Shown: one piece after another, positions 1 to 64,000 of the stretch
Layout: each line of letters begins with the position of its first letter
Position numbering within the stretch: the stretch's first letter is position 1
NCBI GenBank assembly: GCA_041658605.1
Contig: JBAZZU010000003.1
Coordinates: 23,354 to 87,353, forward strand
Direction of reading: 5' to 3'
Length of the DNA stretch: 64,000 nt
Origin: Thermoleophilia bacterium
Lineage (GTDB): Bacteria; Actinomycetota; Thermoleophilia; BMS3ABIN01
Notes under the pieces: model-generated
Databases searched by the model: none
Seen by the model: the letters and a program-made list of their open reading frames with translations, nothing else
Told to the model about the DNA's origin: nothing
Made by a program: the position numbers and the translations under genes

Positions 1-1
1 C

Positions 2-1609
2 ATGCTGCTGACCCGTGGCGGAATGTTTGGTTACTATTTCCCCACGGAGACCCTGGCCCTTGACTTTTCGGCGGCCAGGTTTGAACCTCTGCTTCGCTCA
101 AACTCCTACCTTGCCGCGTTGATCGGGCGGCACACGGAGAACTCGGCGAAAGGGTTTGACAACACCCACCGGCGCGTTGTTGGGCCTTCCACCGTGTTCT
201 TCGCCATCACAGGTGGCAAGACGGGTACCGAGTCCTTCCCCTTCGATGGCGTTTTCTTCGATGAAGTGCGGCGGATGAAGCCCGGCGACATCGAGCGCGC
301 AGAAGAGCGGACCTCAGCAAAAGATGCGCCCTTCGATATCAAGGTCTCCACGGCGTTCTATCCTGACTCCGATATCCACAAGTACTTCAAAGAAGGCGAT
401 CAACGATACTTTCACTCGGCTTGTAACTGCTCGGAAGGGTGCGTTCTGTCGCTTGCCTATCCGGATTGCGTGGCCTCAATGGAAGGGGTCACGCCCGAAT
501 TCCTACGGCACGTCGAGCACGCTTTCTCCCTGGCCGGCCTTCCGTTCCTTGGCTGCTCCGAACAAGATCAGCACAAGTACGGGAAAGCCGTCTTTGTCTG
601 CCCAAGGTGCGGGGAGATCATCGTCAACCCTCGGGACGGCTGGTGGGAGGCGCACGAGCCGGGCCGTTACGTTCACTCCTGGCAAATGAGCCAGATCCTT
701 TCTCCGAACTACTCCGCGTCAAGGGTCTTTCACAAGGCCTCGCGTGCCTCTGACGTGATGGAACTCTGGAACTCCATGCTCGGACTCCCCTACCTTGACC
801 CGCTGGCGCAACCTGTGAAACTGGAGCACCTTGAATCCTGCGTGAATCCGGCTCTCTATTGGGCCGCCAACCAAGGTGACGAGTGGAAGCAGAGGAACGT
901 CGTTCACACCGCGATGGGATCCGATCAAATGGGCGGGTTCAATTGCGTGGTTATCAAACAGCAGGCCCCGAACGGCAAATATCGCACGGTCCATCTTGAG
1001 GTTATCCACGGGGATGATCCCTGGGAGCGTCAGGCCTACCTCATGGAGGAGTATCAGGTGGACCTCGCGGTGGTGGACTCGAACCCAAATTACAACGAGT
1101 CGCACAGGTTCTGCAAGGCCTTTCCGAACCGTGTCTGGCTCGCAGAGTACACGGACGAAAAAGGGCCTCTGGTGCGCTGGATGGACAAGAAGCGCCAGAG
1201 AGAAGACCAGAACAAGGCAAAGGCCCTGAACTGGCGGTGGACCGTCCGGATCTCGCGGACGCGAGCGCTTCAATGGAGCCTCGGGCGCTGGGCACTGCGC
1301 CAGAACGAGACGCCAGATCCGGACGCCCTTCTGCAATCGCTCCCGAGAGACAACGGGCAGGTCGTCCTGACATCTCGGCTCAAGCGGGGCACGTTCTCTC
1401 CGTCTCGGATATGCCGGGAAGTGTATTGGGTTCATCAGCAACGGGTCGCGTTCCGGAAAGAGTTTCTCGACGACGACGCGGAGCTGGGAGTCCTCAAGAA
1501 GGTGGTGGCGGATCACGTCGGGCTCGATCCCCACTTTGCCCATGCGGACCTTTACGCCAACGTGGCCCTTGCGCGTATCGGCGGCAACATGCTCGACGAG
1601 GAGGAATGA
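2..1609 (+). CDS. Terminase large subunit, 5'-truncated at window edge
   Basis: Walker-B-like VFFDEV and a downstream RNaseH-like nuclease signature (LAVVDSNPNY). Sits directly upstream of the portal candidate. Stop overlaps the next start (ATGATGG). Confidence 0.55.
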   Translation: MLLTRGGMFGYYFPTETLALDFSAARFEPLLRSNSYLAALIGRHTENSAKGFDNTHRRVVGPSTVFFAITGGKTGTESFPFDGVFFDEVRRMKPGDIERAEERTSAKDAPFDIKVSTAFYPDSDIHKYFKEGDQRYFHSACNCSEGCVLSLAYPDCVASMEGVTPEFLRHVEHAFSLAGLPFLGCSEQDQHKYGKAVFVCPRCGEIIVNPRDGWWEAHEPGRYVHSWQMSQILSPNYSASRVFHKASRASDVMELWNSMLGLPYLDPLAQPVKLEHLESCVNPALYWAANQGDEWKQRNVVHTAMGSDQMGGFNCVVIKQQAPNGKYRTVHLEVIHGDDPWERQAYLMEEYQVDLAVVDSNPNYNESHRFCKAFPNRVWLAEYTDEKGPLVRWMDKKRQREDQNKAKALNWRWTVRISRTRALQWSLGRWALRQNETPDPDALLQSLPRDNGQVVLTSRLKRGTFSPSRICREVYWVHQQRVAFRKEFLDDDAELGVLKKVVADHVGLDPHFAHADLYANVALARIGGNMLDEEE

Positions 1610-1791
1610 TGGTCAGAATGAGAGCTCAACTCAAAGGGACTCGGCCAGGTTCGAACGCGGAGGTGGCGGTCTATGTGGAGGCGCCTCCACCGGGCGGCGT
1701 CAAGATCATCCTTCGAGTCTCCACGATATCCGTGGAGGTTGACGCGGAGGAGTTGCGGAAGGCCTTGAAAAAGGTTACAGATCCGGAATGA
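1606..1791 (+). CDS. Small hypothetical protein (61 aa)
   Basis: ATG at 1606 overlaps the terminase stop (ATGA). High-GC3 frame embedded in the longer 1237..1791 ORF. Confidence 0.3.
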   Translation: MMVRMRAQLKGTRPGSNAEVAVYVEAPPPGGVKIILRVSTISVEVDAEELRKALKKVTDPE

Positions 1792-2015
1792 GAACCTTCA
1801 AGCAACTCCGCAAAGCAAGGGGCATCACCCAAACCGAGCTATCTGCCTGTGTTGGATGCGCCCGATCCTACATCGCCCTAATCGAGACAGGCAGGCGCAA
1901 GCCGGCGGACCTTCTCGCCCGCATCGCTACCGCGCTCGGGATGACCCTGCCGGAACTTGAAGCAGTTGTGGATCCCCAAGAGCCCCAAGAGCCCCAGAAA
2001 GAGCCGCTCGGATAG
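1788..2015 (+). CDS. XRE/Cro-type helix-turn-helix transcriptional regulator
   Basis: ITQTELSACVGCARSYIALIETGRRKP HTH signature. ATGA overlap with the upstream ORF. C-terminal QEPQEPQKEP tandem repeat. Confidence 0.6.
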   Translation: MRTFKQLRKARGITQTELSACVGCARSYIALIETGRRKPADLLARIATALGMTLPELEAVVDPQEPQEPQKEPLG

Positions 2016-2056
2016 TGGGAGAGCCATAGGGGTATAGCCTCGCCCGAGGTGTACCT

Positions 2057-2452
2057 ATGGCATCGATTCTCTTCTCGCGTCGTTACTCCGGCTCTTCGGA
2101 GACCTCCTATTCGCTGGTCGGGCCCGTGCGCTCCGTCGCGATGGCCGCGCCGACGACTCGCCAGGGTTTCCTTGAGCCGTCCATGGCGTTCTCGGGTGTC
2201 CGCTGGTGGATCGACCCTGCGCCTGCTGACGTGGCCATCACCTACAACATCCATGTTTGGCGCTGCGCGGTCTACGTTCGCGGGGACGTTGTAGTCCTGG
2301 CGACTCCGGTGGAGGAAGACACGATCGTCGGTCATTCCGGCGGCTGGTCCTACGATCAGCCCTGCAACGGCGACCTTGTGATGGTCACGATCAACACCTT
2401 TTCGGCGCCTCCCGCCGTAGGGTTCCAGATCCTGAAGAAGGGCGTCTCGTGA
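2057..2452 (+). CDS. Hypothetical protein
   Basis: 131-aa ORF in operon context. GTGA overlap with the next ORF. Confidence 0.4.
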   Translation: MASILFSRRYSGSSETSYSLVGPVRSVAMAAPTTRQGFLEPSMAFSGVRWWIDPAPADVAITYNIHVWRCAVYVRGDVVVLATPVEEDTIVGHSGGWSYDQPCNGDLVMVTINTFSAPPAVGFQILKKGVS

Positions 2453-2865
2453 TTGAACTGTCGATGTTCTCCAGCCCGGCACAGATAGCGCTGGCCAGGA
2501 TAACCGGGCTCGGCTCGGGTATGCCTGCGAGCGCACCGGGTACCACGACGATGATCCTTCGCCTTCGACGAATCGAGGATCCCCAGCGCGACCTGGAAGA
2601 ACTCCAGACGAAGGACTGGGACGACCCGCGAGCGAAGGAGGCCCGCAAGCGAATCAAGGCCGGCGCTGACTCAGGTGTCGGCCTGGACTCCGATGGGCAT
2701 TACACGCTCGACGGGCGCCGCTGCTGCTACGGGCTGATGCACCGGCTCTCAAACCGCGAAAAAGTGGCCTGTGAAGACGGCGTTGAGCGGGACCTTCAAT
2801 GCAATCGCCGGTGGCGCTGTTCCTGCCGGGCGCTCTGGGAAGCGCAGTACGAGGTGCTATCGTGA
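2449..2865 (+). CDS. Hypothetical Cys-containing protein
   Basis: GTG 2449 overlaps the previous stop. Ends with TGA overlapping the GTG of the portal candidate. Confidence 0.35.
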   Translation: MIELSMFSSPAQIALARITGLGSGMPASAPGTTTMILRLRRIEDPQRDLEELQTKDWDDPRAKEARKRIKAGADSGVGLDSDGHYTLDGRRCCYGLMHRLSNREKVACEDGVERDLQCNRRWRCSCRALWEAQYEVLS

Positions 2866-4508
2866 GCGACGATAACGCGGTCAACGCGGCTCAAGAGGAA
2901 CTCCTTCGACGGGCGACGATCCGCAACGTGCCGGAGACCCCGCTCTACCAGACTGCCGGTATCGGTGGCACGATCGAGAAGAGCCAGACCGCGTTCGGTG
3001 GGCTCTATCTCTCCTATGACGTGCTTCGCCTGCTACGCGAAAAGGTGCCTTCGTACAACATCATCCACTCGGTAAGGCATACGCAGATTGCGCGGATGTC
3101 GGAACAGTGGACCGGAAAACCGATTGATGTAGGTTGGGAAGTGGTCCACAAGGACCACAACCGCCAGGATGTCAAGGTCCCGGAAGGGTTTCAACGACTC
3201 ATCGATGAAGCGAGCCGCTACCTGCTCGAACCCGATCCGGGTGGTGAGGCCAGTACAACCGCGAGTTTCCTGGTTCCTCTCTGGGAAGACTTCGCCACGA
3301 TCAACCACCCATGCGCCCAGGTGCTGCGGAACCTTGCCGGACGCCCCGTTGGCATTCGCTGGGTGGACGGTGGGATCATCTGGCCCATGCTGGAGTGGAT
3401 GCGCTGGTACGAGAAGGAGAACCCCTGGCCGGGCAAGGTTCCGACCTCGTTTGAGGATCGGGTTGACGCAATCGCCAACCGAGTGAAGCGCGACCTGCAA
3501 GGGAAGCGCTGGTGCCTCGTCCGCGACGGTATCCCCCAGCGGACCTATCGAGATGACGAGTTGATCGTGAAGCCGTTTGTCAATCGAACGGACGTGCGAT
3601 GGCTTGGGTACTACCCTGGAAAGGTTGAATCCTCCCTTGAGATGGGCCTCCACGCTTTCAACGCGATCGAGTCCAACGGTGGATGGTTCACAAAGGGCGC
3701 ATGGGTGGAAACCCTGCTTGCCCTTACCGGAAACGTGAGCGACGAAGACTTCAAGCGCGTGCGCGAGGACATGCGCCTATCAACGCAGGGAGTCCAGAAG
3801 AACCAGCAGGTTCCGCTTGTGCGCTTGGGGGAGACAACGGGTGATATTGACCTGAAAACGATTCAGATCAAGAAGAACCCGCAAGAAATGGGCTTCCAGG
3901 CCTGGATATCGTTCCTGTTCTCTGCACAGGGCGCGATCTACCGGATGGACCCGAGCACGTTCAACATGAAGCCATGGGACGGCGGGTCTAACCCGTCGTT
4001 GAACGCCCCAAATCGCGAGAAAGAGATCGCACTCGCGAAAGAAGAGGGCCTCCAGGGTGACCTCGCGCACCTGAAACGCTCGTTCCTTGACCCCTTCGTC
4101 CGGGAGATTCATCCGGACCTTCGCCTGATCTGGCATTATGGCGACTTCGACCCGGAGAAAGAGAACCGCGTCAACGAGATCCGGATCCGGGTGGATACCA
4201 CAATCAACGAGATCCGCCTGGAACAGGGCAGGCGCCCGCTCGGGTTTTGCCTGACGGATGACAAATACGAAAGCGCCTCCGACGAAGAAAAGGCCAAGCA
4301 CGACGTGAACCCCTACAATCACGTTCAGAGCATGGCCATGCAAAGCGCCACGCAACAGGCCAAGGCGGTCCTACAACCTCCCGAGCCTCAACCCTACGGC
4401 GAAGACTGGCAGGAACCCGACGGAGAGCCCCAGGGCCAACCAGGAGCGCTTGAGCAGGAAGGGCAGCCGTTCCAGAAGTCGGTCCGCGTCTATGTGGAGG
4501 ACTTGTGA
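2862..4508 (+). CDS. Portal protein candidate
   Basis: 548-aa protein between terminase and MuF-like gene (canonical terminase-portal-MuF order). GTG start overlapping upstream stop. Assigned by position and size only. Confidence 0.45.
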   Translation: MSDDNAVNAAQEELLRRATIRNVPETPLYQTAGIGGTIEKSQTAFGGLYLSYDVLRLLREKVPSYNIIHSVRHTQIARMSEQWTGKPIDVGWEVVHKDHNRQDVKVPEGFQRLIDEASRYLLEPDPGGEASTTASFLVPLWEDFATINHPCAQVLRNLAGRPVGIRWVDGGIIWPMLEWMRWYEKENPWPGKVPTSFEDRVDAIANRVKRDLQGKRWCLVRDGIPQRTYRDDELIVKPFVNRTDVRWLGYYPGKVESSLEMGLHAFNAIESNGGWFTKGAWVETLLALTGNVSDEDFKRVREDMRLSTQGVQKNQQVPLVRLGETTGDIDLKTIQIKKNPQEMGFQAWISFLFSAQGAIYRMDPSTFNMKPWDGGSNPSLNAPNREKEIALAKEEGLQGDLAHLKRSFLDPFVREIHPDLRLIWHYGDFDPEKENRVNEIRIRVDTTINEIRLEQGRRPLGFCLTDDKYESASDEEKAKHDVNPYNHVQSMAMQSATQQAKAVLQPPEPQPYGEDWQEPDGEPQGQPGALEQEGQPFQKSVRVYVEDL

Positions 4509-5638
4509 CCGGCGGCGCTTTGGTGTTCGCTGACGGGTTGAAACTGTCAACGAACCTTGCCGGCTACCCGGAAGACGTCCGCGGGGCTCTCTACCGCGCC
4601 CTCGGGCGGCATCTTGGGTGCTGCGAACACGAGATGGAGAAAGCCGTTCACGGTGAGCCCCCCGATCCTCGATACCCGGAACTGGAGAAACTGATCCGGG
4701 CTGCTCAACGAGACTGGACCCGTTGGGGCTCGGACCTCGTGGACGAGGTGTCGAAACTGGTAGGGGGCAAGAAACTACCGCTCTCGGCATCGCTGGAGCT
4801 CCGGCTTCAGGAACTACTCCAGGACCATCAGATCCGACTTGCGGCGATCTTCTCGGGCCGCTGGCCGGGAAAGTTGGCGCTCCCTCCGAACGTACTCCTA
4901 TTCCGGAAGGAACTTGGAACGAGCCCGACTGAGGCGGCTTTCCACCTGGGCAGGGTGCGCCAGGTCTTCGAAGTCCACTTTCCTCCAACGAAGGAACGAC
5001 CCCTATCCGAAGCCGTCAAGGAAGCGCTTGCAAAGCCGATGACGAAACAGGAGAAGGCCGCCCTTCGCTACGTTCAGGATCGGTCGTTTCAGTACATGCG
5101 CCGTCCTGCCTGGGGAGCAGCGGAGGCCCTGGGTGCGGAGCTGGTGCAGCAGGAATACGCGGACCTCCGCGATGGCCTGGCGGGCGCTGTCGAGCGCAGG
5201 GAAGGCCCCGTCGCCATAAAACACCGGCTCCAGGAGGCTCTCCAGGGCCATCCGACTCTCCAGAACGACCTGGATCGCGTGGTCCGCACCGAGACCCATT
5301 TCGCGCACGCTTTCGGGGCTTACGTTGCTCTCAAGGAAGGCGCCGCGAAGTCTGGAGAGGAAGACCCTGAGGTATACAAACTCGTCTCTCCGCGCGCGTG
5401 CCCGGATTGTCGGCGCTTGTGGGGCGATCCCAATTCTCCGAAGAGGTATCGACTTTCCGAGATCGAAACCTGGGAAGCCCAAGGTGGCAACTTCAAGAAG
5501 CCTCACAAGGAATGGAAGGCCGTGATTGGGCCAACCCATCCGAACTGCACCGAAGGCCCGCTCCAGTATTTCGACGAAGAACTCGACGCCTCCATCAAAC
5601 GAGCTGCGAAGGCGTTTCTTGACAAGCAGGAAGAATAG
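4505..5638 (+). CDS. MuF-like (phage Mu F / SPP1 gp7 family) head morphogenesis protein
   Basis: C-terminal THPNC motif resembling the conserved HPNCRC of MuF domains. Position immediately after portal. ATGA-type overlap. Confidence 0.5.
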   Translation: MTGGALVFADGLKLSTNLAGYPEDVRGALYRALGRHLGCCEHEMEKAVHGEPPDPRYPELEKLIRAAQRDWTRWGSDLVDEVSKLVGGKKLPLSASLELRLQELLQDHQIRLAAIFSGRWPGKLALPPNVLLFRKELGTSPTEAAFHLGRVRQVFEVHFPPTKERPLSEAVKEALAKPMTKQEKAALRYVQDRSFQYMRRPAWGAAEALGAELVQQEYADLRDGLAGAVERREGPVAIKHRLQEALQGHPTLQNDLDRVVRTETHFAHAFGAYVALKEGAAKSGEEDPEVYKLVSPRACPDCRRLWGDPNSPKRYRLSEIETWEAQGGNFKKPHKEWKAVIGPTHPNCTEGPLQYFDEELDASIKRAAKAFLDKQEE

Positions 5639-6013
5639 ATGGCAACCAAGCATTTCGCGATCCGCATCATCGCCGAGACCTCCGACGACACGACCGACAC
5701 GCCGGTGATCTGGGTAGACAAGACCTTCACGCTCGACGGCTACACCGCGAAGGAAACCAAGGACCTCGTTCTTGGTCCTACCGCTGCGGATCAGATCCTC
5801 ACGATTCCCGACGCCTGCGGCATCGTCATCCTCTCCGAGGACTACCCCTTCTCGGTGCGGCTTGCGTCCGCGCAGAAGCTGGTGGGCCCGGTACTCTTCT
5901 GGTCTTCGATCGCGTCCGATACCGACGACAAGATCATCGACGTTTCCGTGCTCCTCACGGGCAACGGCACGAACGCCGCAGCCCTCAAGATCCTGGTGCT
6001 CGACCAGACCTAG
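5639..6013 (+). CDS. Hypothetical protein (124 aa)
   Basis: ORF immediately after the MuF-like gene (stop ATAG-ATG). Confidence 0.45.
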   Translation: MATKHFAIRIIAETSDDTTDTPVIWVDKTFTLDGYTAKETKDLVLGPTAADQILTIPDACGIVILSEDYPFSVRLASAQKLVGPVLFWSSIASDTDDKIIDVSVLLTGNGTNAAALKILVLDQT

Positions 6014-6064
6014 CCGCGAGATCGCGGCCTCTTACTCCCCTCCCCGAACCTCAAAGGAAAAACC

Positions 6065-8524
6065 ATGCAGTCCGCTCTGACCACCAATGAACTCAACCTC
6101 CTGAACGGCTCCGTTCCCGGTGGCCCTCTGGGCATCCGGTCCAAGGAGATTCTTCTCGGAACCCGCCTCTTCGACCTCGAAGCCGTGGTTCGCGTCGTTC
6201 TCGACGGCGACGTGCCGATCACGATCGCCAACAACACCGCCGGAGTCCTTTCCGCCGGAACCCTGGTCGCCGTGCCCACCTCCTGGGACGCTGCCAACGG
6301 CGCCCCGGATGCGGTCAAGGCGGACGCTGACAACATTGCGCTGACCGCTACCCACGTCGTGATCGCCGACATCGCCGTCGGTGAGACCGGCCTCGCCCGT
6401 GGCGCGTGGCTCCAGGAAAACATCGACACCTCGGCCTATTCCGCTGCGGACGTGGCCCTCTACCTCTCTGCCGTCGCTGGTGGCGTGGTCGAGTCCGCTC
6501 CGACCGGTGCAACCCAGTTCCAGCAGATCGTCGGTCTCGTCGGCGTCAAGAGCGCGACCCTCGGGTCCATCTTCTGGTGCCCCGGCTACGGCAAGGTCGG
6601 CAAACAGGGAACCGCCTTCCTCCAGGACCTCGCGGTCACGGCGGACAAGATCGCGCTTGCCCAGGGCCGAATCCTTCGCGGCAAGAGCGACGGATCCGGC
6701 AAGGCCGAAGCGCTCGACCTGCACGTCGCGGATACCATCCCCGTCGGAAACGGAACGGACGTGGTCGGCATGGTACTTCCCACCACGGGGATCGTCGCCA
6801 AGACGGCCGCCGGTGCCGCCTCTGGGCGAACCATCACCGCAGGCTCCCTCTCCCTCTCCGTCACGAACGGTGATGGCGTCGCGGGCAACCCCACGATCGA
6901 CACGGCGCAGGACATCCGGTCCACTGCTACGCCCACGTTCGCGGGCCTCGAAATCACTGGGGACCTTGTCGTCAAGGGTGACTCGATCATCGCCGACATC
7001 GAGCACGTCCAGATCGAAGCCAACTACATCGTCCAGAACACCGGATACAGCACGAACGTAGCGGTCACCGGCGGCCGGGTGGTCAACTACCTCCCGACGG
7101 CCACCCAGACCACCACGGTCGGTTCGGGTGTCTTCACCCCGGGCGTGCTGGCCACCTCCGATCCGACGGTCACCACGGCGGGCGCGGCAACCTTCGCTGC
7201 CTCCGACCTGGTGCTGTTCTCCGGTGCCGCCGAAGAGAAGAACAACGGGATCTTCGAAGTCCTGACCCATGCGGCCAACCTCCTCACGATCAAGTCGAAC
7301 TCCGGCCTGACTCCCGAGGTCGAAGCCTGGACTGATGGCCAGTTCATCGCCGATACCGATGTCGGCGTGACCATCACGAAGGTCAACGTCACGGTCGACC
7401 GGGTGGGCGTGGACGGCCTCGTCGAACATGGCAAGGGCTCGGCCACCCCGATCGTCTTTTCGGATACGGTTCTCAAAAGCGACCTCACCCCGACCCCAAG
7501 CACAGTCATCCCGGCGGCGGTTTCTGGTGGCGCAAGCGGCCTGCTGACCGGCGGTGACAAGGCCTCGCTCGACTCCCTGGTCACCGGTGGCGCGGGCTTC
7601 TGGAGCGACACGGCGGACGGTGCGATCGCCGTCGCTCGGTTTGTCGAGATCGACGCGGGCGGAAACACCGTCGCGGGATCGATCGGTTCGGACTCGGTGG
7701 TTGGCGCTGGCTTGAACGCTGCGCCGGTCGTCGGTACGGACCCGATCGTCGTCGGCATCGGCAAGCGGTCGCTGGTTGCGGCTGACGCAATCCTGGCTGG
7801 GCAGGAACTCAAGTGCGCCGAGGACGGGATGGCCATCTCCGCGGTCACTTCGAACAACGGGCTCGCCAGTGCAACCATCGGCGGCGGCACGGGCATCGAG
7901 TACACGAACCAACCCGCGAATGACCAGTTGACGATCGAATCCTCCGACGCGGCTGACACTGCCGTTCCGATCACGATCATCGGTACCACGTTCGGTGGTG
8001 TCGTTGTCAGTGAGGAAATCAAGAGCACCGACGGCGCGAACGGAACCACCCCGGTGGACTCCGTGAAGAACAACTGGGGCCTCATCCTGGCCTTCAAAAA
8101 GCCGGTCACGGCAGGAACGATCACGGTCAAGGAGAAGTCGGGCGGTTTGACGATCCGAGTCATTCCTGCGCTTTCGACGACTGACGCCGTGATCGCCGTA
8201 GCCGCCGGGAACCAACAGGCGTACAACAATAAGCCTGAATTCGCCGCGGATGCCGGTACCACGAAGGTGATCGGGTTCAAGCGGATCGCCACCACGGGCA
8301 CAACCGAGACCTACGAAGCGGCCACGCTCAACGGAACGGCGAAACAGAAGCCGGCCACCGCGTCCCGCCGGGTGACGGAACTCTACGTCGGCGACCTCGA
8401 AGCGGCGCGCACCCTGACGGTGACCACCACGGCCACGGCTGACGCCCAGGAGATCCGCACCGGTCGCGCCTACTCCGCTGCGGCGGCTCGCGGGGATACC
8501 ATCTCGGCGATCGTGCGCCCGTAG
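6065..8524 (+). CDS. Large Ala/Gly/Thr/Val-rich virion-structural-like protein (819 aa), function unknown
   Basis: Strong RBS AAAGGAAAAACC-ATG. Low-complexity beta-rich composition typical of fibre/decoration proteins. Followed by a strong intrinsic terminator. Confidence 0.5.
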   Translation: MQSALTTNELNLLNGSVPGGPLGIRSKEILLGTRLFDLEAVVRVVLDGDVPITIANNTAGVLSAGTLVAVPTSWDAANGAPDAVKADADNIALTATHVVIADIAVGETGLARGAWLQENIDTSAYSAADVALYLSAVAGGVVESAPTGATQFQQIVGLVGVKSATLGSIFWCPGYGKVGKQGTAFLQDLAVTADKIALAQGRILRGKSDGSGKAEALDLHVADTIPVGNGTDVVGMVLPTTGIVAKTAAGAASGRTITAGSLSLSVTNGDGVAGNPTIDTAQDIRSTATPTFAGLEITGDLVVKGDSIIADIEHVQIEANYIVQNTGYSTNVAVTGGRVVNYLPTATQTTTVGSGVFTPGVLATSDPTVTTAGAATFAASDLVLFSGAAEEKNNGIFEVLTHAANLLTIKSNSGLTPEVEAWTDGQFIADTDVGVTITKVNVTVDRVGVDGLVEHGKGSATPIVFSDTVLKSDLTPTPSTVIPAAVSGGASGLLTGGDKASLDSLVTGGAGFWSDTADGAIAVARFVEIDAGGNTVAGSIGSDSVVGAGLNAAPVVGTDPIVVGIGKRSLVAADAILAGQELKCAEDGMAISAVTSNNGLASATIGGGTGIEYTNQPANDQLTIESSDAADTAVPITIIGTTFGGVVVSEEIKSTDGANGTTPVDSVKNNWGLILAFKKPVTAGTITVKEKSGGLTIRVIPALSTTDAVIAVAAGNQQAYNNKPEFAADAGTTKVIGFKRIATTGTTETYEAATLNGTAKQKPATASRRVTELYVGDLEAARTLTVTTTATADAQEIRTGRAYSAAAARGDTISAIVRP

Positions 8525-8539
8525 CGGAGACCTCGACAA

Positions 8540-8579
8540 GGCCCCCATCGGGATCATCCTGGTGGGGGCGTTTTCTTTC
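8540..8579 (+). terminator. Rho-independent terminator after the 819-aa gene
   Basis: 13-bp GC-rich stem (GCCCCCATCGGGAT / ATCCTGGTGGGGGC, two G-U wobbles), 3-nt loop, then GTTTTCTTTC. Confidence 0.6.
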
Positions 8580-8590
8580 AGGAGTTCAAG

Positions 8591-9961
8591 ATGCCCTATA
8601 AAACCGTTCCGAAGCACCTCCACGGCTTGACCCTGGCCCAGGCCAACCGCTGGGGGTCCGTGTTTGATGCGGTTCAGGGCTCCACTGGCGACTCCGAGAA
8701 AGCGGCTCGGGTGGCTTGGGGGGTGATGAGGAAGGCTATCATGGCGGTCCGTGTTCCAGGCCATACCAGAAACGGACACTATGTGAAACCCTACCTGCGG
8801 ATGATGGACCGCGCCGAGGCCCAGGCGGGACCAGGCGAGCGCATCGTTTACCGGGCGTCCAACGAGAACGCTCCCGAGGTCGGTACGCACTACACCGAGC
8901 AGAAGGAGCACGCGGTCGCCTACACCGATAATTCTGGTTTCGGTGGCTCAAAGGTCCATCGGTACGCGATCAAGCCGCAGAACGTGGCGGATACGGTCGG
9001 GGAGGAAAGGAACGGTCTTCGAGGACTGGCGCTTGCCTACCTGCGGGCGCTCGACCCTGAAGACGCGGCAGAGGTGAAGGAGAAGACCAGAAGACGACTT
9101 GGCGTGGATGACGACGAGCGGATCACGTCGAAGCACGTCGCGCAGGATTGGGATGAGCGCGGGCTGACTCATGTCTTCCATGTTCTGGAGCACGATCCCC
9201 GGGTTGAACAGGCGATATCGCAGGTCCACGACTGGATCCGGTTTGAGGATGATTTCCCCGAGGGGTCGATTACCTGGAAGCGTCTTGGTGGAGAAAAGCC
9301 GATGAACAAGGGTCTTGTACTGGAGGCCTCAGATACCAACCCCGCAGTCAAGCGCTGGAAGCAGATCGATCGTGGCCACTCCGAGGAAGGGCACCGCTTC
9401 CTTTCGCGGGTCCATGCGGGCGGTGGGCAAATGGCCATCACCCAGGGCCATGCGGACGAGCCGCACGTCAAGAGGCTCCTTCGAGAAAAGTTGATTCAAC
9501 TCAAGAGGAACCCGGGTCACCACTGGAACGAGTACACGGCGCACCTCACGAAGGAGGGCACGAAGTACCATGAGGCCTATCGAGCCGCGCACGAGCAGAC
9601 AGGAAAGCAGGAGAGCCTGTTCAAGGGCGTGGTCTGCATCTACATGATCCGCAGTGACACGATGAGGAAAAGCATCCTTGAGAAGGCGGTTATCCCGGCG
9701 CTCGACATGGTTCCGGAGGACTTGGAGGAAGACGCTACCCCGAACACCTGGACCGAGAACGGGTATACCGTCTCATGGCGACGGGGCAAGCGCGGGCATG
9801 GGTCGGTTACCTTCGAAGGGAACGGGCTGGCTATGCCGTTCGTGATGACCGCTGCGGGCAAGAAGCACGCTCGGATCGTCGCAAGGGACGCGTCGGCGCT
9901 GTTGGCGAAGGGCAAGATCCCGCTTCTTGACGGGGTATTCAGGATGCGGAGAAAGACATGA
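8591..9961 (+). CDS. ChaB-domain protein with long C-terminal extension (456 aa)
   Basis: N-terminus MPYKTVPKHLHGLTLAQANRWGSVFDAV...AARVAWGVMRKA matches the ChaB family signature (MPYKT...LP...AQ...AW.AVK). AGGAG RBS. ATGA overlap with the next gene. Confidence 0.55.
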   Translation: MPYKTVPKHLHGLTLAQANRWGSVFDAVQGSTGDSEKAARVAWGVMRKAIMAVRVPGHTRNGHYVKPYLRMMDRAEAQAGPGERIVYRASNENAPEVGTHYTEQKEHAVAYTDNSGFGGSKVHRYAIKPQNVADTVGEERNGLRGLALAYLRALDPEDAAEVKEKTRRRLGVDDDERITSKHVAQDWDERGLTHVFHVLEHDPRVEQAISQVHDWIRFEDDFPEGSITWKRLGGEKPMNKGLVLEASDTNPAVKRWKQIDRGHSEEGHRFLSRVHAGGGQMAITQGHADEPHVKRLLREKLIQLKRNPGHHWNEYTAHLTKEGTKYHEAYRAAHEQTGKQESLFKGVVCIYMIRSDTMRKSILEKAVIPALDMVPEDLEEDATPNTWTENGYTVSWRRGKRGHGSVTFEGNGLAMPFVMTAAGKKHARIVARDASALLAKGKIPLLDGVFRMRRKT

Positions 9962-11769
9962 ACCAGATCGCGAATCAGCCGGGCGTTCATCTTGACCATT
10001 TGAAGCATAGGTGGGTTCGAGATGAGGACGTGAAACCAGGCACGCGGTTTTATGTGCCTCACCATGAGGAATTGGACGTTCGGTCTGTCAAAGACGGGAA
10101 GGCAGAGGTGGGTTTGGTTGGCCACCCCATCACTGTGGACGTGCCTGAAAAGTCGGTGAAGTACTTTCATGCAGACATGCATGGGCAGTTGAACCACAAG
10201 CCCGATAGTGGCAACGAGCATGTTGACGCCGTAATTAGAGGGGAGGGTGAACACCTCGGCAAGGGCAACGACGGGATCGTTTATCGCCACGGGGAGAAAG
10301 TGGTCAAGGTCTCAACGACCGTCCCTTACCAGCCCTTCAACCGTGGGCAGCACAGGACTCCAGAGGAAGCCCTACGGCATCTTCAAAAGGAGCACGAGGC
10401 CCATACGGCACTCCAGGGGATTCCTGGCGTGCCCGAAGTGGATGGGCAAGAGCATGAGGGGCGATACTGGATGGTTAAGCCGCATCTTTCGCCTACTGGC
10501 GTGGTCGATGAAAAAGAAGCACATCAGGTGCGCGATTCCGTCCGGGCCATGCACGCGAAGGGATGGGTTCTGGGCGATACCGTGCAGGTTGGCCGAGACA
10601 AGTCGGGCGGCATCCAGTTCATGGACCTCGGGTCTGCTCACAAGTCGGATAGCGACTACCAAAGAGAGCACGACGAAGAAAGGTTGGCCTCGTTCTTCCA
10701 TCTTCATCGGTTGAAGTACACGGATCCCCCTGCTGAAGTACAGAAAAAGGAGCGGGTAGCACGCACTCTCCTGGACATGGCCATCAAACACCAGGATCCG
10801 GAAAAGGTCAGGGCGCATCGTATTGAGTGGAAACGACTGGCGAGCGAACACAGGATGAACCTCGTCAGAAAAGACGACTTCGACGGGATGATGGCGTTTG
10901 CGGACATTACCGATGCGATGGAGAAACGGCTTGAAAAGGCCATCTTCCTCAACGGCCAAAAGCGCAACCCCAAGGACTTCGACGAAGCCGCCCTATCTCA
11001 AGGCATCCGCGTGGAGATGGAGCACACCGACGATCCGAAGATCGCGATAGAGATCGCGATGGATCACCTTGCCGAGCGTCCGGACTACTACGATCGGCTG
11101 GAAGAGATGGAAGCGAAGCCGATTCAAAAAGCCATCCTCTCCGGGATCCGCTTTATGTACCTACTACGCAAGTCTCAGCTCAACCTCTTCGACTGGCACG
11201 GCGAACCCGTCCAGCACGAGCACCGCGAGCCGATCCCCACCAGGCCACGCATGGGACCGGGCCCCCTGTTCGCCGAAGAGCGAGCGTCGGCGCCCGTGCA
11301 TGCCCCGCTGCCCCCTATGCCTCCTCCGACCTCGCACACCTTCACCTCCAATATTCACGTCAAGAGCCACCTTCGGCGCCTGCCGTCGGGTGAAGTGGTG
11401 GAGGTAGCCGCGCACGAGAGAACAGCCGATCGGGTAACCCACGACGATCCGAAGCCCCGGCAGACGAAGATCACAGAGTACGCCGACAAGCCGGCGCTCT
11501 TGAAGCCGCCTTCCATGGCACCGCAGCCCCGAGAGATGCCGAAGCCCTTCACGGAAGAGCAGTTAAAAGCGATTGGAGAGGCACGGGTGCGCCAAGAGGC
11601 GGCCGGCGGAACTCCGGGACAAGGAAGGCCCTGGGTACGATGGCCCAGCCAACCAGCGCCTCTCTGCTGCGAAAGCGGGGAGACTTGGGCCCGCGCACCG
11701 GGCAGCGGCAAAGAGCGCCCCGTGGACCTCGCAGGGCGTCCTGCTCCGATGGCAGCAACTGGCGATTGA
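9958..11769 (+). CDS. Protein-kinase-like domain protein carrying a QLNLF motif
   Basis: Gly-rich loop GEGEHLGKGNDGIVYRHGEKVVKV (GxGxxGxV...VxK), hinge-like RYWMVKPHL, degenerate catalytic loop HAKGWVLGD and DLG (DFG-like) motif. QLNLF at aa ~407. The last ~65 aa of this frame have low GC3 and are probably not coding. Confidence 0.5.
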   Translation: MNQIANQPGVHLDHLKHRWVRDEDVKPGTRFYVPHHEELDVRSVKDGKAEVGLVGHPITVDVPEKSVKYFHADMHGQLNHKPDSGNEHVDAVIRGEGEHLGKGNDGIVYRHGEKVVKVSTTVPYQPFNRGQHRTPEEALRHLQKEHEAHTALQGIPGVPEVDGQEHEGRYWMVKPHLSPTGVVDEKEAHQVRDSVRAMHAKGWVLGDTVQVGRDKSGGIQFMDLGSAHKSDSDYQREHDEERLASFFHLHRLKYTDPPAEVQKKERVARTLLDMAIKHQDPEKVRAHRIEWKRLASEHRMNLVRKDDFDGMMAFADITDAMEKRLEKAIFLNGQKRNPKDFDEAALSQGIRVEMEHTDDPKIAIEIAMDHLAERPDYYDRLEEMEAKPIQKAILSGIRFMYLLRKSQLNLFDWHGEPVQHEHREPIPTRPRMGPGPLFAEERASAPVHAPLPPMPPPTSHTFTSNIHVKSHLRRLPSGEVVEVAAHERTADRVTHDDPKPRQTKITEYADKPALLKPPSMAPQPREMPKPFTEEQLKAIGEARVRQEAAGGTPGQGRPWVRWPSQPAPLCCESGETWARAPGSGKERPVDLAGRPAPMAATGD

Positions 11770-12466
11770 CCCTCGCCTGTTGGATGATGAGTTCGCCGAC
11801 GACTTCCCCGGATACAAGAGCCCGAAGCTCCAGGCGGTCATCCAGGCCACGAAGGACCACCTGACGAATCACCCCGAAACCGGCGCCGTGCTTTTCTGTG
11901 AGTACAACGGCGGGATTGAGGCGATGAAGTCGAGCCTGATCGAGGAAGGCTACCGCCCCGAGGACATCGGGGTCTATACGGGCAAGGTGTCAAGCCAGCG
12001 GAAACGGCGCGACCTTCAGAACGACCTGAACAGCGGCAAGATCAAGATCCTCCTTGGCAACACGGCGGCACTTGAGACGGGCGCGAACCTCCAGAAACGC
12101 GCTAACTTTGTCGCTCATCTCAACACGCCATGGGCCCCGGATCGGCTTGTCCAGTCAACCGGGCGAGTCCATCGGCAAGGGCAGGAACGGAAGGTTACCG
12201 TATTTCGCCCGACCGGATCCGAGGTAGAAGAACTCATCGAGCGCGTTGTCTCGCGCAAGCTCCTTCAATCCTCACAGGCGACCGGCGTAACGATGGCCGC
12301 TGACTCTCATGTAGCTGTCTCCATGCGCCGAAAGGGCCGCGAAAAGCTCGACTCCTCCACGATCGCGAAACTGCTGGGAATCGACCCGTCGCTGTTGTCG
12401 CAGAAGGGCGATGAAGCAGAACGCGAGGCCGCAGAGATCAAGGAAATGAAGAAGAGGAAGAAATGA
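11573..12466 (+). CDS. SNF2-family helicase C-terminal lobe (orphan, possibly fused to upstream ORF by frameshift)
   Basis: Helicase-C motifs GKIKILLGNTAALETGANL and QSTGRVHRQGQ (motif VI). No SNF2 N-lobe upstream in any frame. TTG start right after an in-frame TAA. Overlaps 9958..11769 by 197 nt. Confidence 0.5.
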   Translation: MERHGCAKRRPAELRDKEGPGYDGPANQRLSAAKAGRLGPAHRAAAKSAPWTSQGVLLRWQQLAIDPRLLDDEFADDFPGYKSPKLQAVIQATKDHLTNHPETGAVLFCEYNGGIEAMKSSLIEEGYRPEDIGVYTGKVSSQRKRRDLQNDLNSGKIKILLGNTAALETGANLQKRANFVAHLNTPWAPDRLVQSTGRVHRQGQERKVTVFRPTGSEVEELIERVVSRKLLQSSQATGVTMAADSHVAVSMRRKGREKLDSSTIAKLLGIDPSLLSQKGDEAEREAAEIKEMKKRKK

Positions 12467-14184
12467 ACGACTCCGAAGCCACGAATCTCCTGCGCGCCTT
12501 GGCCCCCGTCGGTGGGTCTCCTGGTGGGTTCGACCCCAAGAAGCGCCGCGTGCTCGTCATGCGGCTTCATCGGTATCTGGTGGAGGATGGCGGCTACATC
12601 CCAGCGTGGCTCAAGAACGAGGCGGCCGAGATGCGGAAGGGCGTGATCCTTTACGTCGAGTTGCACAAGGCCGCTCAACTTGGGCTCTTCGGTGGTCAGG
12701 GTCGGGAGTTTCGCCCGGAGGTGCCGAAGCCGCATGGTGGTGGTAAGCCTCGTGGGCCGCAGCAGACCGGGATGACCTCGGGCGGGCTCTTCGGCACGGT
12801 CTGGGTCAAGGACCATGATCGGGTGGTGAATGGGCACGTCGAGCACGTTGACGGTCATGAGAGGAAGGTGGTGGGGAATGTCCACGCGCCCACGTTGACA
12901 GGAAAGGAGGAAGGTGGTAGGGTCGAGAGTGAACCTTCTCCGAAAGAGGAAAGCATGACCCGGCACCCTGACGCTCCGGAAGGATTCGAACCGGTTGACA
13001 TGTCCATTCATGGAGCCCATAAGGCACCATCGAACGAAAAGGGGCAACAGGGCTCTTTCAACTACTGGTATCCGACGCTGGAATCGGCTCGGGCAGGCCA
13101 GAAGCACCATGAAGAGCAGCAACGAGTAAAGGGGGATATGAAGCGGGCGCGGGAACATGAGAAGATCGCTCGCGGATCGGCAAAGTTCATTGAGGCTGAA
13201 ACTCAACGAAGAGCAAAACTCGCGGCGGCAGAGATTCGGCGCACCGCTGTTCCTTTTGTTCACCCGAGTATCTATGAATATCGGGACTACATCAGAGAGC
13301 AGGGTGGTTTCGTGGAAGATGGTGGGTGGAAGGTGCCAGCCGCAGCTCACGCCGCCATTACGGAGCACATCGAGGAGCGGAATCGGAAATTGGCCATCAA
13401 GCGCCAAACGAAGCCATCAGTAACCCCACCGGTTCCGGCCGCACTGAAATACATACCCATACAGCACTCGAACACCTACGACTATCGGGAAGACATCAAG
13501 AAAGCCGGTGGTCGGTGGGACAATAACCAGCGGGTCTGGATGGTCCCGGAAAACAGGCATGCCGAACTAATCGCCAAGATGACGCCTGCGCCTGCGCCCC
13601 CTCCCGCAGCTCCTTTGCCGACGATCGCACCAGGAGAAAAGGAATACACCAGATTTGAGAATGGATCGCGTCGTATGAAGCCCGCTCATCCGTTGGCTGT
13701 CGGAGACGTGGTGTTTCGAGGGGATGGCGCAAACCGAACTTACCAGACGGTCACGAAAGTAAGGCCTTCGCTCTTCCGTTCCGAAAACGATCAGGAGGAC
13801 TTTGGAGAAACCGGAAGAGGTGCAGGTTGGTATCATCCGTATACCGTTCGACCTGCTACTGAGGAGGAATCGGCCAACCTCCGCGGCAAGCACGCAGAAG
13901 CAGACGCAAAGGTCAAGGCTGCGACTGCCGCAAAAATGGCGCTACAGTCAGCCATCCAGACGGCGGAATATCCGAAGAAGGCTGAACCATCAGGAGAGAG
14001 CATCAAGATTGGTCAAAATGAAACAATTCAGGTTGAGCCAGACCTTCAACACGCGTGGCACATCAAGTATAACGGTCGTGATGGCGACAACTGGGCCTAC
14101 AACAACCTGGGCGGCCACTCGATCGCGCATCGGTTCCCAATGACTCCTGAACTATCAGGACACATCGAAGCGCTGAAAGTCTAA
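12463..14184 (+). CDS. Hypothetical protein (573 aa) with QLGLFGG motif and two tandem ~40-aa repeats
   Basis: ATGA overlap with the upstream gene. KAAQLGLFGG...RVVNGHVEHV module shared with 16185..18518. Repeats YEYRDYIREQGGFVEDGGWKVP / YDYREDIKKAGGRWDNNQRVWMVP. Confidence 0.5.
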   Translation: MNDSEATNLLRALAPVGGSPGGFDPKKRRVLVMRLHRYLVEDGGYIPAWLKNEAAEMRKGVILYVELHKAAQLGLFGGQGREFRPEVPKPHGGGKPRGPQQTGMTSGGLFGTVWVKDHDRVVNGHVEHVDGHERKVVGNVHAPTLTGKEEGGRVESEPSPKEESMTRHPDAPEGFEPVDMSIHGAHKAPSNEKGQQGSFNYWYPTLESARAGQKHHEEQQRVKGDMKRAREHEKIARGSAKFIEAETQRRAKLAAAEIRRTAVPFVHPSIYEYRDYIREQGGFVEDGGWKVPAAAHAAITEHIEERNRKLAIKRQTKPSVTPPVPAALKYIPIQHSNTYDYREDIKKAGGRWDNNQRVWMVPENRHAELIAKMTPAPAPPPAAPLPTIAPGEKEYTRFENGSRRMKPAHPLAVGDVVFRGDGANRTYQTVTKVRPSLFRSENDQEDFGETGRGAGWYHPYTVRPATEEESANLRGKHAEADAKVKAATAAKMALQSAIQTAEYPKKAEPSGESIKIGQNETIQVEPDLQHAWHIKYNGRDGDNWAYNNLGGHSIAHRFPMTPELSGHIEALKV

Positions 14185-14186
14185 TC

Positions 14187-14465
14187 GTGCTGCTTCTTTT
14201 CGTTCTCCTCCTCTCCTGCGCCCCAGAACCGCCAGAAGTCTGCAATATGGTCTCCGTGCCCTGGGAGCGCTCGACGCTCAAGGCGATCGAGGTTTACCTC
14301 GACTACCTGCCCTGTGAGGCCACGATCGGCTGCGAGTCGCTTAACGGGACCGTGACGATTTACGACCTGGAGCCCGTTTGCGGAGTCGCCTGCCGGGTAT
14401 ACGGATCCTGCCGCCCGGACGAAACGCCGCTGGAACTTCGATACTCCGCGTGCGACTGCTCATAG
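14187..14465 (+). CDS. Cys-rich putative lipoprotein (92 aa)
   Basis: GTG start. Signal peptide LLLFVLLLSC with lipobox L-L-S-C. 9 further Cys. Tail-to-tail 6-nt overlap with the antisense methyltransferase. Confidence 0.4.
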   Translation: MLLLFVLLLSCAPEPPEVCNMVSVPWERSTLKAIEVYLDYLPCEATIGCESLNGTVTIYDLEPVCGVACRVYGSCRPDETPLELRYSACDCS

Positions 14466-15272
14466 CAGCGTAGTTTGCTCCCGCTCCTCATCCTGGCCCA
14501 TTGGCAGACCTATCTGAACGCCAGCGGCCTCGATGCTCTCCAACCTGCGCGCCGCGATGTCGAGATAAGCCGGCTCCGTCTCGATCCCGATGTACTGGCG
14601 CCCAGAGAGTAATGCAGCCTCTCCGATGGCCCCAGAACCTGCGAAAGGGTCAAGGACCGTGCCGCCATGGGTCACGACGGAAACGAGCCACGCGCAGACC
14701 CTTGGGGGCTTTTCGGTGACGTGCTCGCGGTCCCTTGAAGACGCCTCGGTGACGTAACCGGGCAGGCAGCCGATCCCTGGTCTGTCGGTCGGCATCGGTC
14801 CAAGGGTTCCGACGGCGATGAATTCGCCCGGGTTCCAGAACCAGCCCATCCGAGGCCTTGACGATCCGGGAGGCTTCAACCACGGGTGGATCCCGCGAAG
14901 GATGAACCCGCCCACTTGGAGCGCATCACAGACCGCGCCAACCTGCCGCCAGTCGGAAAAGACGCATGCCGGACTGCCGGGGAGCATGACCCGAGTCGCA
15001 CGGGCCGCAATCTCCCCAAGCCAGATCGTGAAGGATCGCTGGTCTCGGTTGTCGCCTGCGAAGTTCGGAAGGTATTCGGCCTGCGCGGAATCGGAGCTGA
15101 GATACTTCTTGCGGGTGTCTAGCGTTCGATCACCACGGAAGGCACCCCCCGAAGAGTACGGGGGATCCGTGATCAGGGCGTCAACGCGGACGCGTTCGCG
15201 TTCGAGATCCGCGAGTACGAACAGGGAGTCGCCGTTGTAGAGTTTCCAGGTCTTTCCTTGGGCGTGTAGCAT
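14460..15272 (-). CDS. Beta-class DNA methyltransferase (N6-adenine or N4-cytosine)
   Basis: Motif IV LITDPPYSSGG near the N-terminus and motif I DPFAGSGAIG near the C-terminus (IV before I gives beta class). Confidence 0.8.
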   Translation of the reverse strand: MLHAQGKTWKLYNGDSLFVLADLERERVRVDALITDPPYSSGGAFRGDRTLDTRKKYLSSDSAQAEYLPNFAGDNRDQRSFTIWLGEIAARATRVMLPGSPACVFSDWRQVGAVCDALQVGGFILRGIHPWLKPPGSSRPRMGWFWNPGEFIAVGTLGPMPTDRPGIGCLPGYVTEASSRDREHVTEKPPRVCAWLVSVVTHGGTVLDPFAGSGAIGEAALLSGRQYIGIETEPAYLDIAARRLESIEAAGVQIGLPMGQDEEREQTTLL

Positions 15273-15437
15273 GGTGGAAGTGTAACACGTTGCATGGAGA
15301 GGTCAAGGTGGCACGGTCTTTGCTACACCTTTCAGTGAAAGGAAAGACCATGGAAACCCTCATCGCGGCGGGATCGGCTCCGGCCATCCTCATGTCGAGT
15401 TCTTCGTTCCCGTCTACCGAATCCACGCGAGCAAGCC

Positions 15438-15653
15438 ATGACCTGCCCCCGCTGCCACCAGCAATTCACCCCGACAGCAGAGGAGTCCAAGTGCCCCGAC
15501 TGCGAGCGGGAGATCCTTCGTCGCAGGTACGAGATCGCCAGGATCCGCCGACATGGCGAGACCTGGCTTCTCGTCTCCCCGCGCCATGTTCTCGCGGGTG
15601 GGTTCGCCTCGCGCGAGCAGGCCGAGAGGTTCCGTTCCGCCAGGGTGGGGTAG
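15438..15653 (+). CDS. Small zinc-ribbon protein (71 aa)
   Basis: CPRC...CPDC pair. Lies divergent from the methyltransferase across a 165-bp intergenic region. Confidence 0.4.
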   Translation: MTCPRCHQQFTPTAEESKCPDCEREILRRRYEIARIRRHGETWLLVSPRHVLAGGFASREQAERFRSARVG

Positions 15654-15660
15654 ATCCGGA

Positions 15661-16158
15661 ATGGACCTCTTCAACCATCAAGGCGCCGTCTTCTCGGAGG
15701 ATCGCGTCTACCGCTATCGGCTCTGGCGGCATCCTCCTGATACCCGGTTCGCCGCGTTCATCGGGCTCAACCCGAGCACCGCTGACGAAACCCAGAACGA
15801 CCCGACCGTGACCCGTTGTATCGGGTTCGCTCGGTCGTGGGGTCTTGCGGGCATGGAGATGTTGAACCTTTACGGGTTTCGCTCGACGGATCCCGATCCG
15901 ATGTTCAAGCACTCTGCTCCTATAGGACCGGGCAACGACGAGGCGATCCTGGCGGTCGCTCGTGAGGCGTCGATCGTGATCGGCTGCTGGGGCGCGTTTC
16001 CTCAAGCCCGCATCCGTGCTATCGAGGTTCATAGGATGCTTTCCTCTGCCGGTATCGTGCTTCATGCTCTGCAATTGACTTCGCAGGGTTGGCCTCGGCA
16101 TCCTCTCTACCTCTGCCGAGACCGGGAGCCCTTTCCATGGAGGATCCCTGCGGGGTAA
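15661..16158 (+). CDS. DUF1643-family protein
   Basis: YRYRLWR...FIGLNPSTADETQNDPTVTRCIGFA...NLYGFRSTDP...CWGAF closely matches the DUF1643 signature as I recall it. ATG at 15661 inside track ORF 15553..16158. Confidence 0.6.
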   Translation: MDLFNHQGAVFSEDRVYRYRLWRHPPDTRFAAFIGLNPSTADETQNDPTVTRCIGFARSWGLAGMEMLNLYGFRSTDPDPMFKHSAPIGPGNDEAILAVAREASIVIGCWGAFPQARIRAIEVHRMLSSAGIVLHALQLTSQGWPRHPLYLCRDREPFPWRIPAG

Positions 16159-16184
16159 AGAGGTAACACCATTCGAGGGTTCCC

Positions 16185-18518
16185 ATGCACCTCTATCGCC
16201 CCGTTCGATCCGCTGACGGTTCTCTTTCGCTACGTGCCTCGGAACTGGTCTTCCGTCGCCCCGATGTGGCCCCCCGCGAGCTGCGCAAGGCCCTTCGTCT
16301 TCCGATCGGCATCGGCTGGCGTGACATCGACCAGGACGTGGACGGTGGCAAGGAGAAGAGGATCGTGGAGTGGGGAACGGTCTCCCGCTACTGGCCCTCA
16401 CTCGAAGCCGCCATGGCCGCAGAACGGCGCTACCTGATCCTCGGGTCGCAGGATGACGGCTACGGGATTCCCCAGGTCGAGCGGCCCGGGTCGGTCCAGG
16501 CCTGGGAAGCACGGGAGCGCGCCCGTTCGGCTCATGAGATGGTGATCTACTACTCGCCCGACGGGTGGACGGCTCTTGCTGGTGACGAGCACGGTGGGCA
16601 GGTCAAGGTGCTCGACGACTGCCGCGCGTACCGCTGGCCCTCGCTCATGGACGCGCTCTCTGCTGAGACGGCGTGGAGAGAGAAGGCGGACGCCGCGACC
16701 CTCAAACAGGTCCAGGCCGAAGCGCGCGGTGGAGAACCGAAGCCTTCGTTCTACGGTTACGGCGCGTTCATGGACGCGGCGCGGAAGTGTGCGGAGTTCA
16801 TGGCGCTTGCGGATCCGGGTGTCGGGGCGCCTCTCGTTCGGTTCACGGTGGACCTTCGCAAGGCCGCTCAAATGGGGTTGTTCGGAGGGGAGACACGGAT
16901 CCCGGAGCGGTCGCATCAAATGGGCCTCTTCGGTGGGACCGCGCACGTCAAGGCGCATACCCGGGTGGTCCATGGGCATGTGATCGAGGTGAAGGCCCAT
17001 GATCGGGAGGTCGAGCATGGGGCGAACCATCCTCCCGAGGTGATGGGGCACTCGGCGCCGGGACATCGGGTGGATGTGGATGCGAAGGTGGCATGGCCAG
17101 AAGTCAAAGAAGGCAACCTGTACCGCATCCATTTCGACACCCGCGACGAAGGCCAGCCGCACGGCGACTATATCGCCAAACGAGCCTCGACGAATCATCA
17201 CCAGTTCGAGAACCTTCTCAACGGCGCCCCCATGATGTTGAACCGGGATGCGGAAGGGCAGGGGAAGCACAGTCTGAGCGGCAAGGAAGGTGTCAGGATC
17301 CGAAGCGTTACAGGGTTTGAGGATGCTCTGGATGAGGCGAAAGCCAAGCATGAGATCATCCGAAAGGACGCGGAACGGGCGGCTTTGGCACCGAAGGTTG
17401 AGGAGAAGCCCTCCATTTCCGTCGATCCGGCCCAAATCGTCAAACCAGCGGACATTCAACCACCGGGCCCCATTCGTGACTACACCGACATGAAGCCATC
17501 GGTCGGTATGAAGGTTCACGGGCACTACATGCGGTCACCCTTCACCGGCACGGTCCATAACATCGAATCCGACTCAAGCGGATACCCTGGCACCCAGAAC
17601 GATCGCAGGTTGTGGGTGAAACTTGATAGCCCCCTGGTGGTCCCGGAAGGTGATTCGTCATACCCCGCCGGTCACGTTCGGCGCGAGGCAGGGGAAAGCA
17701 TCATTTTCCACGGGGAAAAACAGGCGTCAGGACATACACGGGTTCATCATGACACCCATCAAACCCTGGATTCGGTAGATAATCCGCTTCCTGGGTTGGT
17801 GCCCTTCGTAACAGACTACGATTCACGAAAGAAAACCCATACCCTGTCCGTGAACGGGAAGATGTCGAGCCATCCGACGCATGAAGCCGCGTTTGCTGCG
17901 GGGATGGAGGAGGTCAAGCCCACAACGCAACTTATCACCGAAGATGAGCTGAGAGAGCAGACCATCAAGCCCCCACCCAAGCCCACCCTATCCGTCAAAC
18001 CTGCGGAAATCGTTCAGGTTATACCGGGTATGGAGCACGAACATCCGGACTTTCCAGGCCACCGGTTGACCCGTGTGCAAACCCGGGAGAGGGACATCAG
18101 TTCCCGTGGTCGGGGACATGATTTATACACAATGATTGCCGGCCCAGAAGATGACACAATGCACTGGAGCGACAAGCATGTTGGCCATGAAGTAATTTCG
18201 GACGATTATCCAAGGTCAAGGTCCATACGATCAAGCGATAGACATGGTGAAACCTATGCGCATATGCCGCTCAAGCCCGGTAGTGTGATTATGCGTCTCA
18301 AAAAGAATACCGACGGGACAACCCAGAAGTCTGCGTTAGTTGTTCCGGAAAGTGGAGGAGACACATACCCAAGACACAAAGATCAACCACTGGACGCCGA
18401 TAGTTTGCCGTCTGCAACGGTAACCTCACGCAAAGCGGCTACTGGATGGGAAACTGTAGTAGATATCCCCGAAGGGATATCGGGTGTCAAGGCTGGTAAG
18501 CGAATTTACCGAGGATAG
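16185..18518 (+). CDS. Hypothetical protein (777 aa) with two QMGLFGG motifs; paralog of 12463..14184 module
   Basis: KAAQMGLFGG...HQMGLFGG...RVVHGHVIEVKAHDREV parallels the 12463 protein. His-rich C-terminal half with lower GC. Confidence 0.5.
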   Translation: MHLYRPVRSADGSLSLRASELVFRRPDVAPRELRKALRLPIGIGWRDIDQDVDGGKEKRIVEWGTVSRYWPSLEAAMAAERRYLILGSQDDGYGIPQVERPGSVQAWEARERARSAHEMVIYYSPDGWTALAGDEHGGQVKVLDDCRAYRWPSLMDALSAETAWREKADAATLKQVQAEARGGEPKPSFYGYGAFMDAARKCAEFMALADPGVGAPLVRFTVDLRKAAQMGLFGGETRIPERSHQMGLFGGTAHVKAHTRVVHGHVIEVKAHDREVEHGANHPPEVMGHSAPGHRVDVDAKVAWPEVKEGNLYRIHFDTRDEGQPHGDYIAKRASTNHHQFENLLNGAPMMLNRDAEGQGKHSLSGKEGVRIRSVTGFEDALDEAKAKHEIIRKDAERAALAPKVEEKPSISVDPAQIVKPADIQPPGPIRDYTDMKPSVGMKVHGHYMRSPFTGTVHNIESDSSGYPGTQNDRRLWVKLDSPLVVPEGDSSYPAGHVRREAGESIIFHGEKQASGHTRVHHDTHQTLDSVDNPLPGLVPFVTDYDSRKKTHTLSVNGKMSSHPTHEAAFAAGMEEVKPTTQLITEDELREQTIKPPPKPTLSVKPAEIVQVIPGMEHEHPDFPGHRLTRVQTRERDISSRGRGHDLYTMIAGPEDDTMHWSDKHVGHEVISDDYPRSRSIRSSDRHGETYAHMPLKPGSVIMRLKKNTDGTTQKSALVVPESGGDTYPRHKDQPLDADSLPSATVTSRKAATGWETVVDIPEGISGVKAGKRIYRG

Positions 18519-18521
18519 CCC

Positions 18522-21500
18522 ATGTTCACCCCCTGCAAGTGCTCCAAAGGCTGCAAGGCCCACGCCATCATCACAGCGCTCGACATGGACGGGACCACCT
18601 ACCCTGTGCGAGTCCCCTATGAGCACCGCTACTCCTCGATCGGCTGGGGCGACCGTCCGCGCGTGCGGTTCGGTGATTCCGTAGCCGTCGAAGTGGCGCG
18701 CGGAGAGAAGGGCGTCCAGGCTCTTGACGAACTCGGCAACCTTCACCGGTTGAACCATGGCGCGTTCTCCACCTGGATTCCGGAAAGGAAGGGCAAGGCT
18801 CTCAAAAAGGCGGAAGTCAAAGCCGGTCAACGATGGATCACGGTCCACCCCGGCGGCGAAGGCTCAACGGGCGTCCCCATCCTGATTCAGGAGGAGAAGG
18901 ACGGAACCCACCGAGTCGTGGCAGGCGCGGGCGGGAAACTGACGCACCTCCGGCTTGAGAACGTCAAGAGCGCGGACGAATACGCCAAGTCCAAAGCCGA
19001 CAAGAAGGCCGCAAAGAAAGAGAAGGACAAGACCGCTCCGAAGGAAGTCAAGGAGACCAAGAAGGAAGCCCACGAGAAGAAGCGCGAGGCCGAGCGCCAG
19101 TTCGTCAAAAAGGTGAGCACGAAACTCGGGGGAGTCTCCGAGGATCGCAAGCGTGACGAATCCGAATCTCCCGCCGTCGCACGTCGGCTTGACGCGCAGC
19201 ATCATCGAAAGCAGGTCAACGAGGCCAAGAAGCGCGCCCACGGAGCCATGCAGGCGGTCGTTGCAGAGCGGACCGGGCAGGAGAGGGCAAAGGCGCTCAC
19301 CTCCGAGGATACTCCCGAGGTCTCCGCTCACGTTCAGGAAACGATTCGCGCAGAACTCGACGACGAGGAAGCCGCTCAGAAGGCGCGCAAGGAAGCCCGC
19401 GCGCCAAAGATGATGGCCTCCCGGGCCGTGGACCCCGGAGCGCAAGAGAAAGCCGTCGTCCATGCCGTTGAAGCGGTCAAGCAGGCCCCTGAGCAGCTCG
19501 ACAAGACACTTGAAGCGCTCGGCGGGCGTACTGACTCGGGCGAGGTTCTCCGGCTCTCTGTCGTGCCTGCCGTGGAGGCGAAACGCCGGTCCCTGCAAGC
19601 GCTCCAGGACGCCCAGATCATCCATGAAGCCCTATCGAACGGGCCCCCGAAAGACGAGAAGCAGCAGGCGATCGTGGAGCAGGCCCTGGGCGGCGCGAAA
19701 CTCGGAACCGAGGAGGCCAAGGAAGCACTCCAGACCGCCATGGTCTCGAAGGTCAACGAAGCCGAGCGGCACGAAGTCCAGTCCAGGAAGCTCGACCAGA
19801 TCGCACGGGACAAGGGCGAAGACGTGGCCGACCGTGCTCTCCGGGCGACCGACGCGGCAAGGGCCATCGCTCGCGAAACACAGGAAGCGCGGCGCCTGGG
19901 ACTCGACAATCCCGAGAAGACGCCCCTTACTGTGCCTGAAACCGATGAACTCATGGACGTGGTGAAGGACCTCCAGGACCTGAAAGCGAAGACCCGAGCC
20001 CTGAAGAACGTCGTCAAGGACGCGGAAAAGGGCAACTTCGATCGGTCGCGCCGTGCGTTCAAGATGGACGTTCAAGCGGCCCCCAAAGACGTGGAGATGT
20101 CGATCGAGGAAGAGGTTCAGCGCTCACTCACGGAGCAGCTCCTCGGCGCGGTCAAGACCGATCGCCCGGAGTACATCCAGGGCGTCACCGCTGGGCACTA
20201 TGACGCCCTCGCGGATGTCGGCTTGCAGATTGGCGGCCAGCGCTACCTGGACCGCCCCACGGTGGACGCTCTCGGCGCGAAGAATGCCGCGATCCTACTC
20301 CGGTATGGGCTTGACCAGGACGGGCACGATATGGACGCCGTTCGCCAGGCCGTGGAAGAGTCGCACGTTGACGCGGTGAAAACCGAAGCCGCCAAAGCCA
20401 TCGAGAAAGCGCGATCCTACGTCCCTGGGTTGGTCCACGAAGTCGATACAACCGAAGACGCCGAAGCAGCAATGGCGCACTTGGACGCCCACGAATCCGA
20501 GATCGTCTCAGCGCAGAAGGCCCTTTCCTCGGCGATCGGGAGGCTCGAAGGTACGGCTACCCTTGGCCAGGCGCTGCGCGACAAGATGCCCGATAGCCTT
20601 TCCGTTCGGGGCACCTCTCTTGAATCGTCTCAGCAGTGGGTTCATTCGCTCGGGCTTCACCCTGCCGATTACGAGGTGAACGCTGCACGGAACGAGATTA
20701 CGATCCCCCGCCGATCGTGGGACAAACTGCTATCCCGAGACTCGCGCGAGGACATCGACAACCGGCGCGTGGTCAACGAGATCAAGGCAGGTCAGCACGA
20801 CATCAAGGGTTGGCTTCCTCCCGGCATTGCCTATCGAGAGGCCTCCACGTTCACCGCGCCCGTTCCCAGCGCTCCTCGCATGTGGGAACCGCTTTCGTTC
20901 GATGGCGACCTCGACGAGGCCATCAAGACACACGTCGGCGCCCGGTTGGCATCCGGTGAGCATATCGGGGAGATTGCGTCTGACATCTCCTCGGAAGGTG
21001 TTGCTTCGCAGGCCCCGAGCGCGAAGGAATACCGCGCGGCACTCGAGCGGCACTTCCCTCTCTACAAGGAAGGTGGAAAGGAACGGCTCACCGAAGCCCT
21101 GGCGGCTCTTGGACCTCGGCCGGAGAACGAGAACGAGGCGATCGAGTGGGACCGAAAAGCCATTAAGGCGGAGCAAGCGGAAAAGGTAGGCCTGACGCAC
21201 TTCGCCGACAAGTGGGAGTCCTGGGCCCAGGACTACATGGAAAAGAAGCACGGTGGCGAGGGAGCCTATCACTCGCAGAACCTGCATCCCGAGGACGTGG
21301 CGACCCGTGAGGCCATTTTCCGGACGCTGGCGGATCACCCGGAGGGCAAGATCGCCTTCAAGCCGTCGGGTCAACTGACACCGCAGGAAGAGGGGGTGAT
21401 TCGGGACCGGTACTATCAGAGGATGGGGATCGACCCGAAGGTGAAGGTTGACGAGGCAAGGTTCCAAAGGGAGATGGCCCAGGCCAGTATGCCGGAAGGG

Positions 21501-24224
21501 CAGTGGGAGACCATGGTCAAGGAACACGAAGGAGAAGGCATAACTCCAGGGCAGGCCAAGGCCCGAGCCATGTCTCACCTTGGAGAGAAGGTCAAGAATG
21601 AGGCGTATTACCAAGAACTGACGAAACCATGGGACAAGACGGCTGGAACTGCATCTATAGACGAACCAAAGGATGTAAAACAACGTCGCCAATACCTGAC
21701 GCGCGAACTCGCCGCACTCGGGAAAGAGCCCGACCGCCAAGACAAAGAGGCCAACCAGAAATGGCAAGAAGCGCGTAATGCTGTTTTTGAAAAGGCCGAC
21801 ACCGATTCTGGCAAGGAAGAACTTGATGAGACCAGTCCCGAATACCGGGCTTGGCAAAAACGACGTGATGCTGTTCTTGCCCGTCATCCGCGAGCGGGTA
21901 TGCAAAGCGCAATCGATAGTCTCGACAAAGCCGATCCGGAGTACGCAAGCAAAGTCGAAGCCATCAAACAGGACGCAGCGACCGCCCCCACCGCCTGGGG
22001 CAACTACGTTGAAGCGCACGGTTCGCGGCAACTGGCGATCGAGGCCCTGCAAGATGAGATGAGGGGCGAATTCGTCAAGACGTACCAGGAGCACCACGGA
22101 AAGGTCACCGGGAACCCGCTACGGGTGGGCGTTCAGGACGTAACCAACAAGGCGCGCCATATCCGGGCAACAGGATCCCCCGAGGAAATCGCGCAAGCCA
22201 GGGCAGAGGAAAGGTCCAGGCTATCCAGTCTCCAGAAGAGGCAGGGCGGCGGATTTACCGAGATGGGCGGTGCAGGGTCGGCGAAAGCCCTGTTCACAAA
22301 AGCACTTGAACAAGACGAAATCGACAAGTCAAGTCAACTCGCTATGTTCGGATCGGCTACCTCCTCGGTGGCGGACCTCCCCGAAAAGAAGATCGAGCCG
22401 AAGACCGGCCAGCGGTGGAGTCTCGGAACCCGCGCGGAATCGCAACTTGAGAGCGTCATCAATGGCGGCCTGGGCCAGCAGTTTCAACCAGGAAGCCCGA
22501 TCCGGCTTTTCGGTGGGCTCAACATGGATGGCGATCGAATCCACCAGCAGCGGGTTCTTCGCCAACTCGATCGGGTCAAAAGGATGGCGGCGCTTCTCGG
22601 CACGGGCGCGGGGAAGTCGCTCACCTCGATCGCAGGGTTCACCCAGGCGCACGCGAAGGGTGAGGCATCCCACGGGCTCTATCTGGTCCCTGCCGCAGTC
22701 CAAGACCAGTTCGGCGGCGAGATGTTGCGCTACACGCAGCCCGGGAAATACAACTGGGCAACGGGTGGCGGAAAGAGCCACGCGGAACGGGTACGGATGC
22801 TCAAGGATCCGTCTATTCATATGCGGGTTATGACACACCAGTCCTTCCGGGATACTGCCCTAAAACTCATGGCAGACCACCATGGTCGGACTACCGAGAA
22901 GATGACAGAGGACTTCGGAAAGGCAGACCCAAAGACCCGCGCCCGGTGGATGCGTGAGGCCTTCGATGCCCACGGGATCCCCCGCCACTTCGTCTATTAT
23001 GACGAGGCGCACACCGCGACCTCCGAGAACGAGAAGAGCGCCTCTCTGACTCATGACGTTGCGACGGCGGTAACGCATCCGTCGAACGCTACCCATCTGC
23101 TTCTCGGGACCGCCACCCCCACGAAGAACAACACCGGAGAGATGCACTCATGGGCCTCGCTACTCGATCCGGACAAGTACGCCGATCGGTGGAAGTTCAT
23201 GCAGAACTTTGGGAGGGAAACCGCCTGGAACCCGAACGCGATCCGTCAAGAACTTGGGCACCGGGTTTACACCGCCAGAATCGACCCCGAAGGAGTATCC
23301 CGAACAGACACCGACAACCCGACCGTGGAGGAAAAGGAAGTCCAGACTGGTGAGAATATGTGGGGTCCAACCTACGAAAAGCAGAAGGTGAAGTCTGCCG
23401 GCAAGCCGATCGAACTTCACCCTACCCAGAAGGCCCGGGTAGATGAGATCACGGCGGCTTATGAGCAGGCATCCACCTCGTTCAAGAAGGGCCATGTGGA
23501 CGTGGAGAGCATCCGGAAAATCAACCCGGCACCGTTCGAGGGTAAGACCGATGAGCAGGCCCAAAGCATCGCGCGGAACATGATGAAGGGCCTTGGCTTC
23601 ACCCGTGACGCGGCGCTGGAGCGGGCGATCAACCGCTCGCCTGTGGGCCAGAACGCGAAACTGGACGCCCTGGCCTCTGTCGTCCAGCATGACCTCGCGC
23701 AGAACTGGACCGATCGGAAAGGCAACGCGCGCAAGGGGAAGGCCTCGATCATCTTTTCGGACTCGGCGCAGGATGGAAAACTCATCAACCAGCACCTTCG
23801 CTCTCTTGGCGTCCGCTCGGCTTTCTATCACGGTGGGCTTCCGAACGAGCAGAAAGAAGCCATCCGCACCGGGTTCCAACCCGAGCAAGGCGAGCCGAAG
23901 CACGACGTTATCGTCGCCACGTCGGCGGCCGAGGCGGGTCTGAACCTCCAACGGGCAAGCGTGCTGCACAATTACGACGTGCCCCAGACTGAGAAGAGCC
24001 ACGCGCAGAGAGCCGGGCGAGCGTACCGGCAGGGGCAACTTGGCGACGTGGAGATTCACAACTGGCACACGAACACGGCGTTCGAGCGTCGGGCGCTTCA
24101 ACTGCTCAAGGAGAAGCGGTATCTCGCTTCCGTGTTTCAGACTCCGATCGGCCATATGGACGACACAGGAACGGGCCTGCGTTATACTCGGATCATCTCA
24201 CGCAAACATGAGGCTGCGGCATGA
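18522..24224 (+). CDS. Giant 1900-aa protein with C-terminal SNF2-family helicase (polyvalent/DarB-like)
   Basis: Complete SF2/SNF2 core: Walker A GTGAGKSLT, DEAH (YYDEAHTA), motif III LLGTATPTKNNTGEMHSWASLLDP, helicase-C with QRAGRAYRQGQ. Long Lys/Glu coiled-coil N-terminal 1300 aa. QLAMF motif just before the helicase. Confidence 0.7.
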   Translation: MFTPCKCSKGCKAHAIITALDMDGTTYPVRVPYEHRYSSIGWGDRPRVRFGDSVAVEVARGEKGVQALDELGNLHRLNHGAFSTWIPERKGKALKKAEVKAGQRWITVHPGGEGSTGVPILIQEEKDGTHRVVAGAGGKLTHLRLENVKSADEYAKSKADKKAAKKEKDKTAPKEVKETKKEAHEKKREAERQFVKKVSTKLGGVSEDRKRDESESPAVARRLDAQHHRKQVNEAKKRAHGAMQAVVAERTGQERAKALTSEDTPEVSAHVQETIRAELDDEEAAQKARKEARAPKMMASRAVDPGAQEKAVVHAVEAVKQAPEQLDKTLEALGGRTDSGEVLRLSVVPAVEAKRRSLQALQDAQIIHEALSNGPPKDEKQQAIVEQALGGAKLGTEEAKEALQTAMVSKVNEAERHEVQSRKLDQIARDKGEDVADRALRATDAARAIARETQEARRLGLDNPEKTPLTVPETDELMDVVKDLQDLKAKTRALKNVVKDAEKGNFDRSRRAFKMDVQAAPKDVEMSIEEEVQRSLTEQLLGAVKTDRPEYIQGVTAGHYDALADVGLQIGGQRYLDRPTVDALGAKNAAILLRYGLDQDGHDMDAVRQAVEESHVDAVKTEAAKAIEKARSYVPGLVHEVDTTEDAEAAMAHLDAHESEIVSAQKALSSAIGRLEGTATLGQALRDKMPDSLSVRGTSLESSQQWVHSLGLHPADYEVNAARNEITIPRRSWDKLLSRDSREDIDNRRVVNEIKAGQHDIKGWLPPGIAYREASTFTAPVPSAPRMWEPLSFDGDLDEAIKTHVGARLASGEHIGEIASDISSEGVASQAPSAKEYRAALERHFPLYKEGGKERLTEALAALGPRPENENEAIEWDRKAIKAEQAEKVGLTHFADKWESWAQDYMEKKHGGEGAYHSQNLHPEDVATREAIFRTLADHPEGKIAFKPSGQLTPQEEGVIRDRYYQRMGIDPKVKVDEARFQREMAQASMPEGQWETMVKEHEGEGITPGQAKARAMSHLGEKVKNEAYYQELTKPWDKTAGTASIDEPKDVKQRRQYLTRELAALGKEPDRQDKEANQKWQEARNAVFEKADTDSGKEELDETSPEYRAWQKRRDAVLARHPRAGMQSAIDSLDKADPEYASKVEAIKQDAATAPTAWGNYVEAHGSRQLAIEALQDEMRGEFVKTYQEHHGKVTGNPLRVGVQDVTNKARHIRATGSPEEIAQARAEERSRLSSLQKRQGGGFTEMGGAGSAKALFTKALEQDEIDKSSQLAMFGSATSSVADLPEKKIEPKTGQRWSLGTRAESQLESVINGGLGQQFQPGSPIRLFGGLNMDGDRIHQQRVLRQLDRVKRMAALLGTGAGKSLTSIAGFTQAHAKGEASHGLYLVPAAVQDQFGGEMLRYTQPGKYNWATGGGKSHAERVRMLKDPSIHMRVMTHQSFRDTALKLMADHHGRTTEKMTEDFGKADPKTRARWMREAFDAHGIPRHFVYYDEAHTATSENEKSASLTHDVATAVTHPSNATHLLLGTATPTKNNTGEMHSWASLLDPDKYADRWKFMQNFGRETAWNPNAIRQELGHRVYTARIDPEGVSRTDTDNPTVEEKEVQTGENMWGPTYEKQKVKSAGKPIELHPTQKARVDEITAAYEQASTSFKKGHVDVESIRKINPAPFEGKTDEQAQSIARNMMKGLGFTRDAALERAINRSPVGQNAKLDALASVVQHDLAQNWTDRKGNARKGKASIIFSDSAQDGKLINQHLRSLGVRSAFYHGGLPNEQKEAIRTGFQPEQGEPKHDVIVATSAAEAGLNLQRASVLHNYDVPQTEKSHAQRAGRAYRQGQLGDVEIHNWHTNTAFERRALQLLKEKRYLASVFQTPIGHMDDTGTGLRYTRIISRKHEAAA

Positions 24225-24385
24225 AGATGAGAAAGAAAAAAGTAGACTTCTCAGCGGTAATCCGGCCAGTCAAAGAAGAAACTTCCTCGCACTTCGGATC
24301 GCGTGTCGTCGATATACGGTGTGTAGATTTCTCGGTTGACTCGATCCGTGCGTTTATCAAGCGGATGGAGCAGGAACCACTATGA
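24221..24385 (+). CDS. Small AT-rich ORF (54 aa), translationally coupled
   Basis: ATGA overlaps at both ends (giant gene stop and next gene start). Not in ORF track (<60 aa). GC much lower than surroundings. Coordinates approximate. Confidence 0.3.
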   Translation: MKMRKKKVDFSAVIRPVKEETSSHFGSRVVDIRCVDFSVDSIRAFIKRMEQEPL

Positions 24386-24624
24386 ACGACCGACAAGAGA
24401 TGATCAAACTCCTCGCGTCTCTGGAGGCCAACAAGCAGGCAATCCAGGGCGCAAGAAAGGACCTGGCCCGGGAATGCTCCGAGCGTCAGGATGCCGTGTC
24501 TCCTGCCCTGGAAACGATCGGCGAGCACCCCGACATGGAAGACGCGGGGATCCTCGGGCACCGCTACCACAAGACGATTCTGGCCGATCACCATGCGCTT
24601 GGCGAACTGGCGCGCCGTGGCTGA
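24382..24624 (+). CDS. Hypothetical protein (80 aa)
   Basis: ATGA-coupled ORF. Confidence 0.4.
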   Translation: MNDRQEMIKLLASLEANKQAIQGARKDLARECSERQDAVSPALETIGEHPDMEDAGILGHRYHKTILADHHALGELARRG

Positions 24625-24853
24625 CCTGTCGGCGTTCAAGATCCGATGTCCTGCCTGCGGTTACGATATGTGGGCCGTGCGCGCGGGTCAGTGGACGCTC
24701 AAAACCGCTATTATCCGGGTGGACGACGGGGTCTTCATTGCACGATGCCCAGAAGGGCGGTGCAAAGGTGAAGCCGTGGTCCCGATGGTTCTCCTGCACT
24801 CCGACGCTACCCGCCGAATTGTGAGAATTCGAAAAAACAGCGCTGAGGTATAG
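24617..24853 (+). CDS. Small zinc-ribbon protein (78 aa)
   Basis: GTG overlapping the upstream stop. CPACGYDMW...CPEGRC motifs. Confidence 0.3.
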   Translation: MADLSAFKIRCPACGYDMWAVRAGQWTLKTAIIRVDDGVFIARCPEGRCKGEAVVPMVLLHSDATRRIVRIRKNSAEV

Positions 24854-24891
24854 CCGGGCAGTCTGGTCCGAACCTCTCACGGCCCACCCAC

Positions 24892-24932
24892 GGCCCTACC
24901 CGGATCCCCTCCCGGGTAGGGCCTTCTTTTGT
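24892..24932 (+). terminator. Rho-independent terminator before the head module
   Basis: Perfect 11-bp stem GCCCTACCCGG / CCGGGTAGGGC, 8-nt loop, then CTTCTTTTGTTGG. Coordinates +/-1. Confidence 0.55.
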
Positions 24933-25726
24933 TGGTACTCATGTCGATCCCCTTCGAACTCTCCGGATCCCTCCTCGCTCGCCCGCTCCGAAAAGCGGTG
25001 AGCGCGCGGACTCGTCCGCTTGAAGGGTTCCTGACTACCTACGGCGTACTCAGCGAAAACGGCGGGATCATCCCGACCGCTGACCGAGACGGGCAGGTCA
25101 TGGAAGCCGCCTCTGCTCTGGGGCTCATCGACTTTCAGGAGTACCTCCGAACCGGGCTCTGGAACGATACCCACGATGACACCGTGATTGTAGGGCGCTC
25201 CGATGGCCTGGAGTTTCACAACGGCTCGACGAAGTTGTCACAGGCTCACCGGAAGGTCGGCTACTTCACGGCCGGGCACTTGTTCGACCCTGCGAACCCG
25301 GCTTCTTTCGGGGACTACAAGCCCTCGCCAAAGGAACTGGAACGCTCGGACTACTTCTGGGACCTCGCCAGCAGTACCCTGGGCGAAACCGATCGCGGGT
25401 TGGCTTTTTCGGCTCATGGCCGGATGTGGACCGACCCGACAAATACCAGGATTTTGACGGCGAAGATTGATCAGGTGGCGGTCTGCGAAACCCCGGTCAA
25501 TCCCTACTGTCCTGCCGAGATCCCCGAAGTGTCGGCTGAACTTGCGAAGGCGGTCAAGAAGCCGACTGCTTCCTCTTTGCTTGCTTCCCTCAAACCGGAG
25601 ACGCGGGAAAAGCTGGTCGCCATCATCAAGAAGCGTTTCCCCCATCTGTCAGACGCGGAGATCGATACCGTTCTTCTGAAACTGGCAGAAAACCACCACT
25701 ATGGAGTAAAATCCGATGCCCAATGA
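24929..25726 (+). CDS. Prohead protease, HK97 (U35/S78) family
   Basis: WNDTHDDTVIVGR resembles the catalytic-His block of HK97 gp4 (LWQHNPDQPIGRV). Candidate Ser in GLAFSAHG. Followed by scaffold and MCP. Confidence 0.55.
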   Translation: MLVLMSIPFELSGSLLARPLRKAVSARTRPLEGFLTTYGVLSENGGIIPTADRDGQVMEAASALGLIDFQEYLRTGLWNDTHDDTVIVGRSDGLEFHNGSTKLSQAHRKVGYFTAGHLFDPANPASFGDYKPSPKELERSDYFWDLASSTLGETDRGLAFSAHGRMWTDPTNTRILTAKIDQVAVCETPVNPYCPAEIPEVSAELAKAVKKPTASSLLASLKPETREKLVAIIKKRFPHLSDAEIDTVLLKLAENHHYGVKSDAQ

Positions 25727-26393
25727 AAAGAAGCCGCTCGATGACCTGATCGAGCAGATCGATGCCTCTGTCGTCACCTCGGCAATGCAGCCGCTGGTGG
25801 ACGGGTTCAAGGACCTTGCGAAAGCGGTCAAGGACTTCACCGACAAGGAAGACGACGAGAAGGAAGACAAGGAAGAGGAGTCCGACCCCGACATCCACGA
25901 GGACAAGGAGGACGAATCCGATCCTGACATCCACGAGGACAAGGAAGAGCCCCCGCACAAGGCCAAGGAAGACGACTCCGACGCCATGGAAAAGGCGATC
26001 GCGCTCGACGTGACCGAGTACCTTGACCGGTGGTCCAGGGATCTCCCGGCGCTCACCTCCGAAGTCAAGGCGCTCCGCAAGGACAACGCGGACCTTCGGA
26101 AGGCGGTGGCCGCTTACGCGGACCATTCGGCAGCGCTCACCAAGGCCGTGCTCTCCCTCGCCGAAGTCCGCAAGCCTGCCGAGGCCTCCCCGGCTCCCGT
26201 GGTCGCCGAAGCCGCTGGAGAGCGCTTCGAGGCTCCGGTCGTTCTGTCCGTGATTCCCATGGAGAAACTCACCAAGGCCGTGATGTCCGGCGTCATCGAC
26301 GGTCGCCACTTCGACAACTACACCTCCACCAAGCGTTTCGACCCCAACGACATCACGAACGATCGGCTTCACAAAGCCGTCTCCGCTCTCTGA
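25716..26393 (+). CDS. Scaffolding protein (acidic, repeat-containing)
   Basis: Highly acidic with tandem KEDESDPDIHEDKE repeats. Coiled-coil C-terminus. Sits between protease and MCP. Confidence 0.5.
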   Translation: MPNEKKPLDDLIEQIDASVVTSAMQPLVDGFKDLAKAVKDFTDKEDDEKEDKEEESDPDIHEDKEDESDPDIHEDKEEPPHKAKEDDSDAMEKAIALDVTEYLDRWSRDLPALTSEVKALRKDNADLRKAVAAYADHSAALTKAVLSLAEVRKPAEASPAPVVAEAAGERFEAPVVLSVIPMEKLTKAVMSGVIDGRHFDNYTSTKRFDPNDITNDRLHKAVSAL

Positions 26394-26424
26394 TCCCATC
26401 CCAACCCCACAAGGACAAAACACC

Positions 26425-28026
26425 ATGAACCCTCAGACTCTCCTCCTCGCCTTGACGATGGCCTATTCGTTCTCCGCTGACGGCTCCGTCTCGATGAACA
26501 AAGCCGTCACATCCAGCACGATCGCCAGCGCGGTCCCCGAGTCGCTGGAAATGCAGGCCGCCATCGCGACCTGGAGCGACCGAACCCCGGGCGTCAACAC
26601 CCTGCTCAAGCTCATCCCGCGCGCCGTCGCCACGAAGCAGGAGCACAAGTACGTCAGCCTCGACTCCTGGGGCGACGTGGCCCACCAGACCGGCATGGGC
26701 ACCGAGACCGGCACCCCCGCGAGCCTCCAGTTCTCCTCGACCACCCCGGTTGTGTGGCTCCAGATCTGCAACCAGGCGACCGACGTCTACTTCATGGCCG
26801 AGCTCCAGAAGATGGTCGGCATTGAAGGGACCGTGGATCCCGTCGTCGTCGCCACCAACGCCACCCTCAAGCGTGAAGCGTGGCTCACCAACCGCAACAT
26901 GTACCTGCTCGACACCAGTAAGAGCCGCGCAGGCGTCGGCGCCGCCGGTCGCGTCTACAAGGGCGTCCTTCAGCAGGTTCGCGAGGGCACCGACGGCACC
27001 ACGGGTTCCTCGACCTTCGGCTCGCACGAGATCGACCTTCGTGGCGCGGACATCACCTCCGATAACATCCGCACCCAGATCGCCCACATCCTGGAGTACT
27101 ACGGCATGGCCAACGTGCTCCTGATGCCGCCCACCCCGCGAGGCAACCTGGAAAGCTCCCTCGAAGGCGCCAACCGCATCACCATGGGCGGCGTGGACAT
27201 TCGAACCCACCTTCTGGGCAACTCGATCGCCGGCCTCCAGAGCCAGGGCAACGTCATGTGGTTCGCCACCGAGCTCGCGCTCAGCGCGAAGAACTCGAAG
27301 CCCCGATACACCGCGCCTCCCGCCGGCTGGGCAACCACCACGGTCCCGACCGTCGTGTCTGCCGTGGTCGCTGGTGGAACCTCGGGCAACGCCTCGCTGT
27401 GGGGCGCCTCGGACGATGGCAACATCTACCACGTCGTCACCGAGGTTGTCAACGAGCTCGAAGGCGCGGGAACCCGTGAGCCTGCCGGCGCCGCCTACAA
27501 CGCGGTCGCAGTCGGGCAGGAAGTCCGCCTGACCCTCACCCCGGGTTCCGTGGATGCCGATCGCCTCCGCGTCTACCGTGGCCACGATACCGACGTGAGC
27601 CCCGGCGGCACCGCTGGCGCCGTGACTGAGGCTTGGTTCCTCTTCGAGGTGGCCGCGAACGGCGCGGTTCCCGTCGTGACCTACGACTACAACCAGAGCC
27701 TGCCCCGCACCGCCTGGGCCGTCGCGCTCGACATCCAGAGCCCGGTCGCCGACGCCATGTTCAACCCGAGAGGCAACTCCCTGGGCGCCAACTATGCCGA
27801 CGCCAACGACGCCGCGATCTCGCAGATCGGCTACCGCGACAACGGTATGACCTCGAACGTGAGCTTCGCGCAGCTCGGGCCCGCTCCCATGCGCCTCCAG
27901 CTCGCCCCCGTGGCCCTGACCGCCCCGATGGGCCGCCCCGTGATCCTCCGCGTCGGCGCCCCCGTCGTGCGGATCCCGCAGCGCTGCTTCACCTTCAAGA
28001 ACGTTCGTGACGTGGTTTACAACTAG
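26425..28026 (+). CDS. Major capsid protein (HK97-fold candidate)
   Basis: 533-aa protein after protease and scaffold. AAGGA RBS. Strong terminator downstream. Confidence 0.55.
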   Translation: MNPQTLLLALTMAYSFSADGSVSMNKAVTSSTIASAVPESLEMQAAIATWSDRTPGVNTLLKLIPRAVATKQEHKYVSLDSWGDVAHQTGMGTETGTPASLQFSSTTPVVWLQICNQATDVYFMAELQKMVGIEGTVDPVVVATNATLKREAWLTNRNMYLLDTSKSRAGVGAAGRVYKGVLQQVREGTDGTTGSSTFGSHEIDLRGADITSDNIRTQIAHILEYYGMANVLLMPPTPRGNLESSLEGANRITMGGVDIRTHLLGNSIAGLQSQGNVMWFATELALSAKNSKPRYTAPPAGWATTTVPTVVSAVVAGGTSGNASLWGASDDGNIYHVVTEVVNELEGAGTREPAGAAYNAVAVGQEVRLTLTPGSVDADRLRVYRGHDTDVSPGGTAGAVTEAWFLFEVAANGAVPVVTYDYNQSLPRTAWAVALDIQSPVADAMFNPRGNSLGANYADANDAAISQIGYRDNGMTSNVSFAQLGPAPMRLQLAPVALTAPMGRPVILRVGAPVVRIPQRCFTFKNVRDVVYN

Positions 28027-28045
28027 TCGCGGCTTCGAGGTATAA

Positions 28046-28073
28046 GGGGATCGCTCTGCGGTCCCTTTTTTCT
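28046..28073 (+). terminator. Rho-independent terminator after major capsid gene
   Basis: GGGGATCGC-TCT-GCGGTCCC hairpin followed by TTTTTTCTT. Confidence 0.5.
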
Positions 28074-28083
28074 TGGAGTTTGC

Positions 28084-28851
28084 ATGATTGCCATTGAGTA
28101 CATTTCGCCGATTTCGATCCGGATCAATGGAATCACCGTCGATTTTCGCGCCCATGATTTCAGGGGCCGCTCCCGGTTTATGGCCTTTGTCGCCGAAGAC
28201 ATGCCGATCGGGTTCTTCAAATCGAAGGGCTACACGATCCACGGCATCGTCGCGGATCCTCCTGTTCCGACGCTCAAGGCCCCTCCGCTGGCGTCCGGCG
28301 CGATCTACTCCCTCCCGGAAACGCTGGCGCACGCCTTCCTCCGAGGATGGACCCTGGAAGACCTCTGGGGCGCTGGCAAGGGCGGCAAGTGGAATGACGA
28401 GGGCGGGCGCGGAACTTGCGGCCTGACGGTTGTGGAGTGCGCTCTGGCGTCCCCTCCGAAGGGTTGGGTTCCTGGTTGCGGCGCGAAGCCCTGGGAGATG
28501 GCTGGGTGGATCGCACCTGCGCAGACCTGGGCGCCGCCTGTCGTCGTCGAACCTGTTGTGGAGGCTGAGCCCGAAGTGGTGGCCGAGGAACCTGCCGAAG
28601 AGCCCCAGGCGGAACCAGAAGTGGAGCCAGAAGTGGAACCCGTGAAGGAGAAGATCCCCGAGTCCTGGACCGCTGATGAGTGGGAGCGGATGGCCTCGGC
28701 GATCCGCGAGGTCCACAAATCCGACGATCCCCCCAAGCGTGGGCGCCTGGAATGGCTCTGGAAGAACAAGGCCACCGATGACAAGCGGCGCAAGATGCCG
28801 GCGCTCTCGGACGATGACCTGAACCTGCTTCTCGGCCGGGCCTTCGCGTGA
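28084..28851 (+). CDS. Hypothetical protein with Pro/Glu-rich linker
   Basis: GGAG RBS. PEVVAEEPAEEPQAEPEVEPEVEP low-complexity linker. Confidence 0.4.
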   Translation: MIAIEYISPISIRINGITVDFRAHDFRGRSRFMAFVAEDMPIGFFKSKGYTIHGIVADPPVPTLKAPPLASGAIYSLPETLAHAFLRGWTLEDLWGAGKGGKWNDEGGRGTCGLTVVECALASPPKGWVPGCGAKPWEMAGWIAPAQTWAPPVVVEPVVEAEPEVVAEEPAEEPQAEPEVEPEVEPVKEKIPESWTADEWERMASAIREVHKSDDPPKRGRLEWLWKNKATDDKRRKMPALSDDDLNLLLGRAFA

Positions 28852-29753
28852 CACTTGAGCGCACCCTTGGCCTGACGTGCCCCATCCCGGAGGCCATCGA
28901 CGCTCAGCTTTGGTTGGACCGGTTCGCGTGGCCCCTCCTGGAATCGGTTGGCGCGTCTCGGTCCAAAAGTGTCTTCGAGAACACCGATCCCGTGGTCCGG
29001 GCGAAACTGCTGGACGCGGTACGCTGGCAACTTCGGGCCGTGCTGTCCGAGGCCGAGATCAAACTCGGCGTGCCCATGGGCATCCGCGTGGTCAAGTCCG
29101 ATCCTGTGGACTCCGGTCTTCGGCAGGGCATCGACTATGACGAGCGGATCGGGAGAACCCCCTTCTATCCCGAGCAATGCCGGGATGAGTACTACCCGCT
29201 CGAACTCCCGTCAGGCACGATATCGATCGAACGGGTCCGCCTGTACTACCTTCGGAACCTCGTCTATGAGTTTTCCCCTGCCATGGGCAACGAAGACGCG
29301 ATCCGGCTGGCCAACATGCGGACGGGCGCGGCGAACCTGATCCCTCAAGGTGCGCCGTATCTGCTCACGTCCACCGCGTGGCTCCCGATGATGCTCCCTT
29401 CCTTCTCACTTGGGAGGACCACCCCGGACGCCTGGGCCATCGACTACACCCTGGGCCCGGTCACTGTCACCGGGGAGATCGGGCGGATTGAACTCGTGGT
29501 GGTGAACTGGTGCTATGCCGCTGCGGCTAAGATGATCTTCGCCCAGGCCGGCCTTGCCCGTAGCCAGGGGCTTACCAACGCCTCCCTTTCCTTTGACGGG
29601 TTCTCCAAGTCGATCGGTCTGTCGTCGGGCGCAAACACCGGGCTTTATTCGGCGATCGAGAAGTCCTGCCAGGACCTGATGGATCGGATCGATTGGCGCG
29701 CTTTGCGGTCCATGAAGCGAGGGGGCCCGAGGATTCTTCCTTATGGCTCGTGA
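28848..29753 (+). CDS. Head-tail joining / head completion candidate
   Basis: Position between MCP and sheath. Overlapping start/stop with neighbours. Confidence 0.35.
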   Translation: MTLERTLGLTCPIPEAIDAQLWLDRFAWPLLESVGASRSKSVFENTDPVVRAKLLDAVRWQLRAVLSEAEIKLGVPMGIRVVKSDPVDSGLRQGIDYDERIGRTPFYPEQCRDEYYPLELPSGTISIERVRLYYLRNLVYEFSPAMGNEDAIRLANMRTGAANLIPQGAPYLLTSTAWLPMMLPSFSLGRTTPDAWAIDYTLGPVTVTGEIGRIELVVVNWCYAAAAKMIFAQAGLARSQGLTNASLSFDGFSKSIGLSSGANTGLYSAIEKSCQDLMDRIDWRALRSMKRGGPRILPYGS

Positions 29754-30516
29754 ACCGTTCTTCTTCGGCGTTCATGCCGACGACTTCCCGGCTCTGCACT
29801 TCGATTCGATCGAGTACGATCACGCGATTGAGGAGCACGGGCAGAACATCGAACTCCGGCGCGCGGTTCTGTGTCCTTGCGCCCGAATCGAGGATCACCG
29901 GCCACGGGGAACCTGCACGACGTGTAAGGGCCTCGGACTGGTCTACCCGGAAACGATGCGAGAAGAGACCCGGGTGCTTCTGTCAACCCGTGCCCCTCGG
30001 AAGACTCCGGAGGGCGCCACGGTCTACGTCGTGGGCACCATTTGGGCTTCTTTTCGGCTCGGGTACGTCCCTGGTGACGGGGATCTGATTCTACCCGAGG
30101 AGGAAGAGCACGTCGTCCACCAGACCATCTTCCGTGAGTCGCTACAGGTCACCACGGGGGCGGCATGGGCCCGAGCTACCGCACACGATCAGGTGCCGCC
30201 CGTCCTTCGACCCGCGCAGGATCGGCTTCTGTACCCAGATCCTACGACGATCGAAGCCGTGCTCTGGAAGAACGGCGATACCCTGATCACTGCCGGCGCT
30301 CTCGATTACTCGATCGTCGGTGATCGTATCGTGTGGAGCGGCGCAAGGTCTCCGGCTCCGGGCGTGGCCTACACGATCCGATATCGGGCGAAAGCGGCCT
30401 ATCAGTTGCAGCCGTCAGAACCTCTCTACCGGATGGAGGCAGATTCCGGGCTCCCCTACCGCTGCCAGGCCGTGCGCCTCGACCGCGTTGGATGGCCTGA
30501 TGTTCGGGATGTTTGA
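29743..30516 (+). CDS. Hypothetical virion protein
   Basis: Operon context only. Confidence 0.35.
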   Translation: MAREPFFFGVHADDFPALHFDSIEYDHAIEEHGQNIELRRAVLCPCARIEDHRPRGTCTTCKGLGLVYPETMREETRVLLSTRAPRKTPEGATVYVVGTIWASFRLGYVPGDGDLILPEEEEHVVHQTIFRESLQVTTGAAWARATAHDQVPPVLRPAQDRLLYPDPTTIEAVLWKNGDTLITAGALDYSIVGDRIVWSGARSPAPGVAYTIRYRAKAAYQLQPSEPLYRMEADSGLPYRCQAVRLDRVGWPDVRDV

Positions 30517-31424
30517 TGAAACTGGAGATCCCCCGGCTGACGTTCAACGTGGAGTTGTCCTCGTTCCAGGGCCTTGAGCGGATCGGTCTGGAGCAGGTAG
30601 GCGCGGCTCTTGAGTCGGCGACGTGGCGCACCGCTCAATGGATGAGGAACCAGTGGGCAGACCAGGCGCAGCGGATGGGCGTTCATGACACGGGCGCCTA
30701 TCTCCGAGGAATACGAGAAGATGGCATGATCGTGCCGGTTTCGTCGAACCTAGCGGATCCGTCGGCCGCTATGTTTGCCGTCGTGCTCGACGTGGTGAAC
30801 ACCGCGAAGCACGCGCAGGCGGTGGAGGAGGGGTCCATGGCCTTCCATATGCCCGATCGCGTGGATTGGGCCCGATCGGGTCGGGTCAAGGTCTCCAAAA
30901 AGGGCGTTCCTTACATCCATGTCCCGTTTCGGCACTACACGCACGCGGCGAGCGGGTCAACGGCTACCGCCCTGCGCTCGATGATGACGAAGGAGATCAC
31001 AGCGGAGGCCAAGACGCTCGACCGTCGGTTGGCCCTTGGCGCTGGGTTCCAGCATACGCCAGAGGGCCAGTTCGTAGCCGTTGACAAGTACCGCTGGGCG
31101 GGCCTGTCGGACAAGAAGAGGATCACGAGGCCCGGGGCAAGTGTCGGCGATCCGGAGTGGCGTGGAGCGAAGCACGTCGCGTTCGGGATGGTCAACCCCG
31201 CGTGGAAGTCGTCGAAGTACGAAGGGCTCATGAAGACGGACCCGGAAAAGCATACCAACTACATGACGATCCGCACGATGACTCGGGACTCTCCAGGGTG
31301 GAACATCCCGGCAAAGGCCGGCAAGTGGGTTGCCCGGACTACTGCGCAGATCACAGAGTCCTCCGATGAGGTAAAGAAGACCTTTGAAACGGCTTTCGCA
31401 AAGGCGATATTGAAGGTGCTATGA
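30513..31424 (+). CDS. Hypothetical virion protein
   Basis: Operon context. ATGA overlap. Confidence 0.35.
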   Translation: MMKLEIPRLTFNVELSSFQGLERIGLEQVGAALESATWRTAQWMRNQWADQAQRMGVHDTGAYLRGIREDGMIVPVSSNLADPSAAMFAVVLDVVNTAKHAQAVEEGSMAFHMPDRVDWARSGRVKVSKKGVPYIHVPFRHYTHAASGSTATALRSMMTKEITAEAKTLDRRLALGAGFQHTPEGQFVAVDKYRWAGLSDKKRITRPGASVGDPEWRGAKHVAFGMVNPAWKSSKYEGLMKTDPEKHTNYMTIRTMTRDSPGWNIPAKAGKWVARTTAQITESSDEVKKTFETAFAKAILKVL

Positions 31425-32131
31425 CGGTTCCCGTTCTTCCCAACAGCGCCAACTTCACGGAACTCCGGATCCGCGAGATCCTTCTTCGAGGCATCGTTGA
31501 CCTGGCCTCCGATGAAGAGCGGCTCAACCTCCTTTTCCGCAGGGTGGACGGTCTGCCGCAGGGCACCCAAGAGACCTGGGCCGAAGACCTGAAAACGCTC
31601 TTGAAACTTTCGGTTACGGACCCTGCCGCCAGGATCCGGGTCATCATTGGCTACCCCTGGGATGTCAACTCCCTACCATGCTGGTCGATCGTGAAAGAAG
31701 GGGGCTCGGAGAACGATTCCGAGGCCACCATGGGCGATGAAGCCGGCCTCGTGAACGTCCAGACCGGGCATATCCACGATTCAGACGGCGTTGAATGGCC
31801 CCGGATCGTCGGGTATACGGCTTACGGGATCCCGTGGACATCGAACTTCCAGATCGGGACCTGGGCCACGACTCCGGATGTTTCGATCCTTCTGCACGAA
31901 GCCGCGATCGAGATTCTGGACATCGCCCGGGGGGAGCTCGATACCTCTGGCGTCCAGTCCATCTCCCTCTCCGAGCCGGGTGGGATGATCCCGAACCCGG
32001 AACAGCATCCCTCCCTTGGCGTGGGGTATATCCCGCTCGTTCGCGTCTCCTGTAAGTGGACTCGCCTCCGGTTGCAGAAGCGCTCCCCTCGTCCAACACA
32101 CGTCACACGCCGCACCACGACCCTCCTGTAA
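31421..32131 (+). CDS. Hypothetical virion protein (tail completion candidate)
   Basis: Operon context. ATGA overlap. Confidence 0.35.
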   Translation: MTVPVLPNSANFTELRIREILLRGIVDLASDEERLNLLFRRVDGLPQGTQETWAEDLKTLLKLSVTDPAARIRVIIGYPWDVNSLPCWSIVKEGGSENDSEATMGDEAGLVNVQTGHIHDSDGVEWPRIVGYTAYGIPWTSNFQIGTWATTPDVSILLHEAAIEILDIARGELDTSGVQSISLSEPGGMIPNPEQHPSLGVGYIPLVRVSCKWTRLRLQKRSPRPTHVTRRTTTLL

Positions 32132-32143
32132 GGAGCGCTCTCC

Positions 32144-33937
32144 ATGTTCATCACGTTCAACGGCGAAAAAGTCTACATTCCTGGAGCGTACTCCTCGACC
32201 GAGATCGTTTCGACGCTCGAAGGCCCCACGGCTTCGTTCCAGGTCCCCATGCTCATGGGCGCGGCGGACTACGGGATCCCCTACCATTTCCCGGAGATCA
32301 AGTTCTCCGACGAGCCCGCGCAGAACCCCTGGATCATGTGCGGCGATTTGACCACGCTCAAGCGGTTCTTCAACCGAGATTCCGAGATTGCGACGGCATA
32401 CGAGACGGCGGCACTTCACGGGCTCCCCTACTCCTACGTCGCCTGCATGTCGAAACTCACGCGCGAAACCGTGGTCGCCACCTCCGGCGCTGGTCCCGTG
32501 GTCAACGAGCAGACGATCTACTCTCGCCTTGCTGGTGCTCCGGGTGGGTTCCATAAGATCAGTTACACCGCTGCGCACGTCTTCACAGTCATCCCGGTCA
32601 AGGACTTCTCGATGCTCACCGCCAACGCGGCGGGCGCTGCGACCAGGGTCTACGTCAAGAGCAACTCCTGGGTCACAGATGGCATGACTCTCACGATCGG
32701 CGGAAACGCCATCGTCGCGGAAACGAAGGTGGTAGCCACGCCCGGAACAGGTGAGGAACTCTCTTCGACCGGTCAGAAACTCTACTGGATCGAGTTCACC
32801 ACGGGGCTCGCGAACCCGATGACCACGGCGGCTTACAGCCTCGTGTGCTCCCATGACGCTCCGATCGTCGGCTCCGCACTCACCACGGGTCAGAAACTCT
32901 ACGATTGGCTCAACACCGATCCGGCCGCGAAGCTCGTCCTGGGCTCCAAAAAAGAGTCCACCTACACGGGCACCCGGCCCACCACGATCGCGGCGGCTAC
33001 CTTGATGAAGGAGATCGCGACCTGGGGCGCCAACACCGCTGGGACCTCGCCGAAGCCCGCACTCACGGACTTCACCGACTTCATCACGGACATGGACGCC
33101 TCGGCCTGGGATGACTTCATTCAGGTCTATGACGACGTGCCCCGGCTTTTCTACGTCGTGGACCCCACGAACACGGTTCATGAGGCCATGCGCAACTGGG
33201 CGATTGCCAAGCGGTCCTCGACGACTCCGGGCGACTATTCGATCAAGGTCCTTACCGGGTGCGCCTGGGGCGATGTCGTTGTCGCCTCGGGGACCACGAC
33301 TTCGCCGACCTTTCGAGCGCAGGCCATCGACAATCAGGATGTTGTCCTGGTTGCCAACGGCTTCAACTGGCAGGCCGCATACCTTTCCCACGCGGCGGCC
33401 GTTTTCGGGATGATCGTCGCGGGCGGCGTGAACCACAACCTGACCCAGGACCGATATGTCGGCATCATGGCGTGGGAAGCGAAGTGGAACGAGCGGGCGC
33501 TCGGCGAACTCACCACGCTGCACAAGTACGGGGTTCTCACGAACCGGCTCGCGGTAGACAACTCTGGATCCTACTGGGTCGTTTCGCAGGGGCTTTCGAC
33601 GCTCCAGGCGAACTCGGTCTCCTGGAACCCTGACGCGACGACTCCGCTGATTCAGCAGCGCGACCTCCAGGACTTCGTGAAGCGGGATCTCGACTTTGTT
33701 CTCGTGCGGTCGCAACTCGGCCAGGACGAAACCGATCGCAACTCGATCACCTCGGCGCTGGTCGCTCGGGCAACCGGCTACCACTACGACAACGGGTTCA
33801 TCGAGGATGGCACCTACAAGATCACTTCTACCGCGCTTGACCCCTCCGGCGCTGGCTGGGTTGTCGGCGACACCTATCGCCTGCCCACCACGGTAGACTG
33901 GATCACGACTGTTCACCGCGTCCTCGTGGGCGAGTAA
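32144..33937 (+). CDS. Tail sheath protein candidate
   Basis: 597-aa protein immediately upstream of tube, G/GT chaperones and tape measure (canonical contractile-tail order). Confidence 0.45.
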   Translation: MFITFNGEKVYIPGAYSSTEIVSTLEGPTASFQVPMLMGAADYGIPYHFPEIKFSDEPAQNPWIMCGDLTTLKRFFNRDSEIATAYETAALHGLPYSYVACMSKLTRETVVATSGAGPVVNEQTIYSRLAGAPGGFHKISYTAAHVFTVIPVKDFSMLTANAAGAATRVYVKSNSWVTDGMTLTIGGNAIVAETKVVATPGTGEELSSTGQKLYWIEFTTGLANPMTTAAYSLVCSHDAPIVGSALTTGQKLYDWLNTDPAAKLVLGSKKESTYTGTRPTTIAAATLMKEIATWGANTAGTSPKPALTDFTDFITDMDASAWDDFIQVYDDVPRLFYVVDPTNTVHEAMRNWAIAKRSSTTPGDYSIKVLTGCAWGDVVVASGTTTSPTFRAQAIDNQDVVLVANGFNWQAAYLSHAAAVFGMIVAGGVNHNLTQDRYVGIMAWEAKWNERALGELTTLHKYGVLTNRLAVDNSGSYWVVSQGLSTLQANSVSWNPDATTPLIQQRDLQDFVKRDLDFVLVRSQLGQDETDRNSITSALVARATGYHYDNGFIEDGTYKITSTALDPSGAGWVVGDTYRLPTTVDWITTVHRVLVGE

Positions 33938-33946
33938 GGAGCTTCG

Positions 33947-34435
33947 ATGGGTTACGCTGACTATCAGACTTCGGGCGCGTATGCGGCAAAGCAGGCCGGC
34001 GCCTTCCATTCCGTCGTGCTCCAGAACGAGGCGGACGCCACCGACAAGTTGGTCGGCGCCACCACGGGGATCTCCTGGAACGAGGACTATGAAGGGATCC
34101 CGGTGGAAGAGATGGGCAACGATGGCGTCGACGAGCATGTTGACGGTCGCATGACCGTCTCAGGCTCCTTCACCATGAACGCCTCCTCACAGCGCCTCGA
34201 CGCCATGCCGACGCGCCAGGACTTCATCGGCAAGCGCTACACGATCACGCAGCAAGTCGCAAAGTCGGCGGACTCGACGGCGATCGGGACCGTGGTCTGG
34301 GTCTGTACCAAGTGCAAGATCACCGGGATTTCCGGGCAGAACGCGGCGCGCGGGATTCAGACGCTTTCGGTGAACTTCGTCGGTTCGCGGCGCTACTCCG
34401 GCGCGGAATGGGCCGACCTGACTGGGGCGATGTAG
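33947..34435 (+). CDS. Tail tube protein candidate
   Basis: 162-aa protein between sheath candidate and chaperones. Confidence 0.45.
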   Translation: MGYADYQTSGAYAAKQAGAFHSVVLQNEADATDKLVGATTGISWNEDYEGIPVEEMGNDGVDEHVDGRMTVSGSFTMNASSQRLDAMPTRQDFIGKRYTITQQVAKSADSTAIGTVVWVCTKCKITGISGQNAARGIQTLSVNFVGSRRYSGAEWADLTGAM

Positions 34436-34945
34436 ATGAAGCGCGCCACCGTTTCGTTCCAGGCGCAAGTCCGGGATCTCTGGGTTCTCCCCGATGGGTC
34501 CCTTGGCCCCAAGGAGCAGGCGGCTACCTTCACCATGCACCGGTCCCCTACCGGCCTGGAACGGCTCAAGATCACCCGTCGAACCCACTCCATCCTCGGC
34601 GAGGGCAACGAAGCCGCTGGGCATTTGGAACTCGCGGCGCTCAAGATGGCGATTCAAGAGCAGGCTCGGATCGTGCGCGAGGAGATCGGCGAAGTTGAAG
34701 ACGTTGAGAAGGCCTGGGAAACCCACGAAAGCGAAGCCGCGATCATGTATGCGGACCTATCTGAGCAGGCGGGCGACCTTTACGCAATGGCCCGGTGGGA
34801 ACTCCTGGCCGTGGACGTACCCGAGCGATTCCGGAACCTCGCAGAATCCGACATCGAAGAGCGGGTCGTGATGGCGCTCCGGGTCGCCTGGTGGAAAGCC
34901 GAGGATCCGACTCGCGCGGGAAAAGAGCAGCCCTCCGAGTCCTGA
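34436..34945 (+). CDS. Tail assembly chaperone G
   Basis: Upstream of tape measure. Contains slippery heptamer G_GGA_AAA near its 3' end. Confidence 0.55.
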   Translation: MKRATVSFQAQVRDLWVLPDGSLGPKEQAATFTMHRSPTGLERLKITRRTHSILGEGNEAAGHLELAALKMAIQEQARIVREEIGEVEDVEKAWETHESEAAIMYADLSEQAGDLYAMARWELLAVDVPERFRNLAESDIEERVVMALRVAWWKAEDPTRAGKEQPSES

Positions 34946-35289
34946 ACGGGGAGCCCGGAGGGCAGACCGCAGGACACCCGACCGTAACGGACGCGGAGAT
35001 CGAGGCTGATTCCATCTGGACCCTTTGGCGGCTCGCCTATGGAATGCCTCCGAACGACCCACGGTTTCAGGATATCACGGAAGAGGAGGTTCTAACGGAT
35101 CTCCTCGTTCGCCATTTCCACAGGAAGAACGGCGCATCCGAGGAAGAGCGGCTTATCGAGCACCTTCGAGACAACCTATCGGAGTTCGATGCTCTTGAGA
35201 AGTTGGCCGAGAAGATACCGCAAGTGAGGCCTTCGAAGCCAAAAGCGCCGCCCACGATCGCCCGTCGGGGTAAAAAGGTGATGCCATGA
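34436..35289 (+). CDS. Tail assembly chaperone GT (-1 programmed frameshift fusion at 34918..34924)
   Basis: A -1 slip at GGGAAAA joins the frame to ORF 34795..35289 (...GKRAALRVLNGEPGG...). Ends overlapping the tape-measure start. Confidence 0.5.
34918..34924 (+). promoter_or_regulatory. -1 programmed ribosomal frameshift slippery site GGGAAAA
   Basis: X_XXY_YYZ heptamer in frame (G GGA AAA), 7 codons before the G stop. Confidence 0.5.
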
Positions 35290-36965
35290 CCGACGCCAAG
35301 ATCAGAATCACCGGTGAAGCCGACGTTACCCGTATGCGGGCGATGACGGATGAACTGCGCAAGTTGACGGATGGCGTCCGGAACTTCAATCGCGAATCGA
35401 AGACCAGCGGAGGCGGCGCGCCTGCTGGTGGCGATTGGGGCGCCTGGCAGGCGTATCACAAGGCGAATCCGATCCCCTGGGCGCCTGTGTCGGGGATGGC
35501 TGACGAGGAGGCCAGGGACCGCAGGACGGAGCGAGATGAAGAGCGGCGGGTTGCTCGCGAGGAGCGTCAACGATCGTCGAAGGAGAGCCGAGTCGGCGCT
35601 AAGGCGATGGCTGGCGCTCGGGCTGGCTACGGCTACGGTATGGCAGGCCTGGGGCTCCTGGGCCTCGGTGGTGGCGTTGGCGGCGTGATGTCCTGGCTCT
35701 TCCAGTCGGGCGAGGAGCACCTTCAGCAGAGCACGGCCATCAAGGTTCTTGAGCAGAGGTTTGGCTCACTGGCGACCGCAGGCGACCGGGTGAAGTCCTC
35801 GTTCTGGGGCGCCGGGCACTCTCTCGGGTTCGTGAATTCTCAAATGGCCGGGCTTATGGAAGCCCTTGGCGCGCAGACGAACACGGTATCGAAAGAGGAT
35901 TGGCAGCAGTTCGGCGGGTTTGCAAAGCACACTGGGATGGACCCAGGCGCGGCAATGGGATTACTTGGGCATTTGGAACGGTTGACCCCAGGTGGTGTTA
36001 CTGTGGTTGAGTTGGCCGGGCTCAAGCAGCAGGCCAACAAGCAGGGCATGGGTAGGGGGAGGCTCCCGGAGTTTCTTCAAAACTTCATGACCCTTGCTCA
36101 GGAGCAGTTCCAGGACACCGGAAAGTTCGACTTCTCGCCCGCTATGAACGTCTCGGCGATGCCTTCCTCGATGTTTTCGGGTGAGGCAGGGCGCGGCGAG
36201 ATGGGTTTGAGTTTTGTCCAGAACATGAACCAGGCCATGACCGGATCGGACGCGGCGAAAACGTTTCTTCTTCGGTCGATGGGCTACGGTCGCGAAGGTG
36301 GCCCCGACTACATGTCTGCGAAGGAGCGGCTTGAAGCCGGTATCCATGGGGAAGCCGGCGCTCAGAACCTGCTTGCGATGTCCGAGGGTATGCGCGGATG
36401 GGGCAAAGACCGAATCGCGCAGTCCATGGAAAAACTCAACCCGAACATGAAGATGTGGCAGATTCGGGGATTCGTCGAAACTATTTCGGACGACAAGAAA
36501 TATGCGGAGTTCAAGAGGGCGCTTTCCGGGGATCGTACCTTTTCCGATTATGAGGAATACGTAGGCACCTTGAGTGAGGATCAGAGAAAAGCCTTTGAGG
36601 AAGAGGGCTATTTCGGTCTTGGCAAAAAGGCGCTTTCCGAAGGTGAATCGATGGCGGTTACCAAGGAAGCGCAGAAAGCCGAGCAAGGCGACACGATGGC
36701 CGATGTTCTCCGATCGCTGAATCGAACGCTGGAAAACCTGCGCGATTGGATGCAGAGCGCCACCGGGCAGACTTTGGCGAAGTCGGTGGAGAAGATGACT
36801 GATGCTATCGAGGGTTGGTCAGAGAAGTTTGAGAAGTACGCAAAGGGTGGGGAAATAAAGGATGCGCTCAAATACTACCTGGAACCTGATGAAAAACCGC
36901 CACTGAAACCGGGTGAAAGGGGTTACGAGCGGCAGCAAGCAGAACGGGAACGGTACGGCCTATGA
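35286..36965 (+). CDS. Tape measure protein candidate
   Basis: 559-aa Gly/Ala/Met-rich protein after the G/GT pair. Confidence 0.5.
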   Translation: MTDAKIRITGEADVTRMRAMTDELRKLTDGVRNFNRESKTSGGGAPAGGDWGAWQAYHKANPIPWAPVSGMADEEARDRRTERDEERRVAREERQRSSKESRVGAKAMAGARAGYGYGMAGLGLLGLGGGVGGVMSWLFQSGEEHLQQSTAIKVLEQRFGSLATAGDRVKSSFWGAGHSLGFVNSQMAGLMEALGAQTNTVSKEDWQQFGGFAKHTGMDPGAAMGLLGHLERLTPGGVTVVELAGLKQQANKQGMGRGRLPEFLQNFMTLAQEQFQDTGKFDFSPAMNVSAMPSSMFSGEAGRGEMGLSFVQNMNQAMTGSDAAKTFLLRSMGYGREGGPDYMSAKERLEAGIHGEAGAQNLLAMSEGMRGWGKDRIAQSMEKLNPNMKMWQIRGFVETISDDKKYAEFKRALSGDRTFSDYEEYVGTLSEDQRKAFEEEGYFGLGKKALSEGESMAVTKEAQKAEQGDTMADVLRSLNRTLENLRDWMQSATGQTLAKSVEKMTDAIEGWSEKFEKYAKGGEIKDALKYYLEPDEKPPLKPGERGYERQQAERERYGL

Positions 36966-38524
36966 CCACCATAATCCAGCAGCCCCAAAGAGGGCAACCA
37001 AGGGTCTATATCTGGGCAGGTGACACCGAAGCCGACAAGGTGGACGTTTCCGCCGACGTGATCGGGTTCGAGACATCCAAGAAACTCGGCTCCCCTACAG
37101 GCTCCTTCACGCTAACGCTCATGCCGAGCGTTGGATCCGCACAGACTCCCGCCGACATGCGGAGAATCACGAAACTCTATAGGGCGAACCTGACGAATCG
37201 CGTTGTTTCCATCGGCTGGAAGTACGACGGCGGAATCATGCTCGGGCTGGTTTCCAACGTCGCGGAAAGCCACAACTTCGGCGGGTCCTACACGCGCACG
37301 CTGACTATCACCGGGCAGGACTTTGGTAAGGTGCTTGTGAACGACAACGTGGTTTCTGCGCTCATGAACCAACACGACGCGGGCTCTATCAAGTTCCTCG
37401 ACAACGTGAAGGCGGCGCTCGGTCCAAGTACCTACGTTGGAGAGATGTACCTGAATGACCCACTTTCAAACGAACTCATCCCGACTCTGGCATACGGGCT
37501 GAGCGAGGTTATCGACTGGATTCTTGCAATATCGCCGTCCATGACGATTCCGATCATGGGTAAAGTGTTCGGCGGGTCGGGCAAGGTGTCCGAGTACATT
37601 AACACCGCGAGTTACAGCTCCTTGGCCTGGAACGATGGCAAGATCTGGTCCACCGACGCGGCTACCTATTCGGGCAATATCTGGGGCTATATCCAGTCCA
37701 TGATCGATCCAGACTTTTACGAAGTGGTGATCGATAGTTACCCACTTGCGACCAACCATACCGCGCTGAATGGACTTGCGCAGGTTTACCTCATGGTTCG
37801 CCCCAAACCCTTCGACGAGAAGATTCTTGAGTGGGCCTCGGTAGACGAGCAGACCGGGATGACGTGGGAAGACCTCAAGACCAAAACGAACGAGAGCAAC
37901 CACGATATCGACCTTTCCGAGATGATCTCAGCGCAGTTCTCCTATGGGGATTCGGGCGCGATTTCGTCCTATGTGGTGACCTCGCCCTATACCGTGTTCG
38001 GCGCCTCCGACGGCTCGCTTCTTGGGATGCAATTCCCACTTCTGGACACCTATATCGCGAAAAGGTACGGTATCAAGTCCATGAAGTCCCGGCTTACCAT
38101 GCTCGGACTCGACCCAAACGTGAAGTCCGATCCTGCGGCGATAACGGACTTTATCCACCGCCTGTTCAACTGGTATCGGTATGCCCCGTTCTTTGAGAAC
38201 GCCACGATAACGATCGCGGGTGGAACGCCGCTTGAGGGGGCGACTCCGACAAGCCGCGAGCTGATCCGGGTCGGCGATCCTGTTCGGCTTCCGTGGCGAA
38301 AGGCTCCCTATTCGGTCCCCTACATGTCGGAGGATGGCATGCGCTACTACTGCACAGGCGTCTCGCAATCCTGGCGATCCTCACCTGGGCGCACGGGCAT
38401 CCTGACGACTCGCCTGGACCTTACCCGAGGGCACAACGCTTCGATGATCGCGGCTCTTGACGAGATGGTCCGCAAGGATGCGCCCGTCTCAAATCCCGCC
38501 CACTTCGCCGATTCCCTGGGGTAA
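36962..38524 (+). CDS. Baseplate/distal tail protein candidate
   Basis: Position after tape measure. ATGA overlap. Confidence 0.35.
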   Translation: MTTIIQQPQRGQPRVYIWAGDTEADKVDVSADVIGFETSKKLGSPTGSFTLTLMPSVGSAQTPADMRRITKLYRANLTNRVVSIGWKYDGGIMLGLVSNVAESHNFGGSYTRTLTITGQDFGKVLVNDNVVSALMNQHDAGSIKFLDNVKAALGPSTYVGEMYLNDPLSNELIPTLAYGLSEVIDWILAISPSMTIPIMGKVFGGSGKVSEYINTASYSSLAWNDGKIWSTDAATYSGNIWGYIQSMIDPDFYEVVIDSYPLATNHTALNGLAQVYLMVRPKPFDEKILEWASVDEQTGMTWEDLKTKTNESNHDIDLSEMISAQFSYGDSGAISSYVVTSPYTVFGASDGSLLGMQFPLLDTYIAKRYGIKSMKSRLTMLGLDPNVKSDPAAITDFIHRLFNWYRYAPFFENATITIAGGTPLEGATPTSRELIRVGDPVRLPWRKAPYSVPYMSEDGMRYYCTGVSQSWRSSPGRTGILTTRLDLTRGHNASMIAALDEMVRKDAPVSNPAHFADSLG

Positions 38525-38526
38525 CC

Positions 38527-39315
38527 GTGGAACCTGACCGACACAGTACTTATCCGGTTGGGCCTCGCCTTGCGTGGTTCGTCAAGCAGGATGGGAAATA
38601 CTTCCTCCAGGACGAGCACGGGAACAAGTTCAGGAACCTGGACCGTATCCTGATCGTTCAGGGCTCGTTTGGCTTCGACTTTGAGGGCCAGGAGAAACTC
38701 CCCCGGCCGCAGATTCGGGATCCCCTTGGGAAGGTCCTTGTCCAGGGTGACGCGCTCATCCTCGACTTTCGGAACGGGGACGATCGTTGTCCGATCGTTC
38801 GCGGTGGCGTCCGCTCCTATGATACCGGCGACGGGCAGTTGGCGCGCAACTTTGAGAACATGGCGCGGGGATATAACCGCTACAAGTTCCGGCTCTATCC
38901 GCAGGACGAGACCGGGCTGAAACTCGGAGAGGTCCGGTTCTACTGCTGCGACAATTACAAGAACGAGGCGGATTGGGGCCTTGTTGATTTCTACGTCTCG
39001 AACAGCGTGGACGGGGTGATCGAAACGGCGCTGAATGTCCAGGTCGGGCCGGTTCTTGGGTCTCATAACCTGTTCTTCATGAGTCCGTCGCAGGCTGGTT
39101 TTACGGTTTCGGGTGGGTCGGATCCGGTTATCAAGCAGCCCTTTGAAGACGACTTGAAGACGTGGCTTAACGGACTCACGACGTTTCTGGCGTCCATTGC
39201 TGCGGCGCCGCCCCCGATCGCTGCTGCCGTCGCTGCCTTCCAGCCGATCCATGCGGCGTTTCTGGCAACCGTCAACGCGGGAACCCACCTCACCACGGTC
39301 TTCAAAACGGAGTAG
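38527..39315 (+). CDS. Baseplate protein candidate
   Basis: Position only. Confidence 0.35.
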   Translation: MEPDRHSTYPVGPRLAWFVKQDGKYFLQDEHGNKFRNLDRILIVQGSFGFDFEGQEKLPRPQIRDPLGKVLVQGDALILDFRNGDDRCPIVRGGVRSYDTGDGQLARNFENMARGYNRYKFRLYPQDETGLKLGEVRFYCCDNYKNEADWGLVDFYVSNSVDGVIETALNVQVGPVLGSHNLFFMSPSQAGFTVSGGSDPVIKQPFEDDLKTWLNGLTTFLASIAAAPPPIAAAVAAFQPIHAAFLATVNAGTHLTTVFKTE

Positions 39316-39318
39316 CCC

Positions 39319-40971
39319 ATGATCGGCGTTAACGGCGGGCATCAACTGAACATCCTGATCTTCGAGGTCGGCATGATTCAGACGATTCAGGCGCTCGGGA
39401 TTGACCTCAAGGTGGTCTCGACCGTTTCTGTTCATCCGCTCCTTGTGGCTCCAACCTCGATCCGCTACACGGATGCAACCCGATCCTCGTTCAACCAGAC
39501 TGCCGGTGGGACCGTGCTCACGCCCGGCGGGCGGGCTCTCCGAAACGTCACGCTTGAGGGCACGTTCGGGTCAGAATCGCGGGGGCTTGGCCCCTACATC
39601 GGCAACGGAGCGATCCGCTTTACCCGGTTTTACAAGGAAGTCGTCCGTATGGGTGAGGCGCTAACCCAAGACGAAGTGGACGATAACGTGGATTGGCTCA
39701 ATGGAACGCCGTTTATCAAGCTGTTCCTGACGACCTACGATGATGCGAATACAAACTTCTTCATCAACTTCTATGACTTCTGGCACGATCGCGCTTTCCA
39801 GTGTTTGGTCCAGCGCTTTGACCACGATCGCGCGTTCATGAAGGGCGGCGCGGTCGGTCTGACGCACTACACGATGTCGCTTCAAGAAATCGGGCCTATT
39901 GTGGAAGGTGGGCTTGGGGAGTCCATCATTTCGCTTCTGATGGACGGGTTGACGCTCTGGAACGATATCAACAACGTGATCGATAGTTACGACCTCGCTA
40001 CGATCATCGAGGCCTTCACCGGACCCGTTGCCATCGCTCTTTCGATGGCCGAGGGCACCCTGGAGGCCATCCGGAGCAACCTGGACGCGGCGACGGCTCT
40101 CTTCGGATCCTCCCTGCCGCCCGAGTCGGCACTTCCGTCGGCGCTTTCCTCGTTCGGTGCGGAGTGTGAATCGTTGGCATCCTCCATGGAGGCAATCTCT
40201 GGAACAGTGGAGGCCTCGGCGCCTGCTCCTGCAGCGCCTGCTACCACGATGTCCTGGGATGACCCGCGAGCGCTCGACCTGGACGCCTGGGATACCGTGG
40301 CGTCCATGCGCGACCTGGCCGACGCTGCACGTTTCCAACTCTGCGCTGGCCTGTTCTTCGGGATGTCGCTCACCGACTATCAGAACTTCCTGGCTTCGTC
40401 CGGAGACGCATCCTGGCGGGGTCCGGAGTTTGGGGGCTCCATCGACTACATTGTGGGCGAGTACGACACCGCAGGAGCCATCGAGGCGCGCTTCGGGGTA
40501 GACTGGCAACGCGTGCTTGCCTTCAATGGCCTGACGCCTCTGGAGGCCCTTACCGAGGGCACCAGGATCCGGATCCCGGTGCGCCGCTACTACGGAACCC
40601 AGGGACGGAATGCGATCCCCGTGCTCGACTCGCACGCTGGGGAAGCCGCCTGGGGTCGTGACGTGGCGATGGAGATCGGCGTTGATGCACTTGGGGATCT
40701 CCTGCTCGTCGAAGGGGAGGATTGCCTCACCCAGGGCGTGCAAGTCCTTTCCGAAGAACTGGCCACCAGTCTGATCAAGCCGCTACAGTCGATCCCCGAA
40801 AGCGTGCGGGGTTCCTGGCTTACCAAGAAGATTAGCGCCGCCATGAAGTCCGATCCCCGCATCTCCTCTGTGGTGTCGGTGACCACGGAAGAAAGTGATC
40901 GAGGTATAGCCCTCCGCGTGGTGGCCCAGGCCATCAACGGTTCTACGATCCGCACCGGAGTCCGTGTCTAA
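39319..40971 (+). CDS. Baseplate protein with LysM-like segment
   Basis: DYIVGEYDTAGAIEARFGVDWQRVLAFNGL...GTRIRIP resembles a LysM motif (as in P2 tail protein X). Confidence 0.4.
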   Translation: MIGVNGGHQLNILIFEVGMIQTIQALGIDLKVVSTVSVHPLLVAPTSIRYTDATRSSFNQTAGGTVLTPGGRALRNVTLEGTFGSESRGLGPYIGNGAIRFTRFYKEVVRMGEALTQDEVDDNVDWLNGTPFIKLFLTTYDDANTNFFINFYDFWHDRAFQCLVQRFDHDRAFMKGGAVGLTHYTMSLQEIGPIVEGGLGESIISLLMDGLTLWNDINNVIDSYDLATIIEAFTGPVAIALSMAEGTLEAIRSNLDAATALFGSSLPPESALPSALSSFGAECESLASSMEAISGTVEASAPAPAAPATTMSWDDPRALDLDAWDTVASMRDLADAARFQLCAGLFFGMSLTDYQNFLASSGDASWRGPEFGGSIDYIVGEYDTAGAIEARFGVDWQRVLAFNGLTPLEALTEGTRIRIPVRRYYGTQGRNAIPVLDSHAGEAAWGRDVAMEIGVDALGDLLLVEGEDCLTQGVQVLSEELATSLIKPLQSIPESVRGSWLTKKISAAMKSDPRISSVVSVTTEESDRGIALRVVAQAINGSTIRTGVRV

Positions 40972-42317
40972 TGGCCACCCCCCGCTCACGAACAGACCTT
41001 GCCCGAGAATGGATCCGCCGACTCGTCGGCTATTCCCCCTCGGTCTCCTGGTTCGGGTCGGGTGGCGTGGCTCTGGCATTCTCGAAGGCCACCGGGGACC
41101 TTGCCGAGATCGCCCAGGACCTCTTCGTCTCGATGCGCAGGCGCTTGACGCTCCTGGCATCTTCGGAATCGGACCTGGATGATATCGCCCAGGAACTCGG
41201 CACGGCGCGACTCACGGACGCACGGGCGCACGTTTACGCCGTGGTGGTTCCCTGGTCCGCTTCCGTTGTCGCGGTCGTGAGCGCGGGGAATGACTTCCTT
41301 CAAGTGGATGACGCCAGCAGGTTCCTCGCTCTTGACTCCCTTCGGATCCGGGGATCCTCGGGAACGTCCGAGGCGCTTGTCGTGATCGCCATCGTCGGAA
41401 ACGTGATCGAGTGCTTGCCTCTTACTGGTACCTACAACCCGCTGACGGAAGGTGTCTCGGTCCTGCTGCGGACTACGATCCCGGTTGGATCCACGATCGT
41501 CTCGCAGGCCGGTGTTTCATTTCAGACTCTGGCGACCGTGATTGCTGGTGACGCAAACCCACTTTTTGACGGTGAAGCCGCGTTCGTAGCGCTCGCCGAC
41601 AAGGTGGATTGTGAATGCTCGGTCGCTGGTGCGGCGGGCAACATCGAGCCGGACTCCCTGGATTCCATCACCGGAGCCCCACGAATCGCCCGGGTCTACA
41701 ACCCTGAAGGCGGCTATGGCGGCGACTCTGAACAGGACGCTCAACTCAAATACCGGGCCTCCCATCGTGCGACACTGGCGAATCAGGAGACCTCGGCGTG
41801 GTTGTTCGCCCTTGCCCGCGAGGGCAACCCGAACACTCTCCGGGCCATCAAGGACACGACAACGGCGCTTTCCACATTGAAGTTTCGGCTTCTGAAAAGA
41901 ACGGGAGCATCCTTTTCGGCTGCTGAACTCACCGAGTTGAAAGCCTACATGGAGGCCCGCTTTCGGTCGCAGTATCAAGCCGATATTGGCAATGTGACCC
42001 TGACGGCCATCACAGTTGAGGCGCGGGTGAAGATGTCCTCGGGCGCCAGTTTCCAGACCTCCTGGCGCGCTGCTGCTTCGGGAATGGCGGCCTATCTCGA
42101 CTATCGGGTCTGGGCCTTTGGGGGGACCGTTGACAACTCCGAGCTTCTTCAAATCCTCCAGAACACGGCGGGCATTGCGAGCGTTGAAACAGCATCTTTT
42201 CTTCCTGCTGTTCCGGTTCCAGTTTCCGCGCTGTCCCTCCCGGTACTGGTCTACTTCGCGATCGAGGATCAAGACACGGGTGAGACGTTCGGCGGGAATC
42301 TTGCGGTGAGTTTCTGA
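40971..42317 (+). CDS. Baseplate J-like protein candidate
   Basis: Position and size only. Confidence 0.3.
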   Translation: MATPRSRTDLAREWIRRLVGYSPSVSWFGSGGVALAFSKATGDLAEIAQDLFVSMRRRLTLLASSESDLDDIAQELGTARLTDARAHVYAVVVPWSASVVAVVSAGNDFLQVDDASRFLALDSLRIRGSSGTSEALVVIAIVGNVIECLPLTGTYNPLTEGVSVLLRTTIPVGSTIVSQAGVSFQTLATVIAGDANPLFDGEAAFVALADKVDCECSVAGAAGNIEPDSLDSITGAPRIARVYNPEGGYGGDSEQDAQLKYRASHRATLANQETSAWLFALAREGNPNTLRAIKDTTTALSTLKFRLLKRTGASFSAAELTELKAYMEARFRSQYQADIGNVTLTAITVEARVKMSSGASFQTSWRAAASGMAAYLDYRVWAFGGTVDNSELLQILQNTAGIASVETASFLPAVPVPVSALSLPVLVYFAIEDQDTGETFGGNLAVSF

Positions 42318-44305
42318 TGGATAAGCGCCTGATCTGGTGGCACTCCGATAGCGGGGTTCTTCCGACGGCGTGGACCGTGGTGGGCGGTGGCGCGCTTCAA
42401 CTCCCGGAGTCCGGCGGGCTGCTGGTGGAAGACGTTTCCGCGGTTGATCCGCTCTACTGCATGATCCAGGTGTTTGAATCTGACACGGGCGCCGGACCTG
42501 TGCGCGACCAGGACACGATCGAGGTTCAGATCCGCTGTCAGGGGCAGGCCAACACCGCTGGATGGGCATCCGGGGCCTCTGGTATCGGCGTGGCCATCTC
42601 CGACGGGTCAAGGGTATGCCTGTTCTCGTTCGGCGATCGCCTGCGCTTCGTGAACCCTGCAACGGGCGCAATCTACTACACCGATCCGCGACCGTTTCCC
42701 TGGCTCGGGTGGAACACGATCAAGATTACGAAACGCGCCTCCGAGGCCTGGGTGGTCGAAATGAACGGGCACCTCCATATCGTGATCCCCTACCTGCTCG
42801 CTACGGCTCTGGTGACACCTCCTGCATACGTCGCCTTCGGGTGCTTCGACCCTACTGGAACGGCTACGGCTACGTTCGAGCAGCCCGAGGTTGGCCTGAA
42901 CATGGCGCTGCCCTCTCAGGGGCTTGTGGAGCGGCTTCATTCGCTCTTCCCTGTCGCAGTCCGGGAAAGGTGGACCGACGTAGGCCGAGGCCTCCTGCGC
43001 GCTTCTGTGGGCGTTTTCCAGCAAGGGTATGAGGCGATTCAAGGCGCGTGGAGAGACATGACCTCCGCTGCTGAGACCGCTGGGCTACCCTACTCCTTCA
43101 CCGGAAAGGTTCTCCCGAATCGCGAGGCTCCGGCGTGGACCCTGACGAATCCGGGGCAGATATCGATCGTGCGAGAGCGGGTCAGAATCCAGGGGGTTGG
43201 CGCGGCGGCCAGCGCTACGGCGTTCTGGGACGCCACCATGCCGACGGTTTCAGACTACGAGCACATTCTCGGCGCTCGGGTAGATTCCTGGGAAGCGCTG
43301 CCTCCGACGGTGGACGCATGGGGCCGGGTTGGTCCCTACCTCCAGATTGACGACATGAATCGTTCAATAACGGCGCACTTGATCGAAGACTCCGGCGCGT
43401 GGTTCTGGGTTCTGACCGACGACACGATCGGCGGCGGTGCCTTCACAGAGATCGGGCGAAGGTGGCAAGTCGGCAGGTTTGTCTCCCATACCGTCGATGT
43501 CCGAATGTTCGGGCGCGACGTGGTGGTGCTCATGGTCAACGGGCAGATCGTTGACCGGGTGAGTTATTCCTCGTTCCCGCTTTCAATGGGACCTTTCCCG
43601 TTCGGTGTGATCGGGGTTACCTCGGCGCTCGGGTACTTCGACTTTTCGCACGCTACGGCTGTTCGCCGGTTGTGCGATTTGACCCAGCGGATCGGGTTGA
43701 TCTCCAGGTGTCAAGAGCGCCTGATTGCTCCAGGCGGCTGTGAGCGAAACGACGAGTTGGAAGTCTGGAAACGCGCCCAGCCGTGCGTGAACGAGCTCCG
43801 GGGAACGACTCGCGGAATGGAGATCGAGATCGCGCGGTTGGCGTGCTGTGGGACGGACGTGGTGGTCGAGCAGACCCGCGTTGAATGGTTCCTCGATGTG
43901 ACATGGCCCGACATTACGCCAATATACTTGGATGCAGCGGGGTTATTCTCCGATGTATTTACCGAGGTATGCGACGGGCCCTCCGCTTGGGATCCGAACG
44001 AGCTTGCGAGGTATGCAGCAACGTACCTTGTTCCTCTTTCCATTCTCGAACTGACTTACTCGATCTGCCTCTCTACGGCGCTGACAGGCCCAAACGTGAC
44101 CATCCCGACCGAAACGCTGCTTCCTGTAACCTCTGTCTCCGGCTTCGGTGTCGGCGATGTGGTTCAGGTACGAACGGCGACCGGGACAAGCCACGAAGAC
44201 GCCTCGATAACTTCGATCGTTGGCCTGAATGTCATCGTTCAACCTCCTCTTGTCGGGGCTTACGTCGCAGGATCCTTGCTTCGTAAAGTCCTAACCACGA
44301 CGTGA
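42317..44305 (+). CDS. Tail/baseplate protein candidate
   Basis: Position. ATGA overlap. Confidence 0.35.
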   Translation: MDKRLIWWHSDSGVLPTAWTVVGGGALQLPESGGLLVEDVSAVDPLYCMIQVFESDTGAGPVRDQDTIEVQIRCQGQANTAGWASGASGIGVAISDGSRVCLFSFGDRLRFVNPATGAIYYTDPRPFPWLGWNTIKITKRASEAWVVEMNGHLHIVIPYLLATALVTPPAYVAFGCFDPTGTATATFEQPEVGLNMALPSQGLVERLHSLFPVAVRERWTDVGRGLLRASVGVFQQGYEAIQGAWRDMTSAAETAGLPYSFTGKVLPNREAPAWTLTNPGQISIVRERVRIQGVGAAASATAFWDATMPTVSDYEHILGARVDSWEALPPTVDAWGRVGPYLQIDDMNRSITAHLIEDSGAWFWVLTDDTIGGGAFTEIGRRWQVGRFVSHTVDVRMFGRDVVVLMVNGQIVDRVSYSSFPLSMGPFPFGVIGVTSALGYFDFSHATAVRRLCDLTQRIGLISRCQERLIAPGGCERNDELEVWKRAQPCVNELRGTTRGMEIEIARLACCGTDVVVEQTRVEWFLDVTWPDITPIYLDAAGLFSDVFTEVCDGPSAWDPNELARYAATYLVPLSILELTYSICLSTALTGPNVTIPTETLLPVTSVSGFGVGDVVQVRTATGTSHEDASITSIVGLNVIVQPPLVGAYVAGSLLRKVLTTT

Positions 44306-44309
44306 GCCC

Positions 44310-46211
44310 ATGCCAGGAATCCCGACTTCTCAAGGCCTGCGCTACCTGCTGAACCTTCGGATCGGCGTGGACGAGTTGCAGTGGTGGCAGAAGGAAGAGG
44401 TCGAGCAGCGCCGGCTGGCCGTTCGCGCGATGACTCGCAACTTCGGCCTTGTCGTGTCGAACAAGTGCGACGGCTCGGCGGATTCGCAGTGGCTCGTTGA
44501 TGACGCTCCGGCAGGCACCGACGGCGTTCTCTACCTGACGACTTCGACCGATAGCGCGCTCCCCGGGCAGGGTCCCGAGTCCGCGATCCTCGTCACAGAT
44601 GACGGGGACGCGGTGGAGTTTGAAGGGCCTGACGGTGGGGCGATTCCCAACGTGATCGTGCCTGGCGATGCAACGTGGTACACGCTCGTCGCCCGGGCGT
44701 CGAGCACTTACGAGGGGCCCGGCACGATTCAACTCTTTGCAGGCGCTGGAAACGTTGTAGGTATCGACACGGTTTTTACGCGGTATATCGGCGCAACGGA
44801 TGGCGGTACGGGACGTGGAACCCTCCTGCGCGTTTCTGGCTCGGCGTTAGGAAACGATGGCGACTACACGATCGAGACGATCGTGGATGGCTTGACCGCC
44901 ACGGTTTCCCCTGTGGCTATTGCAAACGAATCCGGGCTTACCTACACTCCGATCGGCACGTTTCTGGGCGCGACTCCTGCAAACCCGGAACTGCACGAAC
45001 GCAAGCGTATTGTGTTTGCCTTGGTGGCCAGGACTCGGGAACCTGCCGCAGGGGATTACGTTGTCGCCGACGTGATGCGTGGGATTGGCGTTCACCCGAT
45101 CACCGTCATCGACCGACGCGAGCGCAACATCTGGCGACCTTCGTTGGGTGGGGAGCATCACTGCTGCACCGCTTTTCCGATGTTGGGTTATGACACCGGA
45201 GCGGCTACGTGGGGCCCTGTTGTCGAGACAATTATGGCAAATGCTGGGCTCACGTCGTTGACAACCTCAAGCGGGATCGGATTGCTTGCCGCAGTTCAGG
45301 ACATCGTGGCGGGCGATATTGTAGCGATGGAGTACGACGCCGCAACATCAACTTGGCAGAACCCAGGCGGGGGCGCTGCGGTTACCATTGCAGCAGGAGC
45401 GGACGACCCAGCGATCATCGAAGTACCGGCCTCGTGTGGATTCACCCATATCTGCTTCTACGTTGATGGCGGCGCTCTTTATATGGCGAGGTCCACGGAC
45501 AAGGGTCTGACCTTCGCTGCTGGTGGGTTGATCTGGAACCCCCCAGCGGTTGATGCTGCTGACTACATCGAGAGACCCGCTGCGATCTTGTTGAAGAACC
45601 ATCGGATCATCGTTCTTTGCTCGTATTACGACGACTCCGTGTCCCATAAACTGATCAAGTACGTGTATTCAGATACCTACTCAGCGACCTGGGTTACCAA
45701 CGCAAACGTCGGTTATACCTGGGTCAACTCGTTTACCTTGGCCCCTCCTGCCACGTATGACACAACGGACCCCGCCATTTGGCAGTCGGACAGCGGACGG
45801 ATTGAGACCTGCTGGCAGGAGACCGGTCCAGGAGGGGCTATTCGGATCCGTCATGCCGAGTCTCTTCGCGCTGGAGAACTTTACAGTGCGTCCATGATCA
45901 ACCGTGGGTATGCAATAGCTGATCATTCTCAGGACCAGTACAGCCCTTGTTGTTTTGCAGACGACGATGGTAGTACGATTGTCGTTTACGAGCAAGATGC
46001 AGGGTTAAACGCAGATTTGCAAGTGTCAACTGTAGGCGGCACCTCAGTAATAGATGACAGCATTATTGTTCGTGGCGTGCTTTCGGTCAAACCATACGCA
46101 TTACAACCCATTGGCTCCAGTCTTATCACGCTTTACCGTGTTGTGAATACCATTTATTCAATCCGTCTTCAACTCAACCGCGCCCAAAGAAACAAACTCA
46201 CGAGGTTCTAA
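44310..46211 (+). CDS. Tail fiber / receptor-binding protein candidate
   Basis: 633-aa protein in the distal tail region. C-terminal ~120 aa markedly lower GC (module swap). Confidence 0.4.
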   Translation: MPGIPTSQGLRYLLNLRIGVDELQWWQKEEVEQRRLAVRAMTRNFGLVVSNKCDGSADSQWLVDDAPAGTDGVLYLTTSTDSALPGQGPESAILVTDDGDAVEFEGPDGGAIPNVIVPGDATWYTLVARASSTYEGPGTIQLFAGAGNVVGIDTVFTRYIGATDGGTGRGTLLRVSGSALGNDGDYTIETIVDGLTATVSPVAIANESGLTYTPIGTFLGATPANPELHERKRIVFALVARTREPAAGDYVVADVMRGIGVHPITVIDRRERNIWRPSLGGEHHCCTAFPMLGYDTGAATWGPVVETIMANAGLTSLTTSSGIGLLAAVQDIVAGDIVAMEYDAATSTWQNPGGGAAVTIAAGADDPAIIEVPASCGFTHICFYVDGGALYMARSTDKGLTFAAGGLIWNPPAVDAADYIERPAAILLKNHRIIVLCSYYDDSVSHKLIKYVYSDTYSATWVTNANVGYTWVNSFTLAPPATYDTTDPAIWQSDSGRIETCWQETGPGGAIRIRHAESLRAGELYSASMINRGYAIADHSQDQYSPCCFADDDGSTIVVYEQDAGLNADLQVSTVGGTSVIDDSIIVRGVLSVKPYALQPIGSSLITLYRVVNTIYSIRLQLNRAQRNKLTRF

Positions 46212-47075
46212 ATGGACTTTTCACGAATCTATAGCACTTTGGAGCGGATACGGGCCGCGATTGCTTCTCCTGCGATTCCTGCTGGTGCGGCGACATCATC
46301 CAACCAAACGACCGGAGCCCAGAAGACCCAACTCTGCGGCGCTGGCCCTGGATACGCCGCGCTTGATGTTGCGACCGCCACGAAGCAGAGCGACGGCTCC
46401 CAGAAGACCATGATCATGGGCGTCGAGGGTGCCAACCAGCGTCAGGTCAAGGTCAACCCGCTGGGAGCCGTGAACATCGACGCTCCGCAGCTTCCCGCAG
46501 CCCTCGATGGAGTCTCGCTCAAGGTCAAGGAGCAGAGCCCCCTGACCGGGTTCGCCCTTGAGGCCGGTGGAAACCTCGCGAGCATCAAAGGCGACATGAC
46601 CACACTCGCGGGCATTGACTACGCGACTGACACGAATCTCGCCGACGTGCTCACGTCGCTCTCTGCCGGTGGCGACGCCCTGAACGCGATTAACGCGCCG
46701 GCAAGAGGCACCAGGATCCCGCTGGCGACGATCGTGCTGGCGGCCGAAACCGGAGTCACCGAGTACGCCCTTGCGACCGGCCTCCCCGCAGGTACGGAGA
46801 TCGACATCGTTGGAGTCAAGGGCGGGCTCTCTGCTGCTCCTGGCGCTGCGACCTGGAGGATCCACGCGAGCGACGTGACCGGCTGGACCCCGCTCGACTA
46901 CGAAGAGGAGTGTTACACGTCGGCGGCTACTGCGGTGGCCTCGCCCATCGGCGACAGCATCCCGAACAATCCCGCCATGCTCACCGTCCCCGTGAGTGGA
47001 AACATCTTCGTTCGAATCATCCCCAACGCTGGAACCATCACGGGCAGCGTCAAGATCCGCATTGTAAGGCGGTAA
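46212..47075 (+). CDS. Tail fiber-associated protein candidate
   Basis: Position only. Confidence 0.35.
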   Translation: MDFSRIYSTLERIRAAIASPAIPAGAATSSNQTTGAQKTQLCGAGPGYAALDVATATKQSDGSQKTMIMGVEGANQRQVKVNPLGAVNIDAPQLPAALDGVSLKVKEQSPLTGFALEAGGNLASIKGDMTTLAGIDYATDTNLADVLTSLSAGGDALNAINAPARGTRIPLATIVLAAETGVTEYALATGLPAGTEIDIVGVKGGLSAAPGAATWRIHASDVTGWTPLDYEEECYTSAATAVASPIGDSIPNNPAMLTVPVSGNIFVRIIPNAGTITGSVKIRIVRR

Positions 47076-47076
47076 C

Positions 47077-48234
47077 ATGTCATTCCCCAGCCAGCCCCAG
47101 CTTCCCGCCGGCTCGATTGTACCGACTCTGCCGGTTGTTCCTGTGGCCTTGCCAGCCCCGAGCCTCCCCACAATCACCCCAAGCGGAACCTTCGTTTGGG
47201 GCAACTGCGAAACCTACGTAGAGGAAACCCTTACCCTGACCTGTGCTGCGGGTGTGTCCCCGGGATCGTGCCTCCTCACGTTCACGGGTGACGCAGACGC
47301 GTTCGAGATGGTCGAGCGTGATGGGGTGATCATCGACCCCCCGCAGGACTGCTCGACGATATCCGACCAACAGAGCCGATTTTCCGTGGCTCCAGGCGGC
47401 TCCACGACCGCGAAGTTCCGATTCATACCGACCGATGGCGCGGCAAAGTCTGCAACTCTGACCGTCACAAACGAGCTTGGAGCCAGTCTTGGCACGTTCA
47501 CGATGTCAGGAACGTGGACGGACACATTCGTTATCGCCAATATTTCCGCGGGAATGTCGCTCTATTGCGCGCGGGACATTTCAGTAGGAGCGCTATCCCT
47601 GGGTACACGATTCAGGGATATGTCCGGCGTTCTACCAGATCACATCGCAATAGTGCCCGCGGGGGAGTGGGCCATTAAAAGCGACGCACCGATCGGGGCT
47701 TGTGCATCGCTCGCTAAATGCGTCGAGTCAGATACTCAGACGGATTGGGTTGCCGGTGCTACTCGACGGCAAATCACAATCGAAAGCAATCTTTCCACGG
47801 GGGCGATAGCGGGCTTCGTCGTCTTCAAAGTACCAAGTTATTACTACTACGTCACCCTTTGGATGAACAAGGGAAACTGTCTGGTGGAAGGCGGTTTGAA
47901 CCCGTCGTTTGGGATATATACAAGTGCAACACAGATTGCGCTTTACGTCAACGATGGAGGTGGGTTTGCACAAGTCAATCACGCATCAACGGCCGGTGTT
48001 CTTTTTGCGGCTTGGCGCCGATCGGGCGGAACGACCTATCACTATCTTTCCGCTGTCGGCGGTGCGTGGAAGGGGCTGGGGTCGGCCTCCTCTGCAACGT
48101 TTCAGGTCGTAAAGGGCTCCATGATCTACCCCGATTGCACCCCGACAAGAGTGGATAATCTCATGTACGCTTGGGGGATCAGCGAATTTGACACATCAGA
48201 GGCGGACCTCCAGGCCATCTTCGAGGCGATGTGA
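47077..48234 (+). CDS. Tail fiber/host-specificity protein candidate
   Basis: Position. Internal lower-GC segment 47480..48000. Confidence 0.35.
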   Translation: MSFPSQPQLPAGSIVPTLPVVPVALPAPSLPTITPSGTFVWGNCETYVEETLTLTCAAGVSPGSCLLTFTGDADAFEMVERDGVIIDPPQDCSTISDQQSRFSVAPGGSTTAKFRFIPTDGAAKSATLTVTNELGASLGTFTMSGTWTDTFVIANISAGMSLYCARDISVGALSLGTRFRDMSGVLPDHIAIVPAGEWAIKSDAPIGACASLAKCVESDTQTDWVAGATRRQITIESNLSTGAIAGFVVFKVPSYYYYVTLWMNKGNCLVEGGLNPSFGIYTSATQIALYVNDGGGFAQVNHASTAGVLFAAWRRSGGTTYHYLSAVGGAWKGLGSASSATFQVVKGSMIYPDCTPTRVDNLMYAWGISEFDTSEADLQAIFEAM

Positions 48235-48821
48235 TGAAACCCTACCTCATCACCGCGCACACGCCCCACCCAGGAGCGGACCCTGATGGCCCGGGAGGAA
48301 TCCCCTCGGAGTCCGAACTCTCCCCCGTGGTCTGCCGCGAGGTCTGCCGCCTTGTCCAGGGCGCTCGACTCGCGGAGGGTGCTACGTCAGGAGACCGGCG
48401 CGCGTTCGTGGCGGCTCAAAGTGGCGAGCGCCTGGCCATCGAGGTGCATGCCAACATGGGTAGGGGCAGAGCCGGGATCGTCTTCTACATGCCCGGGTCG
48501 AAGCGTGGTGAAAGGGCCGCTCGTCTCATCGCCGCAGAGCTCCAGCGCGAGATCCGGATCATCGCGCCCGATTACTACTGCATCGTCCAGCCGGCCCAAG
48601 ACAAGTGGGATGACGGATCCGAAGCGTGGCCGAACACGCAGGACGCGCTTCATTGGACATGGCCGGACGATCCCAAGAAGTTCAAGAAAATGGTGGAATG
48701 CTCCGGTGTGCTGGTCGAGCTCGGGTTCCTGGACCAACCCAAGCACGCGGCGCTGTGGAAGGAAGACGGACTCAAGATTTGTGCCCGAGGCATTGCTTCC
48801 GGGTTATGGATGATGTCATGA
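48231..48821 (+). CDS. Endolysin, N-acetylmuramoyl-L-alanine amidase (Amidase_3-like)
   Basis: LITAHTPHPGADPDGPGG (cf. iDpGHGG.DpGA), AIEVHANMG (cf. SIHaNa) and C-terminal ELGFLDQP (cf. E.gFi.N) motifs. Confidence 0.6.
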   Translation: MMKPYLITAHTPHPGADPDGPGGIPSESELSPVVCREVCRLVQGARLAEGATSGDRRAFVAAQSGERLAIEVHANMGRGRAGIVFYMPGSKRGERAARLIAAELQREIRIIAPDYYCIVQPAQDKWDDGSEAWPNTQDALHWTWPDDPKKFKKMVECSGVLVELGFLDQPKHAALWKEDGLKICARGIASGLWMMS

Positions 48822-49033
48822 ACCAGCGCCTCACCATGATCCTCCTCGCGCTCGGAGTCATGGCCTCCTGCCTGCTCATGGGGCGATGTTCGGCGCCACC
48901 TTGCCGGGAGTGCCCACCTCCCCCAATATGCCCCAGCGTTGACGTGGAAGCCCGCGACGTGCAGATCAGAGCGCTCCGGGATATGGAGCCGGACCTTCGG
49001 ACCGAGGAGATCGCTACCCTTCTTGAGGAGTGC
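48818..49033 (+). CDS. Small Pro/Cys-rich putative lipoprotein (o-spanin-like)
   Basis: ATGA overlap with the amidase. Signal peptide MILLALGVMAS-C. Mature part rich in Pro and Cys. Confidence 0.35.
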
Positions 49034-49212
49034 CTCCGATGAACGATGAGCACGATATGCCCGCATTCTCCGGCTCCAACGACAGTTGGATCGAGAAGAG
49101 GCGGATCCGAGAGCAGATCGCGGGTTCCTGTACCTACTGCCGCCCCCATTCGGGCGAAAACCGGCGCAAGGGAAACCGTCCGCCCCAGAAAAAACGGAAG
49201 GACTGGCGATGA
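49030..49212 (+). CDS. Small basic protein (60 aa)
   Basis: ATGA-coupled on both sides. Confidence 0.3.
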   Translation: MPPMNDEHDMPAFSGSNDSWIEKRRIREQIAGSCTYCRPHSGENRRKGNRPPQKKRKDWR

Positions 49213-49613
49213 TCTGGCTCCTCCTAACCGGTTGCATCCACACGATCGAGCCGCTCTATCCGGACGTGCCGCCCGTTGCGCCGGCTCGCGAAGAAGTGCC
49301 GGCTTCGTTGGATGACGTGCCGGGCGTGGGGTTCTACATCCCCGGAAAGCCAGCGCCGTTCGTTGACGCGCAATGCCGGGCGACTGGACGCGGGCAGGTC
49401 CTTCCTCAATCGGATTCGGTACTTGTGATTCAACAATCCCGAGACCTTGACTTCTGGCGCCAGTACGGCATGGACCGATACCAGGAGCGGCAGGGCTACG
49501 AGAATTCGAGGCAGTTTCTTTACTCCGAGGCGGTGGTCGCCCGGAGAAAAATGATCTGGGGGACCGCTTCCGATGTCGGAGTTGGGATCCTGGTTGAATT
49601 CATTATCCTGTGA
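49209..49613 (+). CDS. Lipoprotein (134 aa)
   Basis: MIWLLLTGC has classical lipobox L-T-G-C. Pro-rich N-terminal region. Confidence 0.5.
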   Translation: MIWLLLTGCIHTIEPLYPDVPPVAPAREEVPASLDDVPGVGFYIPGKPAPFVDAQCRATGRGQVLPQSDSVLVIQQSRDLDFWRQYGMDRYQERQGYENSRQFLYSEAVVARRKMIWGTASDVGVGILVEFIIL

Positions 49614-49626
49614 TGCGGAGATGAAC

Positions 49627-50166
49627 ATGGCAGAACCGAAAGTCAAACCGGACCAGGACCACGAGACAACGCAGGAGTGTTTCAGGTCTACGGTTGCCAG
49701 ACTGGATGAATCATCGAAGGCTATGGCCGGGCTTCCTCCTGCTATGGCCGTGCTTGGTGAAAAGATAGACCGAGCAGTTGACGAGATCAACAGCACTGCC
49801 GCAGCGGCTATGGCACTTGTGCATGGTAGTATTGCCCAAGTTGCGGCCGTGGTAGCCGTTGCCACATCGCACGCTGAAATGGTTGCAAGGCGAGAGGCTA
49901 TTGAAGCCAAAAAAGAGGCGGACAAAATCGCAGTAGCGAAAGAAAAGGAAGCTCAGTGGTGGGGTAGAATCGACCGGGTCGGCGGGAAACTGACCATTCC
50001 CGCGCTTATTGTGCTGACATCTCTCGCGAATTGTCTGGCATCGAGAATGAGTTATCAGCCTGCTGCCGTTGCACAAACCGCATCGGTGGCGGCTGTGGCG
50101 ACGACTGCGACGGTGGCTCCAACGGCGGCTGTTGCCCCTACGGCTGCGGTGGCTACATCGCCGTGA
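49627..50166 (+). CDS. Membrane protein (holin/i-spanin-like candidate)
   Basis: Two hydrophobic Ala/Val-rich segments. GGAG RBS. C-terminal VAPTAA tandem repeat. Confidence 0.4.
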   Translation: MAEPKVKPDQDHETTQECFRSTVARLDESSKAMAGLPPAMAVLGEKIDRAVDEINSTAAAAMALVHGSIAQVAAVVAVATSHAEMVARREAIEAKKEADKIAVAKEKEAQWWGRIDRVGGKLTIPALIVLTSLANCLASRMSYQPAAVAQTASVAAVATTATVAPTAAVAPTAAVATSP

Positions 50167-50348
50167 AGTGGGCGATCCTGTTTCTTTTGGCGATCGATGA
50201 GTGCCCCGGCTCGAACATCGAGGAGGCGCTTATAGATTATGAGGATCGGTGCGGGGAGAGTCTTGCTGTGGCGGGCTACCCTACGCCGGAATGCGTTGCT
50301 GCTATCGAGGTTTCTGATTGTGGGGTTGTGCCGGGGGAGTGTAAATAG
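50163..50348 (+). CDS. Small Cys-rich secreted protein candidate
   Basis: GTG overlapping the upstream stop. Hydrophobic WAILFLLAI segment followed by 6 Cys. Confidence 0.25.
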   Translation: MKWAILFLLAIDECPGSNIEEALIDYEDRCGESLAVAGYPTPECVAAIEVSDCGVVPGECK

Positions 50349-50350
50349 CA

Positions 50351-50379
50351 GCGACCGCATAGGATCGCTATACGGTCGC
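50351..50379. terminator. Bidirectional hairpin at convergent junction
   Basis: 12-bp stem GCGACCGCATAG / CTATACGGTCGC (1 mismatch), 5-nt loop. No clean T-tract. Confidence 0.35.
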
Positions 50380-50449
50380 GGTACTCCTTGTGCGACTTGG
50401 CACATGAGCTGAAATCAGTTTAGCATGGGTTAGGGTGGGGCAAGGGCCT

Positions 50450-50710
50450 TCACAGGTCATACTCCGATGTCTTGTTCATGCCGCGCCGCTCATCTCGGAG
50501 AGCGCGACGAAGAACCTTCTTGGCGATTCCTGGCGGTAATAGGGGAACGTCTCGAAAGAACGGCGTACCGGAGCAGTTTGGGCAATCGCCATAGCGACAT
50601 GAGTTTATGACGGGATCCATGAACCAAAGGAGCGGCTTTTTACCTCGCCTGACCCGTCGCGTCTCGAATCCGCACATCCAACAGCGGACTTTGTAGCGGT
50701 GATGGCGCAT
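50450..50710 (-). CDS. Cys-rich hypothetical protein (86 aa)
   Basis: CWMCG...CRYGDCPNC zinc-binding-like cysteines. Confidence 0.4.
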   Translation of the reverse strand: MRHHRYKVRCWMCGFETRRVRRGKKPLLWFMDPVINSCRYGDCPNCSGTPFFRDVPLLPPGIAKKVLRRALRDERRGMNKTSEYDL

Positions 50711-50712
50711 CG

Positions 50713-51021
50713 CTACTCCGGCAAAGGCACGTCAACAAGCCGATAGTTGATCATTTCAACGTGCCCATGGTGGTCCATTCTGGCCACAAGGTCCTCATCT
50801 CCATCCGCCTCCGCTTGCTCACGGGTCACTCGGTCGCACTCCTCGGTCATGCCATGGACCACGCCCCAACAGATTCCGGTTACGGCATCGTCCCAGCCGT
50901 CTTCGGCGTGCTCTCTCATGTCGTCTATGGCCTCCTGACAGCGCTTGCGGGCTTCGTCGGCCGTCGCGTGAAAGTCGGTCCCGTCGTCGGGGACGTAGCT
51001 GAAATAGTTGCGTTCGGTCAT
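50713..51021 (-). CDS. Hypothetical acidic protein
   Basis: ORF in minus-strand operon. Confidence 0.4.
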   Translation of the reverse strand: MTERNYFSYVPDDGTDFHATADEARKRCQEAIDDMREHAEDGWDDAVTGICWGVVHGMTEECDRVTREQAEADGDEDLVARMDHHGHVEMINYRLVDVPLPE

Positions 51022-51446
51022 TTCTTCAATCCTTTCGCTAACAGTTCCATAAATGTAGGGGGAATGGGTTCCTCAAAAAAGAGATATCCCTCTGTACCTT
51101 TATACGCCCAATATAAATCCTGGTAGTATCCAAGTTGTTCATCGTCCACAACACACGCTTTTTTCTCCGGAGCCCACGACCAGGTGCAAAGTTTGCCATC
51201 GACTATCTTCGTACCTTGAAAGGCGTAAAGCAATGAAATACGCTGGCCATGTGCATCCATGAAGGGCTTGCTATCGACACCGCGACGATGATGATCCTCG
51301 TAGTATTCTCCGCAATGTGGGCACGGAATATGTGGAAAGAAAAGACGCGCCATGAACGGATGAAAGGCACCGGCCCGAAGATAAAACAGGATCCCTCCGT
51401 TTTGGGATAGGTCTATGATTTTCTCAGTCATCAGGTCGTCAAACAT
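51018..51446 (-). CDS. Hypothetical protein in low-GC island (moron)
   Basis: GC ~48% vs ~63% flanks. A/T-ending codons. Confidence 0.4.
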   Translation of the reverse strand: MFDDLMTEKIIDLSQNGGILFYLRAGAFHPFMARLFFPHIPCPHCGEYYEDHHRRGVDSKPFMDAHGQRISLLYAFQGTKIVDGKLCTWSWAPEKKACVVDDEQLGYYQDLYWAYKGTEGYLFFEEPIPPTFMELLAKGLKK

Positions 51447-51476
51447 TATTTCACCTGTTTCCTTTTTGGAAAAGAA

Positions 51477-51704
51477 TCATCTCCTCCACCATTCCCGCGC
51501 AGGAGGCGGGCGCTTTTCGTGTTTCTTTTTCGGAGGGTCGGCAGGTATGGGTTGGTGCCAACACAAGTAGTACGCCGTTTCCGTGGCATTTGAGACCGGA
51601 TATTCACCCGTCCCGAGGCACGTCGGGCAGTCCGATTGAGTGCTTGTGATGTCTCGGTTGTTTATCCAACCGAGACCTTTGCACGTTGGGCAAGGCGTGG
51701 GCAT
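51477..51704 (-). CDS. DnaJ-type CxxCxGxG zinc-finger small protein
   Basis: CPTCKGLGW and CPTCLGTGE repeats. Start MPTPCP inside track ORF 51477..51830. Confidence 0.4.
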   Translation of the reverse strand: MPTPCPTCKGLGWINNRDITSTQSDCPTCLGTGEYPVSNATETAYYLCWHQPIPADPPKKKHEKRPPPAREWWRR

Positions 51705-52093
51705 CACCACTCCGTAGAGTAAAGGAACCCGGAAGGCTGCAACGCCCACCAGGAGGCCTTCGCGTGAATCCCGTACCGGAAAGGACCATCCGGGTACGTG
51801 TTGCCCATGGCCTTCGTGATGACGATGCACTTGGACAAGTCCGCGCCCGCGTGCTCGGCATGGATGAGTTCTTCTTTTACGGTGAAGTCGTCTTCAAAGC
51901 CGACATCTACCGATTCGTCATCGGACAGTTGATCCCACTCTTCATCGTAGGTGTACGGTTCGCCCGTGTGCTCCTCGTAAACCGTGAGCACGTCTGATGC
52001 TGTTTCGGCTATGAACGTGTCCGTGCCGTTTGTGAAAAGGTGGCGCATTTTCTTGTCCTTGGGATGAAAGGTGTACCGGGTCACTCCTCGCAC
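51704..52093 (-). CDS. Hypothetical acidic protein
   Basis: Operon context. Start may be the internal Met at ~52048. Confidence 0.35.
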   Translation of the reverse strand: MRGVTRYTFHPKDKKMRHLFTNGTDTFIAETASDVLTVYEEHTGEPYTYDEEWDQLSDDESVDVGFEDDFTVKEELIHAEHAGADLSKCIVITKAMGNTYPDGPFRYGIHAKASWWALQPSGFLYSTEW

Positions 52094-52830
52094 CCCTCGA
52101 AAATGATGGATTCAAGGTGCCCTTCCAGCAGAGGGAAACTCATCCACTTGTCCGGATCCTGTCGCAACAGCCGGAGGTCAAGCCAGCAGTTGAAGCGCTC
52201 TTCCAAGTTGGCCCGGGTCAACCCCGCGCGTACTTCGGGTTCGATGAACCCCTCCGAATCGCTGGTGTCCACGGGTTCGACCACCGGCACGGGCTCCACG
52301 GTCGTCTTCTTCTTCGCGACAACGACTCTCCGTCTGACTTCGGGCGCCCGCGCGAGCTCTTCCAGCCGTCCGGCTTTCTCCGCCGCTCGATAGTGCTTGT
52401 GGCACAACCCGCCCTTGTGATCCGGAGTCGAGCAACCCTCGATCCGGCAAACTCCGGGCGTCGTGGAGTTGCCGATTTTCATCTCGACAACCGGAGCCAC
52501 GGGCGCGAACTCATCAAGTCGGTTTTCCGCGAGCGCGCGCTGGTAGTGGCGCTCACAGAGGCCCTTGCGCTTTGCCCCGAATCGGCACCCTTCGACGTTG
52601 CACCGGCCATAGACCGGATTGGAAGCCCGGTGCATTTCATCGGGGATCTTACGCATCGTGCTCTCCGGGGGTTCGCAGAGACCCGCCTTGATGACCTGCT
52701 CTCGGTGTTCTCGGCAAAGGTGGCGCGTTTCAGGGGACCGTAGAGGACCCGTGGCGTTGCGATAGATCGTGACGCGCTCGGTTCCGCCGAAAGAGGCGGT
52801 GCATCCTGTCACGTCGCAGGGGTGGGTCAT
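52081..52830 (-). CDS. Protein with three tandem CxxGC-x8-GLCxxHY zinc-ribbon repeats (HNH-associated type, no HNH core seen)
   Basis: CDVTGC...LCREH, CNVEGCRFGAKRKGLCERHYQRA, CRIEGCSTPDHKGGLCHKHYRAA. Start placed at MTHPCD to avoid overlapping the tRNA. Confidence 0.45.
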   Translation of the reverse strand: MTHPCDVTGCTASFGGTERVTIYRNATGPLRSPETRHLCREHREQVIKAGLCEPPESTMRKIPDEMHRASNPVYGRCNVEGCRFGAKRKGLCERHYQRALAENRLDEFAPVAPVVEMKIGNSTTPGVCRIEGCSTPDHKGGLCHKHYRAAEKAGRLEELARAPEVRRRVVVAKKKTTVEPVPVVEPVDTSDSEGFIEPEVRAGLTRANLEERFNCWLDLRLLRQDPDKWMSFPLLEGHLESIIFEGCEE

Positions 52831-52849
52831 GTTGGCTCCTTGAAAAGAA

Positions 52850-52921
52850 TGGACCCGGTGGGAGTCGAACCCACGACATCCTGCTTGCAAGGCAGGCGCT
52901 CTCCCGCTGAGCTACGGGCCC
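52850..52921 (-). tRNA. tRNA-Ala (anticodon UGC)
   Basis: 72-nt cloverleaf GGGCCCG-TA-GCTC-AGCGGGA-GAGC-G-CCTGC-CTTGCAA-GCAGG-ATGTC-GTGGG-TTCGACT-CCCAC-CGGGTCC-A. G3:U70 Ala identity pair. CCA not encoded. Confidence 0.85.
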
Positions 52922-52929
52922 GGTGGTGG

Positions 52930-53193
52930 TCAGATCCCCGGGTGGGGACCCGTGCGCCAGTCGAAGCCGCCGAGCACGGAGTCGAACCACTCGCCCGGGT
53001 CGGCTCCCCAGCCGTCTTCATCGTCTTCGTCGCCCGTGTCGTCGCCGTCGCCCGTGTCCTCGGTTTCGCCGGTGTCAGGATCGGGTTCGATCGGGGAATC
53101 CCATCCCGGCGGGTGGAATTCGTCCGGGATGACGCGGATCGTGGGGCCGTCGAGCGGACTGGCGGCGAGAAGGGCGAGAAGTAGGAATCTCAT
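52930..53193 (-). CDS. Secreted acidic protein (signal peptide)
   Basis: MRFLLLALLAASPLDG signal-like N-terminus. Asp/Glu/Gly-rich body. Confidence 0.4.
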   Translation of the reverse strand: MRFLLLALLAASPLDGPTIRVIPDEFHPPGWDSPIEPDPDTGETEDTGDGDDTGDEDDEDGWGADPGEWFDSVLGGFDWRTGPHPGI

Positions 53194-53351
53194 GGTTTCT
53201 CCTGTTTTGGTGGTTCAGTCTTGTGGGTAGTAACATGTTGAGCAGAAAGGGCAAGGCCTCGCGCGATTCGGGCGCGGCGGTAGAAGAATCGGAAGAGGTC
53301 AGCGAAAAGCCAGCCGAGAAGGAAACCGGCGATGAGAAGGGCGTAGTTCAT
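53190..53351 (-). CDS. Small membrane protein (53 aa)
   Basis: MNYALLIAGFLLGWLFADLFRFFY TM helix. ATG overlaps the radical-SAM stop (ATGA), preceded by the repeated AGGAGA element. Confidence 0.35.
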   Translation of the reverse strand: MNYALLIAGFLLGWLFADLFRFFYRRARIARGLALSAQHVTTHKTEPPKQEKP

Positions 53352-54193
53352 CTCTCGATCTCCTGATTGGGTTCGCCGTCCAGAGGGCCGGCCAGTTTCG
53401 CGATCAATGCCGGTCGGAACCATCGCCGTTGAAAAGCGCGCCATTCTGGTTTGAATTGCCCGCCGTCATCTCGCCAGAGCATCGCGGCGGGAAAGATCCC
53501 AGTCTCCAGGACCGCTCGAAGCCGCGTTTCTGCTTTCTCGAAGGTGTCGCTCGGAAACCCGATCAGGACGTAGCAGCGGACCCGATGGCCCGCAAAGTGC
53601 TGTCCGGCTTCCTTGAGCACCTCCGCTGCCCGCTTGACGTGATCCCAATCGTCAGGGGTGTCGTAGGCCAAGAAGATGCTTTCTGGGTGTAGTTTGACGA
53701 GAGCAGCGGCAACGTCGCGCGTTATCCGTTTCGGTTCGAGCCCGCCTGTGAATTGCGGACGTTTCGGTTGCCGAGCGAGCATGGCGAATACGTCGGTAAT
53801 GTGCCCATCGGAGCAAGCTAATAGGTTGTCGTCGAGCACGTTCCAACCATCATGAATCGAGAGTTCTCGGATTGTGCCTTCGCGCTTCGGTACAGAGCAG
53901 AACCAGCAGCGATTTGGGCACCCGCGAGACGTGATCGTGTAGCCGTGTCGGAGGTACTGGCCGGACTCGAAGTCACCTCCGGGCAGGCCAAGAGCAGGGC
54001 CGCCTACCTGGACAGGCGCAATCCTGGCCCACGAATCCGCAAGCATCCGAGCGACCGGGAGATCCCAGGTAAACGCCACCGATACCCTAACCTCTGTGAT
54101 TCCGTCTGGAATGAACAGCGGGGGATCTCCGATGAACGTCAGCGGATCGGTTGGCGTTGCTTGGGTTCGCCGTGGGAAAACGCGCGCAATCAT
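53348..54193 (-). CDS. Radical SAM protein
   Basis: GCPNRCWFCSVP gives the CxxxCxxC 4Fe-4S cluster motif. Start MIARVF overlaps the Gp37/68 stop (ATGA). C-terminal DGEPNQEI tail. Confidence 0.6.
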   Translation of the reverse strand: MIARVFPRRTQATPTDPLTFIGDPPLFIPDGITEVRVSVAFTWDLPVARMLADSWARIAPVQVGGPALGLPGGDFESGQYLRHGYTITSRGCPNRCWFCSVPKREGTIRELSIHDGWNVLDDNLLACSDGHITDVFAMLARQPKRPQFTGGLEPKRITRDVAAALVKLHPESIFLAYDTPDDWDHVKRAAEVLKEAGQHFAGHRVRCYVLIGFPSDTFEKAETRLRAVLETGIFPAAMLWRDDGGQFKPEWRAFQRRWFRPALIAKLAGPLDGEPNQEIER

Positions 54194-55152
54194 GGAGCTA
54201 TCTCCTGATTGGGTTCGCCGTCGCCAGGAAACTCCCGCCATTCCCGACCGTCGATAATTGCCCCGGTGTTGTGCTTTCCGAGGCGAGAAAGAATAGTCAC
54301 CGGGAAAGCGTCTTCATCGCGGGCCCGCATGAAGTCGATACCCATGTTCAGAACGCGCCCCTTCTTGTCCATGCAGGCATCCGTCCTGGAAATATGGGTA
54401 CTGGCCTTGCTGACCCAACGCTGATAGTTCCACATTTCATCGAATACCGGCATCCCGTTACACATATCCACCATTCCGGGCCCGTATTCCCCCCACTGTT
54501 TAAAAAAATACGGAACCCCAGCGGCCAAACACTGATCGCGCAACCCACGAACCCAATCCGGATGGGTAGGCCGCGCGTTCGGGCCCGACTCACCGCCAGC
54601 GATAACCCAATGGATCCCGTCCAGATTCAACTGGATAGGCCCAAGAAGAGGCTCGCAGGACAGGAAGCGAACGGGCGCTTTGACCTGTCGAAGGAACGGA
54701 TACCGCTCATCGAAGCGCTGTTGATTCTCGGCAGTGACCCCGGCCCAGGCGTTGATCGGCCACCAGTAGGACCGATTCCAGGCCAGCATCGCCTCGGGTC
54801 GCTTCGTCAGGAGTTGCCAGATCAGCCCGCGCTTGGTTTCCTCGATGAGTTCCCAGAGTCGTCGCCGGGCCATGACGAGTTCGGGAAGTTCCTCGAACAC
54901 GTCGCACGTCGAGCCGCAAAAGACCTTGACCCGCGTGCCTTCCTTCTCGGCCTTTCGACTCCAGGCGATCGGCTGCTTCCAGTAGGAGTCGCTGGCCATC
55001 ACCCGAGGATGATCGCCCCATTCCGCGTGGCGTCTCATGCCGGGCGGTAGGGTTTCGGCGTAGCAGTTTTTGCAGGCCTCGGAGACCTTTCGGCATCCTG
55101 ACCATGGATTGAAGGTATTTCCGGTCCACGCTATGTTGGAGTTTTCGCTCAT
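54190..55152 (-). CDS. Phage Gp37/Gp68 family protein (DUF5131)
   Basis: N-terminal IAWTGNTFNPWSGCRKVSEACKNCYAE signature. Radical-SAM partner context. C-terminal DGEPNQEI tail. Confidence 0.55.
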   Translation of the reverse strand: MSENSNIAWTGNTFNPWSGCRKVSEACKNCYAETLPPGMRRHAEWGDHPRVMASDSYWKQPIAWSRKAEKEGTRVKVFCGSTCDVFEELPELVMARRRLWELIEETKRGLIWQLLTKRPEAMLAWNRSYWWPINAWAGVTAENQQRFDERYPFLRQVKAPVRFLSCEPLLGPIQLNLDGIHWVIAGGESGPNARPTHPDWVRGLRDQCLAAGVPYFFKQWGEYGPGMVDMCNGMPVFDEMWNYQRWVSKASTHISRTDACMDKKGRVLNMGIDFMRARDEDAFPVTILSRLGKHNTGAIIDGREWREFPGDGEPNQEIAP

Positions 55153-55169
55153 TTTCTGCTCCCGTCCGA

Positions 55170-55198
55170 AGTGTAAAATCGTGAGAGTTCAAACTCAA
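55170..55198 (-). promoter_or_regulatory. Candidate sigma70-type promoter upstream of Gp37/68 gene
   Basis: TTGAGT-17 nt-TACACT on the minus strand in the 127-nt intergenic gap. Confidence 0.25.
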
Positions 55199-55279
55199 TC
55201 AGCCGGGCCAGAAGGGCGCGCGCAACAGCCGAGAGATGGATACACGTTGCGGCCTTTCTTTCGGCATAGATACGGCGAG

Positions 55280-55651
55280 TCATCCCTTCACCTCAATAAT
55301 CGCCTTGGCAATGGCGATCCCTTCGGAATCATGCCAGCCGGTGATACGTTCCGAAAAGTCCGCGACTGCCCAGCCGTTCAAGGGGTCGTAGCGGGTGGAA
55401 AGGAACGGGCGGTTTGTGAGTTCTCGGAGGCCTTGTAGTAGGGCGCCACGCGTGGCTCCATCGGAAAGGGCAGGATACCAACCGAGGGTGCTTCTGTTGA
55501 ACATGGTAGCACCTGCGCCGTCACCGTATGGGTGTGGTAGTGTGCCGGTGACTCGGACTTGGTTTCGCCCAAAGACCGCGAGCATCCCCTCCCGCCAGCA
55601 CTCCGGCCAGGCCCTAACGAGTTCTTGGGCTACTTCGGTTTCGTGGGTCAT
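55280..55651 (-). CDS. Hypothetical protein (123 aa)
   Basis: Start MTHETEV inside track ORF. ATGA-coupled to the upstream gene. Confidence 0.4.
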   Translation of the reverse strand: MTHETEVAQELVRAWPECWREGMLAVFGRNQVRVTGTLPHPYGDGAGATMFNRSTLGWYPALSDGATRGALLQGLRELTNRPFLSTRYDPLNGWAVADFSERITGWHDSEGIAIAKAIIEVKG

Positions 55652-55791
55652 GATTCCTCCTTGAATTCGAAATACCAAACCGTCTCGCAATGCGGGCATT
55701 TCCACGCGGGGCAACCTGCATAAACAATGTCCGTAAGCCACTCGGGGAGCACGTCCAGGCCGCAGGATGGACAGTGGAAAAGCGGAGTCAT
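55648..55791 (-). CDS. Small zinc-ribbon protein (47 aa)
   Basis: CPSCG...CPHCE. ATGA overlap at start. Confidence 0.35.
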   Translation of the reverse strand: MTPLFHCPSCGLDVLPEWLTDIVYAGCPAWKCPHCETVWYFEFKEES

Positions 55792-55961
55792 GGCCTCATC
55801 ACTCCGAAAAGCAAACCAAAGAGGCAGGAGCAAACCCAGAAGAGCCAAGCAGGTTCCTGGCCAAGGTGAATGTCGTACCCGCCGACGAGCCCGGCAAGAA
55901 GGCCAAGAAGAGGCCACCTTTTCCCGTAGGCGTATAGGGCGAGGGGGATTGCGAGGATCAC
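55788..55961 (-). CDS. Small membrane protein (57 aa, GTG start)
   Basis: GGAGGT RBS-GTG. VILAIPLALYAYGKRWPLLGLLAGLVGG...WLFWVCSCLFGLLFGV has two TM helices. GTGA and ATGA overlaps with neighbours. Absent from ORF track. Confidence 0.3.
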   Translation of the reverse strand: MILAIPLALYAYGKRWPLLGLLAGLVGGYDIHLGQEPAWLFWVCSCLFGLLFGVMRP

Positions 55962-56155
55962 GGAGTTACCTCCACAACGACATCAGCAAATTCCACCCGG
56001 TCAATCGACTGCCGGATGATGTTGGCCTGTTTCTCGGCTTCGGACGGGTCGAACCAGAGCGCTTGCCTCTTCGTCTTGGTCAGGAGAAAAGCCGGCTTTG
56101 TTGAGCGGACGAATCTCCGGAAACCGTTGGAGGAGCGGAGGAGGATGGTGGTCAT
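55958..56155 (-). CDS. Small hypothetical protein (65 aa)
   Basis: ATGA/GTGA-coupled member of the operon. Confidence 0.35.
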   Translation of the reverse strand: MTTILLRSSNGFRRFVRSTKPAFLLTKTKRQALWFDPSEAEKQANIIRQSIDRVEFADVVVEVTP

Positions 56156-56556
56156 CTCTTCCTCGCTTCCCAAGCCGCAAGAGTCGCGGGAACGTCGAAT
56201 CGCGCGCCATACGGGTACCGGTAGCCCGTCGCGCGTTGCCATGGCTGCTCATCGGAATTCCCGACTTCGCGCAGGTAGACCCGAGCCGGCGTTACCCGTG
56301 TGATAACATACTCATCCTTTGGCGCATGAATCCAGACCGGACGGGGAAGAGCCTGATCTTTCTCGGTTTGCTCCAGGCGCGCAAGTTTCGCTTGAGCCTG
56401 CGGAATCAAGCCGTCCCGGGACCATCCCATCAGGATGGAGTCGCGCCGTTCCAGGGCCTCGATGCTCATTTGATGCGCAGCGATGTTTGCCGCAATGTCA
56501 ACCCGCTCCTGTTGGAGTCGGGCTATGGTGGCACGGGCCTCTTCGATCGGGGTCAT
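56152..56556 (-). CDS. Hypothetical coiled-coil protein
   Basis: ATGA-coupled ORF. Confidence 0.45.
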   Translation of the reverse strand: MTPIEEARATIARLQQERVDIAANIAAHQMSIEALERRDSILMGWSRDGLIPQAQAKLARLEQTEKDQALPRPVWIHAPKDEYVITRVTPARVYLREVGNSDEQPWQRATGYRYPYGARFDVPATLAAWEARKR

Positions 56557-56852
56557 TTGCCCACCTCCTGAACCCGCCAGACTTCGGCGGACGGGGTCAT
56601 CTCCGCGATCTCGGTCCCCGGAAAGTTGACGCAGGCGATCCGGGTGTAGGAAACGCCGTACAAGGCCGCCAGCGCGTCCCTACGGCTCTTTGAGTTCGGG
56701 GAGCGCGTACCACGCTCCCACTCGCTGACGGTGTGAGGCGGGAGGGAGAGGGCCGTCTCTACGGCCTTCTGGGTCAGACCTGCTTCCCTGCGCAGTTGCC
56801 GCAGTCCGTAGCCGTGGCATTTTTGGAGCCAGCGATCGATGGGGTCGGTCAT
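56553..56852 (-). CDS. XRE-family HTH transcriptional regulator
   Basis: LRQLRREAGLTQKAVETALSLPPHTVSEWERG. Confidence 0.55.
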   Translation of the reverse strand: MTDPIDRWLQKCHGYGLRQLRREAGLTQKAVETALSLPPHTVSEWERGTRSPNSKSRRDALAALYGVSYTRIACVNFPGTEIAEMTPSAEVWRVQEVGK

Positions 56853-57196
56853 GGCTTCCTCACTGCCAGTCTCAACTCATCCCGCTGGATGGTCAAGGAC
56901 AGGATTTTCTCGCGGAGTCGGCCCTGCTCGACAAGGAACGACTCCACCACGCGAGCCCAGCTCTCGGAGTACGGATAGACGGAGTAGTTCACGCCGGGTT
57001 GGACTCGTTCTATAAGCGAGTGTTTCCGATCCGTTAAGCCGATGATATCGGCCTCCACTTCAATGTAGTTCGGATGCCGTTCCATCCGGGTGATTTCCCC
57101 GATCCACCATCCTTCTGGATGGTTGACCGAGTCCACTTCGATGATGCACTTCTGCCCTACCTTGGGCGTTTCTTCGGATTTCCATTGACCGGACAT
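56849..57196 (-). CDS. Hypothetical protein (115 aa)
   Basis: Start MSGQWKS. The upstream Arg-rich part of the track ORF is rejected. AAGGAG formed by the upstream stop region. Confidence 0.4.
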   Translation of the reverse strand: MSGQWKSEETPKVGQKCIIEVDSVNHPEGWWIGEITRMERHPNYIEVEADIIGLTDRKHSLIERVQPGVNYSVYPYSESWARVVESFLVEQGRLREKILSLTIQRDELRLAVRKP

Positions 57197-57198
57197 TT

Positions 57199-57576
57199 CT
57201 ACTCCTTCACGATCGCACCGGATTCCCGGAGCATCCGGGCGGCGGCGGCGAGGGTGACCGTGGAACCGCTCCGATCGCATCGCAGTTCCGACTGCCCGAT
57301 GGTGGTTGGCGCGGCTTCGACGAGGTTCTTGGCCTCCATGAGACCGATGCCGGTCAACTCGCGGATCGCCTTGATGACGTTGATCTTGTTCTCGCCCCAT
57401 GAGACGAGGAGGATCGCGTCGCCGGGAATGGGCACGTCCATCTTGGAGAGAGTCGCGGTCTTCTCTGCGATGGCGCCGCGGAGTATCTCCGCTCGCGTCA
57501 ACGCATCGCGGCCGATCCGCTCCAGTTCCTCCGCTCTCGCGCGGAGTACTTCGATTTCCTGTTTCAATCGTTCCAT
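57199..57576 (-). CDS. Ribosomal protein bL12 (L7/L12) C-terminal-domain homolog
   Basis: GENKINVIKAIRELTGIGLMEAKNLVEAAP...RESGAIVKE aligns with E. coli L7/L12 CTD ([29 protein letters not shown]...EEAGAEVEVK). Strong SD AAGGAAG. Confidence 0.6.
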   Translation of the reverse strand: MERLKQEIEVLRARAEELERIGRDALTRAEILRGAIAEKTATLSKMDVPIPGDAILLVSWGENKINVIKAIRELTGIGLMEAKNLVEAAPTTIGQSELRCDRSGSTVTLAAAARMLRESGAIVKE

Positions 57577-57597
57577 GTTTCACTTCCTTTCCTCTCT

Positions 57598-57626
57598 GTC
57601 ATACCCGGTTAGCGAGAGTCTGTCAA
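57598..57626 (-). promoter_or_regulatory. Sigma70-type promoter upstream of the bL12-like gene
   Basis: Perfect -35 TTGACA, 17-nt spacer, -10 TATGAC on the minus strand, ~20 nt upstream of the start. Confidence 0.45.
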
Positions 57627-57647
57627 CGCGATTCCGTGGAATACTTC

Positions 57648-57896
57648 TCACCAGGGGATAGAACCACGATACCAAGCCACTTTCCCGCGAGTCGGCACGC
57701 CGAGGATCAAGGTGAGAGGATCGCCACGGGACCATGGCCAGGCCACGACGCAAGCGGCGGATCCCTTCGGCAAGGTCCCGAGATACCGGCTTACATCGGG
57801 TAGAATCATCTCCCCGGAGTAGAGGAGGATCGCCACGTCTTCGGCTCGGCAAGGCGATAACTGCGCCTCGCCGACTTTGGCGCGGTCGCTAATCAC
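57648..57896 (-). CDS. Small hypothetical protein
   Basis: ORF coupled to the helicase stop. Confidence 0.3.
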   Translation of the reverse strand: MISDRAKVGEAQLSPCRAEDVAILLYSGEMILPDVSRYLGTLPKGSAACVVAWPWSRGDPLTLILGVPTRGKVAWYRGSIPW

Positions 57897-59875
57897 CGAC
57901 GAAACCCCACAATCTGCGAAATAGTTGTTTCTCGCCGTTCTATGGCTCGGCAGTCCACCGCGCGGAGACCAGGATGGCTCGTTAGCCCTGTCGGCTTCCC
58001 TTCCCTAAAGGTTTTCGTCCATACCTTCGGCTTTTTCCAGGCGTCGGGAGCGCTCTTTCGGCACGTCTGACAGAACCAGAATAGCCGATCGGAGAGGACG
58101 TAAGGCGAGCCGCAAGAGCAGGTATCGTGCCGCCAGTCCTGCACGCGGGCACGGGATGAGGCGGCCTCGATCAAGATGTCCACCTCGCCCTTCGTCATAG
58201 CCGAGAAGTCACGTTTCAACCCGAGACCGGAAAGGCGCTTGATATCCGCCGGAGTAGCCGGTTTCCCCTTCCAGTCTTCGGCCGTCGCACCGCGCACTTT
58301 CCTATCCAAAAGCCACTTCTGCCCGAATCGGATAGCCTCGCCCTTGTCGGTGAACGTGCCGATCTTTGTAGGATCCTCCTTGTTCAGGATGGACCAGACT
58401 TCAAACCGATCGCATATATGCACGGTCCATCGGTCCTTTTCCGAGGAACCGTATGGAGTACCAGCAAAGAGACCGGACGGGGCGGCCCGATCCGACAAGC
58501 CGGAAGCCGTCCATGTCTTCTGGTACTCGTAAAAGCCGATATCTTCCGTCGCTTTCTGGCCACCGAGGAGGAAGATTTCGTAAGACTTGACGCCTGATAT
58601 CCGGGGCTCGATCGTCAGAAGTTCTGGCGTATCAAGCAGGGTTTGCTTCGGGCGGTCAAGTTCGGAAAGGGGGTGTTTTGAACGGGCGGTCTTCCACTGG
58701 ACGCTCGCGATCCGCTCTTCGATGGCCTCGATACATCCGATACCCTGGTCTTCATGGTGGCGACGAACACATAGATCGCCGGGTTTCCACTCCCTTTTCT
58801 CGGTTGGCGAGGTGCGGGAGAGGTCAACCAGATCGGAGAGGTCAAGAGGGCAGCCGTTGTCCACGAGGTCAATGAAAAGGGCGTCGGGCTTACCTTTCCG
58901 CAATGAACGTCCGAGCATCTGGACGAAGACGATCCGGGATTGAGTCGGCCTGGCCTTGAGGATCGCCGCGCAGTTCGGGGCGTCGAATCCCTCCCGGATG
59001 AGGTCCACGGAAACGACCACGGGGATAGCGCCAACCTTGAAGCCATCTACTACCGCGCGACGGTCTTTCATCGCTCCCCAGGCCGCCCGGGCCGGAATAC
59101 CGGCCTCCTGGAAGGCCTCGGTAAGGTGCTGCGCGTGCTCGACCGTGACCGCAAAGACGAGGGTCGGGCGAGCTCCGCAACGGGAAAGGTACTGCTCGAC
59201 CACCAGCCGGTTACGGTCTGGCGTGTCGATGGCCTTGGCGAGGTCCACCGCCTGCCAGTCGTCGCCGATCGTGCGAACCGAGGAGAGATCGATGGAGGTC
59301 TTGACCCGGAAGGATTGGAGTTGGCAGAGGTCGCCGTTCTCGATCGCTTCACGGATCCCGTACTCGTAGACTACCGCCTGGAACACGTCGCCCAGGCCAG
59401 ACGTTCCGCCTTTCGGGGCGCTGCGGAAGGGGGTCGCGGTCATGCCCACCGTCTTACATGCGAAGTGGTCAATAATCCTTTTTCGGGACGGCGCTGTGTA
59501 GTGGTGCACCTCGTCCGGCAAGAGAAGATCGATTTTCGGCGCGGTCGCCAGTCGCTTGGGGGTCAGGGATTGCGCGGACGCCACAATGATCGGGCCGGTC
59601 CAATCGTCCAGTTTCGCCATTACAATGGAGCATTTTCCGATCCGGGCGATCCGGTTGGCAAGGTCGGTTACCAGTTCCTCCCGCTCCGTCGTGATTAGGA
59701 CGCGCTTTCCTTTGTCGGCGGCGGCTTGGGCGATGCCGGAGATTAGATTCCCTTTTCCCGTTCCAGTTGCGGCGCTGATAATGATCCGGTCCCAGGTTTT
59801 GAGTCCGGATCGGGCGGCTTGGAAGGCCTCTTCCTGCCACTTTCTTGGGGGTTGGTTCGGGGGGTGGGGGAACAT
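57893..59875 (-). CDS. SF2 DEAD/DEAH-box helicase (Res-subunit-like)
   Basis: Walker A AATGTGKG, LLPDEVHH (DEVH), MTATP motif III, helicase-C region with QMLGRSLR. C-terminal Cys cluster. Confidence 0.7.
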   Translation of the reverse strand: MFPHPPNQPPRKWQEEAFQAARSGLKTWDRIIISAATGTGKGNLISGIAQAAADKGKRVLITTEREELVTDLANRIARIGKCSIVMAKLDDWTGPIIVASAQSLTPKRLATAPKIDLLLPDEVHHYTAPSRKRIIDHFACKTVGMTATPFRSAPKGGTSGLGDVFQAVVYEYGIREAIENGDLCQLQSFRVKTSIDLSSVRTIGDDWQAVDLAKAIDTPDRNRLVVEQYLSRCGARPTLVFAVTVEHAQHLTEAFQEAGIPARAAWGAMKDRRAVVDGFKVGAIPVVVSVDLIREGFDAPNCAAILKARPTQSRIVFVQMLGRSLRKGKPDALFIDLVDNGCPLDLSDLVDLSRTSPTEKREWKPGDLCVRRHHEDQGIGCIEAIEERIASVQWKTARSKHPLSELDRPKQTLLDTPELLTIEPRISGVKSYEIFLLGGQKATEDIGFYEYQKTWTASGLSDRAAPSGLFAGTPYGSSEKDRWTVHICDRFEVWSILNKEDPTKIGTFTDKGEAIRFGQKWLLDRKVRGATAEDWKGKPATPADIKRLSGLGLKRDFSAMTKGEVDILIEAASSRARVQDWRHDTCSCGSPYVLSDRLFWFCQTCRKSAPDAWKKPKVWTKTFREGKPTGLTSHPGLRAVDCRAIERRETTISQIVGFRR

Positions 59876-59886
59876 GTAAGCAATCC

Positions 59887-60339
59887 TTACAGGTTCACGC
59901 GCCGGATCATCTCGGCTTCAATGCGCTTGATAAGTTGCCACTTCGTTCCAACGTGGTCCACTCCGATCGATTGGGCCGCCTTGACGACTTCGGCCTTCGG
60001 GTCGTTGTAGGTGACTTTCCGCCCGTACAACGCGCCAAACTTGAGCCACGCCCGTTCCTTGATTTCGTACTGGCGATCCTGTTCTTCCTTCCTCTCCTGC
60101 TCTTCCTTGGCTCTTTGTGAGGCCAACTTTTCCCGGATCGCCGTCTCGTCTATCTCCAGGGGCCGGCGCCATGCCCAGACCGGATCGGGTTCGAGCCGGA
60201 TGACCGCCACGGGTTCCCACGCGCTTAACGCTGCCATGCCTTCGGGGAGCGGTGGGAGATCCTCTTCTGCTGACGCCGTTCCTATTTGCCACTTGTCGAT
60301 TTGCATATGAAGTTCCAGGGAGAGTTTGGGGGTTGGCAT
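59887..60339 (-). CDS. Hypothetical protein with C-terminal HeH/Rho-N-like motif
   Basis: KAAQSIGVDHVGTKWQLIKRIEA. Start taken at internal MPTPK to avoid overlap. Confidence 0.35.
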   Translation of the reverse strand: MPTPKLSLELHMQIDKWQIGTASAEEDLPPLPEGMAALSAWEPVAVIRLEPDPVWAWRRPLEIDETAIREKLASQRAKEEQERKEEQDRQYEIKERAWLKFGALYGRKVTYNDPKAEVVKAAQSIGVDHVGTKWQLIKRIEAEMIRRVNL

Positions 60340-60343
60340 GGGT

Positions 60344-60739
60344 TCACGGTTTGGGAATGAAGAAAGGATCATCCCATGGCGGATAGGAAACGACAGGAAT
60401 CCCCTTCGCCCGCGCAAACGCGACTTCCGTTTCCAACCCGGCGGATACCTCCATCGGCGCGCATCTCCAAACGGCATCGCAGACTGCCACAAGCGCAAGG
60501 TCCCGAGAGATGTAAAAGCCCTGTGGATCCTTGGGATTCGTGAGTCCCGCTTCGTGCATCAGGTGATGGTGGATCCATGAGACCACCACGAACCCGCTAT
60601 TTGTTGCGAGCGCGCAGAAGGCCAGGTATCGGCGGATATTGCGCTCCTTGTTGCCCCATTCCGGGGAGCCGTCGCCTTGTAGGGGGTGGGCTATGTAGAT
60701 TAGGGGGCCGGGGTGGGGGTTCATCTTGCGTGCTCCCAT
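60344..60739 (-). CDS. Nucleoside 2-deoxyribosyltransferase-like (DUF1937/DUF4406-type) protein candidate
   Basis: PLIYIAHPLQGDG...VVSWIH pattern reminiscent of the family. Weak call. Confidence 0.3.
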   Translation of the reverse strand: MGARKMNPHPGPLIYIAHPLQGDGSPEWGNKERNIRRYLAFCALATNSGFVVVSWIHHHLMHEAGLTNPKDPQGFYISRDLALVAVCDAVWRCAPMEVSAGLETEVAFARAKGIPVVSYPPWDDPFFIPKP

Positions 60740-61749
60740 TCAATCCATTGTTTCAGCACGAGCCCGACAGCATGAGCGACGGGAGGCACTACGGCGTTCC
60801 CGAGCGCACAGATTTTCGCCGCGTGGACTCTGGCGGGGGTCCATCCGGACGGCTTGACGCTTCCGTCCATCCAATCGGGAATCCCATGAACGCCTCGCAC
60901 CAGGGGATCGAAAGGCGATGCCCCGGACCACGGAGCCGCCTCATCTCCCGCCCGACACTCGCGGTCCCCTGCTCCGTCCCCGCTTTCCAGTCTGCCGACA
61001 TGAGCGTCGGTAGCAGTTCGGATCGCGGAGTCGAGCCAATCCGCAAAGCGGGGAGCAGGCTCATGTGATGCAGATCCCCTCCCGCCCCGCATCGTTCCCC
61101 ATCGCTCGCTCGAAGCGTCGGCAGCAGCCCGCGCTGCGCCTTCGTGGTTCGCCCTTCCTTGGGGCGTCGGGATCCGCCCATCTCCGATGCCGTCAGGGTC
61201 GGTAGCAGTTCCGTCCGCAGGTCGCGCCCACGTTGCGGCGCAGCGGGCCTGATTCCCCCGGTCCCCATCGCTGAGCACAGAGTCGGCAAGAGCGAGAACA
61301 AACCCTCTTGACCGCTCGTGTCTGGCTCCCACGTCACAGGCCCGCACGCGCAGGACAGGACTGGTCCGATAGCCGAGATCTGCAAGTCCGCCCCGCACCA
61401 CGGGCACCCACGTCTTCTTGGCATTCCAGACGTTCTCGACGACGACAGCGCGAGGTCTGGCTTCTCGGATGACTCGAAGCATCTCGAACCAGAGACCCGA
61501 TCGGGCTCCGTCGAAGCCGGCTTTTCGGCCAGCGGTGGACAAGTCCTGGCAAGGGAATCCGCCGCAAATAACATCTGCTGAGACATCTCGAAGCTCCTTG
61601 ATGTCCGGGTAAATCGGACAGTTCCAATGCGCTCGAAGGACCGAGCGACAAAATGCATCGGCCTCGCATTGCCAGGCGACGGGGCCGAATCCCGCGAGTT
61701 CAAGGCCCATTTCGAGCCCGCCTATGCCGCTGAACAGGGAGCCGATCAT
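60721..61749 (-). CDS. DNA (cytosine-5)-methyltransferase
   Basis: Motif I FSGIGG, motif IV GGFPCQDLS, motif VI ENV, motif X-like GNAVVPPV. ~150-aa Gly/Asp/Arg-rich variable region. Confidence 0.8.
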   Translation of the reverse strand: MIGSLFSGIGGLEMGLELAGFGPVAWQCEADAFCRSVLRAHWNCPIYPDIKELRDVSADVICGGFPCQDLSTAGRKAGFDGARSGLWFEMLRVIREARPRAVVVENVWNAKKTWVPVVRGGLADLGYRTSPVLRVRACDVGARHERSRGFVLALADSVLSDGDRGNQARCAATWARPADGTATDPDGIGDGRIPTPQGRANHEGAARAAADASSERWGTMRGGRGSASHEPAPRFADWLDSAIRTATDAHVGRLESGDGAGDRECRAGDEAAPWSGASPFDPLVRGVHGIPDWMDGSVKPSGWTPARVHAAKICALGNAVVPPVAHAVGLVLKQWIEWEHAR

Positions 61750-62048
61750 CCCGTCATCCTCCCCAAAACCAAACCCGCCAGCACAAGAGCCTCACGCGAA
61801 ACCTCGTCCAATCCGTCCCGACGTGCATAGACGGCCAAGTCAAGCGCCTCCTGGAGTCCGTCCTTGAGCCCGCGACCGTCGCCGTAGGGAAGCGGCTTAC
61901 CGTGCTTCTCGATGCCCATGAGCCGGCGTTCGATGCAGACATCTCGAAGCAAACCTTGGGGCATTTCGTCGATGATGTCCTGCCAAACGTCGCCTTCCCC
62001 TTGGTTGGAGCCTACGGGGAGGGTGGTTACGAGGTCACGCACGTTCAT
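61746..62048 (-). CDS. Hypothetical protein (100 aa)
   Basis: ATGA-coupled to the C5-methyltransferase. Confidence 0.4.
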   Translation of the reverse strand: MNVRDLVTTLPVGSNQGEGDVWQDIIDEMPQGLLRDVCIERRLMGIEKHGKPLPYGDGRGLKDGLQEALDLAVYARRDGLDEVSREALVLAGLVLGRMTG

Positions 62049-62616
62049 TGAACACCTCCGGACAAGCCTTGACCAGTTCAGCGCGAACGAGAACCATCAA
62101 GGCGCGCATCTGCGGGTGAGTCGCCGGGGCCTCGCGGAGGGACAGGACATGGAGCCATTCCCGGAAGTTGCACGTCATCACGATCTCGGTCTTGAGACCG
62201 TTTGGCAGGAAGTACCGGGCTTGCTGGGGAGTCCTACCGCGCGCGAGGCACCTGGAATAGTGGCGTTCGATGGCTGCGAGGAGAATCCGATCGGCGTCAT
62301 CAAGGTCGAAGTCCACGGGGGCGATAAAACGGATCGAGTCGCGGTAGTTGCAGTATCGCGTTGACTCCTGCGAGTAGGCCGCGATCCTGTGCCTCACCAG
62401 TTCATGCGTCACGCCCCGATCGGTAACGATCCGGATCGTGGCGCTTGCGTGCTCCAACACGGACAGGTGCCCGCGCCGCATGAGCATGGCGATGAAAGGG
62501 GCGGTTGACTCCGGGTTTCCGGTACTTTGGTAGCAGGTGCGCCCGGCGGACTCGATGAGCCGAGCCGATTCGGGAGTCACGGAAAGAAGTTCGGCAGACT
62601 GATTGACTACTTGCAT
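62035..62616 (-). CDS. thyX: Flavin-dependent thymidylate synthase ThyX
   Basis: ThyX signature RHRxxxxxxxS present as VRHRIAAYSQESTRY, plus surrounding HELVRHR block. Confidence 0.7.
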   Translation of the reverse strand: MQVVNQSAELLSVTPESARLIESAGRTCYQSTGNPESTAPFIAMLMRRGHLSVLEHASATIRIVTDRGVTHELVRHRIAAYSQESTRYCNYRDSIRFIAPVDFDLDDADRILLAAIERHYSRCLARGRTPQQARYFLPNGLKTEIVMTCNFREWLHVLSLREAPATHPQMRALMVLVRAELVKACPEVFNERA

Positions 62617-62876
62617 GGGCGCTCCAGAAAAAACATAGCCGCGTCCTGGACATCGGGAGGCATGGCCTGGTTGATGAAGTACCGTGCGATGGTCTGCCCG
62701 TTCACCATCGGATCGGTGGAACGGACGGGCTTATGCGCGCGCACGGCGTCAATGATTTCGCGCCAGGGCCGCATCCACTCCGCGCACCCAAGGCAAAGAC
62801 CGCCGGGGGAGGTCAGGCAGTCTGGGCAGAGTTGGCTTGGGGGTTGGAGTTCGGTCATGGGTTCACCGCGAGCCAT
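62607..62876 (-). CDS. Small Cys-containing hypothetical protein
   Basis: CPDC...CLGC. Confidence 0.35.
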   Translation of the reverse strand: MARGEPMTELQPPSQLCPDCLTSPGGLCLGCAEWMRPWREIIDAVRAHKPVRSTDPMVNGQTIARYFINQAMPPDVQDAAMFFLERPCK

Positions 62877-63310
62877 TCAGAGACGAGGGCTTCGGGGTTG
62901 TCACGAAGGGCGAGCCAGTAACTGCGTTTCGCATCGGGCAAGAAATGTTCGATATCTTGCTCGTACCATCCCTCACCCATCCACTTTTCTTGCCCATCAG
63001 GAAAGCGCACATAGATAGCTGTGTTGCTAAAGTGATCCGGCCCTTTGTACCGGTGGCTCCATCGTTTGTCCCACTCCATCCCACTCCTCACCAGCCAATC
63101 GCGGGTCTCGGGGCGGGTTGGGTCGGAGAGGAGGCGGGTGGAGGCGTCTATCCAGTTTTTCCGAATATCCTCCTCTACATCTTCCCATTCCCGGGCGTAC
63201 TTTCGAGCCACATCGCAAGTATCGATCAAAGCTTGAAAGAACTCGACGGCTCGTCTTTCCGCCTCTTCGCGGACCTTGGGGTGATTCAGGAGTCGGGGGT
63301 CGGGGGTCAT
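62855..63310 (-). CDS. Hypothetical protein
   Basis: Operon context. Confidence 0.4.
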   Translation of the reverse strand: MTPDPRLLNHPKVREEAERRAVEFFQALIDTCDVARKYAREWEDVEEDIRKNWIDASTRLLSDPTRPETRDWLVRSGMEWDKRWSHRYKGPDHFSNTAIYVRFPDGQEKWMGEGWYEQDIEHFLPDAKRSYWLALRDNPEALVSEWLAVNP

Positions 63311-63777
63311 TTTCCAATCTCCTCATCCGGGTCCATGCCATGTTCTCGGCAAAGTTCTTGCGCCGTCGTCGAACCGGTTCCAAGGGCGTTCCGGACGTGC
63401 GCCCACCTTGGCCCCCTCTTTGTCTTTCGGCCGGCGTTATGGACCGCTCCCCATAGAAGTTTCCTATCCACTTCCTCGATCTTCCGGAGCCTCCTCACCT
63501 CCTCAATGAGCGCTCGGAGGTCTTCGGGGGCGTGGGCGATGAGCGAGGCGTTTGCATAGCTTTCCGATTTTGACCGGTCAACCGAACCGTTCGGAATGAT
63601 CGCCCAATGTTGCGGCGGGTTCGGATCAAGTAGATAGGTTCCAAGGATGCACTTGGTTGGTACTTCGGCGATTTCGTACCCGTCGGATCCGATAACCGAG
63701 TCGCATTCGCCGGTCCACGGCCCCCGAGTCGCGGCCTTGAGCCGGTCTTCGATGGCCTGGAGTTGTTCGGGGGTCAT
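63307..63777 (-). CDS. Hypothetical protein (Ead/Ea22-like N-terminus)
   Basis: MTPEQLQAIEDRLKAATRGPW N-terminal pattern common in phage early proteins. Confidence 0.35.
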   Translation of the reverse strand: MTPEQLQAIEDRLKAATRGPWTGECDSVIGSDGYEIAEVPTKCILGTYLLDPNPPQHWAIIPNGSVDRSKSESYANASLIAHAPEDLRALIEEVRRLRKIEEVDRKLLWGAVHNAGRKTKRGPRWAHVRNALGTGSTTAQELCREHGMDPDEEIGK

Positions 63778-64000
63778 GGGTTCTTCTCCATCGCTAAAAG
63801 GGCGCAGTCGATGGGGTTACTTGAAAATGTGGTGTCCATCAACGACCGAGAACGTGCGTCTATAACGCATGTTGGCCCTATCATCCACCCCAACCCTTCC
63901 GACGCCGCTTTCATCCACGCGGCCGAATCACAAGGAGCCCAGGCCCACCCGCCGTCGATGGCGTCAAGGGTGCATCGGTCGGTCGGGCGATTGAACGGAC

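Follow-up and report, generated by a model that had tools for sequence, protein, structure and literature searches.

In the 64-kb stretch of DNA that we analyzed (the window), an interval of about 19 kb (5639-24928) lies inside a phage head-assembly operon between a gene for a MuF-like minor head protein and genes for protease-like, scaffold, and capsid proteins. The genes for TerL (2-1609; phrog_675, E 9e-55), the portal protein, and the MCP (26425-28026; phrog_752, E 3.5e-22) flank this interval. This agrees with the original prediction of an insertion of about 18 kb between MuF/portal and the head module, and the open reading frames (ORFs) listed in that prediction are present, namely those for proteins of 819, 456, 603, 573, 777, and 1900 aa, a helicase C-lobe, a methylase, and a DUF1643 protein. 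Genes of largely unknown function span about 16 kb. Two strong terminator-like hairpins of the intrinsic type, one at 8541..8569 with a 13-bp stem and a T-rich tail and one at 24892..24923 with a 12-bp stem that has 10 GC pairs, enclose the genes at 8591-24853 and form the left and right boundaries of a cargo unit. The placement of the hairpins assigns the preceding genes, for proteins of 124 and 819 aa, to the upstream portal/MuF unit. The genes and hairpins described here from 2799 to 25726 are on the plus strand, in the direction of the head genes, except for an antisense methylase gene. The strand bias that had been predicted was therefore found, but the ATGA coupling was less general, with four-base start/stop overlaps at only five junctions (four ATGA and one GTGA), one of which involves a doubtful 54-aa ORF. 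A tRNA scan found no tRNA gene within the island.

The portal gene (2799..4508), which is the upstream anchor of the head operon, has weak PHROG matches (phrog_11117, E 1.3e-8; phrog_12, E 4e-7), and tblastn with its product found the portals annotated in Morganella phage Mecenats66 and in Bordetella phage PHB04. The gene at the left border of the slot (4505..5638) is predicted to encode a 377-aa protein that we call MuF-like. Its match to TIGR01641 (SPP1-gp7, E 0.0035) is below cutoff so that the MuF identity originally proposed is a sub-threshold assignment, although two of 48 distant homologs match PF04233 (Phage_Mu_F) and a CxxC...HPNC motif is conserved. We found 470 homologs, with C299, C302, H345, P346, and C348 invariant, and 16 of the 48 distant members are InPase fusions. 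The protein at the same position in the related locus L004 is 42% identical. Directly 3' of this gene, at a conserved position, is a gene (5639..6013) for a beta-rich protein of 124 aa that had no family match in Pfam, NCBIfam, and PHROG searches and is 37% identical to a 126-aa ORF, also directly after the MuF-like gene, in L004. This is followed by a gene (6065..8524) for an 819-aa protein rich in T, G, A, and V, and then by the first hairpin, which is strong. The sole matches of the 819-aa protein are at residues ~238-299 with borderline E values of 8e-4 to 9e-4 to proteins with tail-fibre or structural annotations, and it has no QxxΦF tag (described below). A fibre-like structural role is more probable for it than an effector role.

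The first gene for a cargo protein (8591..9961) encodes 456 aa with a basic hairpin motif, HTRNGHYVKPYLR, and no match in Pfam, NCBIfam, PHROG, or PDB. A ChaB-domain protein had been predicted in the island, but sequence searches of Pfam, NCBIfam, and PDB gave no ChaB domain. The second (9958..11769) encodes a 603-aa protein with a truncated protein-kinase-like domain at aa ~90-240, a DUF5661 domain at aa 346-387 (PF18905, E 1.5e-11), a QLNLF tag at aa 407, and an HxR hairpin at aa 471. A Foldseek search of the PDB with its AF2 model (pLDDT 82) gave 430 matches with E<=1e-3, and the best 50 of the 430 were all protein-kinase domains (top E 9.5e-8), confirming from the modeled fold the kinase-like protein that had been predicted. 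The domain aligns to kinases across only ~160-250 columns, which fits the truncated kinases described among polyvalent proteins (PMC5512222). The residues GKGxDG...VKVSTT...H..G....D..Q.G...D.G of this protein are invariant in nine homologs. In other proteins, DUF5661 is found together with InPase and MuF_C (P0112) and inside a 2626-aa MTase-SNF2 protein (L011).

Overlapping the 603-aa ORF by 197 nt in the +1 frame is an ORF (11573..12466) that contains only an SNF2 C-lobe (PF00271, E 5e-12; phrog_10089 'DarB-like antirestriction', E 1.6e-17). It aligns with aa 1354-1590 of the 2097/2119-aa MTase-SNF2 proteins of PHB04 and of Nitrosomonas sp. Nm132 (L003) and is 46% identical to the C-lobe of the full SNF2 protein of L002. 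These alignments identify the ORF as derived from a DarB-like methylase-helicase, either as a remnant or as a fusion partner. On its own this helicase C-lobe is incapable of ATP hydrolysis, and it may be a decaying remnant. The next gene (12463..14184) encodes a 573-aa cargo protein with a QLGLFGG tag at aa 72 and an HxR hairpin at aa 118; its match to DUF5710 (PF18974, E 4e-5) is below cutoff and covers only aa 339-372. A second, similar repeat was spotted by eye upstream of this match. Further downstream, a gene at 16185..18518 encodes an orphan cargo protein of 777 aa that matched only itself in a word-indexed search of 5.8 billion proteins. The QMGLFGG tag occurs in it twice (aa 229 and 245), and it has a HTRVVHGHVIEVKAHDR hairpin. 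The 573- and 777-aa proteins have in common a linear module of ~100 aa (37-39% identity, E 2e-8). Similarity is confined to this module and we rejected the full-length paralogy that had been predicted for them. The cargo set of the window is largely orphan. No LPD, InPase, or ART Pfam domains were found among these proteins so that the label 'polyvalent-type' is drawn from their context, DUF5661, the kinase fold, and the tag that they share.

Between the genes for the 573- and 777-aa proteins are genes of another kind. A 92-aa Cys-rich ORF (14187..14465) has a hydrophobic N-terminus (…LLLSC…) by sequence inspection only and no Pfam family match; by inspection it is possibly lipoprotein-like and a moron, or independently expressed accessory gene. 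The antisense gene (14460..15272, minus strand) encodes an orphan N6A/N4C DNA methyltransferase with a DPPY motif (PF01555, E 2.9e-19; phrog_67, E 1.9e-42; PADLOC MTase_II, E 6.5e-50) and has a promoter-like site at 15306-15279 (TTGACC-16-TACACT with an upstream TG). A 71-aa zinc-ribbon protein (15438..15653) was assigned by reading of the sequence (CxxC...CxxC) and weak Zn-ribbon Pfam matches. The gene for the DUF1643 protein (15661..16158; PF07799, E 4e-36; phrog_3230, E 3.7e-47) likely starts at 15661 rather than at 15553. These genes are more likely to be ordinary morons sharing the hotspot than to encode virion cargo.

The gene at 18522..24224 encodes a 1900-aa protein with SNF2-rel_dom and Helicase_C domains. 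A 'RWITVHP...GGAGGKL' beta domain at aa ~100-145 is conserved in the N-terminal part, and the protein also has a region of ~1100 aa that is all-helical, a QLAMFG tag at aa 1272, and an SNF2 ATPase that is intact by motifs (GTGAGKS, DEAH, QRAGRAYRQGQ). Comparison with gp41 of Thermus phage Lalka27a (1715 aa) showed 31.6% identity at 60% query coverage (E 6e-100) and three common blocks comprised of the N-terminal WITVHP domain, a middle region, and SNF2. By sequence, the 1900-aa protein is a homolog of this "large virionic helicase" (Lvh), and the helicases of PHB04 and Mecenats66 also match it. Peptide mass fingerprinting of virions purified on sucrose gradients identified Lalka27a gp41/Lvh (bioRxiv 10.64898/2026.04.20.719267, 2026 preprint); this single, distant homolog is the family member with observed virion presence. 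The two proteins are ~30% identical and the Lalka27a gene is in a tail/baseplate gene cluster, whereas the window gene is in a head cluster. Location of homologs in replication regions had been named as a finding that would argue against virion delivery. We inspected nine loci with Lvh homologs; every one of the homologs was within a structural gene cluster and none was in a replication module. Similarity between P1 DarB and the 1900-aa protein is limited to helicase motifs, and the latter has no methylase domain. The architecture of this protein is not DarB-like. A separate ResIII/Helicase_C helicase is encoded at 57893-59875, within a minus-strand accessory cluster of the window.

Directly 3' of Lvh is a gene for an 80-aa protein (24382..24624) that matches the next-after-Lvh ORF in L002 and L004 by tblastn and has no similarity to P1 Ulx. 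It is followed by a gene, conserved after Lvh, for a Zn-ribbon protein of ~86 aa (24593..24853, start uncertain) that is 43-45% identical to the second small post-Lvh ORF in L008 and L009 (E ~6e-16 to 8e-16). The right anchor is a gene for a prohead-protease-like protein (24929..25726), with 44-49% identity to the ORF at the same position in L002, L004, L008, and L009 and a weak match to the 'putative prohead protease' of Mecenats66 (27% over 104 aa, pairwise E 2e-5). A scaffold-like gene (25716-26393) comes directly after.

The gene order portal, MuF-like, slot, Lvh, two small genes, protease, scaffold, and capsid is also found in Mecenats66, PHB04, and metagenomic relatives. Lvh with ORFs of ~90, ~300, and ~250 aa and an MCP of ~500 aa is present in L002, L003, L004, L008, L009, PHB04, and Mecenats66. 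The slot has fixed borders, with the portal, MuF-like, and 124-aa genes on the left and Lvh, the two small genes, and the protease, scaffold, and capsid genes on the right. Between the MuF-like gene and Lvh it is hypervariable: the slot of Mecenats66 is empty, that of PHB04 spans ~10 kb and that of L004 ~7.4 kb, and the cargo differs from one relative to another. Slots of relatives encode InPase, LPD1, zeta toxin, HD/RelA-SpoT, and DarB-like MTase-SNF2 proteins of 2097-2119 aa. InPase, LPD1, zeta toxin, RelA/SpoT, and DarB-like methylase-helicases are known from injected 'polyvalent' proteins, and PMC5512222 places InPase, LPD1, RelA/SpoT, and DarB-like domains in packaged polyvalent proteins of the phage type. 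No homologs of the window cargo other than the generic helicase C-lobe were found in the loci of the relatives compared. The source of the window is an uncultured myophage distantly related to Mecenats66 and PHB04.

The tag Q[LMIVAT][GSDNA][LM]F occurs five times in four proteins of the island, where shuffles predict 0.04, although these occurrences appear more independent than they are because the tag module of the 573- and 777-aa proteins shares ancestry. Outside the island it was found in no frame of the 64-kb window. The tag is also in slot proteins of L002, L003, L004, L008, L009, and PHB04 and often precedes a basic V.V.aH.R..G..V.V..H.R hairpin. Of the Lvh homologs, 52 of 71 have it 50-130 aa ahead of Walker A (1.4/77 expected) and 11 of 77 end exactly with it (0.06 expected); it is missing from Mecenats66 Lvh, and Lalka27a Lvh carries no more than a degenerate form of it (QALLL). 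The consensus for binding to the bacterial sliding clamp is QL(S/D)LF, with Pol II ending in QLGLF, Pol V in QLNLF, and Pol III alpha carrying an internal QADMFG (PMC11139829). The QxxΦF pentapeptide of the cargo and Lvh is identical to this consensus. Motif identity and placement lead us to hypothesize a clamp-binding role for the tag. As read from these sequences, the clamp-consensus mark on four cargo proteins of the window and on most Lvh homologs is new here.

We consider it fairly probable that the region is a hypervariable head-operon slot from which Lvh, and probably the cargo, are packaged and ejected with the DNA. Since a relative of Lvh is in the virus particles of a Thermus phage, part of the block probably encodes proteins injected with the DNA; packaging of the proteins of the window itself is inferred. 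The virion-delivered toolkit of the original prediction is supported in large part, with the 819-aa protein, methylase, 92-aa ORF, Zn-ribbon, and DUF1643 protein probably not cargo. These same non-cargo types, including the methylase with its own promoter-like site, and the unrelated cargo among relatives, as expected of a recombination hotspot, fit the possible but rather unlikely alternative that this is an accessory (moron/anti-defence) hotspot, a mere permissive insertion site between two transcription terminators, whose products act only in the producing or lysogenic cell and are, besides Lvh, not packaged. However, the large slot proteins, Lvh, and the DarB-like proteins of relatives have the tag in common, the slot domains of relatives match phage-type packaged polyvalent proteins (PMC5512222), virion/assembly genes flank the slot on both sides, and all genes but one are co-directional.

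It is improbable that Lvh and the tagged proteins work in the producing cell as late accessory factors of replication, recombination, or packaging, brought to clamp-loaded phage DNA to clear, for example, proteins or branches before terminase, with virion Lvh an incidental carry-over on DNA. Clamp-binding-like motifs are a typical feature of proteins for replication and repair (PMC11139829), the SNF2 protein has an intact ATPase, and the Lvh gene adjoins terminase, portal, and MuF genes. Yet a simple remodeler leaves the non-enzymatic helical N-terminus of ~1250 aa and the invariant beta domain unexplained, the Lalka27a homolog is encoded amid tail/baseplate genes and is part of the virion, and the window has the separate helicase at 57893-59875. 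We regard as very unlikely a phage-borne anti-phage defence island (DISARM, BREX, Zorya-like) of a prophage with an SNF2 helicase and a methylase. PADLOC DrmD, BrxH, ZorD, and DpdE/F match the helicase C-lobes and MTase_II matches the methylase, but the helicase matches are confined to the generic Helicase_C region of ~100-140 aa, there is no DrmB/C, BrxC/PglZ, or ZorA/B partner, the other eight proteins scanned have no PADLOC match, and the SNF2 gene is a conserved head-module core gene kept even where the slot is empty. An assembly chimera or mis-binned bacterial DNA within a phage contig is the least credible alternative, for although the contig was deposited within a Thermoleophilia MAG and a nucleotide search of a phage collection with the 64-kb window gave no match, assemblies from NCBI, JGI, Logan, and ENA contain identical proteins, GC content is even across the borders, and cultured phages share the synteny of both borders and of the anchor gene.

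In the reading that we consider fairly probable, the large slot proteins, whose sets differ between phages, are drawn from the 'polyvalent' repertoire of injected-protein domains, in the window as separate genes and not as one giant polypeptide. Lvh would enter the procapsid near the portal/MuF and then be ejected with the DNA, in line with the virion presence of its Lalka27a homolog, and the cargo proteins of 456, 603/C-lobe, 573, and 777 aa would probably be packaged near the portal/MuF and ejected likewise. In the new host, the intact SNF2 motor would translocate along the incoming dsDNA and could push aside or outrun DNA-bound host proteins, those of restriction among them, the Q-x-x-[LMF]-F tag would dock Lvh and the cargo onto the host clamp on DNA, and the kinase-like and other cargo proteins would modify host targets.

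The window opens with a large terminase gene (2-1609, + strand; phrog_675, E 9e-55) and a portal gene (2799-4508, +; weak PHROG portal matches). Directly 3' of the portal gene is a gene for a 377-aa protein (4505-5638) that we call MuF-like. The gene in the position of the head protease (24929-25726, +), which forms the right border of the region, is separated from this post-portal gene by 19.3 kb and is followed by the major capsid protein (MCP) gene (26425-28026, +; phrog_752, E 3.5e-22). The ORFs listed for this interval by the original prediction are all present. GC content is about 60% in the window, and composition does not shift across the region. On the + strand there are two strong terminator-like hairpins, one directly 3' of an 819-aa gene (8541-8569) and one directly 5' of the protease-position gene (24892-24923). 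Because of this hairpin placement, the 124-aa and 819-aa genes are assigned to the portal/MuF unit, and the cargo proper spans 8591-24853. The 124-aa protein is also kept 3' of the MuF-like gene at one metagenomic locus (L004). The 819-aa protein has as its sole similarity a short, borderline match (E 8e-4 to 9e-4) to annotated tail-fibre or structural proteins, and we read it as a putative fibre-like structural protein, not an effector. ATGA coupling, expected at almost all junctions, is less extensive: four-base start/stop overlaps occur at five junctions only (four ATGA and one GTGA), one of which involves a doubtful 54-aa ORF. The genes 3' of the MCP gene resemble the tail genes of relatives and include one for a sheath-sized 597-aa protein, suggesting that the phage is most likely a myovirus.

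Other features of the window lie outside the cargo. A gap of 1.19 kb (1610-2798) separates the terminase gene from the portal gene; the equivalent genes of Morganella phage Mecenats66 are about 60 nt apart. The gap contains a 75-aa ORF (1788-2015, beginning MRTFKQLRKARGITQTELS) that by eye resembles a helix-turn-helix regulator, which would be unusual within a packaging operon, and one or two uncertain small ORFs. A minus-strand cluster (53348-62616) starts with a radical SAM gene (53348-54241) and includes genes for a DUF5131 protein (54190-55152; E 9e-76), a ResIII/Helicase_C helicase (57893-59875), a C5 cytosine methylase (60721-61749) and ThyX (62035-62616). This cluster may be a DNA-modification and nucleotide-metabolism module, and with the methylase in the island the phage carries at least two methylases. 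There is a single tRNA-Ala (TGC) gene (52850-52921, -); a tRNA-Ala gene is the integration site of the Lalka phages, and the one in the window may be either a phage tRNA or what is left of an attachment site.

The MuF-like protein has the post-portal position of MuF, and its match to the family is below threshold (TIGR01641, E 0.0035, 17.7 bits against a cutoff of 39.65). Pfam gave no match to it even at E<=5. An exhaustive search found 470 homologs. Among 48 distant homologs, two matched PF04233 (best E 1.2e-5) and 16 were fused to InPase, a polyvalent-type domain; a C..C...HPxC motif is invariant in the family. In Bacillus phage Nachito, its tblastn match was to a protein annotated as "minor capsid protein". 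The variable gene block between the MuF-like gene and the 1900-aa protein gene, which we call the slot, is linked in the genome to portal, terminase and MuF-like genes. Hint domains or inteins occur in 10 of the 48 MuF-like homologs, and some homologs of the 1900-aa protein (such as P0048 and P0059) are interrupted by inteins or Hint domains (PF14890, PF14528), suggesting that homing elements are frequent in these head-module genes.

The 1900-aa protein (18522-24224), encoded between the MuF-like gene and the protease, scaffold and MCP genes, anchors the region. As predicted, it has SNF2-rel_dom and Helicase_C domains at its C-terminus (aa 1341-1873; PF00176, 26.7 bits with a cutoff of 24.9; PF00271, E 3.9e-17), with intact GTGAGKS (Walker A), DEAH and QRAGRAYRQGQ (motif VI) motifs. 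We found 77 homologs, many on contigs of 80-100 kb, and matches to "helicases" of the cultured phages PHB04 (Bordetella phage vB_BbrM_PHB04; ATI15643) and Mecenats66 (UIS74621), and to helicases of the Thermus phages phiMa, Cumys and Lalka. The match to gp41 of Lalka27a (tblastn E 6e-100) reaches beyond the helicase core in three collinear blocks (query aa 94-212, 557-973 and 1159-1886) that correspond to an N-terminal domain with the pattern RWITxxP...G..GL..LRL, a helical middle region and the C-terminal SF2/SNF2 helicase. Both proteins are giant (1715 aa in Lalka27a) and both are encoded within a structural cluster. They differ in that identity is about 30%, the Lalka27a protein starts with an extra N-terminal domain, and its gene lies between tail and baseplate genes instead of between MuF and protease, with no adjoining variable cargo slot in the 31.7-kb stretch inspected around it. 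Lalka27a gp41 was seen in sucrose-gradient-purified virions by peptide mass fingerprinting, and was named large virionic helicase (Lvh) and described as "presumably injected" (bioRxiv 10.64898/2026.04.20.719267). The 1900-aa protein is a homolog of Lvh. Lalka27a gp41 is the only member of the family with experimental virion detection; this supports the idea that products of the region are delivered by the virion, and it is the sole experimental datum bearing on that idea.

Alignment of 49 Lvh members showed a near-invariant N-terminal motif, G.RWITVHPNG...G.P.LI....DG...VIGGAGGKL..LRL. A confident AlphaFold2 model of aa 90-1280 (pLDDT 82) contains a small three-stranded beta unit followed by about 1100 helical residues. 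Foldseek with this model found no significant match in PDB or BFVD, returning generic long-helix proteins such as tape measures, all at E > 0.001. The small genes 3' of Lvh, encoding an 80-aa protein and a zinc ribbon of about 86 aa, are conserved. Ahead of the WITVHP domain, the window Lvh has a Cys-rich N-terminal extension of about 95 aa (18522-18790, beginning MFTPCKCSKGCKAH) that is absent from PHB04 and Mecenats66 Lvh and is weakly similar (E 0.004) to a Cys-rich 92-aa ORF in the slot.

Relatives of the phage were found solely through the 1900-aa protein. No close relative was recovered by megablast of positions 1-25 kb or by tblastn of the MCP against the phage collection, or by IMG/VR single-sequence scans with the portal and with the MCP. 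At seven loci (L002, L003, which is a Nitrosomonas sp. Nm132 contig, L004, L008, L009, PHB04 and Mecenats66) the gene order is Lvh, one or two ORFs of about 90 aa, a protease-position protein of about 300 aa, a scaffold-like protein of about 250 aa and an MCP of about 500 aa. Lvh lies in a structural cluster at every locus, including Lalka27a, where the gene is instead placed amid tail and baseplate genes. The two cultured phages share with the window the order (terminase), portal, post-portal, slot, Lvh, small ORFs, protease, scaffold, MCP and sheath, and have homologous TerL, portal, Lvh and tail proteins; in both, the MCP is below tblastn detection. In Mecenats66 the slot is empty and a "putative minor head protein" gene abuts the helicase gene; the Mecenats66 paper is without virion proteomics. 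In PHB04 the slot is about 10 kb (slot proteins ATI15645-15652), with a post-portal protein bearing RelA/SpoT, then HD/RelA, phosphatase and InPase proteins and a 2097-aa methylase-SNF2 protein. The slots of metagenomic relatives encode InPase, LPD1, zeta toxin and HD domains, and additional giant proteins of the SNF2 or methylase-SNF2 type. PHB04 cargo has nothing in common with the window cargo but the helicase C-lobe, and with that exception these loci contained no homologs of the window cargo. Thus, the position of the slot is conserved and its content is hypervariable.

The slot domains of the relatives are those of phage-type polyvalent proteins, which are predicted to be packaged (Iyer et al., PMC5512222). 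Like the polyvalent proteins of that study, which come from phages and conjugative elements, and like MuF-fused effectors, the proteins encoded here are associated with portal, terminase and MuF packaging genes and include SNF2 domains and a truncated kinase, to which the relatives add InPase, LPD1, RelA/SpoT and zeta toxin; for both groups, packaging and early delivery are predicted. Unlike polyvalent proteins, the window functions are spread, unfused, over about 10 separate genes.

For the 603-aa protein the expected kinase-like fold was found. We modeled residues 1-320 with AlphaFold2 using an alignment of nine homologs (pLDDT 82). Foldseek against PDB gave 430 hits at E<=1e-3, and the best 50 of the 430 were all protein-kinase domains (best E 9.5e-8; CurKC, CK1 and others at 9.5e-8 to 1e-5, probability 1.00). 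A G-loop (GKGxDG), the beta3 Lys (VKV), a catalytic Asp (H..G....D) and DxG (D.G) are invariant in the family. The match spans about 160-250 columns, which fits the kinases of polyvalent proteins in that those are truncated at the C-terminus (PMC5512222). The protein also contains DUF5661, a domain found with InPase and MuF_C in one other protein and within a 2626-aa methylase-SNF2 protein of another phage contig. One homolog from the kinase family starts with MSQIGMFG and another has an RWVTV motif. DUF5661 and these two motifs suggest a link between the 603-aa protein and polyvalent proteins. The predicted Helicase_C-only ORF (11573-12466) is present and shares 197 nt with the 603-aa ORF, in the +1 frame. 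In alignments with the methylase-SNF2 proteins of relatives (2097 and 2119 aa), the ORF corresponds to about residues 1354-1590, making it a DarB-clade C-lobe lacking the methylase and N-lobe. This ORF may be joined to the 603-aa protein by a frameshift. The 603-aa protein thus carries kinase-like and DUF5661 domains, and possibly the C-lobe if the frames are joined; other window slot proteins have at most one recognizable domain each.

The remaining large proteins are mostly orphans. A ChaB domain had been proposed for the 456-aa protein and was not detected in Pfam (E<=5), NCBIfam or PDB, including scans with the N-terminal 120 aa at E<=1. The label may stem from a resemblance by eye between the start of this protein (MPYKTVPKHLHGLTLAQANRWGSVF) and that of Lalka27a Lvh (MPWDASHYPPAMKHLPPPVRRLAIRIANALL; 12621-12800 of the Lalka27a locus); no tool detected a shared domain. 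The 573- and 777-aa proteins, predicted to be paralogs, share a module of about 100 aa and are not paralogous over their full length. The 777-aa protein found itself alone among 5.8 billion proteins. Sequence searches of PDB with the 819-, 456-, 603- and 573-aa proteins gave nothing meaningful, LPD, InPase, ART and MPTase Pfam models had no match in window proteins, and no zincin peptidase for processing was found. In the 573-aa protein (12463-14184) a repeat, Y..YR..IK..GG.WD...+.W.VP, occurs twice (aa ~262-300 and 339-372), the second with a below-cutoff match to DUF5710 (E 4e-5). DUF5710 is a small domain at the N-termini of conjugative primases that are moved into recipients.

Other slot genes look like ordinary morons rather than packaged cargo. 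These are the antisense N6/N4 methylase (PF01555, E 3e-19; PADLOC MTase_II, E 6.5e-50) and the DUF1643 protein (E 4e-36; likely true start at 15661), both identified as predicted, a 71-aa zinc ribbon, and the Cys-rich 92-aa ORF (14187-14465), which has a hydrophobic N-terminus and adjoins the methylase. The methylase gene runs against its neighbors and has a promoter-like site (15306-15279). These genes favor a serious rival to virion delivery, in which the slot is an accessory hotspot and all products other than Lvh work within the infected or lysogenic cell. The presence of moron-like genes makes this rival at least partly true. The observation of the gene block inside the head module is real and more than chance. 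A virion-delivered toolkit is the best-supported reading of Lvh and of the large proteins that carry the tag described below; for the whole 18 kb it is not the best one.

A short linear module unites the 573- and 777-aa proteins; it consists of [KR]-K-[AS]-(A)-Q-[LM]-x-[LM]-F-[GD], a G/P-rich spacer and then V.VK.H.R...G..V.V..H.R. We refer to its two parts as the QxxΦF tag and the HxR hairpin. The 603-aa protein has QLNLFD and the hairpin, the 456-aa protein has the hairpin without the tag, and in the 1900-aa protein QLAMFG precedes Walker A by about 90 residues. Across all frames of the 64-kb window there are five occurrences of the pattern Q[LMIVAT][GSDNA][LM]F, every one of them in the 573-, 603-, 777- and 1900-aa proteins, compared with 0.04 expected by shuffling. 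In relatives it is confined to slot proteins and Lvh. A DarB-like protein of PHB04 that starts MIILLTKAQLALFDTPVHVGAHVRKDGTVVKPHIR has the same module (QLALFD and HVRKDGTVVKPHIR); tag peptides in PHB04 are KAQLALFDTP, EQAQMGFFSAQDDMFGGG and a C-terminal DSQPSLL, and those of the phage in the window include KAAQLGLFGG and SSQLAMFGS. QxxΦF lies 50-130 residues upstream of Walker A in 52 of 71 Walker A-bearing Lvh homologs (1.4 of 77 expected), and 11 of the 77 homologs end exactly in Q..[LM][FL] (QGGLF, QDGLF, QANLF; 0.06 expected). The tag is flanked by G/P-rich sequence, and pLDDT is below 50 at residues 1181-1191 of the Lvh model, which are the end of the modeled fragment. Mecenats66 Lvh lacks the tag and Lalka27a Lvh has a degenerate QALLL at the position of QLAMFG. 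When searched by BLAST in phage genomes, the 54-58-aa tag modules returned the query's own record or nothing, the module being too short. A basic motif, [HY]xR-x(2-5)-G-x(2-8)-[HY]xR, recurs with or without a QxxLF tag and is covered by no Pfam model. It occurs in the window (8591-18518) and in loci L005 (9893-10471) and L006 (11868-12611); examples are HTRNGHYVKPYLR, HTRVVHGHVIEVKAHDR, YTRQDGTVVSPYYR in the PHB04 HD/RelA-like protein and YRRADGTVVRSYHRR in a Mecenats66 NUDIX hydrolase encoded upstream of terminase.

The bacterial sliding-clamp-binding consensus is QL(S/D)LF; Pol II ends in QLGLF, Pol V (UmuC) has QLNLF and Pol III alpha has an internal QADMFG, and known motifs lie at termini or in flexible segments (PMC11139829). 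The pentapeptides of the window and its relatives (QLGLF, QLNLF, QMGLF, QLAMFG and a C-terminal QGGLF) are this consensus or natural variants of it. Motif identity, conservation and placement led us to hypothesize that the tag docks proteins onto the clamp. The predicted motif resembles those of clamp clients in its pentapeptides and its terminal or linker placement (PMC11139829). It differs in that it is carried by proteins from phage structural modules instead of enzymes of replication or repair, and in that it is often coupled to the basic hairpin, which has no counterpart there. A literature search found no paper tying clamp-binding motifs to DarB, polyvalent or injected phage proteins, and the word "clamp" has no occurrences in Iyer et al. 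2017 (PMC5512222). Our tentative reading, which we hold to be possible though somewhat improbable, is that the tags are genuine beta-sliding-clamp-binding motifs and that this clade packages and injects a 1500-2000-aa SNF2 translocase together with changeable effectors addressed to host DnaN. The common short tag, often with the HxR hairpin, would direct to the DnaN clamp on DNA the kinase-like protein, DarB-like methylase-helicases, RelA/SpoT-type proteins and others.

A second rival also involves the clamp: Lvh would act late in the producing cell, as a DNA-processing factor that clamps recruit to phage DNA. It fits less well that the tag is a procapsid-targeting signal or a cleavage site, because it is the literal C-terminus of some homologs and neither the scaffold-like protein nor the MCP contains it. 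From this absence and the C-terminal placement in 11 homologs we infer that cleavage by the prohead protease in particular is unlikely. An assembly chimera is unlikely given the synteny with relatives and the independent assemblies; identical copies of window proteins occur in NCBI, JGI, Logan and ENA assemblies, the longest such contig being 96.7 kb with a Thermoleophilia MAG label. The source metagenome is ERZ27247322. We reject a DISARM, BREX or Zorya defence system because PADLOC matched only generic helicase C-lobes and the methylase (MTase_II), with no system-specific partners.

The original prediction had compared the island with MuF-adjacent, DarB-like giant polyvalent proteins. The P1 darA operon, with DarB and Ulx, does share a giant SNF2-containing protein whose gene adjoins portal and head-processing genes and has a small gene 3' of it, and the C-lobe ORF falls in the DarB-like helicase clade (phrog_10089). 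In P1 DarB an N6-adenine methylase is fused N-terminally to the SNF2 helicase; the 1900-aa protein has no methylase domain. The N-terminus of P1 DarB is without the QxxLF/HxR module. The 1900-aa protein aligns to P1 DarB with 34% identity over 97 aa, limited to helicase motifs, and we therefore exclude it as a DarB ortholog. The 80-aa gene 3' of Lvh was likewise excluded as Ulx since BLASTP against P1 Ulx gave no match. Relative to P1 DarB, polyvalent proteins and Lvh, what is new is a multi-gene hypervariable cassette between the MuF-like and conserved Lvh genes, with predicted cargo that is largely orphan and a putative clamp-binding-like address tag that was previously unreported.

Injected proteins decide the first minutes of an infection and are hard to spot from sequence. 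The region provides a positional rule for cargo, between the MuF-like and Lvh genes, in a clade to which cultured phages of Bordetella and Morganella belong, and a candidate tag (QxxΦF, alone or with the HxR hairpin) to pick out cargo that is mostly orphan. With these cultured relatives the cargo and clamp ideas can be tested directly. Should the tag fail to bind the clamp, there is still a well-delimited hypervariable cassette of cargo and morons in a head operon. If the tag does bind, a new host hub is exploited at genome entry and a mechanism is suggested for the Lvh family; the sliding clamp would then be a general docking hub for virion-delivered phage proteins, and the tag would be a sequence signature for injected effectors in uncultured phages.

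What the first reader, a model, noticed from the sequence alone, without database searches (positions are those of the whole stretch)
11176..22349. Recurrent QLxLF pentapeptides (beta-sliding-clamp-binding consensus) in four adjacent cargo proteins
Four adjacent cargo proteins carry QLxLF-type pentapeptides:
- SQLNLF in the kinase-like protein (~11176..11190).
- AAQLGLFGG in the 573-aa protein (~12676..12690).
- AAQMGLFGG and HQMGLFGG in the 777-aa protein (~16869..16883 and 16917..16931).
- SQLAMFGS just N-terminal to the SNF2 domain of the 1900-aa protein (~22335..22349).

These match the bacterial beta-clamp-binding motif QL[SD]LF. E. coli Pol II ends in QLGLF and UmuC uses QLNLF. Five hits in four neighbouring proteins is unlikely by chance. 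The proteins may dock onto the host (or phage) sliding clamp at replication forks to be recruited to DNA, or to poison host replication. A weaker QESLF occurs in the ChaB protein.
Basis: partly seen in the sequence, partly recalled or inferred. Interest (0 to 1): 0.85.

Follow-up and report, generated by a model that had tools for sequence, protein, structure and literature searches.

The report
Clamp-binding-like motifs in phage head effectors
Four large proteins encoded among the head genes of a roughly 96-kb phage carry short exposed Q-L-x-L-F peptides that are far too frequent and too conserved to be chance and that match the docking peptide for the bacterial DNA sliding clamp, a clamp this phage also encodes itself, so its virion-associated effector enzymes may ride on the clamp; binding has not been tested.

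Summary
Five Q[LM]x[LM]F pentapeptides lie in four proteins, against 0.24 expected in the window's 64 proteins. There are none elsewhere in about 83 kb of the roughly 96.6-kb phage genome, and none for reversed or substituted control patterns.

The motif is a selected short linear motif, not a DNA repeat:
- Homologues of the 1900-aa SNF2 protein in about 65 of 72 viral loci keep Q-[ML]-G-[FLM]-F at the same position, next to a hypervariable linker.
- 41 of those helicases also end in Q-x-x-[LM]-[FL]-COOH, against 0.34 expected.
- Neighbouring DarB-like methylase-helicases start with MIILLxKxQLxLFD.

In three window proteins the motif sits inside a larger unit, not represented in Pfam, PHROGs or the PDB: a hydrophobic strand, K-A, QLxLFGG, and a His/Arg beta-hairpin. 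That unit also occurs without QLxLF in the HD-domain protein encoded in the PHB04 head module.

The same phage encodes a DnaN-type clamp 371 bp beyond the window, and its peptide-binding pocket residues are conserved.

My best explanation is a beta-clamp-binding motif, with confidence about 0.5. The rivals are a capsid-targeting peptide, another binding partner, or a protease site. No binding data exist.

The parts
9958..11769 (+). 603-aa protein (p603): N-terminal kinase-like region (homologous to part of polyvalent protein P0009), DUF5661, then the strand/QLNLF/hairpin unit
   Evidence: ORF; Pfam DUF5661 at aa 346-387, E=1.5e-11; P0009 sequence
11143..11172 (+). Hydrophobic strand GIRFMYLLRK preceding the motif in p603
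   Evidence: aligned with the equivalent strands of p573 and p777
11176..11190 (+). QLNLF (aa 407-411), identical to the E. coli UmuC clamp motif
   Evidence: PMC3716654
11260..11280 (+). Second, degenerate LF element (GPLFAEE) in the Pro-rich linker of p603
11353..11424 (+). His/Arg beta-hairpin element IHVKSHLRRLPSGEVVEVAAHERT of p603
12463..14184 (+). 573-aa protein (p573) with the unit near its N-terminus and a weak Pfam match to DUF5710 (a second similar stretch at about aa 271-296 by eye)
12640..12669 (+). Hydrophobic strand GVILYVELHK of p573
12676..12690 (+). QLGLF (aa 72-76, context KAAQLGLFGG), identical to the E. coli Pol II C-terminal clamp motif
   Evidence: PMC3716654
12781..12795 (+). 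Second LF element (GGLFG) of p573, directly before the hairpin
12799..12870 (+). His/Arg beta-hairpin VWVKDHDRVVNGHVEHVDGHERKV of p573
   Evidence: AF2 predicts strands at aa 120-129 and 132-141, at low confidence
16185..18518 (+). 777-aa protein (p777); its N-terminal 300 aa are 37% identical to metagenomic protein P0016
16833..16862 (+). Hydrophobic strand LVRFTVDLRK of p777
16869..16883 (+). First QMGLF (aa 229-233, context KAAQMGLFGG); P0016 has KAQQLSLFG at the same position
16917..16931 (+). Second QMGLF (aa 245-249, context HQMGLFGG), 16 aa after the first; P0016 has QQVGLF at the same position
16941..17012 (+). His/Arg beta-hairpin AHVKAHTRVVHGHVIEVKAHDREV of p777
18522..24224 (+). 1900-aa SNF2-family protein (p1900), homologous over aa 94-1884 to the 1518-aa helicase of Bordetella phage PHB04
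22335..22349 (+). QLAMF (aa 1272-1276) in the linker before the SNF2 core; the position is conserved as Q-[ML]-G-[FLM]-F in about 65 of 72 viral homologues
22542..24035 (+). SNF2/DEAD helicase core plus Helicase_C of p1900 (aa 1341-1838)
   Evidence: Pfam; the PHROG 62 match extends to aa 1873
9608..9622 (+). QESLF in the 456-aa protein. It is identical to the M. smegmatis DinB1 clamp motif, but it is a single hit followed by hydrophobic sequence and is not significant alone
   Evidence: PMC9346131
2..1609 (+). Context: terminase large subunit (5' end cut by the window)
   Evidence: PHROG 675, E=9e-55
2799..4508 (+). Context: portal protein
   Evidence: PHROGs; 27% identity to the PHB04 portal
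4505..5638 (+). Context: MuF-like head protein (CPxC ... HPNC)
   Evidence: BLASTP E=8e-6 to an annotated Mu-F related protein
25716..26393 (+). Context: possible scaffold, inferred from position and size only
   Evidence: Weak DivIVA-like Pfam hit; no PHROG hit; sits directly before the capsid gene, as does a 223-aa ORF in PHB04
26425..28026 (+). Context: major head protein
   Evidence: PHROG 752, E=3.5e-22

Best explanation
The Q-[LM]-x-[LM]-F pentapeptides are real, selected short linear motifs. They are carried on flexible linkers of large effector proteins encoded in the head-gene block, between portal/MuF and the major capsid gene, of a roughly 96.6-kb phage.

Most likely they are beta-sliding-clamp-binding motifs. 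The Gln would dock in subsite 2 and the Leu-Phe pair in the hydrophobic subsite 1 of a DnaN-type clamp. The clamp could be the phage's own DnaN homologue, encoded 371 bp beyond the window end, or the host clamp. Docking would tether the SNF2 helicase and the other effectors to clamp-loaded DNA. Tandem copies would raise avidity or engage both clefts of the clamp dimer.

What is shown:
- the motifs exist, are enriched and are conserved;
- their position in the protein is mobile across homologues;
- a phage clamp with conserved pocket residues exists.

What is inferred:
- physical binding to the clamp;
- which clamp is used;
- virion packaging of these proteins;
- the biological payoff (processive action on phage or host DNA).

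The flanking 'hydrophobic strand, K-A, ... His/Arg beta-hairpin' unit is a separate element of this protein class. It also occurs without QLxLF, and it may serve packaging or act as a domain junction.
For: 1. Enrichment and specificity: 5 observed against 0.24 expected, and controls give 0. All five copies fall in four head-module proteins across about 83 kb examined.
2. Match to the consensus: QLNLF equals UmuC, QLGLF equals Pol II, and the consensus is QL[S/D]LF (PMC3716654).
3. Conservation as an island: in 72 viral homologues of p1900 the motif column is Q[SA]Q-M-G-F-F, QLGMF, QMGLF, QMALF or QVALF. Entropy is 0.21 bits for Q and 0.57 for F, against 2.3-3.2 bits in the linker that follows. 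In p777 versus P0016 both tandem motifs are kept while the linkers carry indels.
4. Positional mobility, typical of clamp motifs: residue 9 of PHB04-type DarB-like proteins (MIILLTKAQLALFD...), internal linkers, and extreme C-termini. 41 helicases end in Q-x-x-[LM]-[FL]-COOH against 0.34 expected, for example ...QPQMGMF and ...SQDSLF. The 54%-identical homologue P0017 ends ...QANLFGGG...NDLFG.
5. Dissociation from the generic unit: in PHB04 the HD-domain protein has the strand/K-A/hairpin start and the InPase protein has the strand/K-A start, both without QLxLF. The motif is in the methylase-helicase, the SNF2 helicase, a 251-aa protein of unknown function and, as QAELF, the C-terminus of a Dam-like DNA methyltransferase.
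6. The phage encodes a 355-aa DnaN (Pfam DNA_pol3_beta_2 and _3). Against Salmonella DnaN (31% identity) R152, Y153, L155, T172, G174, R176, L177, P242, R246, V247, N320, Y323, V360, M362, P363, R365 and L366 are all identical. That these residues line the peptide cleft is from my own knowledge of the E. coli structures; Arg-152, Gly-174 and Pro-363 are named in PMC3716654.
7. Capsid and scaffold-position proteins of the window phage and PHB04 are not BLAST-detectably similar, yet the pentapeptide consensus is the same. This fits a universally conserved receptor.
8. Other mobile-element proteins are reported to use the clamp: IS transposases (PMC4549789) and phage Mu MuC (PMC12867686) (titles and abstracts).
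Against: - There is no binding or structural evidence. A complex prediction was not possible with the tools, and the single-sequence AF2 model of p573 has mean pLDDT 41 and says nothing reliable about exposure.
- In three of the four window proteins the motif is embedded in a longer homologous unit, so part of the recurrence is shared ancestry rather than independent selection.
- p603 (kinase-like), p573 and p777 have no demonstrated DNA-related activity.
- PHB04 conserves the motifs but has no DnaN of its own, so a phage clamp is not required.
- All motif-bearing window proteins are encoded in the head module. Targeting signals for proteins packaged into capsids are also short terminal peptides (the P1 DarB N-terminal 30 residues, PMC9024508), so a capsid-targeting role would give a similar pattern.
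- How clamps would be present on freshly injected DNA is unclear.
Confidence: 0.5

Rival explanations
1. Capsid-targeting or cargo-loading peptide. The Q-L-x-L-F peptide, alone or with the strand/hairpin unit, would bind a phage head component (scaffold, MuF, portal or the inner capsid surface) and direct the effectors into the procapsid. This would be analogous to the T4 capsid-targeting sequence, the N-terminal 30 residues of P1 DarB, or encapsulin cargo-loading peptides.
For: - All motif-bearing window proteins are encoded between portal/MuF and the capsid gene.
- In PHB04-type phages the unit is at residue 1-35 of the DarB-like protein.
- P1 DarB has an experimentally defined N-terminal capsid-targeting signal (PMC9024508).
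- Terminal peptides on flexible linkers are how encapsulin cargo is loaded (my own knowledge).
Against: - Other PHB04 head-module proteins (HD, InPase, phosphatase, RelA/SpoT-like) lack QLxLF although the first two share the N-terminal strand/K-A signature. If there is a generic packaging signal, it is more likely that signature.
- In p1900 and about 65 homologues the motif is about 900-1300 aa from the N-terminus and is duplicated at the C-terminus.
- There is no similarity to the P1 DarB N-terminus, and no strict motif in any P1 Dar protein.
- Capsid proteins have diverged beyond BLAST detection while the pentapeptide keeps the exact clamp consensus.
- A looser QAELF sits 4 residues from the C-terminus of a PHB04 Dam-like methyltransferase encoded outside the structural module.
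Confidence: 0.2
2. A docking peptide for a different partner. Possibilities are another replisome or repair protein recognising acidic tails that end in a hydrophobic residue (in the manner of the SSB C-terminal tail), or an intramolecular regulatory contact with the SNF2 motor.
For: - Helicase C-termini are acidic or Gln-rich tails ending in LF, which resembles SSB and T7 gp2.5/gp4 tails (the comparison is from my own knowledge).
- The internal motif sits at the end of a conserved stretch (a helix by my reading of the sequence, not predicted) just before the SNF2 core.
Against: - Gln lies exactly 5 residues from the C-terminus in roughly 70% of tails, and it is invariant in the internal and N-terminal copies. 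This is the clamp-motif spacing, not the SSB-tail pattern.
- This phage's own SSB ends DDDPVPF, a different pattern.
- Internal copies cannot use a free carboxylate.
- The motif also occurs in proteins without an SNF2 domain (p573, p777, p603).
Confidence: 0.15
3. Proteolytic maturation site. ...LFGG/ would be cut by a head or polyvalent-protein peptidase to release domains, as proposed for MPTase-containing polyvalent proteins.
For: - The units lie at domain junctions of polyvalent proteins P0007, P0009 and P0011.
- Iyer et al. 2017 propose processing of such proteins (PMC5512222).
- LFGG resembles the LxGG sites of papain-like proteases (my own knowledge).
Against: - 41 homologues carry the motif as the last 5-6 residues, where there is nothing to cleave off.
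- The residue after F varies (G, D, S, A or the end of the protein).
- No protease was detected among the window's head genes by Pfam or PHROGs.
Confidence: 0.05
4. No specific function. The recurrence would reflect only common descent of a duplicated linker module, or chance.
For: Three of the copies belong to a homologous roughly 70-100-aa module (p573 versus p777 E=2.7e-10).
Against: - Q and F are the only invariant residues of the module besides a turn Gly.
- The same pentapeptide recurs in non-homologous contexts and at termini.
- Codons differ between copies.
- 0 of 2000 shuffles reached the observed count.
Confidence: 0.03

Closest known systems
Bacterial beta-clamp-binding motif (Dalrymple consensus QL[S/D]LF; E. 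coli Pol II QLGLF-COOH, UmuC QLNLF, Pol III alpha QADMF; M. smegmatis DinB1 QESLF)
   Same: - Same pentapeptide pattern, including exact identities to UmuC and Pol II.
- Gln and Phe are invariant.
- The residue at position 3 is small or polar.
- It occurs at N-termini, in internal linkers and at extreme C-termini, often in tandem.
- Many carriers (SNF2 helicases, methylase-helicases) are DNA enzymes.
   Different: - The carriers are head-module, presumably virion-delivered, effector proteins rather than polymerases or repair factors.
- Three window copies are embedded in a strand/hairpin unit not known from clamp clients.
- Binding is untested.
Phage-type polyvalent proteins and the P1 DarB methylase-helicase (Iyer et al. 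2017, PMC5512222)
   Same: - Very large proteins next to portal/MuF and capsid genes.
- Relatives that carry the same unit contain InPase, ART-PolyVal, LPD1 and C5 or N6 methylase domains, and SNF2.
- PHB04 has a DarB-like N6-methylase plus SNF2 protein.
   Different: - The window proteins are mostly single-function genes rather than one polyprotein.
- p1900 has SNF2 but no detectable methylase.
- P1 DarB itself lacks the motif.
- A text search of the 2017 survey found no mention of 'clamp', 'linker' or 'short motif'.
Capsid-targeting sequences (T4 internal proteins; the N-terminal 30 residues of P1 DarB, PMC9024508) and encapsulin cargo-loading peptides
   Same: Short peptides on flexible linkers of proteins destined for an HK97-type shell; N-terminal in PHB04-type DarB-like proteins.
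   Different: - No sequence similarity.
- The motif is often internal or C-terminal and is duplicated.
- It is absent from several co-encoded head-module proteins.
Mobile-element proteins reported to use the host clamp (IS transposases, PMC4549789; phage Mu MuC, PMC12867686)
   Same: A selfish element's protein using the clamp; for the transposases a direct interaction with the beta clamp is reported. Both are cited from titles and abstracts only.
   Different: Here the carriers are several structural-module effectors, and the phage also brings its own clamp.

Membership tests
Beta-clamp-binding motif (CBM) clients | Pentapeptide matching QL[S/D]LF, or more generally Q-x-x-[LM]-[FL] | tested here: met
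   QLNLF, QLGLF, QMGLF (twice) and QLAMF; consensus and examples from PMC3716654
Beta-clamp-binding motif (CBM) clients | The motif lies in an accessible, flexible or terminal segment | tested here: inconclusive
   - The 30 aa downstream are 57-87% small or polar residues.
- Linkers carry indels in homologues.
- Homologues carry the motif at residue 9 or at the extreme C-terminus.
- The AF2 single-sequence model is too poor to judge (pLDDT 41).
Beta-clamp-binding motif (CBM) clients | The motif is conserved in orthologues as an island within variable sequence | tested here: met
   About 65 of 72 loci; column entropy 0.21 bits (Q) and 0.57 (F) against 2.3-3.2 in the linker; p777 versus P0016
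Beta-clamp-binding motif (CBM) clients | A DnaN-type clamp with an intact peptide cleft is available | tested here: met
   Phage DnaN at L076:8340-9407, which corresponds to about 64371-65438 on the minus strand just outside the window. Pocket residues are identical to Salmonella DnaN.
Beta-clamp-binding motif (CBM) clients | Physical, motif-dependent binding to the clamp | not testable with these tools
   Complex prediction is restricted to window sequences and the clamp gene is outside the window; no wet-lab data exist
Phage-type polyvalent / DarB-like virion effectors | Encoded with head-morphogenesis genes (portal, MuF, capsid) | tested here: met
   TerL, portal, MuF-like, the effector genes, a possible scaffold, then the capsid gene; the same order is seen in PHB04
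Phage-type polyvalent / DarB-like virion effectors | Contains domains characteristic of polyvalent proteins (InPase, ART-PolyVal, LPDs, the methylase-SF2 helicase dyad) | tested here: inconclusive
   Window proteins have only SNF2/Helicase_C, DUF5661 and a weak DUF5710 match. p1900 has no methylase. Relatives sharing the unit (P0007, P0009, P0011, PHB04) have InPase, ART-PolyVal, LPD1 and methylase plus SNF2.
Phage-type polyvalent / DarB-like virion effectors | Incorporated into the virion and delivered with the DNA | not testable with these tools
   Inferred from gene position only
Capsid-targeting sequence (T4 CTS / P1 DarB N30 type) | N-terminal position in the packaged protein | tested here: not met
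   The window motifs are at aa 72, 229/245, 407 and 1272. The feature is met only in PHB04-type DarB-like proteins.
Capsid-targeting sequence (T4 CTS / P1 DarB N30 type) | Sequence similarity to a characterised targeting signal | tested here: not met
   The P1 DarB N-terminus and the other Dar proteins carry no such motif
Capsid-targeting sequence (T4 CTS / P1 DarB N30 type) | Necessary and sufficient for packaging a reporter | not testable with these tools
   Needs phage genetics

The most novel reading that the evidence does not exclude
Virion-delivered anti-defence effectors of a widespread group of phages (SNF2 helicases, DarB-like methylase-helicases and polyvalent proteins) are clients of the sliding clamp. 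A composite module would let them hitchhike on host or phage-encoded beta clamps so that they scan and protect phage DNA processively. The module consists of a hydrophobic strand, K-A, one or two clamp-binding pentapeptides, and a basic His/Arg beta-hairpin. The strand/hairpin part would be a previously uncatalogued junction or packaging unit of this protein class.
Probability: 0.3. Interest if true: 0.8.

Novelty: new variant of a known kind. Interest (0 to 1): 0.66.

Why it matters
If the motifs bind the clamp, the sliding clamp becomes a landing platform for a whole class of phage effector proteins whose way of finding DNA is unknown: DarB-like methylase-helicases, SNF2 motors and polyvalent proteins. 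That would suggest a role for DnaN genes in phages where no polymerase gene is seen. In this phage none was found in the roughly 83 kb examined.

It would also give a simple handle, QL..LF to AA..AA mutants, for testing how such effectors work. PHB04 and Thermus phage Lalka are cultured, so this is practical.

Even if the motif proves to be a capsid-targeting peptide, it would be a compact, portable signal conserved across dozens of uncultured phages, which could be useful for loading cargo into capsids.

The strand/hairpin unit is a recurring element at domain boundaries, has no match in Pfam, PHROGs or PDB sequences, and could improve domain parsing of polyvalent proteins.

Tried and rejected
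- Searches with the word-indexed protein database returned almost nothing: full p777 gave only itself, the p1900 C-terminal 700 aa gave one fragment, and a 13-sequence module profile gave 6 short proteins. The helicase search was limited by candidate saturation.
- The exhaustive HMM search with the 3-sequence module profile gave 16 hits. Nine were real (the three window proteins themselves, P0007, P0009, P0011 and P0016 with the full unit, and P0010 and P0012 with the hairpin only); the rest were zinc-finger or repeat false positives.
- The module has no match in Pfam, and the proteins that carry it have no PHROG hit covering it. A PDB profile search returned only spurious hits.
- Scans of viral and metagenome contigs for relatives of p573 and of the p777/P0016 family found none. 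A module alignment was too variable for pattern scanning. A back-translated KAQQLxLFG DNA pattern gave mostly out-of-frame chance hits.
- There is no nucleotide-level match to any deposited phage.
- The AF2 single-sequence model of p573 aa 1-200 was too poor to judge exposure (pLDDT 41).
- Homology to the P1 DarB capsid-targeting sequence is rejected: no similarity.
- A DNA repeat as the cause is rejected because codons differ between copies.
- A strict link between the motif and a phage-encoded clamp is rejected: PHB04 has the motif but no DnaN.
- Plasmids: the module was not found. Two helicase homologues were found. The one on a Rhodovastum plasmid (probably a phage-plasmid) keeps both motifs; the one on Deinococcus pDGEO02 lacks them.
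- I first suspected a frameshift joining p603 to the Helicase_C ORF. The source's gene calls treat them as two genes, and this remains unresolved.
Full report
**What the window is**

The + strand from 1 to about 50 kb is a phage morphogenesis block.
- It contains the terminase large subunit (2-1609), the portal (2799-4508) and a MuF-like protein (4505-5638; BLASTP E=8e-6 to an annotated Mu-F protein, with the CPxC...HPNC motif).
- A run of large ORFs follows, then a 225-aa ORF that may be the scaffold (25716-26393) and the major head protein (26425-28026).
- The source contig is about 96.7 kb and is labelled a Thermoleophilia MAG. An independent ENA assembly of 96.55 kb appears circularly permuted relative to it, which suggests a complete genome.
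- Nothing similar at the DNA level exists among deposited phages.

All five pentapeptides are at the stated coordinates.
- Against within-protein shuffles of 64 window proteins (20,231 aa), Q[LM]x[LM]F is expected 0.24 times and seen 5 times. 0 of 2000 shuffles reached 5, and the Poisson P is 5e-6.
- Within the four carriers alone the expectation is 0.026.
- Reversed, N- or E-first and Y- or W-last control patterns give zero.
- None occurs in a further 10.7 kb downstream or 8 kb upstream of the window.
- Codons differ between copies, so this is selection on the peptide rather than a DNA repeat.

**The motif sits in a larger unit in three of the four proteins**

- p603, p573 and p777 share a homologous module of about 70-100 aa (p573 versus p777 E=2.7e-10).
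- The module runs: a hydrophobic strand (VRFTVDLRK, VILYVELHK, IRFMYLLRK), then K-A-A, QLGLFGG, a Pro/Gly/Lys-rich linker with a second LF element, and a His/Arg beta-hairpin (HVKAHTRVVHGHVIEVKAHDREV).
- Pfam, PHROGs and PDB sequence profiles have nothing for it.
- An exhaustive profile search of 1.84 billion representatives found it in only a few proteins, all giant phage-type polyvalent proteins. P0007 has InPase, DUF5661, ART-PolyVal, LPD1 and a GHKL ATPase. P0009 has InPase, a kinase-like region resembling p603, and a C5 methylase. P0011 has LPD1. P0016 is a p777 relative.
- In those proteins the unit sits between domains. Some copies have QLxLF (LRKAQMGMFGGPTQEVQIQGHMRRTKSGKAVAVTAH) and some do not (LNKAEAHVKEHFRALPSGKVVLVKEHERK).

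**The pentapeptide is a portable, conserved short linear motif**

- p1900 is homologous over nearly its whole length to the 1518-aa helicase of Bordetella phage PHB04. It also has about 30-35% identical relatives in Thermus phages, Morganella phage Mecenats66 and 72 IMG/VR loci.
- At the column of the window's QLAMF, about 65 of 72 loci have Q[SA]QMGFF, QLGMF, QMGLF, QMALF or QVALF. Extra DDMFGG or DLFG copies often follow in an acidic, length-variable linker.
- Column entropy is 0.21 bits for Q and 0.57 for F, against 2.3-3.2 in the linker.
- 41 of these helicases end in Q-x-x-[LM]-[FL](G)-COOH, for example ...SQDSLF...EEQTSLF and ...QPQMGMF. Only 0.34 are expected among 696 ORFs, and no other ORF class shows this ending.
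- The window's p1900 lacks that tail, but its 54%-identical relative P0017 ends ...FAQANLFGGGPSPSSSANANDLFGRRSAA.
- The neighbouring DarB-like N6-methylase plus SNF2 giants begin MIILLTKAQLALFDTPVHVGAHVRKDGTVVKPHIRIQK...QGSLF. That is the full unit at residue 1 with a second LF after the hairpin.
- p777 and P0016 (37% identity) keep both tandem motifs in place while the linkers gain or lose about 10 residues.
- In a 13-sequence alignment of units, the only invariant residues are the motif's Q and F and the hairpin's turn Gly.

**Two separable elements**

- In PHB04, the HD-domain protein starts IVFLKAQVAGYTRQDGTVVSPYYR and the InPase starts VVLLKAD. Both have the strand/K-A signature and lack QLxLF. 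The helicase, which starts ILFLKAS, carries the motif elsewhere in the protein.
- Genome-wide in PHB04 the strict motif occurs in the helicase, the DarB-like protein and a 251-aa protein, plus one hit in an ORF on the opposite strand that I take to be spurious. About 1.0 is expected. A looser QAELF sits 4 residues from the C-terminus of a Dam-like methyltransferase.
- So the strand/K-A/hairpin unit looks like a generic junction or N-terminal signature of this protein class. QLxLF is an add-on found in DNA enzymes and in one protein of unknown function.

**A clamp is at hand**

- 371 bp beyond the window end the phage encodes a 355-aa DnaN homologue (Pfam DNA_pol3_beta_2 and _3), near SSB, RecU-like and AAA_23 genes.
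- It is 31% identical to Salmonella DnaN overall. R152, Y153, L155, T172, G174, R176, L177, P242, R246, V247, N320, Y323, V360, M362, P363, R365 and L366 are all identical. These are the residues I know to line the peptide cleft; three of them are named in PMC3716654.
- No polymerase gene was seen in about 83 kb.
- Thermus Lalka phages, which carry the helicase, also encode DnaN. PHB04 does not, so the host clamp would have to serve there.

**Interpretation**

The pattern matches published clamp-binding motifs.
- It has an exact Q-h-x-h-F consensus and is identical to UmuC and Pol II (PMC3716654). M. smegmatis DinB1 uses QESLF (PMC9346131).
- Its position is mobile and includes free C-termini.
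- It occurs in tandem copies.
- Its carriers include DNA enzymes.
- It persists while capsid proteins diverge beyond BLAST detection.

I put this reading at about 0.5.

The main rival, at about 0.2, is a capsid-targeting peptide. All window carriers are head-module genes, and P1 DarB has an N-terminal packaging signal (PMC9024508). Against it:
- the P1 signal is unrelated in sequence;
- other PHB04 head-module proteins lack the motif;
- many copies are internal or C-terminal.

A different docking partner is possible (about 0.15). A protease site is unlikely (about 0.05), because nothing can be cleaved off after a C-terminal LF. Chance or pure ancestry is effectively excluded.

A text search of the polyvalent-protein survey found no mention of a clamp or of inter-domain motifs. 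Literature searches found no link between clamps and virion effectors.

**Limits**

There is no binding evidence and no reliable structure. Virion packaging is inferred from synteny. p603, p573 and p777 have no assigned DNA-related activity. About 14 kb of the genome was not examined.

Noticed in passing
Just outside the window, about 64371-65438 on the minus strand (L076:8340-9407): The phage encodes a DnaN-type sliding clamp (355 aa) with conserved peptide-cleft residues. It lies near SSB (C-terminus DDDPVPF), RecU-like and AAA_23/SMC-like genes. No DNA polymerase gene was seen in about 83 kb.
   Followed up: yes
window 11143-11424, 12640-12870 and 16833-17012; PHB04 (L078) N-termini of ATI15650, ATI15645 and ATI15667: A unit with no match in Pfam, PHROGs or PDB sequences: a hydrophobic strand, K-A, and a His/Arg beta-hairpin (V-x-V-K-A-H-x-R-x-x-x-G-x-V-x-V-x-x-H-x-R). 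It recurs at N-termini of head-module proteins and between domains of polyvalent proteins, with or without QLxLF. The hairpin alone also occurs in small signal-peptide-bearing proteins (P0019-P0023).
   Followed up: partly
window 11573-12466 (gene call 11780-12466): A stand-alone Helicase_C lobe (about 228 aa, DarB-like by PHROGs) follows p603 in another frame, with about 200 nt of overlapping open frames. There is no SNF2 N-lobe. It could be a split or degenerate helicase, or a frameshift.
   Followed up: partly
window 8591-9961: The 456-aa protein begins MPYKTVPKHLHGLTLAQANRW, which looks ChaB-like from memory but gives no Pfam hit. It ends ...GVFRMRRKT, which resembles the C-terminus ...KMIMLIRRT of the PHB04 493-aa RelA/SpoT-like protein. 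The strand element may therefore sit at gene ends, as if polyvalent proteins had been split at these junctions.
   Followed up: no
window 14460-15272 (minus strand) and 15553-16158: An N6/N4 DNA methylase on the opposite strand and a DUF1643 gene are inserted inside the otherwise co-directional effector block.
   Followed up: no
window 57199-57576 (minus strand): A 125-aa ORF carries a precomputed Pfam Ribosomal_L12 hit, so the phage may encode an L7/L12-like protein.
   Followed up: no
window 52000-63000 (minus strand): A cluster of radical SAM, DUF5131, SF2 helicase, C5 cytosine methylase and ThyX genes, possibly a DNA-modification or nucleotide module.
   Followed up: no
PHB04 (L078/L079): 48563-49318 and 49469-50485 in the record: Outside the structural module, a 251-aa protein has the strand/hairpin N-terminus plus QLALF, and the divergently transcribed Dam-like methyltransferase ends ...PSPQAELFGSVA. 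These are possible further clamp clients or effector proteins encoded elsewhere in the genome.
   Followed up: partly
L080 compared with the NCBI contig: The ENA assembly (96,554 bp) appears circularly permuted relative to the window's source contig (96,738 bp), which suggests a complete, circular or terminally redundant genome.
   Followed up: no
L095 (Deinococcus geothermalis pDGEO02, 157979-177874): A megaplasmid carries a MuF fragment, a p1900-like helicase without the motifs, a 2H phosphoesterase and a large N6 methylase whose N-terminus reads LLAKA...GMDLFGG. The set is flanked by IS elements and looks like a decayed or repurposed effector cassette.
   Followed up: no

What the first reader, a model, noticed from the sequence alone, without database searches (positions are those of the whole stretch)
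11560..11770. Frame switch between kinase-like ORF and an orphan SNF2 C-lobe: +1 frameshift, sequencing error or split gene
The SNF2 helicase-C lobe (11573..12466) has no N-lobe upstream. Its frame opens with TTG immediately after an in-frame TAA. It overlaps the last 197 nt of the kinase-like ORF, whose frame there has GC3 ~61% versus ~77% for the helicase-C frame. This implies the kinase frame stops being coding around 11570. A +1 shift at CAG_TTA_AAA_G|CGA would fuse the two proteins. A helicase C-lobe without its ATPase N-lobe is unusual in either reading.
Basis: seen in the sequence. Interest (0 to 1): 0.55.

Follow-up and report, generated by a model that had tools for sequence, protein, structure and literature searches.

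The report
Truncated phage SNF2 gene, out-of-frame junction
In a novel tailed phage, a SNF2 helicase gene that has lost its ATP-binding half sits out of frame against the end of the preceding effector gene; this looks like an ordinary truncation or recombination scar, not a fused or recoded protein.

Summary
The 603-aa ORF (9958-11769, frame 1) and the 297-aa helicase-C ORF (11573-12466, frame 2) overlap by 197 nt. All other gene junctions here overlap by 1-11 nt. GC3 in the overlap is 0.60 (frame 1) against 0.77 (frame 2). A codon-usage changepoint places the switch at 11565-11619.

The C-lobe is a true orphan. Seven relatives with readable upstream sequence (45-52% identity) carry N-lobe and C-lobe in one ORF. 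No cognate N-lobe occurs in six frames of the window plus 14 kb of flanks. SNF2 homology in frame 2 begins at 11591-11654, next to the frame-2 TAA (11564-66) and TTG (11573). Frame 1 upstream has no SNF2 similarity and no homologue in 1.84 billion proteins, so nothing spans the junction.

The frame-1 codon at the switch, TTA, is the rarest examined (7 of 11,230). Removing one T gives CAG-TAA, 6 nt, then TTG, which looks like a normal gene boundary. No +1 recoding signals are present, and two assemblies agree.

Most likely this is a 5'-truncated SNF2 gene abutting an upstream polyvalent-type gene, not a fusion. The C-lobe is undecayed (50 of 54 invariant positions kept), so residual function is possible. 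Interest is low to moderate.

The parts
9958..11769 (+). Upstream ORF, 603 aa, frame 1 (NCBI name: DUF5661 family protein). It looks coding up to about 11562. The last ~66 codons are an out-of-frame reading of SNF2-derived sequence.
   Evidence: (P0009)
10135..10632 (+). Kinase-like module (aa 60-225). It is 39-42% identical to modules in two long metagenomic proteins, P0010 and P0011.
   Evidence: PDB fold matches are all kinases, from a low-confidence model. No Pfam kinase hit.
10993..11118 (+). DUF5661 domain (aa 346-387). In other proteins it co-occurs with Kinase-PolyVal, MuF_C and InPase.
11122..11571 (+). Pre-junction orphan region (aa 389-538). It contains the linker motif VKSHLRRLPSGEVVEVAAHER and has no homologue other than that motif.
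   Evidence: 1.84 billion representatives: self plus one motif hit
11563..11575 (+). A/T-rich switch element TTAAAAGCGATTG. It holds the frame-1 TTA (rarest codon examined, 0.6 per 1000), the frame-2 stop TAA (11564-66), a 6-nt spacer and the frame-2 TTG start (11573-75).
11573..12466 (+). Longest frame-2 ORF, 297 aa: a 5'-truncated SNF2 gene (linker helices, RecA2 C-lobe, C-terminal tail).
11591..11779 (+). Frame-2 region homologous to the SNF2 inter-lobe helical linker (...GVLLRWQQLAIDPRLL). It lies upstream of the annotated start and inside the overlap. Homology is robust from 11645-11654 and reaches 11591 only in the pairwise alignment with L001.
11780..12466 (+). Gene as annotated publicly (228 aa, 'helicase-related protein', TTG start 10 nt after the upstream stop). 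It cuts off about 45-60 conserved residues.
11843..12181 (+). Pfam Helicase_C match (motifs IV-VI; QSTGRVHRQGQ intact).
12463..14184 (+). Downstream ORF coupled by an ATGA overlap. Its first 53 aa match the ORF that follows the full-length SNF2 gene in relative L001, so the 3' side of the SNF2 locus is ancestral.
18522..24224 (+). Separate 1900-aa ORF with a complete but distantly related SNF2 core (N-lobe and C-lobe, aa 1341-1838). The phage therefore has an intact SNF2 ATPase elsewhere.

Best explanation
The sequence is genuine and holds two reading units, not one fused protein. A phage SNF2 (SWI2/SNF2) gene lost roughly its first 400 codons by deletion or module recombination inside a polyvalent-effector operon (8591-14184). 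The lost part is the whole ATPase N-lobe plus the first strand/helix block of lobe 2.

What remains begins at about 11570-11590 in frame 2: inter-lobe helices, the RecA2 C-lobe and the tail. It sits directly behind a gene-boundary-like TAA-AAGCGA-TTG. The upstream kinase-like/DUF5661 gene is in frame 1 and lacks a stop there. The likeliest cause is either one extra T that turned CAG-TAA into CAG-TTA-A, or a junction that formed out of frame. Ribosomes on the upstream gene therefore read 66 further codons of the SNF2 linker in the wrong frame, up to TGA 11769.

The C-lobe can be made only by weak independent initiation, either at TTG 11573 (297 aa) or by re-initiation at TTG 11780 (228 aa). Without Walker A/B motifs it cannot hydrolyse ATP by itself.

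Shown: the frame switch, the missing N-lobe, the position of the homology boundary, and an intact C-lobe sequence. Inferred: the deletion or recombination origin, the T-duplication, and the mode and level of expression.
For: 1. All seven relatives with readable upstream sequence have the N-lobe and C-lobe in one ORF. These are L001-L004, L005, L006 (frame open to the contig end) and L008. The other 'C-lobe only' database proteins are cut by contig ends.
2. No cognate N-lobe is found in six frames of the window plus flanks. The positive control scored 212 bits.
3. SNF2 homology starts in frame 2 at 11591-11654. This is inside or next to the codon-usage changepoint interval 11565-11619. The homology boundary and the frame switch coincide, as a single junction would predict.
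4. Frame 1 upstream has no SNF2 similarity and no homologues at all.
5. The frame-1 codon TTA at the switch occurs 7 times in 11,230 codons. Frame 1 is best supported up to exactly 11562. Deleting one T gives stop + 6 nt + start, like this phage's other junctions, most of which are gaps of 0-4 nt or overlaps of 1-11 nt.
6. Two assemblies are identical across the junction.
7. Local synteny with L001 is kept on the 3' side only.
8. Polyvalent loci are known to shuffle modules and to carry small neighbouring ORFs with polyvalent-type domains (PMC5512222).
Against: The SD-like GGAAGAG ends 13 nt before TTG 11573, whereas other genes have GGAG about 6-9 nt upstream, and TTG starts are rare here. 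Independent expression therefore looks weak.

Codon usage between 11566 and 11605 slightly favours frame 1, by about 4.7 lnL (summed from the per-codon values; ML changepoint 11610). That would fit a shift further downstream within a once-continuous ORF.

The C-lobe shows no decay. It keeps 50 of 54 columns invariant in nine relatives and is no more diverged than intact relatives. Either the truncation is recent or the fragment is still under selection.

No close relative exists to show the ancestral state. About 18-20 kb of the ~97-kb genome could not be examined for an N-lobe.
Confidence: 0.55

Rival explanations
1. A real fusion ORF (kinase-like, DUF5661, SNF2 C-lobe; about 835 aa) is interrupted by a one-base insertion somewhere in 11567-11619. 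The insertion is either a recent mutation in this phage population or a consensus error.
For: Removing one base restores an open 835-aa frame. The upstream ORF has no stop where its coding signal ends. The neighbouring ORFs form one terminator-bounded unit of polyvalent-type modules, in which fusions are common. Codon usage mildly prefers frame 1 up to about 11605.
Against: No protein in 5.8 billion clusters or 1.84 billion representatives spans the junction. By the criteria of Antonov et al. (PMC3711429), two disconnected hit sets point to adjacent or overlapping genes. Frame 1 upstream is not SNF2-like, so this reading needs two events: an in-frame N-lobe deletion and then a frameshift. It leaves the rare TTA and the TAA-N6-TTG arrangement as coincidences. 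Two assemblies agree.
Confidence: 0.2
2. A programmed +1 ribosomal frameshift at TTA_AAA_G (tRNA-Lys slipping from AAA to AAG) yields both a 603-aa product and an 835-aa kinase-C-lobe fusion.
For: AAA to AAG re-pairing in the +1 frame is possible. The shift window allowed by the frame-2 TAA and the homology (11567 to about 11650) contains this site.
Against: The A-site codon is GCG, one of the most used codons examined (39 per 1000), so there is no stop or hungry codon to cause a pause. The SD-like GGAAGAG ends 6 nt before AAA, not the ~3 nt seen in prfB. RNA folding around the site is no better than shuffles (z = +0.48). A run of four A is too short for transcriptional slippage. No relatives exist to show conservation.
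Confidence: 0.05
3. The C-lobe-only protein is a selected, expressed stand-alone factor. It could work in trans with another ATPase lobe, or act as a decoy or inhibitor of SNF2-type host defence ATPases.
For: The C-lobe is as conserved as in intact relatives, with motif V and motif VI arginines intact. The 297-codon frame is open with good codon usage. It keeps ATGA coupling to the conserved downstream gene.
Against: The fragment lacks the first strand/helix block of lobe 2 (LPxRxDL...Q..LM), which all relatives have. The initiation signals are poor. No second example of such an orphan was found. An intact SNF2 exists in the 1900-aa ORF. The structure model is low confidence (pLDDT 57.5).
Confidence: 0.15

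Closest known systems
Phage SWI2/SNF2 ATPases of the polyvalent/DarB-like class (PHROG 62 and 10089; full-length relatives in IMG/VR contigs L001-L004)
   Same: The C-lobe, the inter-lobe linker and the C-terminal tail are 45-52% identical to these proteins. Motifs IV-VI are intact. The gene after it is shared with L001. The setting is a phage effector operon next to structural genes.
   Different: The whole N-lobe (GLGKT, DEVH, TGTPKPN) and the first block of lobe 2 are missing. The remainder is a separate, out-of-frame ORF.
Polyvalent proteins of phages and conjugative elements (Iyer, Burroughs, Anand, de Souza, Aravind 2017, PMC5512222)
   Same: There is a string of unrelated effector-type modules (kinase-like, DUF5661, SNF2, weak DUF5710). 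They are joined by repeated linker motifs, encoded next to head genes, and accompanied by a second giant 1900-aa polyvalent-type ORF.
   Different: Here the modules are spread over four coupled ORFs rather than one polypeptide. The kinase-like module does not match Pfam Kinase-PolyVal.
Frame transitions between adjacent or overlapping genes, and singleton frameshifted genes, as classified by GeneTack (Antonov et al. 2013, PMC3711429)
   Same: The homologue sets on the two sides of the transition are disconnected, and it is a singleton with no conserved cluster.
   Different: The overlap is unusually long (197 nt), and the downstream part is demonstrably a fragment of a larger gene.
Programmed +1 frameshift sites (prfB CUU_UGA; Listeria phage PSA CCC_UGA, the latter from my own recollection)
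   Same: The frame change runs in the +1 direction, and a P-site codon able to re-pair (AAA to AAG) is present.
   Different: There is no stop or rare A-site codon, no properly spaced SD-like stimulator, and no conservation.

Membership tests
SWI2/SNF2 ATPase | RecA2 C-lobe with helicase motifs IV, V and VI (arginine fingers) | tested here: met
   Pfam Helicase_C 46 bits. It keeps 50 of 54 columns invariant in nine relatives, and QSTGRVHRQGQ is present. The PDB sequence hits include SNF2-type remodeller ATPases: CHD4, CHD1, CHD1L, Ino80, ISW1 and a snf2/rad54-family helicase.
SWI2/SNF2 ATPase | RecA1 N-lobe with Walker A (motif I), DExH (motif II) and motif III in the same protein | tested here: not met
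   No N-lobe domain in the 603-aa or 297-aa ORF. The N-lobe HMM from relatives finds nothing in six frames of the window plus 14 kb of flanks (control).
SWI2/SNF2 ATPase | SNF2-specific inter-lobe helical region (L..L.+L+Q...P.LL) | tested here: met
   GVLLRWQQLAIDPRLL in frame 2 aligns with all relatives. It lies upstream of the publicly annotated start.
SWI2/SNF2 ATPase | DNA-dependent ATP hydrolysis / translocation | not testable with these tools
   Needs biochemistry. It is expected to be absent in a lone C-lobe, from general SF2 helicase knowledge.
Polyvalent protein (Iyer et al. 2017) | Two or more unrelated effector domains in one polypeptide | tested here: inconclusive
   The 603-aa ORF has DUF5661 plus a kinase-like module. 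The SNF2 fragment is in another frame, so there is no demonstrated single polypeptide.
Polyvalent protein (Iyer et al. 2017) | Encoded in a phage or conjugative element next to packaging or structural genes | tested here: met
   Terminase (2-1609), portal homologue (2799-4508), Baseplate_J, and a terminator-bounded unit starting at 8591.
Polyvalent protein (Iyer et al. 2017) | Domains drawn from the polyvalent repertoire | tested here: met
   DUF5661 co-occurs with Kinase-PolyVal, MuF_C and InPase in P0022 and P0057. SNF2 is a listed polyvalent domain.
Kinase-PolyVal (PF18762) | Significant match to the family profile | tested here: not met
   No hit at E <= 1. hhalign against the P0022 kinase gave probability 0.2%. 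There is only fold-level resemblance to protein kinases.
Programmed +1 ribosomal frameshift | P-site codon whose tRNA can re-pair in the +1 frame | tested here: met
   AAA_G at 11566-69.
Programmed +1 ribosomal frameshift | Slow A-site (stop or rare codon) and/or a closely spaced SD-like stimulator | tested here: not met
   The A-site codon GCG occurs at 39 per 1000. GGAAGAG ends 6 nt upstream of AAA. Folding z = +0.48.
Programmed +1 ribosomal frameshift | Conservation of the site and of both frames among relatives | not testable with these tools
   No relative above 52% identity in the viral, metagenome or genome collections.
Translationally coupled adjacent genes | Downstream start within about 10 nt of the upstream stop | tested here: inconclusive
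   Not met for TTG 11573, which lies 197 nt before the stop. Met for TTG 11780, 10 nt after TGA 11769, but that start removes conserved residues.

The most novel reading that the evidence does not exclude
The lone SNF2 C-lobe is kept by selection and expressed as an ATPase-less effector. It could be made on its own or appended to the kinase-like protein by inefficient +1 recoding. It could act as a decoy that titrates partners of host SNF2-type defence ATPases, or as a trans-acting lobe for the phage's own 1900-aa SNF2.
Probability: 0.12. Interest if true: 0.6.

Novelty: new member of a known kind. Interest (0 to 1): 0.27.

Why it matters
Mainly for annotation. The public record starts the helicase-related gene at 11780, which cuts off about 45-60 conserved residues, and it gives the upstream protein a 66-residue tail that is almost certainly not a real domain.

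It is also a clean example of module loss inside a phage polyvalent-effector operon, where the boundary of homology and the change of frame coincide. If the undecayed C-lobe proved to be expressed and selected, it would be a rare case of a helicase half-domain reused without its ATPase lobe. Nothing found here requires that.

Tried and rejected
1. My own manual alignment of frame-1 'PQPREMPKPFTEEQLK' to the SNF2 block 'LPPREDLAPYIPPDENQKR' would have argued for a continuous ancestral ORF. A block HMM gave no hit there among 119,000 six-frame residues. Local alignment scores were no better than shuffles (p = 0.92-0.99). Rejected.
2. A frameshift-aware protein-DNA alignment of seven relatives never used a frameshift.
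3. Scanning single-base deletions against linker and full HMMs gave flat scores upstream of about 11650, so the site cannot be located by homology.
4. The search for close relatives found nothing above 52% identity. Covered: phage GenBank megablast (no match), IMG/VR, JGI metagenomes and GTDB genomes (none).
5. Looking for other orphan C-lobes: P0002, P0003 and P0007 are all cut by contig ends.
6. The RNA structure near the site is not exceptional.
7. The AlphaFold model of the 297-aa ORF (pLDDT 57.5) is too poor to judge whether residues 1-70 pack on the C-lobe. It was not fold-searched.
8. Looking for an N-lobe elsewhere found none in the window, nor in about 10 kb to the right and 4 kb to the left. 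About 18-20 kb of the genome could not be reached.
9. Kinase-PolyVal membership of the upstream module is not supported.
Full report
**Context.** The window is part of a ~97-kb contig deposited as a Thermoleophilia MAG. It is in fact a novel tailed phage. It carries a terminase large subunit (2-1609), a portal homologue (2799-4508), Baseplate_J and LysM proteins, and replication genes further right. A strong terminator at 8541-8569 precedes four tightly packed ORFs: 8591-9961, 9958-11769, 11573-12466 and 12463-14184. Two of the three junctions are ATGA overlaps. The third is the finding.

The ORFs carry domains typical of phage polyvalent proteins, and a recurring linker motif, V.SH.RR.PSG..V.V..H.R. 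DUF5661 co-occurs elsewhere with Kinase-PolyVal, MuF_C and InPase. There is also a weak DUF5710 match.

**Observation.** All the stated features are present.
- The overlap is 197 nt.
- GC3 in the overlap is 0.60 in frame 1 and 0.77 in frame 2. Frame 3 reaches 0.74, so GC3 alone is weak evidence.
- A codon-usage likelihood trained on 21 genes of the window puts the frame 1 to frame 2 changepoint at 11610, with a 3-lnL interval of 11565-11619.
- Frame 1 is well supported right up to 11562.
- The other overlapping gene pairs on this strand overlap by 1-11 nt, so the 197-nt overlap is not ordinary.

**Is the C-lobe really an orphan?** Yes.
- The 297-aa ORF matches Helicase_C, phage helicase and DarB-like PHROGs, and solved SNF2-type remodeller ATPases such as CHD4, CHD1 and Ino80.
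- Its nearest relatives are 45-52% identical. They are four IMG/VR loci, one JGI metagenome locus, and proteins P0002-P0008.
- Wherever upstream sequence exists (L001-L004, L005, L006, L008), the SNF2 N-lobe and C-lobe lie in one ORF.
- The database proteins that look 'C-lobe only' are cut by contig ends.
- An HMM of the relatives' N-lobe scores 212 bits on a held-out relative. It finds nothing in the six frames of the window plus 14 kb of flanks.
- The window has a complete SNF2 core in a 1900-aa ORF (18522-24224) and another SF2 helicase at 57893-59875 on the minus strand. Both are only distantly related to this C-lobe.

**Where does SNF2 homology begin?** Frame-2 homology extends upstream of the publicly annotated TTG at 11780.
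- It is robust from 11645-11654.
- The linker HMM loses score as soon as the assumed shift point moves past about 11650.
- It reaches 11591 in a pairwise alignment with the closest relative, L001.
- The frame-2 stop TAA is at 11564-66, and the only frame-2 start codons are TTG 11573 and TTG 11780.
- So the frame-2 open frame, the homology boundary and the codon-usage changepoint all fall within about 11567-11650.
- The retained part corresponds to L001 residues ~395-722. It lacks the N-lobe and also the 'LPxRxDL...Q..LM' block that opens lobe 2 in every relative.

**Is frame 1 upstream part of the same ancestral protein?** I first thought that 'PQPREMPKPFTEEQLK' resembled that missing block.
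- A block HMM found no hit there.
- Alignment scores were no better than shuffles.
- A frameshift-tolerant aligner never invoked a shift.
- The 150 residues before the junction have no homologue among 1.84 billion representative proteins, apart from the short linker motif.
- A search with a hypothetical fusion protein found hits to one side or the other, never both.
- In the scheme of Antonov et al. this pattern indicates adjacent or overlapping genes rather than a validated frameshift (PMC3711429).

**The switch element.** At the point where frame 1 stops looking coding, the sequence is CAG TTA AAA GCG ATT G.
- TTA is the rarest of the codons examined in this phage (7 of 11,230).
- In frame 2 the same bases read TAA AAG CGA TTG.
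- Deleting one T gives CAG TAA + 6 nt + TTG. That is a stop and a start in the same frame, close together as at most of this phage's other gene boundaries, which are gaps of 0-4 nt or overlaps of 1-11 nt.
- This suggests that the truncated SNF2 gene already had its own boundary, and that a one-base duplication abolished the upstream stop.
- A recombination junction that simply formed out of frame would give the same present state.
- Either way, one event can explain both the N-lobe loss or boundary and the frame discontinuity. The fusion reading needs two events.

**Sequencing error or recoding?**
- The NCBI contig and an independent Logan assembly of SRR8449812 are identical over 6687 nt including the junction. 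They share the same reads, so this argues against an assembler artefact only.
- For +1 recoding, AAA to AAG re-pairing is possible. However, the next codon is GCG, one of the most used codons examined.
- The SD-like GGAAGAG is not at prfB-like spacing. Four A's cannot support transcriptional slippage. The local RNA folds no better than shuffles.
- Conservation cannot be tested, because no close relative exists.

**State of the fragment.** The C-lobe keeps 50 of 54 columns that are invariant in nine relatives. That is similar to leave-one-out values for intact relatives. It is no more diverged from outgroups than L001 is, and its codon usage is good. The truncation is therefore either recent or the fragment is still constrained.
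- Against independent function: the missing first block of lobe 2, a weak SD 13 nt from a TTG start, and an intact SNF2 elsewhere in the phage.
- The AlphaFold model was too poor to help.

**Verdict.** The evidence favours a 5'-truncated SNF2 gene lying out of frame behind a polyvalent-type gene (about 0.55). The alternatives are a broken fusion ORF (about 0.2), a selected stand-alone C-lobe (about 0.15) and programmed +1 frameshifting (about 0.05). It is a new but ordinary member of known kinds: phage polyvalent/SNF2 loci and truncated genes. Its practical value is in correcting the annotation.

Noticed in passing
window 57199-57576 (-): A 125-aa phage ORF whose C-terminal half resembles the ribosomal protein bL12 C-terminal domain ([28 protein letters not shown]). 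Pfam Ribosomal_L12 is flagged in the precomputed gene table.
   Followed up: partly
window 18522-24224 (+): A 1900-aa ORF with a complete SNF2 core at aa 1341-1838 and about 1340 N-terminal residues with no Pfam match. It is probably a giant polyvalent protein.
   Followed up: partly
window 8591-14184; P0100: A repeated ~25-aa linker motif (V.SH.RR.PSG..V.V..H.R) occurs once in each of three window ORFs and five times in the unrelated 797-aa protein P0100. It may be a conserved inter-module spacer or processing site of polyvalent proteins.
   Followed up: partly
window 10135-10632 (+): A compact kinase-like module shared at ~40% identity with P0010 and P0011. It matches neither Pfam Pkinase nor Kinase-PolyVal, yet all top PDB fold hits are protein kinases. 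It may be an undescribed polyvalent kinase family.
   Followed up: partly
window 11780: The public annotation starts the helicase-related gene at TTG 11780, which removes about 45-60 residues that are conserved in all relatives.
   Followed up: yes
window 15553-16158 (+), 14460-15272 (-), 60721-61749 (-): A DUF1643 protein, an N6/N4 DNA methylase and a C5 cytosine methylase are present. A radical SAM protein (53348-54241, -) and a DUF5131 protein lie nearby. Together they suggest an extensive DNA-modification / anti-restriction repertoire.
   Followed up: no
window 8541-8569 (+): A strong intrinsic-terminator-like hairpin (13 bp, 9 GC, followed by a T run) lies between the 819-aa head-region gene and the effector operon.
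   Followed up: no
whole contig: The contig is deposited as a Thermoleophilia bacterium MAG sequence but looks like a complete or near-complete ~97-kb phage genome. It has no nucleotide match in the GenBank phage collection.
   Followed up: partly
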